Virus record (IMG/VR): IMGVR_UViG_2061766007_000756 | Origin: an uncultured virus (IMG/VR IMGVR_UViG_2061766007_000756) | Taxonomy: Duplodnaviria > Heunggongvirae > Uroviricota > Caudoviricetes | Strand: one strand, 5' to 3' | DNA length: 46,520 nucleotides | Part shown: in pieces, positions 1 to 46,520 of the stretch | Position numbering within the stretch: position 1 is the first letter of the stretch | How the letters are laid out: the number at the start of each line of letters is the position of its first letter | Position numbers and translations under genes: made by a program | The notes under the pieces: model-generated | The model's database searches: none | Told to the model about the DNA's origin: nothing | The model's input: only the letters and a program-made list of their open reading frames with translations

Positions 1-294
1 AACAGGTTCTACTGGAACACAGAAAATATGCCATATATATCCCTCTTCATCCTTCACTGTGCCAATATAAGCACTATTCTTAATAACCTGCTCATCGCCA
101 CCGGTTAATTCCCAACCAGTGCCAACCTGATAAAAATCAAGTGCGCGGACCTCTTTTACCGCATCATCCAGCATTACATATACTACTGGTTTACCATACT
201 GCATTTTAACATTTAAAACCTGGCGAATGTGACCTTCACAATGCCCAGGAACTTCATATTTCCAAATTTTAACCACGTGCGCGAGCCCGTTCAT
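1..294 (-). CDS. Hypothetical phage protein, 3' end truncated by the window edge
   Basis: Hand-translated open frame from ATG 294 to position 1: MNGLAHVVKIWKYEVPG...QVGTGWEL...YIGTVKDEEGYIWHIFCVPVEPV. ATGA overlap with the stop of the upstream gene. No TAG. Confidence 0.75.
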   Translation of the reverse strand, partial: MNGLAHVVKIWKYEVPGHCEGHIRQVLNVKMQYGKPVVYVMLDDAVKEVRALDFYQVGTGWELTGGDEQVIKNSAYIGTVKDEEGYIWHIFCVPVEPV

Positions 295-467
295 GCGATT
301 GGTGAGGCGGGGTCATCTGCCTCTGCATTACTGGGGACTTCTCCTTTCATTTCATTTTGCCATTTTTCATAAATATGTTCAGCCCATTCATCTGCTATAG
401 CAGATACTCTACAACAGGCATAAAGAATCATAATTATAAATCCTAATGCTCCAATTATCATTATCAT
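291..467 (-). CDS. Small putative membrane protein (58 aa)
   Basis: MIMIIGALGFIIMILYACCRVSAIADEW..., hydrophobic N-terminus, ends TGA, directly downstream of the leftward promoter. Start codon uncertain. Confidence 0.55.
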   Translation of the reverse strand: MIMIIGALGFIIMILYACCRVSAIADEWAEHIYEKWQNEMKGEVPSNAEADDPASPIA

Positions 468-505
468 ATATTTATAACCATGTCCTTTTTATCTTTTCTA
501 AATAT

Positions 506-534
506 ATTATACCATAAAATTTTTTTACTGTCAA
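506..534 (-). promoter_or_regulatory. Leftward sigmaA/sigma70-type promoter
   Basis: Minus strand reads TTGACA (534-529), 17 nt, TATAAT (511-506), with a TGn extended -10. Confidence 0.85.
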
Positions 535-567
535 TTTTATGTCAAAATTGATACAGCCAAATGTGAC

Positions 568-596
568 TTGACGATTGGAAAAATTTTTAGTATAAT
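568..596 (+). promoter_or_regulatory. Rightward sigmaA/sigma70-type promoter
   Basis: TTGACG (568-573), 17 nt, TATAAT (591-596). GGAGG RBS at 606-610 before ATG 618. Confidence 0.85.
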
Positions 597-617
597 GTAG
601 GTAATGGAGGTGTAAAA

Positions 618-1627
618 ATGACCAAATTAGATTACACATTAGAATCTCCAGAAGAACGTTTAGCCTTAGTAAATAAGATTTTAGAGGAAACTCCGGACCC
701 GTCTCCGGCATATCTTGAAATCTTAGGTGATTATTTGGTTCTTTGTATGGAGAAGCAAGAGCGCAAAGAGCGTAAAATGCTTACAGAGAACCGTATGGCA
801 ACTATTAATAAACGAGAAACATCATTTGAAGGTCTCGTTTCCCAATTTGAGAATGGCGAAGATGGTATATATAATTTAATTACAGATAATAAGAATCAAA
901 TTTTTCAACCAAAGATTTCTATTACTAAAAAAGACTTAGAAGAAATTCCCTTTTTAAAACAAATAAAAGAAGCTATTGAGCTTTGGGAAAAGAAGTTAAA
1001 GACAGCAACAGGGCGTGATCGATTTATTATTAAAAAAGCTATTATCGATCTGCGCAAAGACCAATATGTAGTGAAAGACGCATATCGTAAACCAATAGTG
1101 TTTACAAATACAATGCGTAGTAAAAGCTATATTCCATTAGATGACTATGTAACATTTGACGAAGATGGATATTGCGTTCCACATGGTGTTTCATTTATTA
1201 ACCCTACGGTTTGTTCTGCAATATTATGCAACTACTCAAAATTGAAAGAAAATGGGTGGGGAAATTTTGAAGGTGATACATGGTATATGATGGAAGCCTT
1301 TGATGACCTGTGCGCCCGGACCTTAAAAGATTATCCACTCTATGAACAAATTGTTATTATGAAAATAGATGGGCGACAAAATATTGACATTCAAGCAGAA
1401 TTAGAAGCCCAATTTGGTATTAAGCATANNNNNNNNNNNNNNNNNNNNNNNNNNNNNNNNNNNNNNNNNNNNNNNNNNNNNNNNNNNNNNNNNNNNNNNN
1501 GGTCAAACTGGCTCATAATAAATATTTTTCTAAAAATAAAACTTCGAAAGATGGGTTTTACAGTATTTGCAAATGCTGTCGTAATAAGAAAAAGATTCCT
1601 TTGGACAAAATAGATAAAAAGAAATAA
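618..1627 (+). CDS. Putative DNA-binding/transcription factor with HTH-like segment and C-terminal Zn-ribbon
   Basis: ORF from 618 to the N gap. After the gap the plausible frame is VKLAHNKYFSKNKTSKDGFYSICKCCRNKKKIPLDKIDKKK, ending TAA 1625-1627. IVIMKIDGRQNIDIQAELEAQFG resembles a sigma region-4-like helix pair. Function is inferred. Confidence 0.55.
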
Positions 1628-1648
1628 ACTTACGTCTATAAAACATAG
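1601..1648 (+). promoter_or_regulatory. Candidate phage-specific late promoter motif, copy 1
   Basis: TTGGAC at 1601, TAG starting 45 nt later (1646), then the RBS of the first packaging gene. Same spacing at 18619 and 28824. Confidence 0.45.
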
Positions 1649-1662
1649 AGGAGGATATTTTT

Positions 1663-2848
1663 ATGGCAGNNNNNNNNNNNNNNNNNNNNNNNNNNNNNNN
1701 NNNNNNNNNNNGCCGAAGATTAGTTTTATACTTCAAATAATTTAGAAAAATATCCTGATGATGGTAAACTTCCTCAATGTAAAAAGTGCATTACAATGCA
1801 TGTGAATAATTGGGATCCAGCTACATATTTGTGGATTTTACAAGAAGTAGATGTGCCTTACATACCAGATGAATGGAATAAACTTATGGCAACATATGCT
1901 AAAGATAAATCTAAAGTGACTGGTATGACCATTTTAGGTAGATATTTATCTAAAATGAAGTTAAAACAATATAGAGACTATAGATGGAAAGATACAGAAT
2001 TTTTACAAGAACTCGCAAATAAGAAAATTGAAGAAACAATGAAGCGACAGGGTTATGATGCCGAGCAGATTACTACTGCAATTAATAAAGCGACATTTAC
2101 ATTGCCCGATGAAATTGCTGAACCTGTTTATCAAACCGAAGAAGAAAAAACAGAAGAGCTTGAAGATTATTTCGCTCAACAAAGTGGTGCCGATGATGAT
2201 GACCTGGGCGCAGAATTAACTGATGATGATAAAAAGTATCTTCGTTTGAAATGGGGTAAGGCATATAAACCAGAAGAGTGGATTGCACTTGAACAATTAT
2301 ATAATGATATGATGGAGTCTTATGATATTCAATCCGCTGGACATATTGATATTTTAAAGAAGTGTTGCAAGACTTCTCTAAAAGCTGACCAGCTTTTAGA
2401 CATCGGAGATGTCGAAGGCGCACAAAAAATGGTTAAAATGTACGATATGCTAATGAAATCTGGCAAATTCACTGCTGCACAGAATAAAGGAACATCTGGT
2501 GAAGCAGTTGATTCACTTGCTGAATTGTTTGCTATGTGCGAAGAGGATGGGTTCATCCCTAGATATTATGTCGATGGTCCACAAGATAAGGTTGACAGAA
2601 CTTTACAAGATTTACAAATGTATACTAAAAATCTCGTAGAAGAAGAAACCAATTTGAGTAGTTTAATTGAAAGTGCTATGAGACAAATTGAAAAGGATAA
2701 AGAGAAAGAAGCTGAAACAGATGCGGATGCCGCAAATGATGATGACCTTCTTGAACAAGAACTTTTTGAAGAAGAAGCACCAATTAATGATAAAGACTTT
2801 GCCGAATTTTCTGATTGGGAAGAGCAGGAAGAAGCGGAATCAAGTGAG
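1663..2848 (+). CDS. Putative terminase small subunit with N-terminal Cys motif (TAG recoded; stop lies in the N gap)
   Basis: RBS GAGGAGG, ATG 1663. After the gap: AED[TAG 1721]FYTSNNLEKYPDDGKLPQCKKCITMHVNNWDP, in frame with ORF 1796. Lies immediately upstream of terL. Acidic C-tail. Confidence 0.6.
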
Positions 2849-2874
2849 NNNNNNNNNNNNNNNNNNNNNNNNNN

Positions 2875-4614
2875 GCTCTTGCTGATTTACTTGATTTAAG
2901 CCAATCGCGCAGAAAAATTGGTATTTCTGACGAGCGCATTGCTGCAGTTAAACCAGTAGTTAGATAGTATATTGCCTACTGGAGAGAGTACCCTGATATG
3001 TTTGTAGATTTTTTACAAACTGGTAAAGATGGACAAATTCCAGATAATGGATTAAAGTTCTATTTTTATCAAAGGGTATTTTTACGTGCGGCGATGCGCT
3101 ATAAATATGTATACATGGTCTTCCCACGTGCATACTCAAAATCATTTTTATCGGTATTGGTATTAATGTGTCGCTGTATTCTTTATCCAAGATGTAAATT
3201 ATTTGTTACTTCTGGTGGTAAGGAACAAGCTGCGGGTATTGTAAAAGAAAAAGTAAATGAATTATGTACATTGGTTCCAGCACTTGAAAGAGAGCTTGAC
3301 TTGCGGCCAGGTAAAACTCGGTAGAGCAAGGACTATTGCATCTTCGTGTTTAAGAATGGCTCTTACTTTGATAATATTGCGGCCAGAGAAACTTCTCGTG
3401 GTAAGCGTCGTCATGNNNNNNNNNNNNNNNNNNNNNNNNNNNNNNNNNNNNNNNNNATTATTCCTACAATGAATGTTTCTCGTTTGTGTATGGATGGTAC
3501 TTCACATCCAGAGGAAACTTTAAATAAGAGTCAAATATTTGTTACTACTGCTGGATGGAAAGGAACATTTGCATATGATAAATTAATAGTGTTCCTTGTG
3601 CGTATGGTTACTGAGCCTGATAAAGCGTTTATTATGGGCGGTACTTGGCGCATTCCAGTATTGGTTAAACTGTTGGATAAAAACTTTTTATAGGATTTGA
3701 AAAATGATGGGACATACAATGAGGCTTCATTTAGTCGTGAATATGAAAGTAAATGGTCCGGAACTGTTGAAGATGCTTATTTCAATGGCGAGCAGTTTGA
3801 CCGTAATCGCATACTTAAACAGCCAGAATATGAGCACTCTGGCCGATCAAGTGCGCGAAGCTACTATATCATCTCTGCCGATATTGGTAGAAAAGGTTGT
3901 GACTCCGTAGCTACAGTATTTAAAGTAACTCCACAGACTGTTGGATCTGCAATAAAATCTTTGGTCAATATTGATACAAGGAATGATGAGCATTTTGAAA
4001 ATTAGGCGATATGGTTGAAAAAGTTGTATTATAAATATAAAGCACGCAGGCTGGTAATCGACGGTAATGGCGTTGGTTTAGGCTTAATTGACTATATGAT
4101 TAAGCCGCAAGTTGACCCAGATACCGGGGATGATTATCCGGATTTCGGTATTTATGGTGGTACTCAAGATGATGCTGCGCAAGAATATAAGAAATATCGC
4201 ACTAATTCTACTGAACAAGATGCTATATATATTATGAAAGCAAATGCGCCAATCAATACTGAGGCGCACAGTAATGCGTTAGTACAATTGTCTTCTGGTC
4301 GAGTAAAAATGCTTCAAGACGAACGTATTGCTAAACAAAAATTGTTAGGCACAAAAGTTGGTATGAATATGACACCTGAACAGAGGGCAGATTATTTAAA
4401 ACCATTTACCCTAACTTCCATATTAAAAGAAGAAATGATGAATCTCCGTGAAGAAAATGAAGGAGTTAACATTATTTTAAAACAAGCTAATAAAAGCATC
4501 AAGAAAGATAAATTCTCTGCTTTTGAATATGGTTTATATTATATAAAAGAAGAAGAAGAAAGCAAAAAGAAGAAGAAACGCTTTAATGCTAAAGATTGGA
4601 GATTTTATAATTAA
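2875..4614 (+). CDS. terL: Terminase large subunit (start in N gap; 4 in-frame TAG)
   Basis: One frame through TAG at 2965, 3322, 3691 and 4003, ending TAA. ATPase motifs FPRAYSKSF, SGGKEQA, RGKRRH, FVTTAG. Nuclease motifs IISADIGRKGCDS, VIDGNGVG, KDKFSAFEYGL. Confidence 0.92.
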
Positions 4615-4625
4615 GGAGGTATATT

Positions 4626-4982
4626 ATGAGAGCATCAAGAGGAGAAATTAAAATTGAGGAAATTTTAAAAGAAGCTGGATTGATTTTTAAAGAAGAATAT
4701 ATCTTCCCAGATTTAAAAAGTCCAAGGGGCGTTCCACTTCGTTTTGATTTTGTTGTTTTTGATGATGATGGTAATATAGATTTTATTATTGAATATCAAG
4801 GAAAGCAACATTATGAACCTTCTGCCAAATTTGGTGGAGCAAAAGGATTTTATCAACAACAATATAATGATACGCAAAAAAGAAGATTTTGCGCTCTTCA
4901 TGATTTTAAATTGATAGAAATCCCTTATACAGAAGAGAATGAAATTTCTTATGATTATATTATGCATAAAGCTGGATATTAA
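4626..4982 (+). CDS. PD-(D/E)xK-fold (Vsr/DUF559-like) endonuclease
   Basis: SRGEIKIEEIL...LRFDFVV...IIEYQGKQHY...LIEIPY motif series. AAGGAGG RBS, TAA stop, no TAG. Confidence 0.75.
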   Translation: MRASRGEIKIEEILKEAGLIFKEEYIFPDLKSPRGVPLRFDFVVFDDDGNIDFIIEYQGKQHYEPSAKFGGAKGFYQQQYNDTQKRRFCALHDFKLIEIPYTEENEISYDYIMHKAGY

Positions 4983-4994
4983 GGAGGTAATATA

Positions 4995-6752
4995 ATGCAA
5001 GATCAACCAAAAGATCGTCAAACTCTTATTAGAGAAAAAGGGTTTGATATGCTAAATGCACCTTCTTCTGCGTCTGCAATTGAAAATTATGTGAAATTAA
5101 AGCTTGGACCAAAGGCTTACGATAATGCGGTTTTAGATTTACATTATTATGATAAGCTTGATAGAAGAGATTTTCATAATAAAGAATATGTAATTTAGGC
5201 TTTAATTGATAATAACATCCCGCTTTTAAGAGATATTTCTCGCTATTTTTATAGAACAAATGGTATTTACCAAAAGATAGTAAATTACTTTGCCACAACT
5301 TATCGTTATGATTGGTATATGGTACCAGAAATGAAGACTGAGGCATCAATTAGTGAAAATAAAATTATTGCTGATTTTACTAAAACATTAAATTTCTTTG
5401 ATGCTTCTCATATTAAAAAACTTTGTGGTGAGTTTGCGCTCAATGTAATTCGAGATGGTATTTACTATGGATATGCCTATGAAGGGGAAGATAGAATTCT
5501 GATTCAGGATTTACCATTTAGATATTGTCGTTCAAGATTTAAAATTAATGGTGTTCCTNNNNNNNNNNNNNNNNNNNNNNNNNNNNNNNNNNNNNNNNNN
5601 NNNNNNNNNNNNNNNNNNNNNNNNNNNNNNNNNNNNNNNNNNNNNNNNNNNNNNNNNNNNNNNNNNNNNNNNNNNNNNNNNNNNNNNNNNATGCGAGTGC
5701 TTGATTTGTTTCCACCAGAATTTAAAAAAGGTTATTTATTATATAAGCAAGGTAAATTACCAGTTGACGATCCTTTATTGACTATTAATGAACCAGCCAA
5801 NNNNNNNNNNTAAAGGACGTTGGTATTTGCTGGAGCCAGGCTGCGCATTTACATTTTCATTTTTTGGCTCTCATGGATTGCCTTTATTTGTAAATGCCAT
5901 TCCTGCGCTTATTGATTTAGATATGACCCAAGGNNNNNNNNNNNNNNNNNNNNNNNNNNNNNNTTGAAGATTATTGTTCAAAAATTACCGCTTGATAAAA
6001 ATGGTGATTTAATCTTTGACGTTGATGAAGCGCGTGATATTCATAATAATGCTGTGGAAATGCTGCGTAATGCTATTGGTGTTGATGTTTTAACAACTTT
6101 TGCAGATATTGAAGGAATTGATGTTTCTGATGCAAATGCTACAGTTACTGATGATTCTTTAAATAATGCTGAGCGCACTGTTTATAATGCGTTAGGTACT
6201 TCAAAGAATATTTTCAATACTGAAGGTAACTTAGCTTTGGAAAAATCTGTTCTTGCGGATGAAGGATCTTTAAGAGATCTAATTCTCCAATTTGAAATTT
6301 TATTTGATACTATTGCACAAAAGCGTAGTGTTAATAAAAAGAAGTGGAATTTTAGATTTTATATGCTTCATACTACGCAGAATAATTATCAAGCATTATC
6401 AAAATTATATAAAGAGCAAACCCAAGTTGGTTTCTCAAAAATGTTGCCTCAGATTGCTCTTGGTCAGAGCCAAAGCTTCATTTTGAATACTGTATTGTTT
6501 GAAAATGAAGTGTTACACTTGAGTGAGATTATGATTCCTCCACTTATGTCATCTACTATGAATGCAGAAACGCTGCAAGAGTTAGGGAATAGAAAAACTG
6601 GTGGAAATCAAAATCAACAAAATGGAAATTAGAATTTGGGCAATACCAGTCAAACTAAAACCAATGAAAGTCAAGGTACTACGGGAAGACCAAGTAAGGA
6701 AGCTGACCAATTAAGTGACAAAACAATTAAAAATAAAGAATCAATGAGTTAA
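4995..6752 (+). CDS. Portal protein (TAG recoded, N gaps)
   Basis: AAGGAGG RBS. Reads through TAG 5196 (EYVI*ALIDNNIPLLRDISRYFYRTNGIY) and TAG 6630 to GRPSKEADQLSDKTIKNKESMS, TAA 6750-6752. Position after terL, ~580 codons, C-terminal GRP motif common in portals. Confidence 0.8.
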
Positions 6753-6764
6753 GGGAGGATAAGG

Positions 6765-8102
6765 ATGAATACAAGTATTAAGTTAAATACTCCTTGTGAA
6801 TTAATCAATGTGGTTCCTTTGAATCCTTTGATTTCAAAATGCCAAATTAAGGTATGCTATGTTGGCGATCAGCCAAATAGAAATAAAAGTATTATAACCA
6901 AAGAAGTCGCCAAGGAAATGGCCAATTCACTTCCTGGAAGTCCTATTGTAGGTTTTTACAATGAGGCTTCAGCTGACTTCGAAGAGCATAATCGAATTAT
7001 TAAAATTTCAAATGGTAGTTTAAAATTTGAAGATACAACAAGACCTTATGGTTTTGTAGATATGAATGCACGTGTCTGGTTCTAGGATTATTTAGACGGT
7101 GATACAGTGCATACATATATGGTAACTGAAGGTTACTTATGGACTGGACAATATCCAGAAGCAAAAAGAATAATCGAAAAAGGAAATAATCACTCAATGG
7201 AGTTAGATGAACAAAGTTTAGATGGTTCTTGGACATATGACGATAAGAGTGGTATGGAATTTTTCATTATAAATGACGCAATATTCTCTAAATTATGTAT
7301 CTTAGGTGACGATGTTGAGCCTTGCTTTGAAGGCGCGCAAATCACGAAATTTTCATTAGACGATGAATTTAATAATAAAATTTATGCTTTAATGAAAGAG
7401 GTTAAAAAATTGAAAGGAGAGGACAATACAGTGGAAGATATCAAGAAACCCGAAGAGGAAATGATTGATCCTGTTGAAGAAGCAAAGGATCCTGTTTCTG
7501 AGGAAGGAACTGAAGAAGTTGAGGAAGATACTCCTGCTGGCGCTCCTGAAGATGAGCCTGTTGAAGCTGAAGGCGAAAAAGACGATCCTGCGCAGGAAGT
7601 AGACCCTGTTGAAGAGCCTGCGGACGGCGACCCACAAGAGGAAGAAGAGTCTGAAGAGAAAGCCGATGAAGAAGAAAATAAGGACGAAGGCGTTCAATTC
7701 AGTTTAACAGATTTTCAAAATCTACAGGAGAATTATGCAAATCTCGAATCAAGATTTAATGAACTTCAAACTCAGTATAATGAAATGAAGGAATCTTATG
7801 ATTCACTTGTTGAATTCAAGAATACTAAGGATAGAGAAGATAAGCAAAACATGATTGATAGTTTTTATATGTTGAGTGACGAAGAAAAGAAAGACGTCCA
7901 AGACAATATTGATCAGTATTCTCTTGACGAGATTGAAGCTAAGCTTTCTGTCATTTGCGTACACAATAAATTAGATTTATCTGGTAAAGCAAATGATGAA
8001 AATAATCCCGGCACTACATTTAATTTAGATAGTGTAGATGACGATTCCGAGGATGACATTCCAGCATTAGTCAGCGTTCTTCGGAAGAATAGAAAAAATT
8101 GA
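6765..8102 (+). CDS. Prohead protease/scaffold protein (445 aa)
   Basis: ORFs 6765 and 7107 join in frame across TAG 7083 (RVWF*DYLDG), ending TGA. N-terminal globular domain (NRNKS, HSMEL, LCILG, EPCFEGA), acidic linker, coiled coil. Lies between portal and capsid genes. Confidence 0.75.
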
Positions 8103-8125
8103 AAAATTGATAGGAGGAAATATTG

Positions 8126-8812
8126 ATGGCTAAGACACGTTTAGGTAAGGCTACATTTGTAGAGCGTGGATATGGTCAAGTTGAGCCAAATCATCTTTCA
8201 GCTCAGAGAACTGGCCAAGTATATGCCCAGCTTCCTGCCGATCCAGAAATCGAACTCCTGGAGAATGGTCAGTTCGTAAAATATGACTATGCTAAAGGTG
8301 TTGTTGATTTTGATGGTGAAGGCGAATGGATGTTAGTCTTCAATGAAGTAAAAGTCTATCGTGATGGTCAATCCGATTGCGACTTCGCAATGATTAAAGA
8401 TAATTATGTTGCTCGTATTTATAGCCCTATTGATGGTGAAAAGCTTGACAAGCAACTAACTCAGCCTAGAGATTATTCTAAGGTTGTTACTCCCGCAGAT
8501 CCTTATGAGATCGATTCTACTAATAATCCTTTTGCCGCATTATATGATTATAATGGACCAAAGAAGATGAAAGAAAATACCAAGATGGTTCCTCGTGTTT
8601 TGAAGACCAATGTTGGTGATATTTATACTACAAACTGCTTAATGGCTGATTTAGCAAATCCTCCAGCTATTGGTGCTCCTTTCCATGTAGGAGATGAGGG
8701 TTACCTTGTTGCTGGCGCCGGTGAGGGTGGAGTTGATCCTACTTTCCAGGTTGTTAAGGTTTATGATCTTGGTGATCGTCAAAAAGCTGTTAAGTTAATG
8801 AGAATTAACTAA
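8126..8812 (+). CDS. Capsid-associated (decoration/cement-like) protein
   Basis: AGGAGG RBS, no TAG, located between scaffold and major capsid genes. Function from synteny. Confidence 0.55.
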   Translation: MAKTRLGKATFVERGYGQVEPNHLSAQRTGQVYAQLPADPEIELLENGQFVKYDYAKGVVDFDGEGEWMLVFNEVKVYRDGQSDCDFAMIKDNYVARIYSPIDGEKLDKQLTQPRDYSKVVTPADPYEIDSTNNPFAALYDYNGPKKMKENTKMVPRVLKTNVGDIYTTNCLMADLANPPAIGAPFHVGDEGYLVAGAGEGGVDPTFQVVKVYDLGDRQKAVKLMRIN

Positions 8813-8829
8813 TGAAAGGAGAAAAAGCT

Positions 8830-9966
8830 ATGTTATTAAAGACTGAAGATTTTGTAAAGCTTGCAAAGATTGCGGCCAAAGCTAACGCTTCTTCTCCTGT
8901 TGCTTATAGTTTCAATGGAGAAAACTTTAGCTATAATGATGTTCAGGAGACCTTACGTAAGCAATTCGCAGAATTAGCTCCTGATTATCGTTCATACAGA
9001 GAAAATAAGAACACTATTTTCCGTATTATTGAAGAAACTCTTTCCGAAGTTGTTCCAGAAAGAATTAAACAGAACTATGAACAGTTCGCAGAAGTAAAGC
9101 ACTATGCTCAAGGCGACAAGCCTATTTTCCGTCGTAAAACCAACGCTCGCAGTGGCGCACGTGGCAAACAGTTCATTACCCGTGTTGGTTTGGCTGGTAT
9201 TTACGAAGTTTGGAAGCTTGGTTCTGCACAAGAGAGCTTTGAAGTTCCTACATCTGCAATCGGCGGTGCCGCTCAGATCGGATTCGAAGAATTCCTTGAT
9301 GGTCGTGTAGACTGGGCTGAATTAGTAAATATCGTTTATGAAGCCATTGATGAACTCGTATATGAGGAAATCGGTGAAGCTCTTGCAGAAGGTATCAATC
9401 AACTTCCAGCTGCTCACAAGGTGGTTGCCGCTGGTTTTGATGAAGCTGCTTTTGATGCTATGCTAAATTCTGCTAAGATGTATGGTAATGTTACCATTTA
9501 CTGCACAAACGAATTTGCTGTTAAGATGATCCCACAGGAAGCTTGGAGATACACCGAGGCTATGAAGGATGAATTATATCGTACTGGTAAGCTTGCTGGC
9601 TACAAGGGCGAGAAGATCGTTATCCTTCCAAACCAATACAAGAATGCTTTCGAGCAGGTTAAGGTCCTTGATCCAAGTCTTTGCTGGATTATTCCTTCTT
9701 CTGCCGATCAAAAGCCTGTAAAAGTTGCTTTCGAAGGCGACCTATATACAAATGAATTTGAAAACTATGACTGGTCTCATGATATTCACGTATATGAGAA
9801 GGTCGGTGTTGTTTGCATGATGGATAATGCTATTCATGTATACAAAGATACCAGCCTGAGCCAGAATGGCGTATTTAATCTTAAGGATACTGTCGCTCAT
9901 CATGTTATCGTTGATAACATTGCTGACGCAAATGGTGGATCGAACTCGGGAAACCAGCAGCCGTAA
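8830..9966 (+). CDS. Major capsid protein (378 aa)
   Basis: AAAGGAG RBS before ATG 8830. Size, position and codon bias typical of high expression. No TAG. Followed by a frameshift extension and a terminator. Confidence 0.85.
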   Translation: MLLKTEDFVKLAKIAAKANASSPVAYSFNGENFSYNDVQETLRKQFAELAPDYRSYRENKNTIFRIIEETLSEVVPERIKQNYEQFAEVKHYAQGDKPIFRRKTNARSGARGKQFITRVGLAGIYEVWKLGSAQESFEVPTSAIGGAAQIGFEEFLDGRVDWAELVNIVYEAIDELVYEEIGEALAEGINQLPAAHKVVAAGFDEAAFDAMLNSAKMYGNVTIYCTNEFAVKMIPQEAWRYTEAMKDELYRTGKLAGYKGEKIVILPNQYKNAFEQVKVLDPSLCWIIPSSADQKPVKVAFEGDLYTNEFENYDWSHDIHVYEKVGVVCMMDNAIHVYKDTSLSQNGVFNLKDTVAHHVIVDNIADANGGSNSGNQQP

Positions 9967-9987
9967 CAGCAAGTAAGCTTGCTACCG
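9948..9987 (+). promoter_or_regulatory. Programmed -1 ribosomal frameshift signal
   Basis: G GGA AAC heptamer (9948-9954) in the capsid frame, followed by hairpin AGCAAG-TAAG-CTTGCT. Both are conserved in the copy at 11238. Confidence 0.8.
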
Positions 9988-10343
9988 CACCTAATGATGC
10001 CAATAAGACTCAGTCTCAGGCCAATCAGGATGCTGTTACAGTAACACAAAATGGTAATACTATTACCATTACCGGTAGCCTTGATGCATTGAATAGTTTT
10101 GCTTCTACAAATCCTGCACAAGGCAGTGGTAAGTGGATTGGTTTAGATTTAAATACTGGACTTGACACCATTGTTGGTTCTACATGGGGAGATTCTTATG
10201 AATTAACTCAAGATGATGCTGATGAAGCAGCTTCTGTAGGACTAGGTGCTGGCCATATTATTTTCTGGACCAAGGCCGAAGATTTACCAAAAACCATTAA
10301 GGTAAATGGTGAATCCTACACTGTTGAATTTGTTGAAGGCTAA
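9948..10343 (+). CDS. -1 frame C-terminal extension of the major capsid protein (~130 aa)
   Basis: Open from GGG AAA CCA GCA GCC GTA ACA... to TAA 10343, in frame with ORF 10089. No ATG or RBS of its own. Confidence 0.78.
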   Translation, partial: GKPAAVTASKLATAPNDANKTQSQANQDAVTVTQNGNTITITGSLDALNSFASTNPAQGSGKWIGLDLNTGLDTIVGSTWGDSYELTQDDADEAASVGLGAGHIIFWTKAEDLPKTIKVNGESYTVEFVEG

Positions 10344-10376
10344 TTCATAATTGTTAATTTAATATACTTTTGAGAT

Positions 10377-10418
10377 AGGGGAGAATGGGGAAGTTCCCCT
10401 TCTCCCCTTATTTTGTTT
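10377..10418 (+). terminator. Rho-independent terminator after the capsid extension
   Basis: AGGGGAGAA-t-GGGGA agt TCCCC-TTCTCCCCT stem, then TATTTTGTTT. Confidence 0.8.
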
Positions 10419-10440
10419 ATGAGAAAAAGGAGAAATTGAA

Positions 10441-11052
10441 ATGTCTGATAATAGAAAATTTATTGTCACCAACAGAAGTGCCAGCCGTGTACATTATTCT
10501 GTGCCGGAATTGGGTATTAAAAGTCGCGATTTCCAACCTGGGGAAAGTAAGCAGATTACTTATGCTGAACTTGAAGGTTTAAGCTATATCCCTGGTGGTA
10601 AGGAATTGATTAGAGATTATTTGCTCATTAAAGATATACCAGTGAGAGATGAATTCGTTGGACATGTAGAGCCTGAATATAATATGACTAGTGCTGAGGT
10701 TAAAGATCTGATTTTGCATGGGTCATTAGATGAATGGCTTGATGCTTTAGATTTCGCTCCAGAAGGAGTGATTGACCTAATTAAGACTTTATCTGTTGAA
10801 TTACCTCTTACTGATACAAGAAAAATGGATGCCTTTAAAGAAAAGAAGGGATCCGATTTGGCAAGAATGATTCGCGCCAAACAAGAAGAAGAGGCGGAAC
10901 GTGCGGCAGCCCAGGCGCAAAGCGCCCAAGAGCCANNNNNNNNNNNNNNNNNNNNNNNNNNNNNNNNNNAAGCAGAAGTTCCGCAAAATCCTGCAAGAAG
11001 AACTTCTGGTTCAAAATATAAGGTAGTAAGTCAGGGGACGACAACAAAGTAA
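10441..11052 (+). CDS. Hypothetical head-module protein
   Basis: AAAAGGAG RBS, 203 aa, Ala/Glu/Gln-rich tail ending KYKVVSQGTTTK. No visible TAG. Confidence 0.75.
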   Translation: MSDNRKFIVTNRSASRVHYSVPELGIKSRDFQPGESKQITYAELEGLSYIPGGKELIRDYLLIKDIPVRDEFVGHVEPEYNMTSAEVKDLILHGSLDEWLDALDFAPEGVIDLIKTLSVELPLTDTRKMDAFKEKKGSDLARMIRAKQEEEAERAAAQAQSAQEPXXXXXXXXXXXXAEVPQNPARRTSGSKYKVVSQGTTTK

Positions 11053-11073
11053 TCGCAATTGAGGAGGCGTTTT

Positions 11074-12314
11074 ATGGGAACTAAATTCACCGATNNNNNN
11101 NNNNGCATGATGGATAATGCTATTCATGTATATAAAGATACCAGTCTTAGCCAGGAAGGTGTATTCAATCTTAAGGATACTGTCGCTCATCATGTTATCG
11201 TTGATAACATCGCTGACGCAAATGGTGGATCGAACTCGGGAAACTGATGCAGGTAACAGCAAGTAAACTTGCTACCGCACCTAATGATGCCAATAAGACT
11301 GAGTCTCAGGCTAATCAGGATGCTGTTACTGTATCACAAAATGGTAATGTAATTACTATTTCCGGTAGCCTTGCAGGATTAAATAGCTTCGCTTCTACTA
11401 ATCCTGCACAAGGTAGTGGAAAATGGATTGGTTTAGACTTAAATACTGGTCTTGATACTATTGTAGGCGCTAAATGGGGCGATTCTTACACTATGACTCA
11501 AGATGATGTAGATGAGGCTGCTTCTGTCGGACTNNNNNNNNNNNNNNNNNNNNNNNNNNNNNNNNNNNNNNNNNNNNNNNNNNNNNNNNNNNNNNNNNNN
11601 NNNNNNNNNNNNNNNNNNNNNNNNNNNNNNNNNNNNNNNNNNNNNNNNNNNNNNNNNNNNNNNNNNNNNNNNNNNNNNNNNNNNNNNNNNNNNNNNNNNN
11701 NNNNNNNNNNNNNNNNNNNNNNNNNNNNNNNNNNNNNNNNNNNNNNNNNNNNNNNNNNNNNNNNNNNNNNNNNNNNNNNNNNNNNNNNNNAAATTACTGA
11801 TGATATGTATATGGAATTAACTCCATAGGATACTGTTAAAGATTTGCAGCGACTTTTAATAGATGCTATTCCTGGATTTGAATTTCCAAGAGTAGATTTA
11901 GAAGACTATAATATTGAAGTTGTGCGTATGCGCGAAGATGAAGTGACCGAAGATGATTTTATCATAGGTGTTATTTGGAATGAATTAAGCGAAGATTTCG
12001 ATCCGCAAGTTCCAGATGTTCTTGTAGAACATTCTAGTTTTGCAAATGAATTAACTTCAGAANNNNNNNNNNNNNNNNNNNNNNNNNNNNNNNNNNNNNN
12101 NNNNNNNNNNNNNNNNNNNNNNNNNNNNNNNNNNNNNNNNNNNNNNNNNNNNNNNNNNNNNNNNNNNNNNNNNNNNNNNNNNNNNNNNTATAAAAGGAGA
12201 AGACCGAGTACTGAGTATGATTTAGCCAGTGGAAAAACGGAAGGACCTTTCGCTTCTAACTGGGATGTGCTCAAGAATGGTGTTTATACCTATGGCCGCG
12301 GCATTAGAGGATAA
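11074..12314 (+). CDS. Putative head-tail adaptor (interrupted in the scaffold by a misplaced duplicate and gaps)
   Basis: GAGGAGG RBS, MGTKFTD at 11074. Resumes at 11791 as ITDDMYMELTP[TAG 11826]DTVKDLQRLL, ends TAA 12314. Part of the missing middle (DFKMTSQANHLSKLL) is visible in the duplicate at 13099. Confidence 0.6.
11105..11533 (+). repeat. Diverged duplicate of 9815-10243 (capsid 3' end plus extension); probable strain allele
   Basis: Constant offset of 1290 nt, mostly synonymous differences, N gaps on both sides, inserted inside another gene. Confidence 0.85.
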
Positions 12315-12630
12315 CTTTGGTGTAGCATTTGAGGTATCTTCAATAGAGCAAAATGTAACAAGATTAACAAATCAGACATGGAAATTAATCCCTATGCGAG
12401 AACATGACGAAGATTGGTAGAAACAGCTTGATAATGTAAACCTTGAAATTGCAGGTTTTGGAGTAATGTTTACTCAATGCCCGCAATTTCTTTCTTTAAG
12501 AGCTAAATTAGAAGGTTTAAAAGAAATTGAAACTTCATTTGAGCTGTATCGTAGAACCGTATTCGAATGCATTAGTTTATTGCAGGAGGTAAAGAAACAT
12601 GTCCGACGAACGGAAACCAAAGATTCTTAA
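12292..12630 (+). CDS. Hypothetical neck-region protein (112 aa)
   Basis: MAAALEDNFG...HDEDW[TAG 12418]KQLDNVNLEIAG...YRRTVFECISLL...TKDS, TAA. Start codon uncertain. Confidence 0.7.
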
Positions 12631-13903
12631 TACGGCTCAACAACTTATGTCAGGTAGACTTTTTGGTACCCCTGATGGGGATACTGAAAGGGCGCAAGCT
12701 GAGAAAGAATTTAAATTACCTGTCTTTTAGACAGAACGACTAAATGAAATGGCTACTCAGCTAGTATATGCGGGCGGTCCAGCTCAATAGAGTCGTATGA
12801 TTAGAGACAAGCGCAAAACCTTAAATAGAGCGCTTTTATATTCATATCAAAGTGCATTTGTCAAAAAAGTTTATACGGATGAACAGGAAGCTGCGGAACA
12901 TGAAAATGATTAGATTTACAGAGCCCTGATTAACCCAGATAAATTAAAAATGGACTATGATGATAAAATGTTATCAATTGGATTTGAATCTGGCTTTAAG
13001 CCAGGTGATGTTTTTGAGTGGTTAAATACTGGTTCCTACTGGTTAATTAGATTACAAGACCTGGATGAATATGCTTATTTTAGAGGCGNNNNNNNNNNTG
13101 GCGTAGATTTTAAGATGACTTCGCAAGCGAATCATTTATCTAAGTTGCTATCAGCCCTGTCAGAGTGCCAGAGACAATCTCATCACATGCAGAGACTATA
13201 CAAAAGGAGAAGACCGAGTACTGAGTACGATTTAGCCAGTGGAAAAACGGAAGGGCCTTTCGCTTCTAACTGGGATGTGCTCAAACACGGCGTTTACACC
13301 TATGGCCGCGGCATTAGAGGATAACTTTGGTGTAGCATTTGAGATATCTTCAATAGAGCAAAATGTAACAAGATTAACAAATCAGACATGGAAANNNNNN
13401 NNNNNNNNNNNNNNNNNNNNNNNNNNNNNNNNNNNNNNNNNNNNNNNNNNNNNNNNNNNNNNNNNNNNNNNNNNNNNNNNNNNNNNNNNNNNNNNNNNNN
13501 NNNNNNNNNNNNNNNNNNNNNNNNTGAAGCCACTGATTCTATTTCTACTCCTGGCATTTTAGAAGTTACTGCGGTTGAATATTATGCAAATGAAACTGAA
13601 GATGATATTGAAAATGGTATCGCTGGTGGTTTAATTGTTAAGAATATTGAACCAGAAGTAGATGAAACTCATAATACAATAGTTGGAGAAACATTTATTA
13701 AACCGAAGATTGAAAAAGAGTATTACTTCGATGGGCCATTGCGTGCGCGCTGGTCTTACGATGGTAAAGCTCCAATCAAAGCGACGGTAGACCCTGAGGA
13801 TATCAGGAGAATTAAAATTAAATGGACTGCTAATTTTAGTGGTCAATTTGATATACATTATGGTGATTATTCCAAGACAATAGTCGTTGAATCACTATTC
13901 TGA
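12599..13903 (+). CDS. Putative head-closure/neck protein (3 visible TAG; interrupted by duplicate and gap)
   Basis: CAGGAGG RBS, ATG 12599, TAG at 12728, 12788 and 12911, in frame with ORF 12950 (GFKPGDVFEW...YWLI...AYFRG). Resumes at 13525 (DSISTPGILEVTAVE), ends TGA. Confidence 0.6.
13099..13393 (+). repeat. Diverged duplicate of the ~12100-12383 region; probable strain allele
   Basis: 13199-13393 matches 12189-12383 (offset 1010) with few substitutions. Flanked by N gaps. Confidence 0.85.
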
Positions 13904-13922
13904 GTAAAAGGAGATAGTGCTT

Positions 13923-14537
13923 ATGAAGAGATTAACTTATCAATATCCAAAATCTAGATTTTTATCTGTCGATAAGGATATGAATTTAATTATTAGTAAG
14001 TTATTTGAAAATGATAGGCTGAAGAAATTATTATATTATACTTCAGATGATGCGCTTACTAGACCGAAAGTTACTGATGAACAAATGATTGAAATGGTCG
14101 GTAAAAACATTAAGAATGTACCAAAGCTATATGTTGATGGTTCGGTTCTAAATTATGTGATTATTAATTTCGATAATTTTACTCCGAATAGGAAAAATCC
14201 TGAGTTTAGAGATAATATTGTTGAATTTGATATTATTTGCCATTTCGATCAGTGGAATTTAAAAGATTTTTCACTTCGTCCTTATAAAATTGCGGCTGAG
14301 ATTGATAGCATGCTAGATGGTAGACATTTAACTGGTATTGGCGAGCTGGAATTTTTAGGTGCCAATCAAATTTTATTAACTGATGAATATGCTGGGCTAT
14401 GTTTAATGTATCAAGCAATTCATGGGGAAGAAGATAAGATTGATGCAGAACCGGAGCCTGAAGATATTGATTTAATTAAGAATTTTAATAAAATTTTTAA
14501 TACTGAAAAATGGCAAGTTGAAGACGAAGAGGATTAA
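13923..14537 (+). CDS. Putative tail terminator/neck protein
   Basis: AAAGGAG RBS. Motifs IVEFDIICH, RPYKIAAEID, TGIGELEF. Located shortly before the tail tube. No TAG. Confidence 0.55.
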   Translation: MKRLTYQYPKSRFLSVDKDMNLIISKLFENDRLKKLLYYTSDDALTRPKVTDEQMIEMVGKNIKNVPKLYVDGSVLNYVIINFDNFTPNRKNPEFRDNIVEFDIICHFDQWNLKDFSLRPYKIAAEIDSMLDGRHLTGIGELEFLGANQILLTDEYAGLCLMYQAIHGEEDKIDAEPEPEDIDLIKNFNKIFNTEKWQVEDEED

Positions 14538-14541
14538 TTAA

Positions 14542-15273
14542 ATGCGTGACAATAGATTAGCTTTAATGACGGGTATAGACATACCTATTCCAGAGTGCCA
14601 GCTAATCGTGCATCAACCTACTTTAAAAGATATAGCCTTCATTGGGGAAACAGAATTTTTTGTAGGGATGCAATGTCTTTGCATAAGTAAAAACATGGTT
14701 GTTTAGGACGAATCTCTTCTAGCAAATACGACTAATTTTTAGATATTTATGACAGTGATGTCAGAAAAAGAAACCAAAGATAAAAAAGACGCTACTTTAT
14801 AGGTGTTATCATTAATGTTTCCATCATATAAGATAACGGCAACCCCGCGTTCGTTAATATTTTCTTCCAATGGTGAAGCTGTTATTGTTGATGAAAATAA
14901 TTTTGAGCCCTTTCAAGAAGTGTTGAAAGAAATCTTTTGTTTTAATACTGGTCCAATGGACCAACAGGCGTTCAATCCTGGTGATGCTAAGTCGCGCGAA
15001 ATTGCACAGAAACTTATGCGTGGCCGGTAGCGAGTCGCCGCACAATAGGCGCAACAAGGCGGTAGTGGGAGCGCATTTAGTAAGTATATTTCAATTCTCA
15101 CTATTGGCGCCCACATTGACTTCTTGTGCGCGGTTCAGCTGACTATGTTTCAGCTTTATGATTTGATTGAAAGGTATTACCTATATACCAATTGGGATAT
15201 TGATATTAAGACTCGATTGGCTGGTGGTAAACCTGATTCAAAACCAGACGATTGGATGAAGAGCATTCATTAA
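14542..15273 (+). CDS. Tail-assembly chaperone-like/hypothetical protein (243 aa, 5 TAG)
   Basis: Single gap-free frame MRDNRLALMTGIDIP...KPDDWMKSIH, TAA, with TAG at 14704, 14740, 14800, 15028 and 15046. LTMFQLYDL motif near the C-terminus. Confidence 0.7.
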
Positions 15274-15294
15274 ATATAACAAGGAGGAATAACC

Positions 15295-16275
15295 ATGAAA
15301 TTTGGTGTACGCGAAATTTGCGATGTCGTTTTAAAAGCAAAGGCACCTCAAAGAATAGGCAATAAGCAATTCTTTAAGAATGAGCCTGTTATTTATTTCG
15401 ATACTTTAAAGACCTCCAGCATGGAAGGTGCCGCTACCACTGTATATGCACAGGGTGGCCGTGGTAATTCACGTCTCATCGCTTGGGAAGGTGAGCGTAC
15501 CGTTACCTTCACAATGGAAGATGCACTGATTTCCCCTGCTGGATTTGCTATTCTTTCTGGTGCTGGTTTAATTGAAGCTAATAGCAATGCTACAATTAAG
15601 CAGCATACAACAGAGCAAACTGATGCTGTTGTTGTAAATGGTTCAAGTGTTGATATTTATTTATCTGAAAAGCCTTTTGATAAGGCCGGTGAAGATTTTA
15701 TTTATGTTATGGTTCTGAAGGATGGCGAAGTTGTAACCGAGCCTTATATTCCTGCACATCCTGGTGATGTTGAGGCTGAAGGCGAAGATAGTGATTTCGC
15801 TGGCAAGTTCAAGATTTCTCTTCAAGATCGCGATGCCGATGACATTGAAGATGATTTTTATGATGGCTGCATCGTTCTTGTTGACTACTATGTAGAAAGA
15901 GCTGCTGGTGCTCAACAGATCGAGATTACTCCTGACAAGTTTGGTGGTAACTACTATCTTGAAGCTTCCACCCTGTTCCGTGATACCAATGGTGTAGACC
16001 TTCCTGCAGAGTTCATCATTCCTAACTGCAAGATTCAGTCTAACTTCACCTTTACCATGGCTTCTTCAGGCGATCCTTCTACTTTCACCTTTACAATTGA
16101 CGCATTCCCAGATTACTTAAGATTCGACAAGACTCATAAAGTTCTTGCCGCTATTCAAATCATTGACCCTGTCTCTGAGGACAAGTTTGTTACTCGTGAG
16201 AGAGAACATACTAAAGAAGAGGATGACGAAGTCGGTCGTGAACAGACTTGGTCTCCAAAGGTTCTTAAGGACTAA
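15295..16275 (+). CDS. Major tail (tube) protein
   Basis: AAGGAGG RBS, 326 aa, beta-rich (VYAQGGRGN, TVTFTMEDA, FTFTMASSGDPSTFTFTIDA), high-expression codon bias, no TAG. No sheath gene nearby. Confidence 0.8.
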   Translation: MKFGVREICDVVLKAKAPQRIGNKQFFKNEPVIYFDTLKTSSMEGAATTVYAQGGRGNSRLIAWEGERTVTFTMEDALISPAGFAILSGAGLIEANSNATIKQHTTEQTDAVVVNGSSVDIYLSEKPFDKAGEDFIYVMVLKDGEVVTEPYIPAHPGDVEAEGEDSDFAGKFKISLQDRDADDIEDDFYDGCIVLVDYYVERAAGAQQIEITPDKFGGNYYLEASTLFRDTNGVDLPAEFIIPNCKIQSNFTFTMASSGDPSTFTFTIDAFPDYLRFDKTHKVLAAIQIIDPVSEDKFVTREREHTKEEDDEVGREQTWSPKVLKD

Positions 16276-16279
16276 TTAA

Positions 16280-16672
16280 ATGATTATTCGTACTTCAGTG
16301 AGAAATGACCGCGCTCTAGCTAAGTCTAGAGCGCGTCTATCTCAAAGGGAACAGAGGCGTCTTGAAAATACGAAACATCCAGAAGGTAAACATGATGCTT
16401 TTGCAGCTGAGGTAACTGAGGCTCCTGTTGAAGTACAAGTAGTGCCGTTAAAGGAAGAAATTCCAGTACGGGAAGAAAATTTAAAAGAAATAACAGAGAG
16501 TGCGGTACCTGCTCCTGCGATTGTGGAGCCCGAGACTACGAATGTAAGACCGGGAACCGCAGTAGTCAGATCTAAGGTTCTTGATGAAATTGCTAATAAG
16601 TATAGACAAGAGCCATAGGAAAAACCGAAAAAGAAATATAAAGTTATTTCTATAGGTGATAATAAGAAATAA
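16280..16672 (+). CDS. Hypothetical low-complexity protein (130 aa)
   Basis: Reads through TAG 16616 to EKPKKKYKVISIGDNKK, TAA 16670-16672, ending 8 nt before a terminator. Confidence 0.65.
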
Positions 16673-16680
16673 AGCTTATA

Positions 16681-16713
16681 GGGGAGAGATACTTGTATCT
16701 CTCCCCATTTTTT
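16681..16713 (+). terminator. Rho-independent terminator
   Basis: GGGGAGAGATAC-TT-GTATCTCTCCCC inverted repeat, then ATTTTTT. Confidence 0.9.
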
Positions 16714-16731
16714 GCGTTAAAGGAGAAAATT

Positions 16732-18041
16732 ATGGCAACAATAGGTTCAGAATTTGCTAGATAGGTTGTTATTATTCATGGTAAACCGTAGCCTTTACCA
16801 TTTTGGGATAAATATGGTGGAGAAGATTATTCTTAGCTAAATGATATGTTACCGCCAGATAATAAAGCGATTTAGCAATTTTAGATTCAAAAATTAGAAG
16901 AAATTGCTGATATTGAAATTTAGAAGCAAATAGCTACTCATGGATCTATAGCAGCAGAGTTGAGTAAAATGATAACATCTGGAGAAATGAATAGTGCATT
17001 AAAAAATTATGAGCAACAAGAAAATAGTACTTTAGATAAAGTAATTACTAACTGGATTTCTATGTTAAATGAAGGTTATGCATATGCTTATAAAGATGAA
17101 TTTTCTGAATAGGAATATGATAAAGTATAGAATTATCTTAAAAGAATTACACAAAAATTAAATCAAATTATGAAAATGNNNNNNNNNNNNNNNNNNNNNN
17201 NNNNNNNNNNNNNNTTAGCAGATTTGCATGCCTTAATGAAAAAGGCTAATTTTTCTCCAATGGATATAACAACTTGGGTTAATCATATGTCACATTTAAA
17301 AGGTGATACAGTAGAGCAAATTGGTAAAGAGTGGTTAACAAAAAAAGGAGCTCCAAATATTAAAAGTATTGTAACTGGCGCATTAGAATATAGAGGTAAA
17401 AAATATGAGCATTAGGGTCAATTAATTCAAGACTTAATGTTAATAAGAACTGATTAGCCAGATTTATTAGAATCAGTAAAAATTACTTATACCATAGCTG
17501 GTTCACCAGATGATGTAAAAGAAATGAATTTAGGTCAATTTATAGAAATGCTTGAAAATTTAGAAAAAGATGCTAAACATATTATGTTAAGTGATGAAGG
17601 ATATGAAAATTTAATGAAGTACTCTGAATTAAACATTCAGGCAAAAGCTGGTATTAACCAATTACCATGGAATAAAAATGCTAGTACATCTGTTTCTATT
17701 GAAGATTTTACTAATGAAAAAGGCTCATTGGCATTATCTGCAAGAAGAACATTTTAGTTATTACATAGTTTAAATACATTGGATCCAAAAGAAGATCATT
17801 GGACTTTAAGAGATACATCATAGACATATAATGCAATAGCCAACTATGGATTAGCAACTGCTTTAGCTAAAGTATTGCATTTAGAAGCTAATTTTGGTAA
17901 CCAATATTTATTAACACCTAGTGGTTTTATTTCATTCCCAGAAAGAATGAAACAATTATTTAAAGAAGAAAAGTATAAGGCATATATGCAAGGTAGTATT
18001 AATATNNNNNNNNNNCTGTTAATGTTACTAATCATACTTAA
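16732..18041 (+). CDS. Hypothetical protein, TAG-dense (~430 aa, 12 visible TAG)
   Basis: AAAGGAG RBS, ATG 16732. The only in-frame stops are TAG (16762, 16789, 16834, 16873, 16882, 16921, 17110, 17128, 17413, 17455, 17755, 17821). End after the last gap is approximate. Confidence 0.75.
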
Positions 18042-18053
18042 TGTATTTTTAAC

Positions 18054-18082
18054 TTGACAAATATAAATTTTTCTGTTACAAT
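18054..18082 (+). promoter_or_regulatory. sigmaA-type promoter inside the tail module
   Basis: TTGACA (18054-59), 17 nt, TACAAT (18077-82), with a TGn extension. AAAGGAG RBS downstream. Confidence 0.75.
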
Positions 18083-18124
18083 ATTAAAGGTAATAGAAAT
18101 TAAAAATAAAGGAGAAAAAGGATT

Positions 18125-18627
18125 ATGGCGAAAGTTGGATTATCTAAACTTGGTCTTTCAGTTAATAAAGAAGTTCAAGAAATTAGCTGGAATGGTCAAA
18201 TTATTGAGGTAAAACAATATTTACCTTCTAATGAAAAATTAGAAGTATGTTCTAAAATTNNNNNNNNNNNNNNNNNNNNNAGAATTTTTATAATCCAGGT
18301 CGCGTGGCGATTTTTCAAGCCATTGAAACACTTTTAGCTTATACAAATATTAATGTAACTGACAAACAAAAAGAAGATCCTTGTAAATTATTTGATTTAC
18401 TTCATTCTTCTGGGCTAGCAGCAGTTATTTATGCAGCGATTCCTGAGAATGAATTGGGAGCTATTCAAAGTATTGTAGAAGCAACAATTCATAATATTTA
18501 TGAANNNNNNNNNNNNNNNNNNNNNGATTATAGTGATTTAAATACAGAGGTAGAAGATGTTCAAGCGAAATTAACTAATGGAACTGGTGTGGCTTTTTTG
18601 AAAGAAGTAATGGATAAATTGGGCTAA
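18125..18627 (+). CDS. Putative tail assembly chaperone
   Basis: ORFs 18125 and 18304 join across an N gap (IEVKQYLP...FYNPGRVAIF...AYTNINVTDKQKED). Directly upstream of the tape measure gene. No visible TAG. Confidence 0.6.
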
Positions 18628-18666
18628 TTAAAATAATATAGCTAATTCATTTTTCAAATGAATTAG
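18619..18666 (+). promoter_or_regulatory. Candidate late promoter motif, copy 2
   Basis: TTGGGCTAATTAAAATAATATAGCTAATTCATTTTTCAAATGAATTAG, upstream of the tape measure gene. Aligns without gaps to 28824-28871. Confidence 0.5.
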
Positions 18667-18772
18667 GAGTAATCGGGGAGTAGAGTCGATANNNNNNNNN
18701 NNNNNNNNNNNNNNNNNNNNNNNNNNNNNNNNNNNNNNNNNNNNNNNNNNNNNNNNNNNNNNNNNNNNNNNN

Positions 18773-21700
18773 GACTTGGGTTTTAGGCAGATACTAGTCA
18801 AGCTAAAGCTCAAATTGATGCATTAAATCAATCATTGCAGAAAATAGCAACTTCAATACCAAATTTAAAAAATAAATTTGATACTTCTGCTATTCGTGAT
18901 GCTAGTAATGCTGCAATGGAATTGCAACAGCATTTACAAAAAGCTACAGATGTAAATACTGGCAAGTTAAATCTAGCTACTTTTTAGGCTTCTTTAAAGG
19001 CCTCTAATAAAGATTTAAATCAATTAAAAAGAGATTTAGAAAAAATTGGTCCAGAAGGTCAAGATGCTTTTATGCAAGTATCTTAGGCTATTGCATATGC
19101 AGAAAATCCTATTAAAAGAGCGAATAAAGCATTAGATAATTTTAAAACTACTTTAATGAATACTGCAAGATGGCAAATTTCTTCAAGCATTTTACATGGT
19201 TTTATGGGGGCTATTCAATAGGCTTATGGATATGCACAAGATTTAAATCAATCATTAAATAATATTAGAATTGTTACTGGGTACTCTACTGATGAAATGG
19301 CAGCATTTGCTACTCAAGCAAATAAGGCAGCGCAAGCATTAAGCACAACAACAACTAGTTATACTGATGCAGCCTTAATTTATTATCAACAGGGTATTAG
19401 AGATTAGGCACAAATAGCTGCTCGTACAGATGCGACTATTAAATTAGCAAATGTATCTAGACAAAGTGCTGAAGAAGTTTCGCAACAAATGACAGCTATT
19501 TGGAATAATTTCTATGATGGTAGTAAAGCATTAGAATATTATGCTGACGCTATTACTGCATTAGGTGCAAATACTGCATCAAGTTCAGAAGAAATTGCTA
19601 CTGGTCTTGAAAAATTTGCGGCAGTGTCTAAAACAGTTGGTTTATCATATGAATATGCAACTGCTGCATTAGCAACAATTACAGCTCAAACTCGTCAAAG
19701 TGCTGATACCGTTGGTACTGGTTTAAGAACTTTATTTGCACGTTTAGAATCTTTAAAACTTGGAGAAAGTCTTGAAGATGGCGTTGATTTAAATAAATAT
19801 TCTAAAGCGTTGCATGATGTCGGTGTTGAAGTATTAGACACTAGTGGCCAAATGCGTAATATGGATAATATTCTTGATGATTTGGCTATTAGATGGGCTA
19901 ATTTAGGTCAAGCTTAGAAAATGGCTTTGGCTCAAACCGTTGGTGGTGTCCGTCAATATACAAACCTTATTGCATTGATGGATAATTGGGATAAAATGCA
20001 ATAGAATGTTATTACAGCACAAGAGTCAGAAGGCACATTATCACAACAAGCTGAAATTTATGCTGAATCTTGGGAAGCTGCTCAAAAACGAGTTAAAGCG
20101 GCTTTAGAAGAAATTTATGGTAAATTAATTGATGATGATTTTTTTATTTCTTTAAATGATACTTTAGCAACTACTATTAATATTGTAAGTGGTGTTATAG
20201 ATAGTTTTGGTGGTTTAAAAGGAATTTTAATGGCTATTGCTGGTATTTTTATGCAATCATATGCAAAAGAAGTACCAAGAATATTAGAAAGATTAAAAGA
20301 AGATATTTTAATAACTACTAATAAAGCTCAATAGGCTGCGGCACAATTACAGACTAAAAATTCACAAAGTTTNNNNNNNNNNNNNNNNNNNNNNNNNNNN
20401 NNNNNNNNNNNNNNNNNNNNNNNNNNNGCTGCTGAAGCATAGTTTTTAGCAACAATTAGTAAACGCAAAGCTGAATTAAATGCTAATAGCGCGAAATATT
20501 CAAAAGATGAATTAACAAGAGCAAATAACGAAATTTCTCGATTAGAGTTACAAGGAAAAAGATTAATTGAAATTGGACAGCGATATGATGATTTAAAAAC
20601 AAAAGTTGGTAGTTTAAGAAATAGTTTANNNNNNNNNNNNNNNNNNNNNNNNNNNNNNNNNNNNNNNNNNNNNNNNNNNNNNNNNNNNNNNNNNTGGTTC
20701 TAATACATTAATGCAAAGCGTAAAAGATGGGTCTGTTGCTTATGATGATGCTAAAATAAAACTATAGGCTTATGCAGATGCTTTATTGTAGACTAATCCT
20801 AATGCACAAGAATATAAGGATTTTGCAAAAGATGTANNNNNNNNNNNNNNNNNNNNNNNNNNNNNNNNNNNNNGAAGATTCTGTTAAAAAATTATAGGAA
20901 CTTATTAAAGCATTAGTTGATTATTCTATGACCGGGGCTGATAAAAGTAGTGAAAATTATAAACGAACTTTAGAATCTATTGGTGATAAATCTGAACAAG
21001 TTCAAGGCCAGTGCAGAGAAATGGGTGCGGCAGCAGTAGAGGCTGGACAAAAGTTTGTTGAAGGAGCACATGGCATTAAAACATTTGATCAAGGCTCAAA
21101 TAAATTACAATAGCATATGACTACTACTTCTGAATAGATCGTAACTTTTGCTGGTACTTTAATGACTTTAACAGCAGCTATGAATTCAATGAAAAGACTC
21201 GGAGATGTATTTTCTGATGAAGACTCATCTGCTGTTGATAAGGTTAGTGCTGCTATTGGAGCATTAGTTAGTATTATAACTGTTTTACAAGGCCTTAAAA
21301 AAATACAAGTTGCTTTAAATAATGCAGAGGCGGGATCATTAGGAGCGGTTATAGCTGGTTGGATTACTGAAGCTTCAACTAAAGGTGCAGCAACTGTGGC
21401 TCAAGAAGGTTTAAATGCAGCTATGTATTCTTGTCCATTGGTCTGGATTATAGGTTTAGTAGTGGNNNNNNNNNNNNNNNNNNNNNNNNNNNNNNNNNNN
21501 NNNNNNNNNNNNNNNNNNNNNNNNNNNNNNNNNNNNNNNNNNNNNNNNNNNNNNNNNNNNNNNNNNNNNNNNNNNNNCAGAAGAGGCTAATAATAGATTA
21601 AAAGATATTAAAGATACTGTAGATGGTTATACTTCAGCGATTGAAAAATTAGAATAGTGTACTAAAGGTACAGAAGCATGGGATGAGGCCTTAGCTAATG

Positions 21701-24700
21701 TATACCAAAAGATTGATGAATTATTGAAAAAATATCCAGAATTATTGTCTTATGGAAATTTATTTAATGCAGATGGAACTTTAAATACATAGGTTTTAAA
21801 TGAGTTTTTACAAAAGGCAACCAATAGTGCTGCTGCAGCTACAGCAGCATCTTATAGAGCAACGGCTAAGTCTCAATAGGCATAGGTGACTGCTGAAGCT
21901 AAACGTATTAATGATAAATATATGGTTGAACAAGATACTGGTGAAACAGATGACGATGGTAATAGAATTACTGAAAATATAAATAAGGGTCATATAGATA
22001 AAAGTCTTGCAACAGTTCAAACAGATTTAGATAAGTTAATGAGTTCTTATAAAATAATTGGTAGCTCAAGCTTGGAATTAGGTGATGTTTATCAATCTGT
22101 TGGTAATGTTACACAAGAATATGCAAATACTTTAATAGATTTAGCAAATAAACAAATTCAAGCACAAACCGCAATGAGTAATGCTACTAAATTGACTATT
22201 GATAAATGGGCACGTGATAATGGTCAAGAATTAGTAGACGGTCAAAATGCATTAATGTCAGTTGAATATGATAAATTATATGAAGATTTTTCTAAGGCCG
22301 TTAAAGAAACAAGTAATACAATGGCTCAAACTGCGACAGCAGATACTTCGCATTTGGGCGCTATTTTTAATGGAACATCTTTGGAAGGATTGTCGATTAC
22401 AGAAGCTTATAACAAAGCAAGAGGAAAAAATGAATCAACTGCACGTAATGCTGTACGTGGCTCAAAGGGTAATAGAACTTATGCCTATTTAGATGAAGAT
22501 GGAAAAGAAGTAGAATATAAATTAGAAGATATGTAGGCTAAAATTGCTGCTTATGCTGCTTTAGAAAAAATGGGCAAAGCGGCAGAAGAAGCATCTGCCA
22601 GAGTTTCTCAAATGAATACTGGCGTAGCTAAATTTATTGGTTCTGGATCATTAGAAAATTTAAGTCGTAGAGAATATAAGTCTATTAGAGATTCATTCGA
22701 TGAAAATGGAATTACTCAACAAACTGCATATGATTATTTATTAAAATAGACTGGCTCAGAAGAATTAGCAAAAAAATTAACAGACGATTTTGTAAAACAG
22801 ATGAGCGCAGGATGGAATGATATTTTTGATGAATTACCTAAAGAATTAAGTGAAAAAATAACAGAAGGTATGACTATCGCTAGTGCAACATCTTTAACCA
22901 AAACTTTATCTAAATTAAATTTTGGTCCTTTAGGAGAGGAAGCTGGTACAGAGTTTTCTAAAGGTCTTAATGACATGTTGACTGGTATGGATGAAGCCGA
23001 TTAGCAAAATGCATTAAATCAATTAGCTAATATAGATTGGTCTAATTGGGATGCTATGGAATAGGCCAATGCTATTTTACAATCTTTTGGTCATGAATTA
23101 GATTTAACCGATCCTCGCTGGAAAAAGTTTACTGATTATATGCATAAAGCAACTGTTGCTCAACCTGATTTTGCAAAATTAAGAGATACTTTATCATCAA
23201 TTGTTCCAATTTTACAAAATTTAAATTTTGGTAGTATTATTAAAGATGAAGATTATTAGAAATTAATTAAATNNNNNNNNNNNNNNNNNNNNNNNNNNNN
23301 NNNNNNNNNNNNNNNNNNNNNNNNNNGATCAAGAAGATATGTTAAAAGCCACCAGAGAAGCAATACAAGAAGAAAAAAAAGAATTAGATAATAGAGCAAA
23401 ACTTGCTAATAATTTAAATAAAGCTGGTTGGCACAACACCGTAAGTGGAGAAGCTATTGATTTTACAAATGTTGATGATATGAAACGTTATAATTTATCA
23501 ACATTTTTGGGTTCTTCATCATTTGGTGATATTGTTGAAGCTATGGGATATACTACTGATTAGATACAAAAATGGTCTGATAGTGGTAATACTGAAGCTT
23601 TAAATCAGTTTTATGAAAAGTTTGCTGAATTTACATCTCAAGACTATGGAGAATTAAGTGAACAAGTAGATGAGCGTTTAGCTTCTATGACTACTAATTT
23701 AGAAGAATTAAATGCTATACAAAGTGAAATTTCTCAAAAAGCTTATGATAAACAATTTAAAGCACTTAGCACAGAAGCATTAAACTCAGCTAATTCAATA
23801 GATGAAGTAAAAAAAGTTTTAGAAGAATATAATCTTGATGAAAGCGTTGCAGCAGATAAAATTCGTGAATTAGGCCTTGCTGCAGTTGATCAAGCTAAAT
23901 CATTTGATGAATTAAATGAAATTCTTAAAGAATATGGTTTACAACCTGAAGATATAGCTAAAAAAGAACATGAATTAGCTTTAGAAGCAGCAAATGATGC
24001 AGAAACTTTAGATGAATTAATTGAATTACGTAAAACCTATGGATTAACTACTGAAGAAGTTGGTGAAAAGACTGCTAATTTTGCCAATAATTTATTGGCT
24101 TTGCATAAATTATTAGAGCAAGGTCTTATTGATCAAGAACAATATAATAAAAAAGCTCAAGAACTTGTAAATGCAAGATTTGAAGCAGTTAATACTGTAT
24201 AGGAATTAGATAATTTAGTTTCTGAATTAAATGCAGCAGCTAATTTATTAGGAGATGATAGTACTTCATTATTTAATCAATATTCTGAAACATTAATTCG
24301 ATTAGGCGAAGCTTGTGAAAATGCTACTAAAGAAACTTATGATTATAAAGAAGCATTAGAAGATGTAATGCGAGCAGAAGAAGAGCGCAATCAAGCAAAT
24401 ATAGCATTAAGTTCTTTAATGGCAGATGACACACATAATGAAAGTGAAGAATTAGAAGCTACTAAAAGANNNNNNNNNNNNNNNNNNNNNNNNNNNNNNN
24501 NNNNNNNNNAAAAGAAGTTAGCTGAAGCTGAAGATTATTTGCGTGCAGCCACCAAGGCATCAGATAGCGCTTCAAAATATGGTTTTGATGCAAAAGTAAT
24601 TGAAAATCAAGCTAAAGAAATTCGTCAATTAAATGGAGACATTGAAATTTCTGCAGAAGAAGCTGTTGAATTAGCAGTTGCAAATCAAAGATTAAATAGA

Positions 24701-27700
24701 GGTATTAAAACTCTTAATGAAAATTTTGAAGATTGGCGTCAAACCTTAGAGTCAACAGATTCAACTTCTGTTGAATATGCTGAAACCGCTACACAAGTTG
24801 AGTCTGCTATTGCTGATTTAATTGGGGCTGCAGATGATTTCGATTTACCACCAGACTTTTTAGAAATGCCTGGTGTTTTAGATAAGATAGAATTAGCGGC
24901 TANNNNNNNNNNNNNNNNNNNNNNNNNNNNNNNNNNNNNNNNNNNNNNNNNNNNNNNNNNNTATTAATGAGTAGCAATTTGAAAATTATAAATTAACTGT
25001 TCTACAAGGTATTCAAGATATAACAGATAATTTACCTTCTTTATTAGATAGTACAATGACCATTCAAGAAGCAATGAATGGAACTGCTGGTACTTGGGTT
25101 TAGTCATTAAATGAAATGGCCAAGGCTACTGGAATGTCTGTAGAATAGATGAATGGATTATTAAATCAATTAGGAGTGCAGGCCAAAGTTGATGTAATAT
25201 CTGTTCCTCAAGATATGGAAGTTCCTACTTATGATGAATATTCTCAATTAGTTGAATCCGAAAAAACTCATGCTACTTATAAAGGACCTGATGGAGAAAC
25301 TATTGAATATGAAATACCTAAATATCATAGAAGAACTTGGACCGTACCAGGTTAGCCATTGACTGTTGAAGGATATGCTTAGGTTGCTTAGATTAGCACT
25401 GTTGAAGGAAAAACTCCAGAAGCATCAATTAATTTTACTGGTGTTGGTGGTACTTCTAAAGCAGCAGGTACCTCTAGACCTCGTGGTGGAGGAGTATCTC
25501 CTCGCTCAACTTCGCCAAAAACAACCAAAACTTCAACTCCAAAATCTACTAAAAAAGAAGTTAAAGAACATAAAAATTTAACTGATGAAAAAGAACGTTA
25601 TCATTTGATAAATCAGCAAATTGAACGCCAAACTAATTTATTAGACAGATTAAGTAAAAACAAAGATAGAGCATTTGGTCCTAATAAACAAAAATATTAT
25701 GCACAAGAATTGAAATCTTTAAAAGATATGGGTAAGATGTATGAAGAACATCTTCGTCAATCTTCCGCATATCTAGCTCAAGATAAAGCAGTAATGCAAG
25801 CTTGGGGTGCATAGATTTCAGCCAAAGATGGTTCTATTTTGAATTATGATGCTTTATTAAAGGCACAAATTGATGCTTATAATAGAGCTGTAGATAGATA
25901 TAACGCTTCTAGTCAAACCGATGCCGATAAAGATGCTTTAAAAGCTGCTGAAGATAGATTTAAGAAATTTCAAGATGATTTAAAACAATATGAAGATACA
26001 GTTAAAACTCATGAAGAAGATATAAATAAATATATCGACAATATGATTGAACAATATGACACAATGCAAGCTAAAACTGCTGATGCCATTGAGTTCCGTA
26101 TTGAGTATGATGATTCTGTATTAGATTTCTTAGATAAATTAATTGACAGATTAGATAGTTGGAATGGTAGTATGTTTGCGGCCGTGGATATTATGGGTAA
26201 ATTAAATGATAAGACTGGCGCACTTATTGAGAAAAATAAAGATTTAGAAACTGCTACTGCTGAAACTCTTGAGCATTTCTTAATGGATTATAAAGAATTC
26301 GATAAGAATGGCAATATTACATTCCAAACTGGATTATCTAAACAAGCTTCTCAAGAATTTATTGGTAGATTTAATGCTGGTGAATTGACTACTGAAGATA
26401 TTCAAATGCTTGCTCATATGCCAGAAGAAGAACGTCAACTTCTTATGGACTATGCACAACAAAGACAAGATAATACTGATGCTTTAATTGAAACCGCACA
26501 AGCTGTTGTTGATGATGTAGAAAGATAGTTTAATGATGCTAAGGACGAACTTGCGGAAGCCGCTCGTCCGATCAGAGAGGCCACAGCAGCATTAGATAAC
26601 TATGCAGCTATTATTGATATTGTTGGTGCGGATTATCTTGGCGTAACTGATGATATTATGCTTAGATTCAGAGACCAACAATGGAATGTTTTACATGATA
26701 CTACAATGGCGAATAAGGCAACCATGGAAGCTCTTGGCGAACAAAGAGATATGATTGAAGACCTTATGAATAAAGCATTGGCTGCTGGTGATGATGAACT
26801 AGCAGAAATGTATCGTGAAAAATTAAAGGGTATTAATGATGAAGTTCAATCAGCAACAGAAGAATGGTATTCATCTTGGCAAGCTGAATTAGGTAAATTA
26901 GAAGAAGATTTTGAAAAGCATATTGATGAGATTAAAACTAAGGCATTGGATCTTGCGGCCGGACCTAATAACACATGGCAATCATTAAAAGATACTATGG
27001 ATTATGCACAAAAAGCTGCTGAAAGATTTTTGCCTGAATATAAAGAAATTTATGAATTTAGTAAATTAAATCGTGATATAAATAAATCTATTGATGATAC
27101 TGATAATATTAAAAATAAACAAGCATTAAAGAAATTACAAGAAGAGATTAATAAATTACAAGAGCGTTCTGGAGAAATTAGCCAATATGATTTAGACAAT
27201 GCTCGCCGCAAATATGAATTAGAATTGGCCAGATTGGCTCTTGAAGACGCTCGTAGCGCCAAAGAAGTTGTCCGTTTAAGTAAAGATTCTGAAGGTAATT
27301 GGTCTTATATCTATACAGCAAATGAAGAAGATGTTGCAAATGCTGAACAGAATTATGAAGATAAATTATATGCTATGCAATCAGCCAATGCTGATTATAT
27401 AAATAATTTACAAGGTCAATTAACTCAAGCTACTGAAGATTATTATAATAAAGTTGCTGAAATTAATCTTGTTTATAAGGACGATGATGATAGACGTCGT
27501 GAAGAATTAGCTAAAGCAAAAGCGCAATATGAAGAAACCATGGGATATTATAGTAATGAACTTCAAAAAGCTATGGATAACAATAAAGAGCTTTATGAAG
27601 AAGATTGGGCATGGTATTCTGATTATACTAAGAAAATTAATGACGATCAAGGTTATCGTCTTGGCGAATTAGATAATTATATAACTGATTTTAATGATAC

Positions 27701-28782
27701 AATGCTTGGTATGGCTACTGGATATGACAATCTGGNNNNNNNNNNNNNNNNNNNNNNNNNNNNNNNNNNNNCAAATGAACGAAACTTATGAACATTTAGC
27801 CGAACATATTAAATTATCTATGGAAGATGCTGGAACTTCTGTTGATGAATTTGCTCAAGAAATGATGGAGCAAGTTGATGAGGTTATTGTTCCAAAAGCT
27901 GATGAAGGACGTGATGCGGTTGAAGAATTAGCTGATACAACAGTTGATGCAATGCAAGCTCTTGTTGATTAGGCTGATGCTTGGCGCAGAAAATATGAAG
28001 ATGATATGCAAGCAATTATTGATAAGAATAATTTGGTTGTTAAATCTATTCAAGATGTAACTGGTGCATTATCTGTATTGCATAAACAAGAAATTGGTCA
28101 TGATGAAAGTACTGGTGGTTCTCCAGAAAATCCAGAAGGCTCTGGAACTGGAAGCACAGGTGTCGGTAAGGATGCTACTGGTTCTGGTAGTAAATATAGT
28201 AGAAGCGATTTTATGAATTATACTTATTCTGGGAATGGTACGGACAGAAAGTATTATATTAATGGACAATATGTTGGACGTATTGTTGGATTTGAAAATG
28301 GTGTATCTGTACAAGATACGACAGAAGCGAAAGTAATTCAAGCTTTAATTAATGCTGGTATTTGGGGTAATAATTATACAGCTGGTACTTGGAATCCAGT
28401 AAATCATAGAAGCAAAGAAGAAATCTTTAAACAATTTGGATTTGCTTCTGGCGGTTATACTGGTGAATGGGCTGGTAATGAAGGTAGACTTGCTATGTTA
28501 CACCAAAAGGAATTAGTATTAGATGAAGATGATACAAAGAATATGCTAAAAAGTGTTGAAATTATCAGATCTCTTGCTTCAATGATTGACCTTAATGCGA
28601 AAGCTTCTGAATTTGCTATTGGTAATTTGAGTGCGGCAAGCGCAAAATTCATGCCGACACAACTTGAGCAAACGGTAACTATTAGTGCAGAGTTCCCGAA
28701 TGCAACCGATAGAAATGAAATTGCTGAAGCCTTTGATATTTTAATTAATCAAGCATCTCAATATGCTAATCGAAAATATTGA
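18773..28782 (+). CDS. Tail tape measure protein (~3,300 aa; start in N gap; many TAG)
   Basis: LGF[TAG 18784]ADTSQAK, with further in-frame TAG at 18985, 19084, 19219, 19405, 19915, 20002 and others. TMP core (LGANTASSSEEIATGLEKF, GTGLRTLFARL), long Ala/Glu/Lys helical region, C-terminal FASGGYTG...AMLHQKELVL. Ends TGA before a terminator. Confidence 0.9.
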
Positions 28783-28791
28783 TATAAATTT

Positions 28792-28821
28792 AGGGAGGAC
28801 TTTTATGTCCTCCCTTTTTTT
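28792..28821 (+). terminator. Rho-independent terminator after the tape measure gene
   Basis: AGGGAGGAC-TTTTAT-GTCCTCCCT, then TTTTTT. Confidence 0.9.
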
Positions 28822-28823
28822 AT

Positions 28824-28871
28824 TTGGCCAAATTATAACAAAATAACAAATCTGATTTTCAATAAATATAG
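28824..28871 (+). promoter_or_regulatory. Candidate late promoter motif, copy 3
   Basis: TTGGCCAAATTATAACAAAATAACAAATCTGATTTTCAATAAATATAG, between a terminator and the next RBS. Confidence 0.5.
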
Positions 28872-28898
28872 ATAATGAGAGAAAGGAGTTAGTTGCAT

Positions 28899-31800
28899 AT
28901 GGCAGGNNNNNNNNNNNNNNNNNNNNNNNNNNNNNNNNNNNNNNNNNNTGTATCAAAGCGTATAGAAGATCTTGGCTATGATAAAACTATTATATGCACA
29001 ATCACCGATGATGGTGACTCATCCAATGGGCATTATGTCGTTAATAATGGGTCAACCAGTTTTGACGCATATTCAGAAGATACTGGATATAAGAAAAACG
29101 ATAGTGTCTATGTAACTGTCCCAAAAGGTGATTTTACTCAACAAAAAATAATTATAAGTAAATATACGGCAAACAATGGAACAGATCCAATTGCTTATAT
29201 TTCACCATTAGAGAATATTTATTTGGTTTCCAATAATTTGGTAACTGGTACTAATTTAAGAAACAATTCAATACTTGCTAATGGTAAGTTAGAGCCAGAA
29301 TATGTAGAGCGTGATGAGTTAGAAGGACGAGACGTTCATTATATTCCTCCGGGTAGATATAGACTTATTTGGGAACAGGATTTAACAGCCAATCAAGATG
29401 CGGCATTATTAAATAATGCAGTATTTGATACCTTAGCTGTTAAAGCAAAATTTAAGTGCGGCTTGGGGTCTTTATATAATATGAAATCAGGCCACTATGG
29501 ATTGATTTTTGAATTATTCTCTGTTGTAAATCCTGATGCTACTCCAATAGAGTATAGAGTTACCAGATTTGATTTTAATAATGGAGAATTTTTCGGTAAT
29601 CCATATATGTTTTTATCTTATGTTGAATAGGAAAAATATTTTGGTATTAGTGCTTTAGGTAATATNNNNNNNNNNNNTATCAAAGCAGCGATTTTAAATA
29701 TCGTGGTAATGTCGATATTACAGATTCAGTTGTACCAACTCCGGCAGCAAGCATTAATTTAACCGAGTTACAAGCAAGATATGATGCAGCAGTGGCCGCA
29801 TATAATACTCATAATACTGCTGAAAATTATTTAGCAAGACAAGAGGCTGAATAGGCTTTAACTTCTGGATAGAATTTAATTGTTCGTGAAAATAAAGGTT
29901 TGTTAAATAATATCTTTGTTGAAGATTTAGAAGTTTATTTTGGTATGGATTTAACTCGTGTTGCTGATAATACTTTTTCTATTTATACTAATGGTACATC
30001 TACTTTTAATACAAATAAAGGTGATGACTATAATACAAAATTAATTATGCCAGTTTGGTTTAATAAAACTGAACAGGGTGAATATATAGGCTTTTCTGAT
30101 GGAATTTATGATTTTCTTGAATCAACAACTGAGCCGGTCGGTAAAAATTATACTGAAGATGATTATATGACTCTTGCGGCTTATTATAATAGTGCAATGA
30201 GACTTGATTAGCAATAGTTGATTGATATGGGTATTCCAGCTGTAAAAGAGCTAATGTTTATTTATGCTTACATGTTACAAGTCCAATAGAAATTAGATCT
30301 TTTGTATAGAAAAGCTTCAACTGATATAAATAGATGTTATACTAAAGTACAACAAGATTTGCGAGGTTATCAGACCGCTGGTCAAAGAGCCGAAACACTT
30401 GAACAATATGAAAGTGTAACTGCTCAAACAGGTTCTTATGCTAATCTATTAAAATATTTAGGAATTATTAAAGAAGATACAAATACTTCAGAAGCATGGA
30501 ATAATATTATTATTCCAAGTTTTCGTTAGGCGATAATTAATTCATTAGTTGAATTTGGCTAGGTATATACTGGTCAACGACAAATTTCTTCAATATCAAC
30601 TTATCCTGATAGTGGGGATGATGTGCCAGGTATTATGACAACATTAGTTGGACAAATCGATACTGTAAAAACTTGTTTAGCCAATGCCAAAAATAGTGGT
30701 TTGAGTTATTTTAATAATATTCATACATATGTTGATAGTGACGTAATGGCTATTTGGGACAATTGGAAAGCTTCTTTAGAAAAAGTTTTTGAAGAGTGTG
30801 AAGAAATAGTCACATCAATTGAGAACATTTTAGAAAGAACTAATCCTGGTGAATCAGCTAGTGATGCAGAGAAGTTGAAATATTGGGGAACAATTTTATT
30901 TCAATATATATCTGTTTATGATAAATTCCAAAATAGTAAATTTGAAGATTTTGAAGCAGAGCATCAATTATTTATTGATTCTTATGCTAATCGTTATTGT
31001 ATTTATTATTATAGATATGTTGATAATTATTTTAATGAAAATGAAAAATTTATGCAAAAAGGTTGGCAACGAATTGAATCATTAACAAATTTAGGCTTGC
31101 CTGATGGTTACACAACAGCTGATAATGGGGATCTTATGTACGAGCCTCGCGCAAAAGATTCTTCATTTACTTATACTATTGGTGATGCAACACTTAGATC
31201 GGAAAGAATTCAAGCTGTTTTATTTTATAATCATTAGATGTTTAAAAGTAATATATTAACATTCTATAATGAAGAACCAGTAGTTGATGAATCTACTAAA
31301 GATACTATTACTGGTTTATATATTTAGCTCACTGATGAAGTTTTAGGCACTTCTTTAGATGAAGAAGGTAATCCAGAAGTAATACACAAAGATACTTATA
31401 ATTCTAAAGAAACTTATCAACTATATGATATTACTAATACTTTAGTTAATGGTGCTGAGGCTTATAAAAAGCGCAAATTGCGTGCAAGATATAAAAGTGC
31501 GCGCAAAGGTGATAATTATTTAAAAAAGAATTGTGTTATTTATTGGTATGTTCCTTTAACTGGCACAATGTTGACTTATAGTCGTGAAGATTTGATTGCG
31601 GCCGGCTTTTCTGTGTATGAGCCAGGTTATTTACGCGGAACAGACGCACTTCAAGAACAAAAACGTGCGCTTAGAAGAGTTGATTATTTAACTGATGAAG
31701 ATTATCAAGAGGCAATCGCTAATTTAGAAGCGAATTTTACTGGTGATCTTTATCCAGCTCCTCCTGCTCNNNNNNNNNNNNNAAGGATATATGATGGCTT

Positions 31801-34800
31801 ACAAGAATATTGCAGCCGAATCAGACGAAGACTTAGTTGCCGCAACAGAGTTTATTTATCAAATTAAAAATTATTTTGTTCCCACTTTTACCAATAATAC
31901 AATTTATTGCCGAGTTGTAAAAAGTGGAACGCCATTTGATGCTGAACAATTATTTACTTTTGCTTCTCTTGGTACAAATGGTACAGATTATTCATTAACT
32001 ATTACTCCAGCTACAAACCAGGCTGCAGTAAAAAATAATGAAGCTTTGTAGTTACAAGTTAAATTGTTTGACTGCAATGGCGATCAAATATTTTCAACAC
32101 CAATTGATACTTCATTATATGGAAAATCATATAATGGCGTTGGTAGTAATGCAACTGAAGCCGCTCCTGTGATTGTAGGCGGGGCCGCACCGAATATCTT
32201 AGTATCACGTTTACAAGCTGGTTCTCAATATGGATATTCAGTTTTAAAAGCTTCAGCTACAGTCGAGTTAGCTTATGAAACAGACGGATAGGTAGAAAGC
32301 AATGACCCATTATTAAGTCAAACTGGATAGGTTGATGAAAATGGAGATTTGGTATTAGATAATGGAAGTGCTAGTTCTACAAATAAAAAAACAAGAACTA
32401 TTACTCTTGAATCATATTATCCGATTCCTTGGTCTGCTGGAGACTATTATATTGAAGGGGCTTCTGTAGTAGTATATGATTCTTTAGGACAACATCCAAC
32501 ATATTATAGTGATCCATTTGTTTTATATAATATGGTAGATAATTCTAAAGTTGAAGGACAAAGATGGTCTATTCAATGTTATCCTGTTAATTAGAAAAAA
32601 ACGACTTTAATTTCAAGTTATATGCCTTGGATTAAACATATAACATCTGATTAGAATGGAAATGAAGTAGATGAGTATCGTTTACAAGTGTCCAATATGT
32701 ATTTAGCAGATAATGATTATGTTTGTTCTGCTGTATGTACTCTTGCTGGTTAGGTAATATATGTTCAACCAATTTTAATAATTAAAAATAGATTTTCCAG
32801 TCCTATGTTGAATAATTGGGATGGAGAATTGACAATTGACAAAAAAAATGGTACAATATTAGCGTCAATGGTAGGTGCCGGTAAAAAAGAAAAAGATAAT
32901 ACTTTTTCTGGAGTGCTTATGGGTGAAGTTGCCGCAAAGACAGAAGATAATTCTACTTCTATCGGAATGTATGGATACAATCATGGCGAGCAATCATTTG
33001 GTTTCCGTGATGATGGTACTGCATTTTTAGGTAAAGCTGGGCGCGGTCGTATTGAATTTAATGGTAATGAAGGCCGCATTCAAAGTGCTTCATATGCAGA
33101 CGCTGTTAATGATGGCGCTAAAACCGGTATGATGATTGATTTAGATGATGCTTGGATTGATATGCGTGGTGCATATGTTTTAGAGCAAAGCAAACAATCT
33201 ACAAGATGGCAATATGATGTACCAAATAGTCAAAATAATAATGAAGTAAATAGAACTACTTAGAATCTTAATAGTGATTATAGTACTTTATTACCAAATT
33301 TAACTCAATATGGTGCTTCTGGTAGTCAAGTTAAAATTTCTGCAACAGATCCATTTTTGATTGTTAAGACTCCTGGAGTATATTATTATACAGATAGTTA
33401 TTTAACATCTCCAGAAAATAGTAAAATTGATGCTTATAAATCATTTTGGGAATCTATCCCTTATTATGGAGATTAGATGCCTTGGCATACAAATGCTTAG
33501 GGATAGAATGATTATGACGAAGCTAAAGCGCGTGCTTATATTGTAGATTATTTGAATTGTACATATAATATTTATAATGCAGAAAAATATTATAATGACA
33601 ATTATACAATGGGTCAAGCAACAGCTGGTAGTAAAAAAAGTCCTGTTGACTTTTTATTAGCAATTGTTGGATAGCCGTCAAACGCATATTTTAAAGTTGT
33701 AGAAAATATTGAATCAAATGTAATTGCTAATTCAACATTAGCAACGTATATGGTTGATTGGGCTGGTTTAGGTATTTCTATTGCTAATAACGCTCATGAA
33801 GCTGCTTATACAACATCTGATATTTAGCAATATGATGAAGTTATGTATGAAAATGATTATTTGTATTGCTATATGGATAATGGTGCAGAAACCTTAGCGC
33901 GTAATGATCATTTAAAAATTCAATATATCTCAAAAGATGATGCTAAACTATTGGGTCTTAATAAGGCTTCTTATCCAAAAAAATTAAAAGATGGTAATTA
34001 GGCTACATTTGTTAATGCTGATGGTTTAGAAATTACTAGCGTAATTCTTAGAAGTGCTAGCGGTGGTGGTTCAACTAATTTAGTATCTCTTGGTACAAGC
34101 GTTGAGGATATTGCTACTAAAATTATTGCATCTTTAAGAGAATCTGTATTAGCTAATTCGGCTACTGGATATGCAAATAGATATTGTGTTAAGTTTTTAA
34201 GTAAATCTGATTTTGTAAGATGTTCAGACATGTATAAAACTGGACAAAACGGCAATAAAAAAGACCCAACAGATATCCTTTATGTTGGTATAAATGAATA
34301 TTTTTTATAGACTGATAATTTTTAGTCAGGTTCACTTGCTCAAAGTTATCAAGATGGCAGAGGATTAAAATTTGATTTAAAGCGTGGTTCATTAGAAGCT
34401 TATAATTTTACACTATTTGCCGCAAATCCAAGCACACAAAATGATGGTGCTAATTATGTAAAAATTAGTAGTAGTGGAGATCCATATATAAGAGTTGTAA
34501 ATAATGATGTATAGTTATTAAATATTACAACTAATAAATTCTTATTACAGTCTCAAAATTGGGATGGAACTACAGCTGGTACTCAAATTGATGTGGCCGC
34601 AGGTAAAATTACATCATATAATTTTAAACTTGTGGCGTATGATAAAGATAAACCAAATTCATATATTAAATTTTCAAGTGGTGGTAATCCATATTTACAA
34701 ATTAAATATGATGGTATTNNNNNNNNNNNNNNNNNNNNNNNNNCAATCTGCCAATTGGAGTTCTTCTGATAAAACTGGTGTTCAATTTGATTTAAAACGT

Positions 34801-36775
34801 GGTAGATTAATTGGATATGATTTTTATTTACGAATGGCAAAATCGGGACATGCAGTTACTGAATAGGCAGGGACAGAAGGTGATAATTTATCACTTACGG
34901 CAACAGATCAATAGGGTATGATTGTTATTGATTCTGGCAATGATACTACTCCATTTATTATTAAACATACTGGCGCAGGATCTCATTTCTTTAAGATATT
35001 TTGGGACGGTTCTATTGTTGCTACTGCTGGATTAATTGGCGGCTGGAGAATTAATAGTAATAGTATCTGGACCAATGGTACAAGTGGCGATGCTCCAACG
35101 GCAAGTAGTACTAGATTAAGTTCTACCAATTTTAATAGAGCATTAACTGGTTTTACAAAAGCTAATTATCCTNNNNNNNNNNNNNNNNNNNNNNNNNNNN
35201 GTAGTAAATTTGGTGTTGCATCTGATGGTACATTGTATGCTAGAAATGGTTATTTCCATGGCAATATTTATGCAGAAAGTGGTACTTTTAATGGAACTGT
35301 TTATGCAAGCGCTGGATCATTTACTGGTAATATCTATGCTAGTTACATAGAGACTTCTGGTGGCGGTAGAATTGCTGGTTGGACAATTGGAGCAAATGGT
35401 TCTGGTCTTTATAATGGTTCTGTTGGTATGAGTCCGTCTGGTCATGTATTTTATGCAGGTGGTAATTTTTACGTTACTGATGCTGGATATATTTATGCTG
35501 CTGCTGGCGGTCAAATTGGTAATTGGGATTTGACAGACAGCGGATCACTAGTATCTCATGGCACTTCAGAGGGGTCCGCTGGTGGATCTGGAATTTTATC
35601 TGGTGGTACTATTAAAGGTGGTACAATACTTGGTGGTACATTAGATATTGGACCAGCATCTTCAGTGCCAACTCAAGGAAATGGAAATTTTAGTGTTAAA
35701 TCTGATGGTTCATTTGGTGTTAATAACAATAAATTTAAGGTTGCTAACGATGGTAAAGTTAGTGTTAATAATAATTTTATTATTAATACTGATGGTAGCT
35801 TTTCTGTAAATAATAATTTTGTAGTAAATTCTGCTGGCGAAATACAAAAAATGAGTGGAGAAACAATAAAAACTATAGAATTTACGAATCTTGTTACTGT
35901 AGACAGCAACTTTAAATTTTTAGGTTTAGTTGGTACATCATATCGTCCTTATGCTAGAGCTGGTAGTGAGGTTCAAAGATGGGTATATGCAAGTAGTAGT
36001 AATACTTATAATGGTGTAGATATGCCAAGTATTGCTTTAGGATGGACCACTGTTGGTGTTTATGTAACAACTACAGAAGCTTATAATAATGCAGGAACCA
36101 CTGAGGGAGACCCTAAGTATTATGTACGTATTCCTACTTATATTAGTCATAATTTACGTTATAAGTGGCGGACTATGATAACTCCTCCACCAGAAGATGA
36201 TACTGCACAAGATACACAGTTATATTTAAATAATATAGCTATGTATTCAGGAGGTCGTGTTTCTCTTAAAGCTTTTGTTGCTGATCAAACTTCTAGTACT
36301 GGAAGTGGAACAGGCTGTTTTAGTAAAGGTACAAAAATTATGATGTGTGACAAAAGTTATAAAAATATTGAAGATATTCAAGTTGGTGACAATGTTTNNN
36401 NNNNNNNNNNAGACTTGTGAATCAAGCAATGTTATTACTGTTAATTCTTATAAAAATTGTTTAGTATATAATATTATTTTAGAAAATGGTCAAATAATTA
36501 AAGTTAGCGATTGTCATCCATTTATGACTGAAAATGGATGGGGCGCTATTGATATAAATAAAGCTTTAATTTACCATGGAGTATCTGCAATTAAATTGGA
36601 TAAAGGTTTATATATTCAACAATATGATAAATTAGTCAAAATAATAGATATAGTAAAAACTAATAAATATGAAACTTTATATGATATCGGAGTAAATCAT
36701 GCGGAACATACTTATATTGCAGATAATTGTGTTGTCCATAACGTTGTAACTTGGACTTAGATTGGTAAAGCATAA
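28899..36775 (+). CDS. Giant tail tip/central fibre-like protein (~2,600 aa) with C-terminal Hint domain
   Basis: AAAGGAG RBS. The ORF fragments join through TAG or N gaps; 33261-34718 was hand-translated and has no TAA/TGA. Gly-rich beta repeats (AGLIGGWRI, GRIAGWTI, GQIGNWDL, FGVASDGTLYARNG). Ends TAA 36773-75. A hidden gene boundary inside a gap cannot be excluded. Confidence 0.72.
36316..36742 (+). other. Hint (Hedgehog/intein) autoprocessing domain, BIL-like
   Basis: Block A CFSKGTKIMMCDKSYKNIEDIQVGDNV, block B IKVSDCHPFMT, blocks F/G ETLYDIGVNHAEHTYIADNCVVHN. About 140 aa, no endonuclease insert, +1 residue Val. The frame change falls at a short N gap. Confidence 0.9.
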
Positions 36776-36801
36776 AAAAGAGTAAAAGGAGGATTAAAGC
36801 C

Positions 36802-37178
36802 ATGATGATGACTTTAAAAAATAGTGAAATTTATAATTATGCCAATGCTCTTGCACAAGAGTTTGGCCAGCAAGAAGTGAAATTACCTCTTAAGGTTAAT
36901 TTTTATCTTCAAAAAAATTTAAAAGAACTTGTNNNNNNNNNNNNNNNNNNNNNNNNNNAGTTTCTATTGCTCAAGAGTTTGGTACTCTAAATGAAGAAAC
37001 TCAGCAATACGAGATCCCTCCGGAAAATATTGATTCCGCTTCTCGTAAATTAAATGAACTTTTTAATCTAACTCAAGATGTAAAGATTTATAAAGTAAAA
37101 TTAGATGCATTTGGAGATACAGATATTTCTAATGCTCAAATGCAAGCTTTATTATTTATGATTGATGAGGAGGAGTAA
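36802..37178 (+). CDS. Small helical tail-associated protein (possible fibre chaperone)
   Basis: AAAGGAGG RBS. KLPLKVNFYLQKNLKEL, gap, then SIAQEFGTLNEETQQYEIP...ALLFMIDEEE, TAA 37176-78. Confidence 0.7.
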
Positions 37179-37183
37179 TCAAT

Positions 37184-39969
37184 ATGGCGGGAAAATTATA
37201 TCCGCCTTACATTGATGGAAAAGTGCCTGCTTTTTGCGGAACGGAACTTGTTGTTCCGTTCCGCCATAACAGAGCTGTTAGTCAATTNNNNNNNNNNNNN
37301 NNNTAAAATAAAAACAGTTTCTACTAATGAATGGGTTTGGACCATTCAAATACCAGAAGGTGAAGATAATTATATTTTACATGATGAAAAAACTGGACAA
37401 TATTCTGTGGTATTTAATTTAGCAGAGAAATATAGAGGAAGAAAAGATCCAGATCTTAATGATTTTAAGCCCTACTATCAATGGTTGATAGAAGGGCTTT
37501 ATTATAAGATTCAATTAGCATATATTGATAATTCTGGTGAGGTAGGTTATTTTTCAGATGTAGGCGTAACTAAATATACTTCGAAACCAACTGTTACTAT
37601 TGATGGTTTAAATTCTTATGGTGTTAATAATAGCTTATATGATTATGTTGGCGTATATAGTCAATTAAATGGCGATACGGCAGAAAGAGCTTATTCGTAT
37701 AATTTTACAATTTATGATTAGGCTGATAATGTATTTATAACATCAGGAGAGCAAATTCACAATAGTAGTTTAGATACAGAAATTTATGAATCTAAAGACG
37801 AGTTTTACTGTAATAAAGAGCTGAAACCAAATGAGATTTATAAATTAAAATATACAGTTACTACAATTAATGGTTTGATTGCGGCTAGCCAAAGTTATTT
37901 AATTATGAAGAAAGATACTGTGCGTCCATCTATTAATGCAACTTTACATGCTGAAGTTGATTATAATGATGGTTTTATTGCTTTATCTTTAATTCCTAAT
38001 GATGATAGTTTCTATAGCGGTAATTTTGCTATTGCTCGCTCAAGTTCAAAAGATAACTTTTCAACTTGGGATGAAATCTGCAAATTTAGTTTAAATAGAG
38101 AATCACCTTTGCGTAACTTATTTAAAGATTTTACAGTTGAACAAGGAATTAGATATTGTTATTCATTACAACAATATAATACACGCGGTTTGTACTCTAA
38201 CAGAATGTTATCTGAAACTTTATATGCAGATTTTGAAGATATGTTTTTATACGATGGAAAACGTCAATTAAAAGTTCGTTTTAATCCAGGAGTATCATCA
38301 TTTAAAAATGATATTCTTGAGTCAAAACAAGATACGATTGGAGGACGTTATCCATTTATTTTTAGAAATGGAAATATTAAATATAAAGAATTTCCAGTTA
38401 CTGGTCTAATCTCCTATTTAATGGATGATTAGGCTTATTTTTTGCCAAAAGAAAATTTGGGTGCGCTCGAGCGTGAAACCACTGACCTGGTCTCTGATAA
38501 CGTAAGAGCCGAGCGCATGTTTAAATTAGAAGTAATGGATTGGTTAAATGATGGTAACCCAAAACTTTTTAGGTCTCCAACAGAAGGAAATTATGTTGTT
38601 AGATTATTAAATGTTTCATTGTCTCCTAATACAACAGTTGGACGTATGTTACATCAATTTTCAGCTACTGCTTACGAAGTTAGCGATACTAGTTTTGCTT
38701 CTTTAGAGGCTTTTGGCTTATTTACTGCGCCAAATCTTGAGACAATGATTATGCGCTTTAAAACAATTCAGCTTAATACGATAAGTATGCCAACTTGGGT
38801 ATGGGATGAGGAGCATCCTTCTAAGACATATTTAAATAATCCTCCTTCTATTACTGAAATTAATGCTCATAGCTCAAATGTACTTGCCAATCTGCCGATT
38901 GGCTATTTAGGTGTGTTTGAAGGGGTGGCGCCAGATACAATTTTTGGATTACGTTTTGAAAAAACTTCTGGTGAAAATTTAATTGAATATATTAGAATTG
39001 GAGAAACTCAAATTTATCAAATTAATGCTGGTGATAATAAACTTGCTGCTATTTATCCAATTTGGACTCCTAATATTATAAAAGGGTCTGCGGCAGACAG
39101 AAAATTTGATGNNNNNNNNNNNNNNNNNNNNNNNNNNNNNNNNNNNNNNNNNNNNNNNNNATTTCTAATTTTGATGTAGAAGATAGAATGACTCAATTCT
39201 TTGGTTTACATGATAATATTATTGAAGAATTAGAAGATATTCGTACTTCTGTTGGTAAATTATATTGGCTTAAATTTCAAGTTCGTGATATTAAAGAAAT
39301 TTATATTGATAAAACTGATACAATTAATCGCGGCAATATTTATTCTGATGCTTATAATCAAGTAGGATTGACTTGGAGCGAAATTTTACCAACAAGTGTA
39401 TATGCAGATAATTCGGTTTCTCCAGTAAGATATTATAGCGGTAAAGATATTTTAGATGGTAATACTACTTATCTTGTTGGTGGTGTTGCATATGCTAAAA
39501 TGCCAGCAATAATGATTGATAATAATAGTTATTATTGGACAGAAGAAACATATGATAATTGGGGTAGTTCTGGTACATCAGTTAATAGATTATATAAATT
39601 NNNNNNNNNNNNNNNNNNNNNNNNNNNNNNNNNNNNNNNNNNNNNNTTACCAATTTAGATAATGTAACAAGTATTTCAATTGGGCGCATGATTATGGTAG
39701 ATTGTTATTATCAATTGGTATCAAAATCTTATTCTATTGAAGATGAAGATCCAGACCTTGAAGAAGTAAAACGTGCTTGGATTACACAAAATGAATTATT
39801 CTTTGATGCGGTAAGAAGTGAAGAAATTGCTGAATCAACCAAAAATACAGAAACTGGTAGTTCTGGTGAGCAATATATAAGAGACCAGTATGCTATTGTA
39901 TAGGTAACTTATACAGATTATATCACTGCATTAAGAACTAAATTAACTTTAGCAGAACAGGGGGGGTAA
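37184..39969 (+). CDS. Putative distal tail/baseplate protein with beta-sandwich domains (TAG recoded)
   Basis: GAGGAGGAG RBS, MAGKLYPPYIDG. Motifs FKDFTVEQGIRYCYS, DTIGGRYP, WLNDGNPKLFRSPTEGN. Ends TAA 39967-69. Confidence 0.65.
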
Positions 39970-39972
39970 TTT

Positions 39973-42900
39973 ATGTTATATAGTGAAGAGTTTTTAAAAC
40001 GATTAGATGAACATCGAGAGAAAACTATTTATGCAAAAATTATCTCTCTTGACTTAGAAGAAAATCCAATAGAACAAGTAGAGGGTACTGTTACTTCAGG
40101 TTCAGTTAATGTGGACGGCACTAGTGCCGTCCGCAGAACTTGTTCATTATAGATGGTAACTGAAGATATAAAAATAAATGAGTATTATTGGGGTCTTAAT
40201 ACCAAATTTAAGCTAGAAATTGGTATTGAAAATAAAATTGATACTAATTATCCTAAAATTATTTGGCTTAAAATGGGAACCTATGTAATAACTTCATTTA
40301 GCGTTAATTATACCACTAATACCGCAAGTATTTCTTTACAAGGTAAAGATAAGATGTGTTTATTAAATGGCGAAGTTGGTGGCGTAATTAATGCATTAAC
40401 TGATTTTGGTACTTATGATTTTTATGATGCTGAAACTGGTATTACTACAAATTATAAACTACCAATTAAACAAATATTATGGGATGCAGTTCATACTTAT
40501 GCTAATGAACCATTTCATAATATTATATTAAATGATTTAGATGAATTAGGATTAGAATTATTAGAATATCAATATGACACTCCATTATATTTAATTAAAA
40601 TAGCTGGTACAGATGAATATTTACATCCAATTATTGGACATTTAGATGTATGGGTTGGAGCCCATAAATATGATATTGGAGATAGTGAACATATTATATA
40701 TGATAATTTAATAAGTTCTATGATAAATAACAATGAGCCGGCTACATAGTTTAGATTGCAAGAAACTGTTCCAGATGGTACAGAACCAATATTATATCAA
40801 GCCGCAAAAGTAGAATATGGCTAGACAGCAGGATATCACACCTGTGATTTAGTATATGCTGGTGATTTAATCGCAAATATTGGTGATTCTGTTACATCAG
40901 TATTTGATAAAATTAAAGCTATGCTTGGTTAGTTTGAATATTTTTATGATTTAGATGGAAGATTTGTTTTTCAACGTCAAAAATCATTAGTAAATACTGT
41001 CTGGACTCCACAAAGACGAGATGGAGATAATGAATTATATGTTGAAGCATTAGCTTTAGCAAGTAATTCAATGTATAACTTTAAAGGAAATATTCTTTTA
41101 AGTTCTATTCAAAATAGTCCTAATTTAAATAATTTAAGAAATGACTATACTGTATGGGGTAGACGTAAAACTGCTAGCGGTGGAGAAATTCCAATTCATA
41201 TGCGCTACGCTATTGATAATAAGCCATNNNNNNNNNNNNNNNNNNNNNNNNNNNNNNNNNNNTGGACTACATTATCAGAAGCTGAAGTTGAAGCAGAAAA
41301 TGAAGGTAAAAAACATCGTTCTATAAGAGCTGAAATTGAAGAACGTATGGCGAATTTTCAAAAGAATCCAAATTTATATCCTAATGCATGGCAAGAAATT
41401 GTGCAAGAAAATCCTTGGTGGCATGTTCAAGAATGGGCAGAATATTATGCCATTTTATCTGGCGGCACTCCTCCAGGAAATACTCACCCTTATCATGAGA
41501 TGAGATATATAGCAAAAAGTGTCGCTAATAATATGACACAATTTACTCGCTATTGGCCAGGTTTACGGTTGCGTTCAACAACATGGACTGTCGTAGATGA
41601 GGATATTGCTAAATTTAAGAATGGCGGAAATTATCCTTTACCTTATACATCAGCTCAAGCTGTTGCAATTTATCGTTGTAAAGACCCAAATGATGGGGTT
41701 GAATTTGTAGCATATGATTCTCACTCTGGATGCGTTCATACATATGGTGAATGGTTGTCAACTGCACAATATGTAAATGGATGTGTAGTTAATGGCCATA
41801 CATATGACCCTTTTGATCCTAACTATCCATGGCATTTATTACCAAGTCCAGGTAGTTATGTAGATGGTATGCATAGTAAAACCTTTTTAGACCAAATGAG
41901 AACTAAATATGGATTATATAGAGTTGATGTTTATTGCTATGACCCTGAAATTCCGGAGAAATTAAAAGAGGATTTTATTTCATAGTTAGAAGCACAATAT
42001 GAATATGTCGATCCATATGAAGGTCATTACAAATATGAAATGGACTGGCGTGAAATAATTTATAGAATGGCTATAGACTATCGTCGTTATAATCATGATG
42101 ATGATTTTGAAGTGCGCCTGGCCGCAAACAACACTCCTTTATACCCTCGTGGTGTTACAGGATATGAATAGTATTATACAGATTTAGAGGGCTTTTGGAG
42201 ATAGTTGTATTATCCTGCTTTTGATGATGAAGAACAAAAAAAGCAATTAGAATATCAATTTACTCTATGGAGAGACATTAAAAATTTACAAGAAAAAAAA
42301 GATATATATGTTAAAGGCGTCTATAAACCAGTAGGCCAAAAAGTGAAGTCATTAGCAACGGAATTAGAAGAAAATGGTAAAGCTTATTATAGAGATACTG
42401 CAATGGGTAAATCATATTATNNNNNNNNNNNNNNNNNNNNNNNNNNNNNNNNNTACTTTTGTAAATAATTATGAGAGTAAATCATGGCCTTGTTTAGGTT
42501 CAACAATCTCAGAAGAAAAATTTATTAAATATGTTAATGCTGGTATATTATATACAAGAGAAATGCCTTCTATTAATACACTGTATATTCGTTATAATCG
42601 TCCAGAAGGATCGGATGAGATTTATCCATACTTAGAAATTTATAATTACAAGTCATCTGATGCGCCATTGGCAGAAGGGGAATCTGCGGCCAGTCTAGAT
42701 AACATAACTCATTATATTAAAGTTGTAAATGCTAGCGATCCATAGAATCCAACTTATGTACCAATTACTGAGAGAGCAATTTCATTAGAAGCTAAACTTG
42801 GTAGTTATACATTAATAGAAGAGAGTGCTACTGCATATAATGAGGCGCAAAATACATTAAATACGCGATCTGATATTTATACAGCATTAGATGAATTAAA

Positions 42901-43935
42901 GTTACAAAATCAATATATTCCTGCTAATGATGAAACATTATTAGGAATTAAAACACAAGCACAAGGTGATAAATGGTTTTTGGAAAATGGTTCTTTAACT
43001 AATCTATGGGCTTATTGTAATGGTCAATCGTTGTTAGCCACGGGTCTAACAAATGTTACTCAATAGAAAAANNNNNNNNNNNNNNNNNNNNNNNNNNNNN
43101 NNNNNNNNNNNNNNNNNNNNNNNNNNNNNNNNNNNNNNNNNNNNNNNNNNNNNNNNNTTTTCTGATTATGTTGTTGAACATGATTATAAAAAAGGCACAT
43201 TAGGCGGTACGCCAACCTTAGATAATGCTTTAATTTATGATGATACAAATTTATATTGTATGACAGATANNNNNNNNNNNNNNNNNNNNNNNNNNNNNNN
43301 NNNNNNNNNNNNNNNNNNNNNNNNNNNNNNNNNNNNNNNNNNACACTACTGGTACAAGATTGCCAACATTAAGAAAAACTTCTATTCATTATTATATTGC
43401 CTTTACTAATTTCTACGATAAAACCGCAGATTTAAAGTATCGGTATTGGAATAAAGATGTTTTTGATGCTCCAGAGTCGCTTAACTTTTGGTTTGATTTT
43501 TTAACTGGCGATGGAGAATTAAGACAATTTACTACACAAGCTATTGGAGATAGGCCAAAAGCTGTGAATGAGAATACCATAAAATCTATTTATTATAGAG
43601 ATACTCCGAAGATAATTTTTATAAGTGCTGAAAAGTTTGCTTCGGAGGAACACAAGACTGGATATAATTATTTCATTATGAAAGATGGTTATGATAATAT
43701 GTTTTCAATTTCTTCTCAAGGAATTGATTGCAAAAATCGTATTGATGAATTAATATATCAATATTCTTATTGTACTGAAAGTGTAACTTTACAATCTATT
43801 CCTATCTATTATTTAGATGTAAACAAAAGAATACATGTGTATGATGATAAATCTGGAATTGATGGCGATTATGTTGTTTCAAAGATTTCATTCCCACTTC
43901 AGTATAATGGAATNNNNNNNNNNNAAATTCTGTAA
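39973..43935 (+). CDS. Putative baseplate hub/Tal-like tail protein (TAG recoded; end approximate)
   Basis: MLYSEEFLKRLD...SGSVNVDGTSAVRRTCSL[TAG 40150], LQGKDKMCLLNG, FEYFYDLDGRFVFQ, RNDYTVWG, PIYYLDVN...GDYVVSKISFPL: the layout typical of hub proteins. Confidence 0.68.
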
Positions 43936-43956
43936 CAGAGAGAGAGGAGTAATAAT

Positions 43957-44298
43957 ATGGCTAGATTGGTAAAACAGTTTAGATATTATGGTGAGACAAG
44001 CCCACTTAATTACCCTGAAGGTGTTACGTATGCTGCGCTCGCCACAGGTAATATTTTTTCAAAAACTCCTGCAATCACTCAATTAGGAATTCAAGCAGAT
44101 CCTGACTTAAAATTCTATGTCAATAATAGTACAGATCCTATTTATGTTGGGGCGACTGGGATTTACGAACTTGACCTCTAGGGTTTAGGAACTATTTCTT
44201 CAATTCGCATTGATAGAGATAGTTTACGAAGTATTAATTATGAGACTAAAAGAAATTCTCTTATGATTGATATTATTTATGAAGGAGCTAGTTCTTAA
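43957..44298 (+). CDS. Hypothetical tail-region protein (113 aa)
   Basis: GAGGAG RBS. Reads through TAG 44179 (IYELDL*GLGTISSI) to TAA 44296-98, 2 nt before the next ATG. Confidence 0.75.
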
Positions 44299-44300
44299 TT

Positions 44301-45218
44301 ATGAGTTTTTATGGAAATGTTACTTATTATTTAAGCAATGCTTTCAATAAGATTGTTTACAGAAATGCTGGATCTGCTTCTGGTAGCAATGCTTCAGTTG
44401 ATAGCAAAGCAAGCCCCGGCATCCCTGCTTATGAGTATGGGTTAAATCCTCGTAATCGCAAGGATGAAACAATTTTGGAAACAGGTAACAAATGGATTGT
44501 GTTTGCCGATCCAGAAGGAACTGTACAAAATAATTAGATTAAAATCTTCCATCAAACCGTTAGATCTAATACGGCTGATGTAAGCGCATCTCCAGCTGTT
44601 TTGGAAAATGCAGAAAATCCTACTACTTTGTCTTTTGGCTCTATACTAAGCTTACCTACTATTACATATGATAATGCTGGACATATTGTAACAACTGGGG
44701 CGGTTTCTTATAAATTGCCAATACCACAAGGTGAAGAGGAAATTGATGCAGCCGAAGATAAACTTGCTTATTTAAGCTATTTATTAATTGGCACAGCAGA
44801 CCCAGATGGAACTGTTCCAGATCCTATTCCAAGTAATTACCATCCTTATTCTTATTGGATTATGCAAAATAAAAATAATATTGGGCCTTGGAATATTGGT
44901 AATGGAACATATCAAGACAAAGAGTCTTTAGCAGATACTGTTCATGAATTACTTTACAGAATTGGTCTTATGACTAAAACTGTTAATCCTAATTATCCAG
45001 GAGAAAATGAAAGTGAATTCCGCTATTCTTGGGTTGATGAAAGTGATCCTAATTTAAGATATAGAGATGGGTCAATTTTACAAAAAGTTGGTTATGCTGA
45101 TAATGCTGCGGCTGTTACTCTTGAATATGCAAGAGAAAATAGACGTAAATTAAATATGGTAATTGATGCAGTTAATACTAAACTTGGATATACTATTCCA
45201 CAATTGCCAGAAAATTAA
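44301..45218 (+). CDS. Hypothetical tail/fibre-associated protein (305 aa)
   Basis: ORFs 44301 and 44601 are in frame across TAG 44535. Motifs GNKWI and ITYDNAGHI. Confidence 0.7.
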
Positions 45219-45236
45219 TAAGGAAGGAGAACTAAA

Positions 45237-46037
45237 ATGGCTACTAGTATTATTCCTACTACTAGTTATGTAAAGTTTTTACGTGGTACTCCTAGTGCTT
45301 ATCAAAATTTAACTCCAAAAGATCCAAATACTTTATATTATGTGTATGAACAAAACGCAGATCATGGTGTTTTATATCTAGGTGAAAGATTAATTAGTGG
45401 CAGTGTAACTAGCGCAACAACACTTAGTCAATTAACTGATGTTGTCATTGGCGCAGGTATAGTTGAAGGTTCTCTTCTGGTCTATGATGGTACACGATGG
45501 GTTAATCGATCTTTAGCCGATATATTAGAAATTATTGTTGGCACTATGGTTGGTGCAACCGCTAATGCCGATGGCGAAGCGGGTATCGTTCCAATGCCAC
45601 ATGCTGGTGATCAAAATAAATATTTACGAGGAGATGGCACTTGGGCAAATCCAACTGCTGCTCTTGAAGTAACTGTTGGTAATCTTTCTACTCAAGTTGG
45701 TACATTAATTAATAATGATATTAATAAAAGCGTAAGAGAAATTGCTGCAGAAGAAGTAGCCAAAACTGTTGGTGGTGCTTCTGACGCTTTTGACACCTTA
45801 AAAGAAATTGAAGACTGGATTAATCTCCATCCAGTTTCTTCAGATCTAGCGGCTAGNNNNNNNNNNNNNNNNNNNNNNNNNNNNNNNNNNNNNNNNNNNN
45901 NNNNNGCGGCAGAAAGTAATTTAGCAAGTGTTAATACAAGAGTTGTTAGTTTACAAACTGCTCAAAATAATATGAACATAAGACTTACTAATGTCGAAGA
46001 CGCATTAGTATGGAAGAATATGGTTGAAACGGATTAA
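45237..46037 (+). CDS. Tail fibre-like protein
   Basis: VKFLRGT N-terminal motif, LSQLTDV, KYLRGDGTW, FDTLKEIEDWI and a C-terminal coiled coil, all typical of fibre/collar proteins. Confidence 0.65.
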   Translation: MATSIIPTTSYVKFLRGTPSAYQNLTPKDPNTLYYVYEQNADHGVLYLGERLISGSVTSATTLSQLTDVVIGAGIVEGSLLVYDGTRWVNRSLADILEIIVGTMVGATANADGEAGIVPMPHAGDQNKYLRGDGTWANPTAALEVTVGNLSTQVGTLINNDINKSVREIAAEEVAKTVGGASDAFDTLKEIEDWINLHPVSSDLAAXXXXXXXXXXXXXXXXXAAESNLASVNTRVVSLQTAQNNMNIRLTNVEDALVWKNMVETD

Positions 46038-46061
46038 AAATAATATAGGAGGAAAATAAAA

Positions 46062-46459
46062 ATGGCTAATAGTACTTCAGTGGTTGTACAAGGCGATAAA
46101 CTTGGTTTTAAAGTTGGTCCACAGTCATCGGTTAATACCATGCTTGCGGCCGGCGCAAACGCGGGTGCGACTCCGGGTTATTTTTATTTGACAGACGACG
46201 AGCATAGATTATATGTTGGTAATCATGACGGGTCTTTGTCTCCTGTTAATCAAGGTGTAACATTTGTACAATATGTAAACCAATTACCAGTAGGCGGAAC
46301 TCAAAATGGTCCTGCATGGTCAGCCTTACAAGGACAATTCTATTATGTCCAAGAAGATAATATTCTATGCGTATGTTCTGATGATAAATGGGTTCAAATT
46401 AACCCAGATACATATTTAAAAGCCAATCAAGGCGGAGCTATTGCTGGCGCCCTTACTAC
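46062..46459 (+). CDS. Fibre-like protein, partial
   Basis: AGGAGG RBS. MANSTSVVVQGDKLGFKVG...GYFYLTDDEHRLYVG...GQFYYVQEDNILC...WVQINPDT, running into a gap near the window end. Confidence 0.65.
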
Positions 46460-46520
46460 NNNNNNNNNNGACGAGTATTTAGAATTACTCCCTCGGAGCT
46501 CAACCCCACTAAAGTACTGG

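Follow-up and report, generated by a model that had tools for sequence, protein, structure and literature searches.

A ruminant-gut relative of phAss-1 very probably reads UAG as glutamine in its head and tail genes

Taken together, our analyses make it very likely that the window, as we call the whole 46,520-nt stretch of DNA analysed here, is the head-and-tail block of a large ruminant-gut siphovirus in which UAG specifies glutamine, likely through a phage tRNA(CUA), and UAA and UGA terminate translation. The TAG-to-Gln change is real, but it is of a type already well described in gut phages, and the lineage is already in print as TAG-to-Gln recoded, in the group around phAss-1, in the sections of that paper drawn on here (PMC10607447). 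Judged by homologous genes and shared gene order, the window is a distant member of this group (NCBI 'Caudoviricetes code 15 clade'): by tblastn its major capsid protein (MCP) is 43.7% identical to that of phAss-1, with 89% of the query covered, and identity is 43% across 2724 aligned codons of the head module.

Results

TAG is a sense codon

The window has 32.3% GC, contains 2,115 N in 43 blocks and carries every modelled gene on the + strand. An initial annotation, made from the sequence, had proposed that TAG is a sense codon here. When it is treated as one, the coverage of stop-to-stop ORFs of at least 200 aa rises from 48.0% (code 11) to 86.8%; the control treatments, with TGA or TAA as sense, reach 51.7% and 59.2%, so that only freeing TAG gives a large gain. 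ORFs of at least 300 aa number 8 under code 11, 19 with TAG as sense, 9 with TGA and 12 with TAA, and reading through TAG lengthens the longest ORF from 502 to 1026 aa. Across 42 trimmed gene segments we counted 106 in-frame TAG and 528 CAA or CAG codons, and no in-frame TAA or TGA. The statement that true ends are only TAA or TGA is borne out by 31 gene ends, 25 of them TAA, 6 TGA and none TAG. Finally, a Shine-Dalgarno (SD)-like core lies near 17 of 104 TAG sites (16%), close to the share at background in-frame positions (1384/10144, 13.6%), which implies that TAG sites lack a re-initiation signal, in line with the claim that no new ribosome-binding site follows them; of 29 mechanically chosen starts, 17 have the same core upstream. 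The density gain, the absence of TAG gene ends and the conserved homologue columns described below thus uphold TAG as a sense codon.

TAG interrupts genes throughout the head and tail block

The nearest standard-code relative, G013:C4 (hereafter C4), aligns with the window over 6253 codons at 68.8% identity. At the left of the window, a sigma-factor-like gene (618..1805; PHROG 5767, E 1e-21) contains two in-frame TAG. Further right lies the large terminase gene (2998..4614; PHROGs 24618 and 15503), with three TAG, at 3322, 3691 and 4003; the last is Q in 4/4 standard-code loci, in 12/12 TGA-recoded loci, in C4 and in Enterococcus phage EF1. The portal gene (4995..6752), which matches PHROG 2739 in both halves and contains two TAG, jumps from frame 2 to 0 and back to 2 over the N blocks 5801-5810 and 5934-5963. 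Because the C4 portal is one 538-aa ORF, we conclude that the N blocks are not length-true modulo 3 and that these frame breaks are masking artefacts rather than effects of TAG.

The gap-free gene at 6765..8102 does contain in-frame TAG, as first described, a single one at 7083; in that column Q occupies 13/13 TGA-recoded loci, and the TAG-recoded loci have TAG in 19 and Q in 7. The name 'protease' given to this gene is not sustained, since its match, PHROG 3313, is a family of unknown function. The major capsid gene (8812..9966; PHROG 4088, E 5e-60) has TAG at none of its 16 Gln-like codons and ends in TAA; its C4 orthologue terminates with TAG. The second gap-free example, 14542..15273, matches PHROG 4051 over its full length (E 8e-32) and indeed has five TAG, at 14704, 14740, 14800, 15028 and 15046; at 14740, 14800 and 15028 the C4 codon is CAA.

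Downstream lie a virion structural protein that is a candidate tail tube (15295..16275; PHROG 2729, E 4e-56; 0/11 Gln-like codons TAG) and the most TAG-dense gene (16693..18057), without a family match, in which TAG makes up 12 of 28 Gln-like codons. The tape measure, of about 3,300 aa (18835..28782), is read piecewise owing to N blocks; it matches PHROGs 4211 and 34405 at its two ends and Pfam PhageMin_Tail (E 7.7e-27), and it carries 31 in-frame TAG. In C4 it is a single 3266-aa ORF, intact under code 11. Large tail or fibre proteins (29792..36775, 28 TAG) end in a sub-threshold Hint/intein-like candidate domain (Pfam Hom_end_hint 28.5 bits, cut-off 32.1; Intein_splicing 27.7, cut-off 35.8). 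The block closes with distal tail or baseplate-like genes (37212..45218; PHROGs 30026 and 32343, weakly 1887) containing 14 TAG. Within it, the designation 'tail tip' for 39973-42468 goes beyond the matches, which are to PHROG 32343, of unknown function, and weakly to a 'tail protein' family.

TAG is unevenly distributed among genes

Of all Gln-like codons, 17% are TAG; the head genes have a share of 10%, and the part that starts at 16693 has one of 20%. Counted as head genes against the rest, the shares are 20/208 and 86/426 (Fisher p = 6e-4). The capsid gene, the gene just upstream of it and the candidate tail-tube gene, which we took as the most abundantly expressed, have no TAG among their 37 Gln-like codons. 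In TAG-recoded siblings of the window, TAG use is two- to five-fold higher. The distribution is consistent with either a cost of stop readthrough or a timing role in late genes, and the data do not separate the two.

Glutamine is the best-fitting residue at TAG

Opposite 26 aligned TAG sites, C4 has Q at 12 (all CAA), E, A and D at 3 each, S at 2, and R, N and T at 1 each; opposite 248 ordinary Gln codons of the window, it has Q in 63%. In the wider set of standard-code and TGA-recoded loci, the 247 cells aligned with TAG contain Q 107 times, E 50, K 15 and S 13. TAG sites aligned with at least one such relative number 42, and the residue in the majority is Q at 13 of them, E at 6, N at 5 and K at 4. 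The site-weighted log-likelihood over the same sites is -102.8 for Q, -125.5 for E and -139.5 for S, and Q fits best in 1994 of 2000 site bootstraps. The proposed assignment of TAG to Gln is therefore supported by both C4 and the bootstraps, and glutamine is the best-fitting reading of TAG.

Individual columns agree. In standard-code and TGA-recoded kin, the columns at 4003, 7083, 12788 and 14740 contain nothing but Q, and the one at 19915 has Q in 13/14. TAG-recoded kin have mostly TAG or Q in these five columns, with exceptions at 14740 (5 T) and 19915 (6 A, 1 E, 1 T). Conversely, in the 2470 cells where TAG-recoded relatives have TAG, the window has Q 1326 times and TAG 171 times; standard-code and TGA-recoded kin have no in-frame TAG where they align. 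Conservation is lower in TAG columns than in those of ordinary Gln codons (Q majority at 13/42 against 170/329 control sites). In the tail module, where 27 TAG sites were aligned against seven relatives, most fall at variable positions and so carry little information; the 22 cells from standard-code kin include D 5, Q 4, V 4, E 4 and S 3.

A phage tRNA(CUA) is the likely decoder

The closest complete relatives, G001 and G002, carry one tRNA(CUA) each. G001 is a 180,778-bp genome with terminal repeats and an MCP 83% identical to that of the window, and the TAG codons of G001 and G002 face window Q or TAG in 36/46 and 42/59 cells. These relatives suggest that the window's phage would encode a CUA-anticodon tRNA within a cluster of tRNA genes outside the window. 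Host enzymes would charge this tRNA with Gln, and it would compete at UAG against host release factor 1. The phage itself would probably encode neither a release factor nor a GlnRS: RF-1 (PF00472) and GlnRS/GluRS (PF00749) domains were found in none of five relatives searched, in which the controls responded.

Alternative explanations

TAG might be sense but stand for another residue, with Glu as the runner-up and Ser, Leu or Tyr hinted at by the arm of tRNA(CUA). E is, after all, the second commonest residue opposite TAG, and columns 3322 and 11826 are E in every aligning standard-code and TGA-recoded relative. Moreover, the tRNA(CUA) of G001 and G002 (89 and 94 nt) has an unusual long variable arm, with a hairpin, and in ordinary bacterial tRNAs a long variable arm is the mark of Ser, Leu or Tyr species. 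Against this, the likelihoods rank Q above E and E above S. Where the residues facing TAG were listed for genomes with the long tRNA only (L002 and L007), and for G001 and G002, Ser is missing. The long tRNA(CUA) also combines G73 and a weak 1-72 pair with a D arm of class-I type (4-bp stem), features that we take, by tRNA identity rules, to be Gln/Trp-like. Because other class-I tRNAs of this phage family are also long-armed (Ile-UAU 93-95 nt, Trp 87, Cys 84, Thr 85), we rejected the arm as a mark of Ser; the term 'variable arm' did not appear in the phage-recoding papers returned by a limited literature search. A residue other than Gln is thus very improbable indeed. Alternatively, TAG might be Gln and the decoder not phage-encoded, if the host or a co-infecting element supplied a suppressor or the host itself read UAG as sense. 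In favour of this, a tRNA scan of the 46,520-nt window found no genes, and G004, a complete TAG-recoded relative, has no tRNA(CUA) among its 8 tRNAs. In the part of their preprint used here, Borges et al. (bioRxiv 10.1101/2021.08.26.457843) detected TAG suppressors in just 40% of TAG-recoded genomes. On the other side, no bacterial host is known to us in which UAG means Gln, and tRNA(CUA) is present not only in G001 and G002 but in eight further relatives (G005, G006, G007, G023, G028, G031, G032 and phAss-1). We regard an external decoder as very unlikely.

That the TAG codons are damage, either nonsense mutations in a decaying prophage or errors of sequencing or assembly, has hardly any probability. 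In its favour is the mere presence of stops under code 11, nothing more. The in-frame stops are solely TAG, 106 against no TAA or TGA, and the interrupted genes are still conserved and full-length relative to their homologues. The window and L002 have 7 TAG positions in common, where 2.6 are expected (p = 0.004). In addition, 13525-16725 is covered by contigs of four runs from four independent studies, one run being an RNA library, and the differences listed for these contigs (40 of 78) leave every TAG codon untouched; the other 38 leave some room for a strain that differs at a TAG codon. Two contigs from independent runs match the window exactly, one over 14760-15680 (3 TAG) and the other over 14854-15267 (2 TAG). 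The contigs of X3 and X5 turn unlike the window beyond 16725/16727, and 16819-17178 has no covering contig among the four runs, a hole that proves nothing. Glutamine, probably decoded by a phage tRNA(CUA), stays our preferred reading.

Possible code switching within the family

Among 121 family loci we assigned 76 as TAG-recoded, 24 as TGA-recoded and 14 as standard, with 7 unclear. In a head-module tree (4574 columns), the window and L002, both TAG-recoded, are sister to standard-code C4, and this trio is sister to two further TAG phages, all branches having 100% SH-aLRT. In the capsid tree, the sister group of the window's clade (support 99) consists of 17 TGA-recoded phages and 1 phage with the standard code. 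TAG positions are shared between L002 and L003 more often than expected (15 against 8.0, p = 0.001); this excess across TAG branches suggests that C4 lost an ancestral recoding. C4 itself ends 2 of 19 long ORFs on TAG as a genuine stop, the capsid gene among them. Its CAG use gave no clear signal of direction (6/45 Gln codons in TAG-prone columns, 9/33 in never-TAG columns).

An odd suppressor scaffold is common to the TAG and TGA branches, with anticodon CUA in G001, G002, G031, G032 and phAss-1 and UCA in G009. We interpret it as a class-I body of Gln/Trp-like type that bears a long variable arm. It is known from classical E. coli genetics that the identities of Trp and Gln tRNAs can interconvert by way of the anticodon. 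The occurrence of one scaffold in both branches suggests that an anticodon change alone might shift a lineage between TAG-to-Gln and TGA-to-Trp. A BLAST search of TGA-recoded G008 and G010 with the G009 tRNA(UCA) did not find a suppressor, returning just T-arm-sized matches. The broader idea, that the window sits at a three-way genetic-code junction and could show how phage codes flip, by reversion in C4 and by an anticodon switch on one scaffold, is a tentative one that we consider unlikely on balance.

Discussion

The case is confirmatory: a ruminant-gut lineage joins the known TAG-to-Gln phages. In practice, annotation under code 11 fragments the terminase, portal, tape measure and tail genes, and code 15 is needed here. 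The standard-code sister with its intact 3266-aa tape measure, the siblings with higher TAG use and the TGA-recoded sister clade form a natural comparison set, which could serve to study the order and cost of code changes.

The description of the phage as a siphovirus accords with the tape measure of about 3,300 aa and with distant kin among large Enterococcus, Lactococcus and Bacillus siphoviruses. The genomes of close relatives are 160-200 kb, and the window occurs in ruminant gut runs. A standard-code Bacillota host is plausible. Forty related loci lie in MAG bins assigned to Clostridia, Lachnospiraceae, Erysipelotrichaceae, Tenericutes, Treponema, Bacteroidales, Methanobrevibacter and others; since entire phage contigs are prone to mis-binning, we discarded these labels, which span many phyla, as evidence of host.

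How does the window compare with known systems? The initial annotation was right that TAG-to-Gln recoding is known in other gut phage clades, the phAss-1 group being one example (PMC10607447, in the sections cited). Like the window, phAss-1 uses TAG for Gln in the genes of its TerL, portal, tape measure and tail, and both have a very long tape measure (3149 aa in phAss-1). It also has one long-arm tRNA(CUA), resembling those of G001 and G002. They differ in that phAss-1 is a 136-kb human-gut phage with 42% GC (in the stretch fetched), whereas the window is from the ruminant gut, has 32% GC and has kin of 160-200 kb. In the sections available of Babkin et al. (2023, PMC10607447), phAss-1 and its proposed Phassvirus group have tRNA(CUA) genes and no dedicated synthetase, and the group is monophyletic with standard-code members such as Enterococcus phage EF1. 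EF1 and VRE9 are large siphoviruses whose head and tail genes are homologous to those of the window and syntenic with them (MCP 34% identity to the window's; 1899 codons aligned at 50%) but, unlike the window, they use the standard code; the EF1 residues at the five window TAG sites that align are Q, N, E, E and D.

The clades of Borges et al. (bioRxiv 10.1101/2021.08.26.457843), among them Jade, Sapphire and Agate, are, in the part of the preprint used here, large animal-gut phages with TAG-to-Q or TGA-to-W recoding in structural genes. Codes 11, 15 and 4 coexist within a single clade in 4 of their 8 clades, the same mix of TAG-recoded, TGA-recoded and standard members as in the window's family. 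The same part of that source reports RF2 in two TAG-recoded Agate phages, in contrast to the five relatives searched here, in which none was found. Code-15 crAss-like and Lak phages likewise use TAG as Gln in late genes in standard-code hosts, and for crAss-like phages metaproteomic proof has been given, in the portion cited (PMC9523058). They differ from the window in their unrelated virion architectures and Bacteroidota hosts, and no search made here revealed a sequence relation to them; the similarity lies in the reading of TAG as Gln in late genes.

TAG is a sense codon in the window

Reading TAG as a sense codon markedly increases the coding capacity of the window. Stop-to-stop ORFs of at least 200 aa cover 48.0% of it under the standard code (code 11) and 86.8% when TAG is freed, a gain that is large beside the 51.7% and 59.2% obtained by freeing TGA or TAA; ORFs of at least 300 aa number 8 under code 11, 19 with TAG freed, 9 with TGA freed and 12 with TAA freed. 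After trimming at N blocks, 42 gene segments contain 106 in-frame TAG codons and 528 CAA or CAG codons, but no TAA or TGA. The 31 gene ends comprise 25 TAA, 6 TGA and no TAG. An SD-like core is found near 17 of 104 TAG sites (16%), close to the 13.6% of 10,144 background in-frame positions, giving no sign of re-initiated translation after TAG; the same core precedes 17 of 29 starts picked by a mechanical rule. The initial annotation had proposed that TAG is a sense codon, that no new ribosome-binding site follows it and that true ends are TAA or TGA, with 14542-15273 (five TAG codons) and 6765-8102 (one) as gap-free examples. All of this is confirmed within the window. The Bacillota host with the standard code that it also proposed is a plausible candidate.

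The TAG codons recur in other assemblies. The N-free stretch 13525-17178 was found whole or in part in at least 20 runs from 14 studies (two may be the window's own source). Contigs from four runs of four other studies, one an RNA library, span 13525-16725 in pieces of up to 1,331 nt and differ little from the window; one is identical to it over 14760-15680, which holds three TAG codons, and another over 14854-15267, which holds two. All 40 listed differences, of 78, leave the TAG codons unaffected. Among the differences listed, this comparison is strong but not exhaustive support for real TAG codons.

The window (46,520 nt, GC 32.3%, with 2,115 nt of N in 43 blocks) carries all its sizeable genes on the + strand. 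PHROG matches identify a sigma-factor-like gene (618-1805), the large terminase (2998-4614), the portal (4995-6752), the major capsid protein (8812-9966) and two virion structural proteins (13917-14537 and the tail-tube candidate 15295-16275); the first and last parts of the tape measure (18835-28782) match tape-measure families, and a Pfam scan of the window, which matched little else, places PhageMin_Tail there (E 7.7e-27). Between terminase and portal sits a free-standing, TAG-free HNH homing endonuclease gene (4626-4982; PHROG 559 and 9084, E ~1e-26); an annotated HNH homing endonuclease also lies upstream of the capsid gene of EF1, a standard-code Enterococcus phage. A large tail-fibre-like protein carries a C-terminal Hint/intein-like domain (36300-36775) that is sub-threshold in Pfam (Hom_end_hint 28.5 bits, cut-off 32.1; Intein_splicing 27.7 bits, cut-off 35.8). 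The portal runs in frame 2 until the N block 5801-5810, in frame 0 until 5934-5963 and then in frame 2 again, whereas the portal of G013:C4, the nearest standard-code relative, is one uninterrupted 538-aa ORF. The N blocks have therefore not kept their length modulo 3, and the frame jumps at them are masking artefacts. The tape measure of G013:C4 is a single 3266-aa ORF under code 11, and the pieces seen in the window likewise belong to one gene.

Glutamine is the best reading of TAG

Relatives were fetched as DNA with the capsid protein as query (80 of 325 kept from IMG/VR, and 40 loci from genome bins), and 121 loci were classed by ORF cover as TAG-recoded (76), TGA-recoded (24), standard-code (14) or unclear (7). 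Window proteins, with TAG as X, were placed on these loci by tblastn, and the relative's codon was read opposite each window codon. Opposite window TAG, the 247 cells from standard-code and TGA-recoded loci hold Q 107 times, E 50, K 15, S 13, A 10 and G 10, with other residues fewer. In these kin, every residue at columns 4003 (in TerL), 7083, 12788 and 14740 is Q, as are 13 of the 14 at 19915; TAG-recoded kin mostly carry TAG or Q at the same five columns, with a few other residues at 14740 and 19915. Columns 3322 and 11826 are E in every aligning standard-code and TGA-recoded relative. EF1, which is cultured, aligns at five TAG sites, with Q at 4003 and then N, E, E and D. The tail-gene sites that align are mostly variable and carry little residue information.

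G013:C4 is nearest by capsid protein (MCP identity 86-87%) and syntenic, with 66-84% nucleotide identity. Opposite 26 aligned TAG sites it has Q at 12, all CAA, followed by E 3, A 3, D 3, S 2, R 1, N 1 and T 1; as a control, it has Q opposite 63% of 248 window Gln codons, 4% of Glu codons and 3% of Lys codons. When each of the 42 sites with a usable relative counts once, Q holds the majority at 13, followed by E (6), N (5) and K (4), the log-likelihood favors Q (-102.8) over E (-125.5) and H (-131.5), and Q is best in 1994 of 2000 bootstraps over sites. These alignments agree with the earlier proposal of code 15 and make Gln clearly the best reading of TAG. At control sites, where the window has CAA or CAG, Q is the majority at 170 of 329; on average, TAG positions are under less constraint than ordinary Gln positions.

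The converse test was clean. Of the 2470 cells in which a TAG-recoded relative has TAG, the window has Q in 1326 and TAG in 171; of the 231 in which a TGA-recoded relative has TGA, it has W in 174. In-frame TAG is absent from standard-code and TGA-recoded loci wherever they align, as is in-frame TGA from TAG-recoded loci.

TAG use differs between genes

TAG makes up 16.7% of Gln-like codons in the window overall, but 20 of 208 in the head genes (618-16672) versus 86 of 426 from 16693 on (Fisher p = 6e-4). It is absent from all 37 in the capsid gene, its upstream neighbor 8123-8812 and the tail-tube candidate, a grouping chosen post hoc. Head genes use CAG often and tail genes hardly at all, as if TAG had replaced it in the latter. 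Within head-module Gln columns the window has TAG at 11 of 151, whereas L002 and L007, the loci of its closest complete relatives, G001 and G002, have it at 36 of 151 and 42 of 114; the window is thus a lightly recoded member. It has 7 TAG positions in common with L002, versus 2.6 expected (p = 0.004). The most TAG-dense gene, 16693-18057 (12 of 28 Gln-like codons, P_high 0.001), has no family match in PHROG or Pfam. Contigs of runs X3 and X5 depart from the window at 16725/16727 into unlike sequence, so this gene looks strain-variable.

A standard-code phage nested among recoded relatives

G013:C4 has the standard code and the most similar capsid protein, yet is nested with full support inside a TAG-recoded clade; two of its 19 long ORFs, the capsid gene among them, end with TAG as a true stop. 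In the capsid tree (119 rows, 112 labeled by code), its locus L149 forms a trio with the window and L002 (support 98), within a clade of seven TAG rows and one standard row (support 100) whose sister comprises 17 TGA rows and one standard row (support 99). At least 12 code changes are required over the labeled rows. A concatenated head-module tree (4574 columns, 21 rows) gives ((L003, L007), (L149-standard, (window, L002))) with SH-aLRT 100% on each branch, and L030 and L036 form a second pair with the standard code that falls within TAG phages.

The direction of change was approached through shared TAG positions. These exceed expectation between L002 and both L003 (15 versus 8.0, p = 0.001) and L007 (15 versus 9.7, p = 0.012), and the excess leans toward a recoded ancestor whose code may have reverted in L149. 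Common CAG ancestry of the shared sites could mimic this reversion signal, and the choice between CAA and CAG in L149 does not clearly point either way.

An apparent domain repeat at the capsid gene end

A -1 frame open over 9927-10343 overlaps the last 13 codons of the capsid gene (end 9966). Positions 9948-9954, read in the capsid register, form the canonical slippery heptamer G_GGA_AAC; a -1 frameshift at this point would lengthen the capsid protein by ~130 aa. The end of the capsid gene and the domain after it appear twice, at 9930-10340 and 11105-11527: the 17 nt just before 11247 are also found at the capsid 3' end, the start of ORF 11247-12314 is almost identical in protein sequence to the -1 extension, and both 11105-11527 and the capsid end match one G013:C4 stretch (9426-9830). 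The second copy may stem from a duplication or from strain variants assembled together.

Suppressor tRNAs in relatives

ARAGORN found no tRNA gene in the window. G001, complete with terminal repeats (180,778 bp, MCP identity 83% to the window), has 33 tRNA genes and a tmRNA, and G002 (171,974 bp) has 23 tRNAs; each has exactly one tRNA(CUA). RF-1 (PF00472) and tRNA-synt_1c (PF00749) were found in none of five relatives (G001, G002, G006, G009 and phAss-1, a distant TAG-to-Gln phage from human gut), with control genomes positive. This agrees with the published description of phAss-1, in which suppressor tRNAs are present but a dedicated synthetase is lacking (PMC10607447). By analogy, we infer that the window phage decodes TAG with a phage tRNA(CUA), which would be charged by host enzymes and would compete with host RF1. 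The same may not hold for every family member, since no tRNA(CUA) was found among the eight tRNAs of the complete, TAG-recoded G004. Rfam, ARAGORN and a custom model detected no suppressor in this genome or in the TGA-recoded G008 and G010, all near-complete or complete; Borges et al. (bioRxiv 10.1101/2021.08.26.457843) detected suppressors in just 40% of TAG-recoded genomes.

The tRNA(CUA) genes of G001 (89 nt) and G002 (94 nt) have a hairpin in the variable region of an otherwise class-I cloverleaf (7-bp acceptor stem, 4-bp D stem, G73, weak 1-72 pair). The same long-arm type occurs in phAss-1 (91 nt, beside an ordinary 75-nt tRNA(CUA)), and in G031 and G032 (90 nt). A 95-nt version with a UCA anticodon is found in G009, a TGA-recoded genome; the 5' half of this tRNA is most similar to these phages' own tRNAs for Gln and Trp. 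Five TAG-recoded genomes thus carry the long-arm type with CUA and one TGA-recoded genome with UCA (L112 2729-2817; L114 15061-15154; L123 443-533; L127 413-507; L197 and L198 ~1503-1592); the four training sequences of the long-arm model share 69-76% identity.

A long variable arm ordinarily points to a Ser, Leu or Tyr tRNA. We rejected it as such an identity mark here: in L002 and L007, whose genomes have the long-arm tRNA(CUA) alone, TAG is matched by Q or TAG in the window in 36 of 46 and 42 of 59 cells, respectively, Ser is absent from the residues listed opposite it, and other class-I tRNAs of the family are also long-armed (Ile-UAU 93-95 nt, Trp 87, Cys 84, Thr 85). We read the arm as a quirk of this phage family's tRNAs. 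A limited search of the phage-recoding literature found no mention of "variable arm", a weak basis for calling long-arm suppressors undescribed.

Comparison with known systems

TAG-to-Gln recoding in gut phages is established, with metaproteomic proof in crAss-like phages (PMC9523058), and a 2026 survey describes jumbo phages from rumen and gut with code 15 and CUA suppressors (PMC13037316). The broad phAss-1 group, of which the window is a distant member, has a tape measure of >3,100 aa and two or three tRNA(CUA) genes, and includes standard-code members such as EF1 and PMBT10 (PMC10607447). Borges et al. found codes 11, 15 and 4 together in four of eight clades, and standard-code and TGA-recoded Agate phages that can share >90% ANI (bioRxiv 10.1101/2021.08.26.457843). 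Both the type of system and the mixing of codes within families are therefore already in print, and the window is a lightly recoded, new ruminant-gut member of a known TAG-to-Gln phage type. What it adds is a standard-code sister nested in a recoded clade and a long-arm suppressor scaffold common to the TAG and TGA branches.

Follow-up and report, generated by a model that had tools for sequence, protein, structure and literature searches.

A probable −1 ribosomal frameshift at the end of a phage major capsid gene, predicted to append a β-sandwich domain

We analysed a 46,520-nucleotide stretch of DNA from an uncultured tailed virus of the Caudoviricetes (the window, used here for the whole stretch), in which a gene at positions 8830–9966, on the plus strand like every other feature described here, stands last in the order portal, protease-like gene, small ORF, capsid gene. 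Its zero frame encodes 378 amino acids and ends at a TAA codon (9964–9966). The product is 44% identical (E 1e-85) to a protein of Phage Phass-1, its closest named relative, and it shares 27.6% identity (E 6e-15) with the protein annotated as major capsid protein in Bacillus phage Kirov. The Phass-1 homologue passes the threshold of the Pfam family PF25209 (Phage_capsid_4) with 30.2 bits at a cut-off of 27. Searches of Pfam gave no direct match for the window protein or for 24 relatives in alignment A2 (0/25 at E ≤ 0.01), the NCBIfam model of HK97-fold major capsid proteins reached the window protein at E 0.02 only, under the family cut-off, and a profile of the capsid alignment matched no PDB sequence at E ≤ 1. 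The AF2 model of the protein, made from a 25-sequence alignment, was poor (pLDDT 52.4). By homology and synteny, we assign 8830–9966 as the gene for the major capsid protein.

The 3′ terminus of this gene reads TCG GGA AAC CAG CAG CCG TAA and, as the first-pass annotation had pointed out, holds an in-frame slippery heptamer, G_GGA_AAC (9948–9954), set in the capsid frame as X_XXY_YYZ and covering Gly374 and Asn375. The −1 frame opens 12 codons ahead of the zero-frame stop, so that the heptamer lies inside the overlap of the two frames, and from 9948 it continues for 131 codons to a TAA codon at 10341–10343. Its earliest ATG, GTG or TTG is a TTG at 10089, codon 48, which bears out the earlier description of a 131-codon frame that has no start signal and precedes the terminator. 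That terminator-like hairpin with its T run (10387–10414) closes the capsid transcription unit downstream of the −1 ORF rather than directly after the capsid stop; relatives that lack the extension have a comparable G-rich hairpin immediately behind their capsid stop. A −1 shift on the heptamer is predicted to add 129 residues after Asn375, starting with Pro-Ala-Ala-Val, giving a protein of about 55 kDa and 504 amino acids instead of the roughly 510 first suggested.

The window scaffold is heavily gapped, with 43 N runs and at least one clear mis-join. In one sample, possibly the one from which the window derives, contigs of two DNA runs (X1 and X2) cover 9808–10900 and 9700–10524 with 0 and 1 differences, respectively. 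An RNA-library contig (X4), which comes from another study, spans 9931–10267 without an indel. A second version of the region, at 11105–11533, comprises a capsid 3′ end, a heptamer (11238–11244), an immediate TGA and the start of an extension. Because this fragment is flanked by N runs (11095–11104 and 11534–11790) and sits within another gene, starting at 11065, whose homologue in the relative L002 is contiguous across the same point, we take it to be a strain variant placed there by a scaffolding artefact, and not the second genomic copy that its earlier description as a second allele implied. In other respects that description holds: the variant keeps the heptamer and the stem that follows it, and its zero frame ends directly behind the heptamer (GGA AAC TGA). 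The variant block corresponding to 9955–9962 was not recovered by reads among the matches listed.

The variant is informative about selection on the two frames. It is 87% identical to 9815–10243, with 56 differences in 429 nucleotides. Upstream of the heptamer, six of the eight differences are synonymous in the capsid frame. Downstream, 22 codon changes are synonymous and 11 non-synonymous in the −1 frame, consistent with the earlier observation that the differences are mostly silent in that frame. The substitution pattern shows selection switching frame at the heptamer, with purifying selection in the −1 frame beyond it.

To place the site among its homologues, we compared 64 distinct capsid 3′ contexts drawn from 90 loci. 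A downstream −1 ORF was present in 16 of the 64; in 15 it runs for 100 codons or more, and in the remaining one (L010/L086) the contig ends inside it. An in-frame X_XXY_YYZ motif occurred in the last six codons of 13 of these 16 capsid ends but in only one of the 48 without the ORF. The first-pass annotation had proposed conservation of GGGAAAC as a check, and the comparison supports its reading with three types of heptamer: GGGAAAC in seven contexts, GGGAAAT in four and AAACCCT in two. In 11 of these 13 contexts, the codon right after the heptamer is a stop. The codon preceding GGA varies (TCG, CAG or CTG, encoding Ser, Gln or Leu) with G as its third base throughout. Conservation of the shift site across homologues exceeds what the encoded protein would demand. 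The three extension-bearing contexts with no canonical heptamer are L020 and L036, which read CAG GGG TAG and have only a G_GGG tetramer ahead of the stop, and L029, which reads GGG GAC TAG and has a −1-frame GTG.

The extension itself is conserved from its first residues, with an N-terminal VT.SKLAT.P motif right after the heptamer and 28 invariant columns in an alignment of 14 sequences. No start codon in the −1 frame is conserved. The window, L011 and L076 have none within the first 50 codons; in L012, L006/7, L057 and L009 the first lies at codons 26–45, past the conserved motif, and in L018 and L034 it is a leucine codon (TTG) within the motif. On a quick tree of the capsid core, presence or absence of the extension required at least 12 changes, at least eight of which fall on branches with good support. 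The shift site has therefore stayed with the domain across many separate events of gain or loss.

We also examined the sequence on either side of the heptamer. Immediately upstream lies an island, GGTGGATCGAACTC (9934–9947), which contains the Shine–Dalgarno-like GGTGGA 9 nucleotides ahead of the shift site and may have a role in the shift; the GGTGG noted earlier was found at 9934–9938. Island and heptamer together form a 21-mer, GGTGGATCGAACTCGGGAAAC, that is identical in the window, the variant copy, L012 and the L046 group, lineages whose extensions are just 55–60% identical. Pairing of the upstream region to the 16S 3′ end fell within the top 5% of the capsid gene's own 20-mers in six of 13 contexts, and the Shine–Dalgarno-like element was missing in about half of the 13 examined. 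Downstream, the stem AGCAAG/CTTGCT described in the first-pass annotation does exist, as a perfect 6-bp hairpin with a TAAG loop (9968–9983), although it begins 13 nucleotides after the heptamer and not about 8; bulged outer pairs alone bring the structure to 5–8 nucleotides. The 70 nucleotides following the heptamer fold at −13.4 kcal/mol (z = −0.99), pairing over 15 sequences reached 68.9% of cells compared with 66.2% in shuffles (42 of 500 reaching the observed value), and RNAalifold found no consensus structure downstream of the heptamer. The hairpin is probably not a conserved stimulator. A downstream stimulatory structure is not required at every bacterial shift site.

The AF2 model of the appended part is a confident β-sandwich with two helices (pLDDT 94.3). 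Foldseek returned only weak matches (best E 0.084), and the best VIA hit had a Z of 5.1 (3hbz_A, rmsd 3.1 over 79 residues), with Ig- and FN3-type folds among many weak ties. Searches of Pfam with the extension gave only a sub-threshold match (Myco_19_kDa, 20.6 bits against a cut-off of 23), and neither PHROGs and NCBIfam, nor tblastn against 50,697 phage records, gave a match; the ESM Atlas gave no usable one. A profile of the domain found 359 cluster representatives at E ≤ 0.001, and the domain is an unnamed family without a Pfam model. It occurs on capsids, on tail-tube-like proteins and on at least one bacterial surface protein. In P0170, it lies in frame behind a phrog_422 major head protein unrelated to the window's capsid; in P0018, it lies in frame behind a phrog_2729 tail-tube-like protein 44% identical to the product of window positions 15295–16272, and in P0165 and P0205 the domain is likewise joined to a phrog_2729-like protein. 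The ORF behind the tail-tube-like gene of the window itself (16280–16669) was considered as another copy and did not align with the domain. The domain may be displayed on the virion surface and have an adhesion-type function, and we regard it as a candidate adhesion module for phage–mucus or phage–cell contacts.

The window also departs from the standard genetic code. When read in code 15, its ORFs merge into long genes, one of which (24822–27791) contains 12 TAG codons, and Phass-1, the nearest named relative, is filed in a 'Caudoviricetes code 15 clade'. The extensions of L076, L046 and L009 contain in-frame TAG codons; the two in L076 and one in L046 were inspected by eye and align with CAG in the window. 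The phage thus reads TAG as glutamine; no suppressor tRNA was found within the window. The earlier statement that frameshifting coexists here with codon reassignment is right as to the reassignment, and no link between it and the shift was found; the cassette of shift site and extension is also present in relatives with few or no in-frame TAG codons in the locus. From its AGGAG-type ribosome binding sites and the hosts of its relatives, the host of the phage is probably a Gram-positive rumen bacterium.

In the model that we favour, the capsid gene and the downstream ORF would form a single recoding unit. Most ribosomes would stop at the TAA at 9964 and release the 378-residue capsid protein, while a minority would slip one base back on G_GGA_AAC, with the glycine tRNA re-pairing from GGA to GGG and the asparagine tRNA from AAC to AAA, and would translate the −1 frame to 10343 to produce the 504-residue form. 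A Gly/Ser/Asn-rich tail would then carry the β-sandwich domain, of 125–130 residues, on the exterior of the head. We infer both the occurrence of the shift and its efficiency from sequence; the nearby stop codon and the upstream Shine–Dalgarno-like island may act as stimulators. In E. coli, heptamers ending in AAC or AAU shift poorly and V_VVA_AAR heptamers efficiently (Sharma et al. 2014, PMC4066793), and efficiency may therefore be very low here unless the host differs; the main text of that paper gave no value specific to G_GGA_AAC. The low efficiency expected of this heptamer in bacteria would keep decorated subunits few, as for T7 10B. With support from both the relatives and the switch of frame in the substitution pattern, we are confident, short of certainty, that G_GGA_AAC directs a programmed −1 ribosomal frameshift that extends the major capsid protein, as the first-pass annotation had proposed.

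Alternatively, the downstream ORF could be the gene of a free-standing small decoration protein, translated either from a start of its own or by termination–reinitiation where the capsid gene stops; GGGA or GGTGG would then act as a weak Shine–Dalgarno sequence, and the heptamer would be incidental. G-rich shift motifs can indeed serve as Shine–Dalgarno sequences for low-level initiation in the −1 frame, according to the main text of PMC4066793, and several relatives have an ATT in the −1 frame 5 nucleotides past GGGA. The variant copy reads TGATG, with an ATG overlapping the stop, which makes the case for frameshifting weaker, not stronger, for that variant; in the L046 group codon 15 is an ATG, and in L029 the GTG follows AAGGGG by 4 nucleotides. 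Separate initiation may therefore be used in some lineages, taking the TGATG of the variant and the ATG of the L046 group together. As a general explanation, however, we consider it unlikely. The window, L011 and L076 offer no ATG, GTG or TTG in the first 50 codons, several other relatives offer one only late or within the conserved motif, and wherever a supposed start is present it varies in kind and position. The first-pass annotation had held that homologues with no heptamer and their own start would count against a shift, whereas 13 of the 16 extension-bearing contexts carry the heptamer. The motif tracks the ORF, the codon before it always has the same third base, and in its other settings the domain is invariably fused within a larger virion protein.

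Two further explanations dispense with a ribosomal shift. The frame offset might be an artefact, an assembly indel hiding an in-frame domain, or the ORF might be a dying, unexpressed remnant. The gaps and mis-join of the scaffold lend this some colour, as does the existence of the domain in frame on other capsid and tail proteins, but the identical −1 offset recurs in 16 distinct contexts from many samples, and the DNA contigs and the RNA-library contig cross the site without an indel. The excess of synonymous changes in the −1 frame, the invariant columns of the alignment, the confidently modelled fold and the placement of TAG at conserved glutamine positions also speak against it, and we judge both versions to be very improbable. 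The fusion might also be made by the polymerase through transcriptional slippage, by which phages and IS elements are known to obtain trans-frame products as well (review by Atkins et al. 2016). The runs at the site are only three G and three A, and the alternative heptamer AAACCCT likewise has no long run. Transcriptional slippage generally needs longer homopolymers. The RNA-library contig has no indel at the site, although contigs cannot exclude rare variants. We give slippage the least credence and regard it as exceedingly improbable, leaving ribosomal frameshifting as our preferred reading.

Capsid extension by frameshifting is an established concept, which the window leaves unchanged and of which it is very probably a further example. 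Extensions of coat proteins by −1 frameshifting have been described in T3, A2, A118 and A500, in passages of Atkins et al. 2016 (PMC5009743). In T3 and T7 (K1F) 10A/10B, as predicted for the window, a −1 shift within the final codons of the gene for the major capsid protein yields a longer subunit; T7 10B is the minor form, and the long subunit of the window is likewise presumed to be a minority. The T3 extension is described as Ig-like in portions of PMC5009743 and PMC13370021; the capsid family and the extension domain of T3 and T7 are unrelated to those of the window. Their shift sites differ as well, with T7 using a G_GU-type site and a distant 3′ element, as outlined in PMC5009743, whereas the window family has G_GGA_AAY near the stop, and unlike T3 and T7 the window phage reads TAG as glutamine and probably has a Gram-positive host. 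Lactobacillus phage A2 (major head protein gp5A/gp5B) and the Listeria phages A118 and A500 are siphophages of Gram-positive bacteria in which a −1 shift at the capsid 3′ end appends a C-terminal, Ig-like domain, which PMC5009743 ascribes to mobile domains that landed out of frame. In the tblastn search of 50,697 phage records, these extensions showed no sequence relation to that of the window, and they are backed by protein evidence, whereas the window's is a prediction from sequence. The A2 site is C_CCA_AAA with a stem-loop; in contrast, no conserved structure was seen in the window family. Phass-1 (phAss-1) resembles the window in recoding TAG as glutamine in its late genes but has neither extension nor heptamer, its next gene directly following the capsid gene, and the word 'frameshift' occurs 0 times in the phAss-1 paper.

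More tentatively, the pieces at the capsid 3′ end may belong together as a self-contained mobile recoding cassette composed of a linker, a constrained island, a weak heptamer at a stop and a display domain, a reading that we think possible but doubtful. Its components would be the Gly-rich linker, the nucleotide-constrained 21-mer and a 'eukaryote-type' heptamer set against the stop codon. Such a cassette would recombine onto the 3′ ends of different capsid genes, with at least 8–12 gains or losses required on the capsid tree, and would bring its own dosing device, ensuring that a small fixed fraction of subunits is decorated. Judging from the relatives in which TAG comes straight after G_GGG, the real stimulator could be that the codon next in line, whether a stop or a recoded amber, is decoded slowly. 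If true, the state of suppression in phages that read TAG as glutamine could tune decoration.

The public protein for the extension ORF begins at the internal TTG. Gene callers miss the shift product, and the decorated form of the capsid is therefore absent from annotations, an omission that concerns a widespread group of 130–200-kb rumen and gut phages. In this family the shift sites turn over (GGGAAAC, GGGAAAT, AAACCCT and GGGG-TAG) while the trans-frame product stays, and a class of heptamer deemed poor in E. coli would be maintained in bacterial viruses, offering a testable case.

The gene at 8830–9966 (378 aa) ends TCG GGA AAC CAG CAG CCG TAA, and within this end, in the X_XXY_YYZ register of the capsid frame, lies the slippery heptamer G_GGA_AAC (9948–9954). 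The −1 frame is open for 131 codons (9948–10343) and closes ahead of a terminator-like hairpin and T run at 10387–10405; relatives without an extension have a similar G-rich hairpin directly 3′ of the capsid stop. Its earliest ATG, GTG or TTG is a TTG at 10089, codon 48, so the heptamer and the long −1 frame lacking a start signal before the terminator, as described in the first-pass annotation, were confirmed. Public gene calls begin the ORF only at this internal TTG, read as Met (10089–10343), and because the Atlas record begins there, databases contain only a truncated form of the domain. If both tRNAs slipped back together on G_GGA_AAC, the product would have 504 aa, 375 from the zero frame and 129 from the −1 frame. 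This retains the longer capsid form proposed earlier and corrects its size from about 510 aa.

It is very probable, judging from homology and gene order, that 8830–9966 is the major capsid protein gene. A tblastn search with the protein returned 60 phage records, among them Phage Phass-1 (44% identity, E 1e-85), large Enterococcus siphophages, 'structural protein' genes of the lactococcal 949 group and Bacillus phage Kirov, whose homologue (27.6% identity, E 6e-15) is annotated as a major capsid protein (MCP). The order in the window (portal, phrog_2739; a phrog_3313 protein; a small ORF; the capsid gene) agrees with that of Kirov (portal, protease, hypothetical protein, MCP). Pfam model PF25209 Phage_capsid_4 recognises the Phass-1 homologue (E 6.9e-07, 30.2 bits against a cut-off of 27), and the NCBIfam HK97-fold capsid model hits the window protein below threshold (E 0.02). 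Pfam matched neither the window protein nor any of the 25 members of the capsid alignment, the PHROGs assignment is phrog_4088 (function unknown there), no solved structure was matched by the capsid profile, and the AF2 model was poor (pLDDT 52.4).

We compared the window with related loci (L numbers) at the capsid 3′ end. Of two IMG/VR scans, the one with the extension yielded 7 loci and the one with the capsid 80, from 327 candidates. Adding the window itself and four annotated phage loci brought the total to 90, comprising 64 different capsid 3′ contexts. In 15 of these the capsid stop is followed by a −1 ORF of 100 codons or more, and in a sixteenth (L010/L086) the ORF is cut by the contig end. 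An in-frame X_XXY_YYZ heptamer lies in the last six codons of 13 of these 16, with a stop directly 3′ of it in 11 of the 13, whereas contexts without an extension have one in 1 of 48 (C_CCA_AAG, L066 group), about the chance rate. The expected conservation of GGGAAAC was borne out in seven contexts (window, L011, L012, L076, L046, L047 and L049); GGGAAAT occurs in L018, L034, L006/7 and L057/8, and AAACCCT in L009/64 and L010/86. The codon preceding GGA is Ser, Gln or Leu, always with G as third base; L017, which has the same peptide tail as L018 and no extension, spells it AGC GGA AAC.

Together these observations make it very likely that ribosomal −1 frameshifting extends the capsid protein. 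Separate initiation of the downstream ORF is improbable. Aligned with one another, the −1 ORFs match from the very beginning (VT.SKLAT.P) and share 28 invariant columns, and they have no start codon in common. The window, L011 and L076 were scored as having no start codon in the first 50 codons, L012, L006/7, L057 and L009 have their first at codons 26–45, past the VT.SKLAT.P motif, and in L018 and L034 the first is the Leu codon (TTG) within it. In favour of initiation stands L029 (3600–3616), the only extension-bearing relative with neither heptamer nor tetramer, whose capsid ends GGG GAC TAG with no obvious shifty site and whose −1 frame has a GTG 4 nt 3′ of AAGGGG; this lineage may have switched to a separate start. 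L020 (3640–3655) and L036 (near 3634–3645) end CAG GGG TAG, a G_GGG tetramer followed by TAG, where one tRNA might slip alone while the ribosome waits on a slowly decoded codon. Since the L036 capsid would gain about 88 nonsense codons if TAG were read as Gln, TAG is probably a stop there.

The partial copy at 11105–11533, first described as a second allele, bears on the same question. Runs of N flank it (10 upstream, 257 downstream), and it lies within a gene starting at 11065 (MGTKFTD, the fragment, then ITDDMYMELTP), whose L002 homologue is unbroken at that point (MGTSFTKIYDSFLSKVTDDMYM); relative to L002 about 8 codons are missing, not 700 bases. Because of the N runs and the uninterrupted homologue, we take the copy to be a contig from a variant strain that was inserted into a gap of the scaffold: real sequence and a natural variant, but not a second genomic copy. 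By this mis-join, gene 11065–12314, which comes next after the capsid-proximal ORF and has an in-frame TAG at 11826–11828, is split by a foreign 429-nt fragment. The variant differs from the window at 56 of 429 nt. Of the 8 differences upstream of the heptamer, 6 leave the capsid-frame amino acid unchanged; past the overlap there are 22 synonymous and 11 non-synonymous codon changes in the −1 frame, upholding the earlier description, whereas in the zero frame nearly all are non-synonymous, stops included. The heptamer and the preceding 14 nt are unchanged, and the 8 nt directly 3′ (9955–9962) are wholly replaced, yielding GGGAAAC TGA TG with an ATG overlapping the stop, through which a separate start in the variant is conceivable.

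Artefact or transcriptional slippage accounts for the small remaining probability. The stretch was matched in bovine gut and rumen sequencing runs. Two runs from a single sample, possibly the source of the window itself, gave DNA contigs that cover 9808–10900 with 0 differences and 9700–10524 with 1. A contig from a metatranscriptomic library spans 9931–10267 free of indels, and none of its 13 substitutions is listed within the heptamer; such contigs are blind to rare variants and do not prove transcription.

The window is a gapped scaffold (43 N runs, G+C 34%) from a large tailed phage. Under table 11 its late genes are broken, and code 15 (TAG=Gln) restores long plus-strand ORFs, such as 24822–27791 (+) with 12 in-frame TAGs. 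Late genes 16693–18057, 21415–23391, 24822–27791 and 31695–34769 have 12–17 each, and the capsid gene and extension have none. No tRNA genes were found within the window. The capsid protein has its closest named relative in Phass-1, which is filed under 'Caudoviricetes code 15 clade'; the Phass-1 paper describes late genes recoded TAG=Gln and nowhere contains the word 'frameshift' (PMC10607447). In-frame TAGs also occur in the extensions of L076, L046 and L009, and both L076 TAGs and one of L046 align with window CAG. The reassignment noted in the first-pass annotation thus holds, but because L020, L036, L029, L034 and L006 have few in-frame TAGs (6 kb examined each) and may use the standard code, the cassette of shift site and extension appears independent of recoding.

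Stimulatory elements were less constant. The proposed hairpin has a 6-bp stem in the window (9968–9983) but begins 13 nt after the heptamer rather than about 8, with bulged outer pairs from about 5–8 nt. Folding of the 70 nt 3′ of the heptamer gave −13.4 kcal/mol (z = −0.99), RNAalifold gave no consensus for 15 sequences downstream of the heptamer, and pairing across these filled 68.9% of cells versus 66.2% when shuffled (42 of 500 shuffles reached the observed value), part of it due to conserved Ala-Ser-Lys-Leu-Ala codons. For the Shine–Dalgarno-like element, the 20 nt preceding the site were ranked by their pairing with the 16S 3′ end against all 20-mers of the respective capsid gene: they fall in the top 5% in 6 of 13 contexts and are unremarkable in 5. 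A 21-mer, GGTGGATCGAACTCGGGAAAC (9934–9954), is identical in the window, the variant, L012 and the L046 group and differs at two bases in L011, although extensions of the lineages sharing it are just 55–60% identical; flanks and extension are saturated with changes. This island upstream of the shift site appears to be under nucleotide-level constraint. Because hairpin and upstream pairing vary, the heptamer and adjacent stop are the most constant features. Sharma et al. 2014 (PMC4066793) name V_VVA_AAR as the class that shifts efficiently in E. coli, and G_GGA_AAY is thus of 'eukaryotic' type, with low efficiency expected.

An AF2 model of the appended domain (14 sequences; pLDDT 94.3, pTM 0.86) predicts a β-sandwich with two short helices. 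Foldseek found no PDB match at E ≤ 0.001; among representative structures the best was 3hbz_A (Z 5.1, rmsd 3.1 over 79 residues), below which many Ig/FN3-like folds tied, and the fold would be Ig-like only in a loose sense. Searched against 1.84 billion representatives, the domain profile matched 359 proteins (P numbers) at E ≤ 0.001, 215 at 1e-10 and 36 at 1e-30. P0067, a giant protein (2157 aa), carries it eleven times in tandem and P0005 (647 aa), a secreted bacterial protein with a signal peptide, twice, which suggests a surface-adhesion module common to phage and host. It also follows in frame a phrog_422 major head protein (P0170) and a phrog_2729 virion protein (P0018, 44% identical in that part to window ORF 15295–16272, E 2e-71), and is thus a promiscuous C-terminal appendage of virion proteins, like the Ig-like domains described in PMC5009743. 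The product of 15295–16272 (phrog_2729 'virion structural protein') is tail-tube-like by position, and its homologues in related phages, P0018, P0165 and P0205 (about 445–480 aa), bear the same domain fused in frame at the C-terminus; in the window the capsid would carry it instead.

A quick maximum-likelihood tree was built from 67 distinct capsid cores, of which 17 have the extension and 50 lack it; on this tree its presence required 12 changes, at least 8 of them forced by well-supported branches; shuffles averaged 15.2, and 10 of 500 were as low as 12. Near-identical cores differ in the extension (L034 versus L035, L018 versus L017, L009 versus L075). The cassette appears to have been often gained, lost or swapped, the shift motif seemingly accompanying it whenever present, L029 excepted. 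Close relatives without it (L013–L016 and L033; capsid 399–415 aa) have longer in-frame C-terminal tails, a different way to decorate the same capsid.

From sequence alone, the window would join the class of phages in which frameshifting extends the capsid (T3/T7 10B, A2, A118 and A500; PMC5009743). New here are the domain family, the patchy, cassette-like distribution of the extension, the turnover of shift motifs among relatives and the apparent reliance on a class of heptamer regarded as weak in bacteria, whose expected low shift efficiency would suit a minor capsid species.

Follow-up and report, generated by a model that had tools for sequence, protein, structure and literature searches.

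The window, by which we mean the whole stretch of 46,520 nucleotides analysed here, carries a giant tail gene whose last codons encode a Hint domain. The features of this locus are listed in Table 1. The tail gene starts 93 nt past the end of the tape-measure gene (28782), and its start codon is uncertain because of an N run at 28907-28948. It forms one gene when TAG is read as Gln, with five pieces that are colinear with a single relative of 2,418 aa, P0007; residues 21-251, 260-899, 907-1908 and 1921-2234 of this protein are matched in order, at 72, 48, 49 and 38% identity, respectively. The tape-measure gene is likewise a single gene that is split at N runs. Gln is the most likely reading of TAG in the tail gene; no tRNA was found in a search of the window, which therefore offers no suppressor tRNA to back this assignment. 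No PHROGs family was found for the large pieces of the tail gene in the window, and Pfam gave sub-threshold matches only (BatD, E 0.041; ERp29, E 0.24). An AF2 model of the N-terminal 238 residues of the tail protein, based on 7 sequences and meant to reveal any Dit- or hub-like fold, had a pLDDT of just 43, and a distant blastn search with positions 35201-36900 found no match in phage records.

Table 1. Features of the tail gene and its 3′ end, in positions of the window.
Feature	Position	Strand	Remarks
Giant tail gene, ~2,630 codons	28875..36775	+	30 in-frame TAG; five pieces between N runs
Tail gene pieces	28875-29665, 29678-31768, 31785-34718, 34744-36396, 36413-36772	+	N runs between the pieces shift the frame
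Fibre-repeat region, GxIGGW-type repeats	34744..35808	+	Common to many tail-fibre-like proteins
Distinct C-terminal domain ahead of the linker	35809..36288	+	Among the listed matches, P0008 only; P0007 and P0013 unaligned
Flexible Ser/Gly/Thr linker TSSTGSGTG	36289..36315	+	Direct reading; Gly at -1
Hint N-terminal part, block A, CFSKGTKIMMCDKSYKNIEDIQVGDNV	36316..36396	+	Hom_end_hint positions 1-27; Cys1 at 36316-36318
13-N run inside the Hint	36398..36410	.	Reading frame changes by +1 across the run
Hint C-terminal part	36413..36742	+	Intein_splicing positions 37-155; PDB mini-intein sequence matches
Short tail after His-Asn	36743..36775	+	VVTWT, TAG 36758-36760, IGKA, TAA 36773-36775
Next-gene start signals	36785..36804	+	Shine-Dalgarno AAAGGAGGA 36785-36793; ATG 36802

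Upstream of the Hint, most of the 150 listed matches (158 in total) fall on the fibre repeats, at query residues ~80-250. Weak PHROG matches were also obtained for this region, to phrog_9413, annotated as tail protein and host specificity (E 4e-4), and to phrog_5269 (E 1.5e-7). The two relatives P0007 and P0013, for which neither PHROGs nor Pfam has a family, align with the first ~2,200 residues of the tail protein and have unrelated C-termini. Among the matches listed, query residues 429-550 are matched by P0008 only (166 aa, 56% identity), and this match runs on into the linker and the Hint. Judged from these alignments, the domain ahead of the linker and the Hint appear to travel as one cassette, and the domain itself may be the distal or receptor-binding head. 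Gly/Ser/Pro-rich linkers also stand ahead of Cys1 in the relatives, in all clades, and in an AF2 model of the end of the relative P0143 the linker is predicted to be disordered, with a pLDDT <50.

The Hint is ~145 aa long and has no homing endonuclease insert. Cys1-Phe (36316-36321) directly follows the linker, block B reads S-D-C-H (36506-36517), block F is LYDIGV...HTYIADN, with Asp, and block G is CVVHN, with the His-Asn at 36737-36742. The N-terminal part (P0001 residues 525-551) matched positions 1-27 of the Pfam profile Hom_end_hint with an E of 2.8e-6 (27.9 bits), while the C-terminal part (P0002 residues 6-110) matched positions 37-155 of the 155 of Intein_splicing with an E of 2.4e-6 (27.9 bits). 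Each part falls below the Pfam cut-off when taken alone because it is half a domain; that the two halves match independently and in order goes beyond chance. The matches over the domain, together with Cys1 and the S-x-x-H of block B, place it in the Hint superfamily. The initial annotation had put such a domain at the very end of the giant tail protein, a position that is borne out. It had also described a Hint with Cys1, the block B His, a terminal His-Asn, Val at +1 and no endonuclease, unable to splice canonically, and all of these points are supported. Indeed, with Val (GTT, 36743-36745) at +1, canonical splicing, which proceeds by transesterification to the +1 residue, is impossible. The same Val and the position behind a Gly/Ser linker in a variable region set the domain apart from canonical class 1 inteins.

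Little follows the Hint. The tail has 10 residues if the TAG at 36758 is read as Gln and five if it is a stop, and the Shine-Dalgarno and ATG of the next gene mark the end of the tail gene. No toxin domain was found after the Hint, where just 10 codons precede the TAA, nor was an adduct- or sterol-recognition region found in the 5-10 residues of the tail. In Pfam searches at E<=1, P0001 and P0002 gave no match to Peptidase_S74 (PF13884) and the window gave none to PT-HINT (PF07591). The window Hint is best read as neither a selfish intein nor a toxin-release device.

The gap that the initial annotation had noted at 36397-36410 does lie within the Hint, but its limits had to be corrected to the actual run of 13 N. 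P0008 reads through this region without a break and has 10 residues (LSYNTLFKTY) opposite the window's gap plus TC; the run therefore hides ~5-8 residues of the Hint, and the length hidden must be a multiple of 3. A metagenome scan with P0002 returned distant loci only, at 29-36% identity, so the gap cannot be closed with near-identical DNA. Three of these loci (L002-L004) match the window's Hint at just 29% identity, and the match in L002 sits in a 640-aa non-tail protein bearing two canonical inteins, with Cys at +1. We consider it extremely improbable that a stop or a junction is concealed in the N run and that the Hint halves do not form one ORF. The frames do differ across the 13 N, as this would have it, but the halves complement each other, in order, as parts of a single domain, P0008 is continuous, and frame changes at N runs are usual in the window, even within single genes (by our own flank heuristic, the best frame changes at 26 of the 43 runs in the window). 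An atypically split intein, with a short N fragment and a frame change, was also considered and rejected: the frame change falls on the N run, across which P0008 reads without interruption.

A Hint in this terminal position was seen in no fewer than 13 proteins or loci, in phages where TAG or TGA is reassigned. Ten of the proteins (P0143 and P0153-P0161, 1,634-2,129 aa) are homologous to the window protein in their N-terminal and central parts, and their C-terminal Hint is followed by a tail of 7-8 residues with the conserved pattern x-V-V-V-x-x-T-K; the +1 residue is Thr in two of them, Ser in two and Ala in six. The metagenome locus L001, which uses a different genetic code, ends in ...CVVHN followed by QKVPASAIN, with Gln at +1. 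The gene that comes after its Hint-ended ORF is the counterpart of the window gene at 37212-39191 (45% identical, E 2e-95), and the two loci are therefore syntenic. A search of viral contigs for related loci with P0001 and P0143 as queries returned no relatives, no homologues of P0002 among longer proteins were found at E<=1e-3, and a search of the literature outside subscription journals found no paper on a Hint domain that ends a phage tail protein.

The catalytic residues, whose loss among relatives would have counted against the initial annotation, are conserved in these relatives, and the +1 residue varies. Cys1 is present in 16/16 alignment rows, and every full-length row retains Cys1, S/T-x-x-H and His-Asn; of the 121 complete Hint copies in the proteins retrieved, 116 end in HN. 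The +1 residue of the relatives is A, T, S, Q, I or K. A variable +1 beside invariant catalytic residues favours cleavage chemistry over canonical splicing. The sequences that keep Cys1, the block B His and His-Asn invariant are just 30-36% identical, which is unexpected for a purely structural role and makes it unlikely that the Hint stays uncleaved at the fibre tip as a structural or binding domain, even though non-catalytic Hint-like folds exist and the AXH profile also matches these Hint domains.

The affinity of the domain depends on the sequences that enter the profile. With a profile of the window and L001, mini-inteins were the top matches in the PDB (RadA, 2e-5; DnaB, 3e-5), and no bacterial intein-like (BIL) domain was present among the 20 matches at E<=0.1. 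With a profile dominated by the P0143 clade, BILs (6y75, 9e-19; 2lwy, 4e-18) came ahead of the DnaB intein (7e-13) by ~5 orders of magnitude. Similarly, Foldseek placed 6y75 (E 6e-12) and 2lwy (E 1.6e-9) at the top for the AF2 model of the end of P0143, which has a pLDDT of 79.9 overall and ~90 in the Hint and is a model of a relative, not of the window protein. This model matches BIL and intein structures with a TM of 0.8-0.87; its match to the Hedgehog fold (1at0) is weaker (E 7e-6). In a quick tree, the window Hint lies on a long branch (1.74) beside tandem-array Hints, with weak support, apart from the tail-terminal clade.

The C part of the window Hint is nearest in sequence to true mini-inteins, which would suit a decaying selfish mini-intein near the 3′ end of the gene that has lost its +1 nucleophile and has no adaptive role; the Thr or Ser still at +1 in 4 of the 10 members of the P0143 clade would suit it also. 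We regard this as very unlikely. The domain follows a flexible linker, at the far end of a hypervariable region and outside any conserved motif; it has no endonuclease, and the listed matches included no intein-less allele with corresponding flanks. Moreover, divergent phages, the syntenic L001 with its other genetic code among them, have kept it with its catalytic residues intact.

The C-terminal position of the Hint is one that other fibre proteins give to Peptidase_S74. By our own profile, 28 of the 150 listed fibre-repeat relatives have an S74-like C-terminal end, and 7/7 of the S74-ended relatives sampled pass the Pfam cut-off. Others end in a Hint (P0008, P0143 and its clade, L001) or in unrelated domains, as do P0007 and P0013, the closest full-length relatives, which are without Hint. 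The survey of tail relatives proposed in the initial annotation, for Hint, S74 or no domain at this position, came out as expected. To our knowledge, the S74 chaperone is the self-cleaving C-terminal module known so far for fibres; it is trimeric and uses Ser-Lys chemistry. Peptidase_S74, an intramolecular chaperone found in endosialidases and tail fibres, resembles the Hint in its extreme C-terminal position, in following the repeat region seen in the window and in removing itself. The two differ in that fold and chemistry are unrelated and the window has no sequence match to S74, so that the likeness is an analogy only. As the Hint takes the C-terminal slot of S74, we favour reading it as a removable module for maturation. 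The analysis gave no sign of the folding-chaperone role or of the ligation to another molecule that the initial annotation had considered.

Our favoured explanation, held with moderate confidence, is that the last ~145 codons encode a BIL-like autoprocessing mini Hint that is tethered behind the distal domain of the protein by the flexible linker, cuts between Gly and Cys and is shed; its chemical steps we infer. After folding, Cys1 would attack the carbonyl of the Gly at -1 in an N-S acyl shift assisted by the block B His. The resulting thioester would mainly be resolved by hydrolysis or by a small nucleophile, leaving a mature tail protein that ends in ...TSSTGSGTG and a shed Hint, and cyclisation at the His-Asn would probably also free the tail of 5-10 residues.

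Plain shedding does not call for a strictly conserved His-Asn or for a conserved tail, and splicing-like or ligation chemistry is to that extent conceivable. Both His-Asn and a short tail occur in 14/14 terminal-Hint proteins and also in L001. Passages of PMC4031507, which with PMC7765530 cites the BIL work of Amitai 2003 and Dassa 2004, describe splicing for type A BILs that have His-Asn and lack a +1 nucleophile: Asn cyclisation frees the tail, whose alpha-amino group then attacks the N-terminal thioester. By the same route, the freed tail peptide could here attack the Gly-Cys thioester and be joined to ...GSGTG with excision of the Hint, and the tail pattern kept in the P0143 clade is in line with this. 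According to the same passages, however, cleavage products predominate for type A BILs (PMC4031507). The tails of the relatives, 3-9 residues long, also differ strongly between clades (KSR, IKDQAP and AVVIAKN, against VVTWTQIGKA in the window), which makes a functional spliced peptide hard to picture. The 150 listed of the 158 matches include no Hint-less allele that ends in linker and tail. On balance, such splicing seems improbable.

A coupling device is equally doubtful. Here the C-terminal Gly thioester of the fibre would pass to an outside amine or hydroxyl, giving a covalent bond like those made by BIL2 and Hedgehog; possible acceptors are a Lys on an adjacent virion subunit, a Lys in the tail peptide itself or a molecule of the host surface. 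BIL2, the closest solved structure to the Hint of the P0143 clade and also its closest sequence, is described in section 2.4 of PMC8616854 as passing its ubiquitin-like N-extein to Lys, with formation of an isopeptide bond. Lys is present in 18 of 20 terminal tails (a set of non-independent rows), in L001 and, if TAG is read through, in the tail of the window. It is absent from the tail of P0093 (AGT) and from the 14 printed tail residues of P0131, and we rejected the idea that every terminal tail carries a Lys nucleophile. Ligation in trans to the next gene product was rejected too, that protein starting MMMTLK, without an N-terminal Cys. Further points against coupling are that no adduct- or substrate-recognition region follows the Hint, that no partner was found, and that a labile thioester precursor is unlikely to last in a stable virion. 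If true, coupling would provide sortase-free and ATP-free cross-linking or the irreversible attachment of a receptor-binding protein.

Shedding of the Hint would matter in several ways, since the maturation of tail fibres decides the infectivity of the phage particle. If a recurrent Hint fills the slot of S74, it would be a second self-cleaving route, and a chemically different one because of its reactive thioester intermediate. Hint domains of this type could be mined for naturally occurring tags for C-terminal cleavage or ligation, with Val, Ala or Gln accepted at +1, and a Hint ending may serve as a marker of swap-prone receptor-binding cassettes in uncultured recoded phages. The system would be simple to test, with a fragment of ~350 residues and two point mutants. 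For annotation, a Hint at the end of a protein should not be taken for an intein and removed in silico.

Several known systems share parts of this arrangement. In polymorphic toxins, as presented in parts of Zhang et al. 2012 (PMC3482391), a Hint autopeptidase stands behind a filamentous stalk, sometimes made of phage tail-fibre repeats. The window Hint likewise stands behind a filamentous fibre-repeat stalk and differs from the pre-toxin HINT (PF07591) in having no toxin after it, while its relatives match PF07591 below the cut-off only. Hedgehog/Hog proteins (PDB 1at0) also have a C-terminal Hint, a Gly-Cys thioester and an N-terminal product that is left; in Hedgehog, however, a sterol- or adduct-recognition region follows the Hint, and the window has none. 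The Hedgehog Hint is not known to have His-Asn. Type A BILs, among them that of C. thermocellum (PDB 2lwy), are, like the window Hint, mini Hints with Cys1 and His-Asn, without a +1 nucleophile and without an endonuclease, and lie in variable parts of surface-exposed proteins that are not conserved. The difference is that the host of the window Hint is a phage virion protein, with the domain at the extreme C-terminus and only 5-10 residues beyond it. BIL2 of the Tetrahymena thermophila BUBL1 locus (6y75, 6tmm) matches the relatives' Hint best, by structure and by profile, and also works without Cys, Ser or Thr at +1, but the N-extein here is a tail protein of 2,480 residues in place of a ubiquitin-like domain.

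The giant tail gene of the window ends in ...KAFVADQ, the linker TSSTGSGTG and CFSKGTKIMMCDKSYKNIEDIQVGDNV, with Cys1 at 36316. The Hint (Hedgehog/intein) domain that opens here contains a run of 13 N, past which it continues as TCESSNVITVNSYKNCLVYNIILENGQIIKVSDCHPF...LYDIGVNHAEHTYIADNCVVHN to a His-Asn at 36737-36742. The initial annotation had placed an N run inside the domain, which stands; its coordinates (36397-36410) are corrected by one base to 36398-36410. After His-Asn come VVTWT, TAG, IGKA and TAA, and the Lys of this tail (36767-36769) is present only if the TAG at 36758 is read through. In Pfam, the first stretch matches Hom_end_hint positions 1-27 (E 2.8e-6) and the second Intein_splicing positions 37-155 of 155 (E 2.4e-6), each slightly below the cut-off because each is half a domain; we take the two matches, obtained independently and in the right order, to be the halves of a single domain. 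P0008, a fragment of 166 aa that is 56% identical to the window over the pre-Hint domain, linker and Hint start, is uninterrupted across the window's gap (...GDIV LSYNTLFKTY EKSNVVTVKSYNNCLVYNILLENG). Once the break is filled with 8 X, the window domain gives a clean alignment to full Hints. The proposal that the giant tail protein ends in a Hint is borne out by the ordered half-matches and the continuous P0008. No second Hint was found in the window by a six-frame scan with our own Hint profile, which includes the window's own sequence.

The tail gene begins 93 nt past the tape-measure gene end and consists of five open pieces, with 30 in-frame TAG and zero other stops. These are colinear with the 2,418-aa relative P0007 and align likewise with the 2,612-aa P0013. 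The label "giant tail protein" was given because of gene context: the tape-measure neighbour, GxIGGW-type fibre repeats with weak PHROG matches to 'tail protein and host specificity', and further genes annotated as tail by PHROG on its 3' side. An AF2 model of the N-terminus (pLDDT 43) was too poor to add to the assignment. Both tape-measure pieces match one profile and are thus assigned to a single gene running through several frame-changing N runs. The minimum length of this gene (18835-28782) is about 3,300 codons. The two ends of the profile are matched by the gene's first and last pieces, and its middle pieces (21415-27791) matched no family.

Features of the window and the basis of their assignment
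Feature	Coordinates	Basis
Sigma factor	618-1805	PHROG match
Virion structural protein	15295-16275	PHROG match
Tape-measure protein piece	18835-20703	PHROG match, positions 495-950 of a 2,625-position profile
Tape-measure protein piece	27694-28782	PHROG match, positions 2411-2607 of the same profile
Giant tail gene, piece 1	28875-29665	P0007 residues 21-251, 72% identity
Giant tail gene, piece 2	29678-31768	P0007 residues 260-899, 48% identity
Giant tail gene, piece 3	31785-34718	P0007 residues 907-1908, 49% identity
Giant tail gene, piece 4	34744-36396	P0007 residues 1921-2234, 38% identity
Giant tail gene, piece 5	36413-36772	

Under table 11 the + strand at 29-37 kb yields only short ORFs; translating TAG as Gln gives long ORFs over the entire window. 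Gln is the commonest residue at TAG positions aligned to relatives (6/28 for P0007, 4/25 for P0013), which fits TAG=Gln without proving it. No tRNA was found in the window. N runs number 43 (2,115 N in total; for example 20629-20694, 31770-31782 and 34719-34743), and both the giant tail gene and the tape-measure gene are interrupted by runs that do not preserve frame. In a simple flank test the best open frame changed at 26 of the 43 runs and was kept at 17, with +1 and +2 shifts at 17 and 9. Here, frame changes at N runs are no evidence for gene ends, since 26/43 is about the expectation for arbitrary gap lengths and since one tape-measure gene crosses several such runs. The runs may be gaps left by scaffolding, or the product of masking that altered their length.

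Relatives were collected by HMMER over 1.84 billion representatives (E<=1e-3; 150 of 158 matches listed), and both of the domains that the initial annotation had contrasted at this position, Hint and S74, occur among them. An S74-like C-terminal end was recognized by our own jackhmmer profile in 28 of the 150 listed, and all seven sampled proteins pass the Pfam Peptidase_S74 cut-off. Hint domains are found in 30 of the 150. Among these listed matches only P0008 and P0143 (1,891 aa) are fibre-like proteins whose one Hint is terminal; the remaining 28 carriers, mostly tandem arrays, were matched through the Hint start alone. The distal domain and Hint as a unit are common only to the window and P0008 among the 150 of 158 listed, and neither of the closest full-length relatives (P0007, P0013) has a Hint, their C-terminal domains being unrelated. 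Many metagenomic proteins (P0018, P0020, P0028, P0059, P0030 and others) carry 2-7 head-to-tail Hints, with junctions such as HNKGSCF.

P0143 is homologous to the window tail protein N-terminally, centrally and in the repeats, and ends ...SSG/CFIAGTKI...TLSHP...CIVHN/TVVVATEK (slashes, Hint boundaries). A word search with this end gave 30 proteins of 1,040-3,310 aa among 388 candidates. In 14 of them the Hint lies at the very C-terminus, and ten of these form one clade (1,634-2,129 aa, 7-8-residue tails, +1 = T, T, S, A, A, A, S, A, A, A), and the remaining ends are HN/IKDQAP, KSKI, KSR and KSRQ. In P0176 and P0177, YD-repeat proteins by source label, the Hint is followed only by KSR or KSRQ, unlike the usual pre-toxin HINT layout, in which a toxin domain follows. 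A metagenome scan added the 2,103-nt contig L001, whose ORF ends ...CVVHN/QKVPASAIN; about 740 nt further on lies a gene with 45% identity (E 2e-95) to the window gene at 37212-39191, so the locus is syntenic. L001 reads TGA as Trp (L001:131-133 and about 1701), among them the Trp in the GW motif that Hints conserve. As TAG is sense in the window's phage (30 in the tail gene alone), two different stop-codon reassignments occur among related phages. On an unrelated contig, a 640-aa protein (L002:4552-6474) has two canonical mini-inteins with +1 Cys (HN/CDLC, HN/CRCAW).

The aligned Hints, 28-36% identical between clades, retain Cys1, the block B His and the His-Asn, as expected of catalytic residues in the first reading. 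A Gly/Ser/Pro-rich linker precedes the domain, with Gly as the usual -1 residue; +1 is unconserved. Among all fetched proteins, 116/121 complete Hint copies end in HN; +1 is Lys in 45/96 internal copies, and the 20 terminal copies have A/K/I/T/S there. Lys is present in 18/20 terminal-Hint tails (rows not independent) and in the L001 tail, and absent from the P0093 tail and the 14 printed residues of the P0131 tail.

The last 190 residues of P0143 were modelled with AF2 from an 11-row alignment (mean pLDDT 79.9; about 90 for the Hint, <50 for the linker and low for the tail). Foldseek ranked BIL2 (BIL, bacterial intein-like domain) of Tetrahymena BUBL1 best (6y75, E 6.4e-12), with the C. thermocellum BIL (2lwy, E 1.6e-9) and the Ssp DnaB mini-intein (1mi8, E 2.1e-9) following and Hedgehog 1at0 far weaker (E 7e-6). 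Similarly, a profile of this alignment found BIL2 (9e-19) and 2lwy (4e-18) before inteins (7e-13). P0002, the window piece with the Hint C-terminal part, alone matched DnaB inteins at E 0.04; a window-plus-L001 profile matched mini-inteins (RadA, DnaB, RecA) at E about 1e-5, and its 20 matches at E<=0.1 included no BIL. A quick tree was built from 92 Hint copies, the L002 mini-inteins serving as outgroup rows. L001 grouped in it with the P0160/P0143 tail clade (SH-aLRT 94); the window Hint had a long branch, lay weakly supported among the Hints of tandem arrays and fell in no well-supported set. In its features the window Hint shows every functional hallmark of type A BILs; the mini-intein-first profile and this tree position do not demonstrate BIL descent or a single origin of tail-terminal Hints.

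What is established covers the identity of the domain, the structure of its gene and its conservation; everything beyond this we infer. According to PMC4031507 and PMC7765530, BILs lack a +1 nucleophile, making the branched intermediate impossible; type A BILs carry His-Asn, form an N-terminal thioester and cleave C-terminally via Asn cyclisation, and flank ligation by aminolysis is possible, with cleavage products predominating. In the window, Cys1 would form a thioester with Gly(-1), resolved mostly by hydrolysis, so that the Hint would depart and the mature protein end ...GSGTG; Asn cyclisation would probably release the tail too. This is suggested by invariant catalytic residues beside a freely varying +1, by the tether design of the linker, and by S74 self-cleaving chaperones in the same slot of fibre relatives. 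It is also suggested by the downstream side, where there is neither a toxin nor an adduct-recognition region and the next gene has its own Shine-Dalgarno. The latter is strong (AAAGGAGGA, 8 nt upstream of the ATG; window 36785-36804) and hints at a host with canonical Shine-Dalgarno-led initiation. Strict retention of His-Asn and tail would also suit aminolysis splicing that joins the tail to the fibre end, which we consider improbable. The same retention would suit thioester transfer to a Lys, as described for BIL2 in PMC8616854 (section 2.4); no acceptor or partner was found, and we regard such transfer as quite unlikely. The initial interpretation is supported in part: the terminal Hint with Cys1, block B His and His-Asn but no +1 nucleophile holds, and no acceptor or partner for a ligation was found. 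The Hint may also help folding, as S74 does.

Release of the Hint remains our preferred reading, and we take the module to be a BIL-like autoprocessing Hint that forms the C-terminal end of a phage tail protein. We found no paper on a Hint ending a phage tail protein in the literature searched; the phiCbK report (PMC3556154) deals with ordinary inteins carried by terminase and ribonucleotide reductase. Zhang et al. 2012 (PMC3482391) place HINT peptidases after stalks of the RHS, filamentous-haemagglutinin or tail-fibre-repeat type, where they always release a C-terminal toxin; no toxin follows the window Hint. The S74 chaperone, which assists folding, occupies the same C-terminal slot in fibre relatives as the window Hint.
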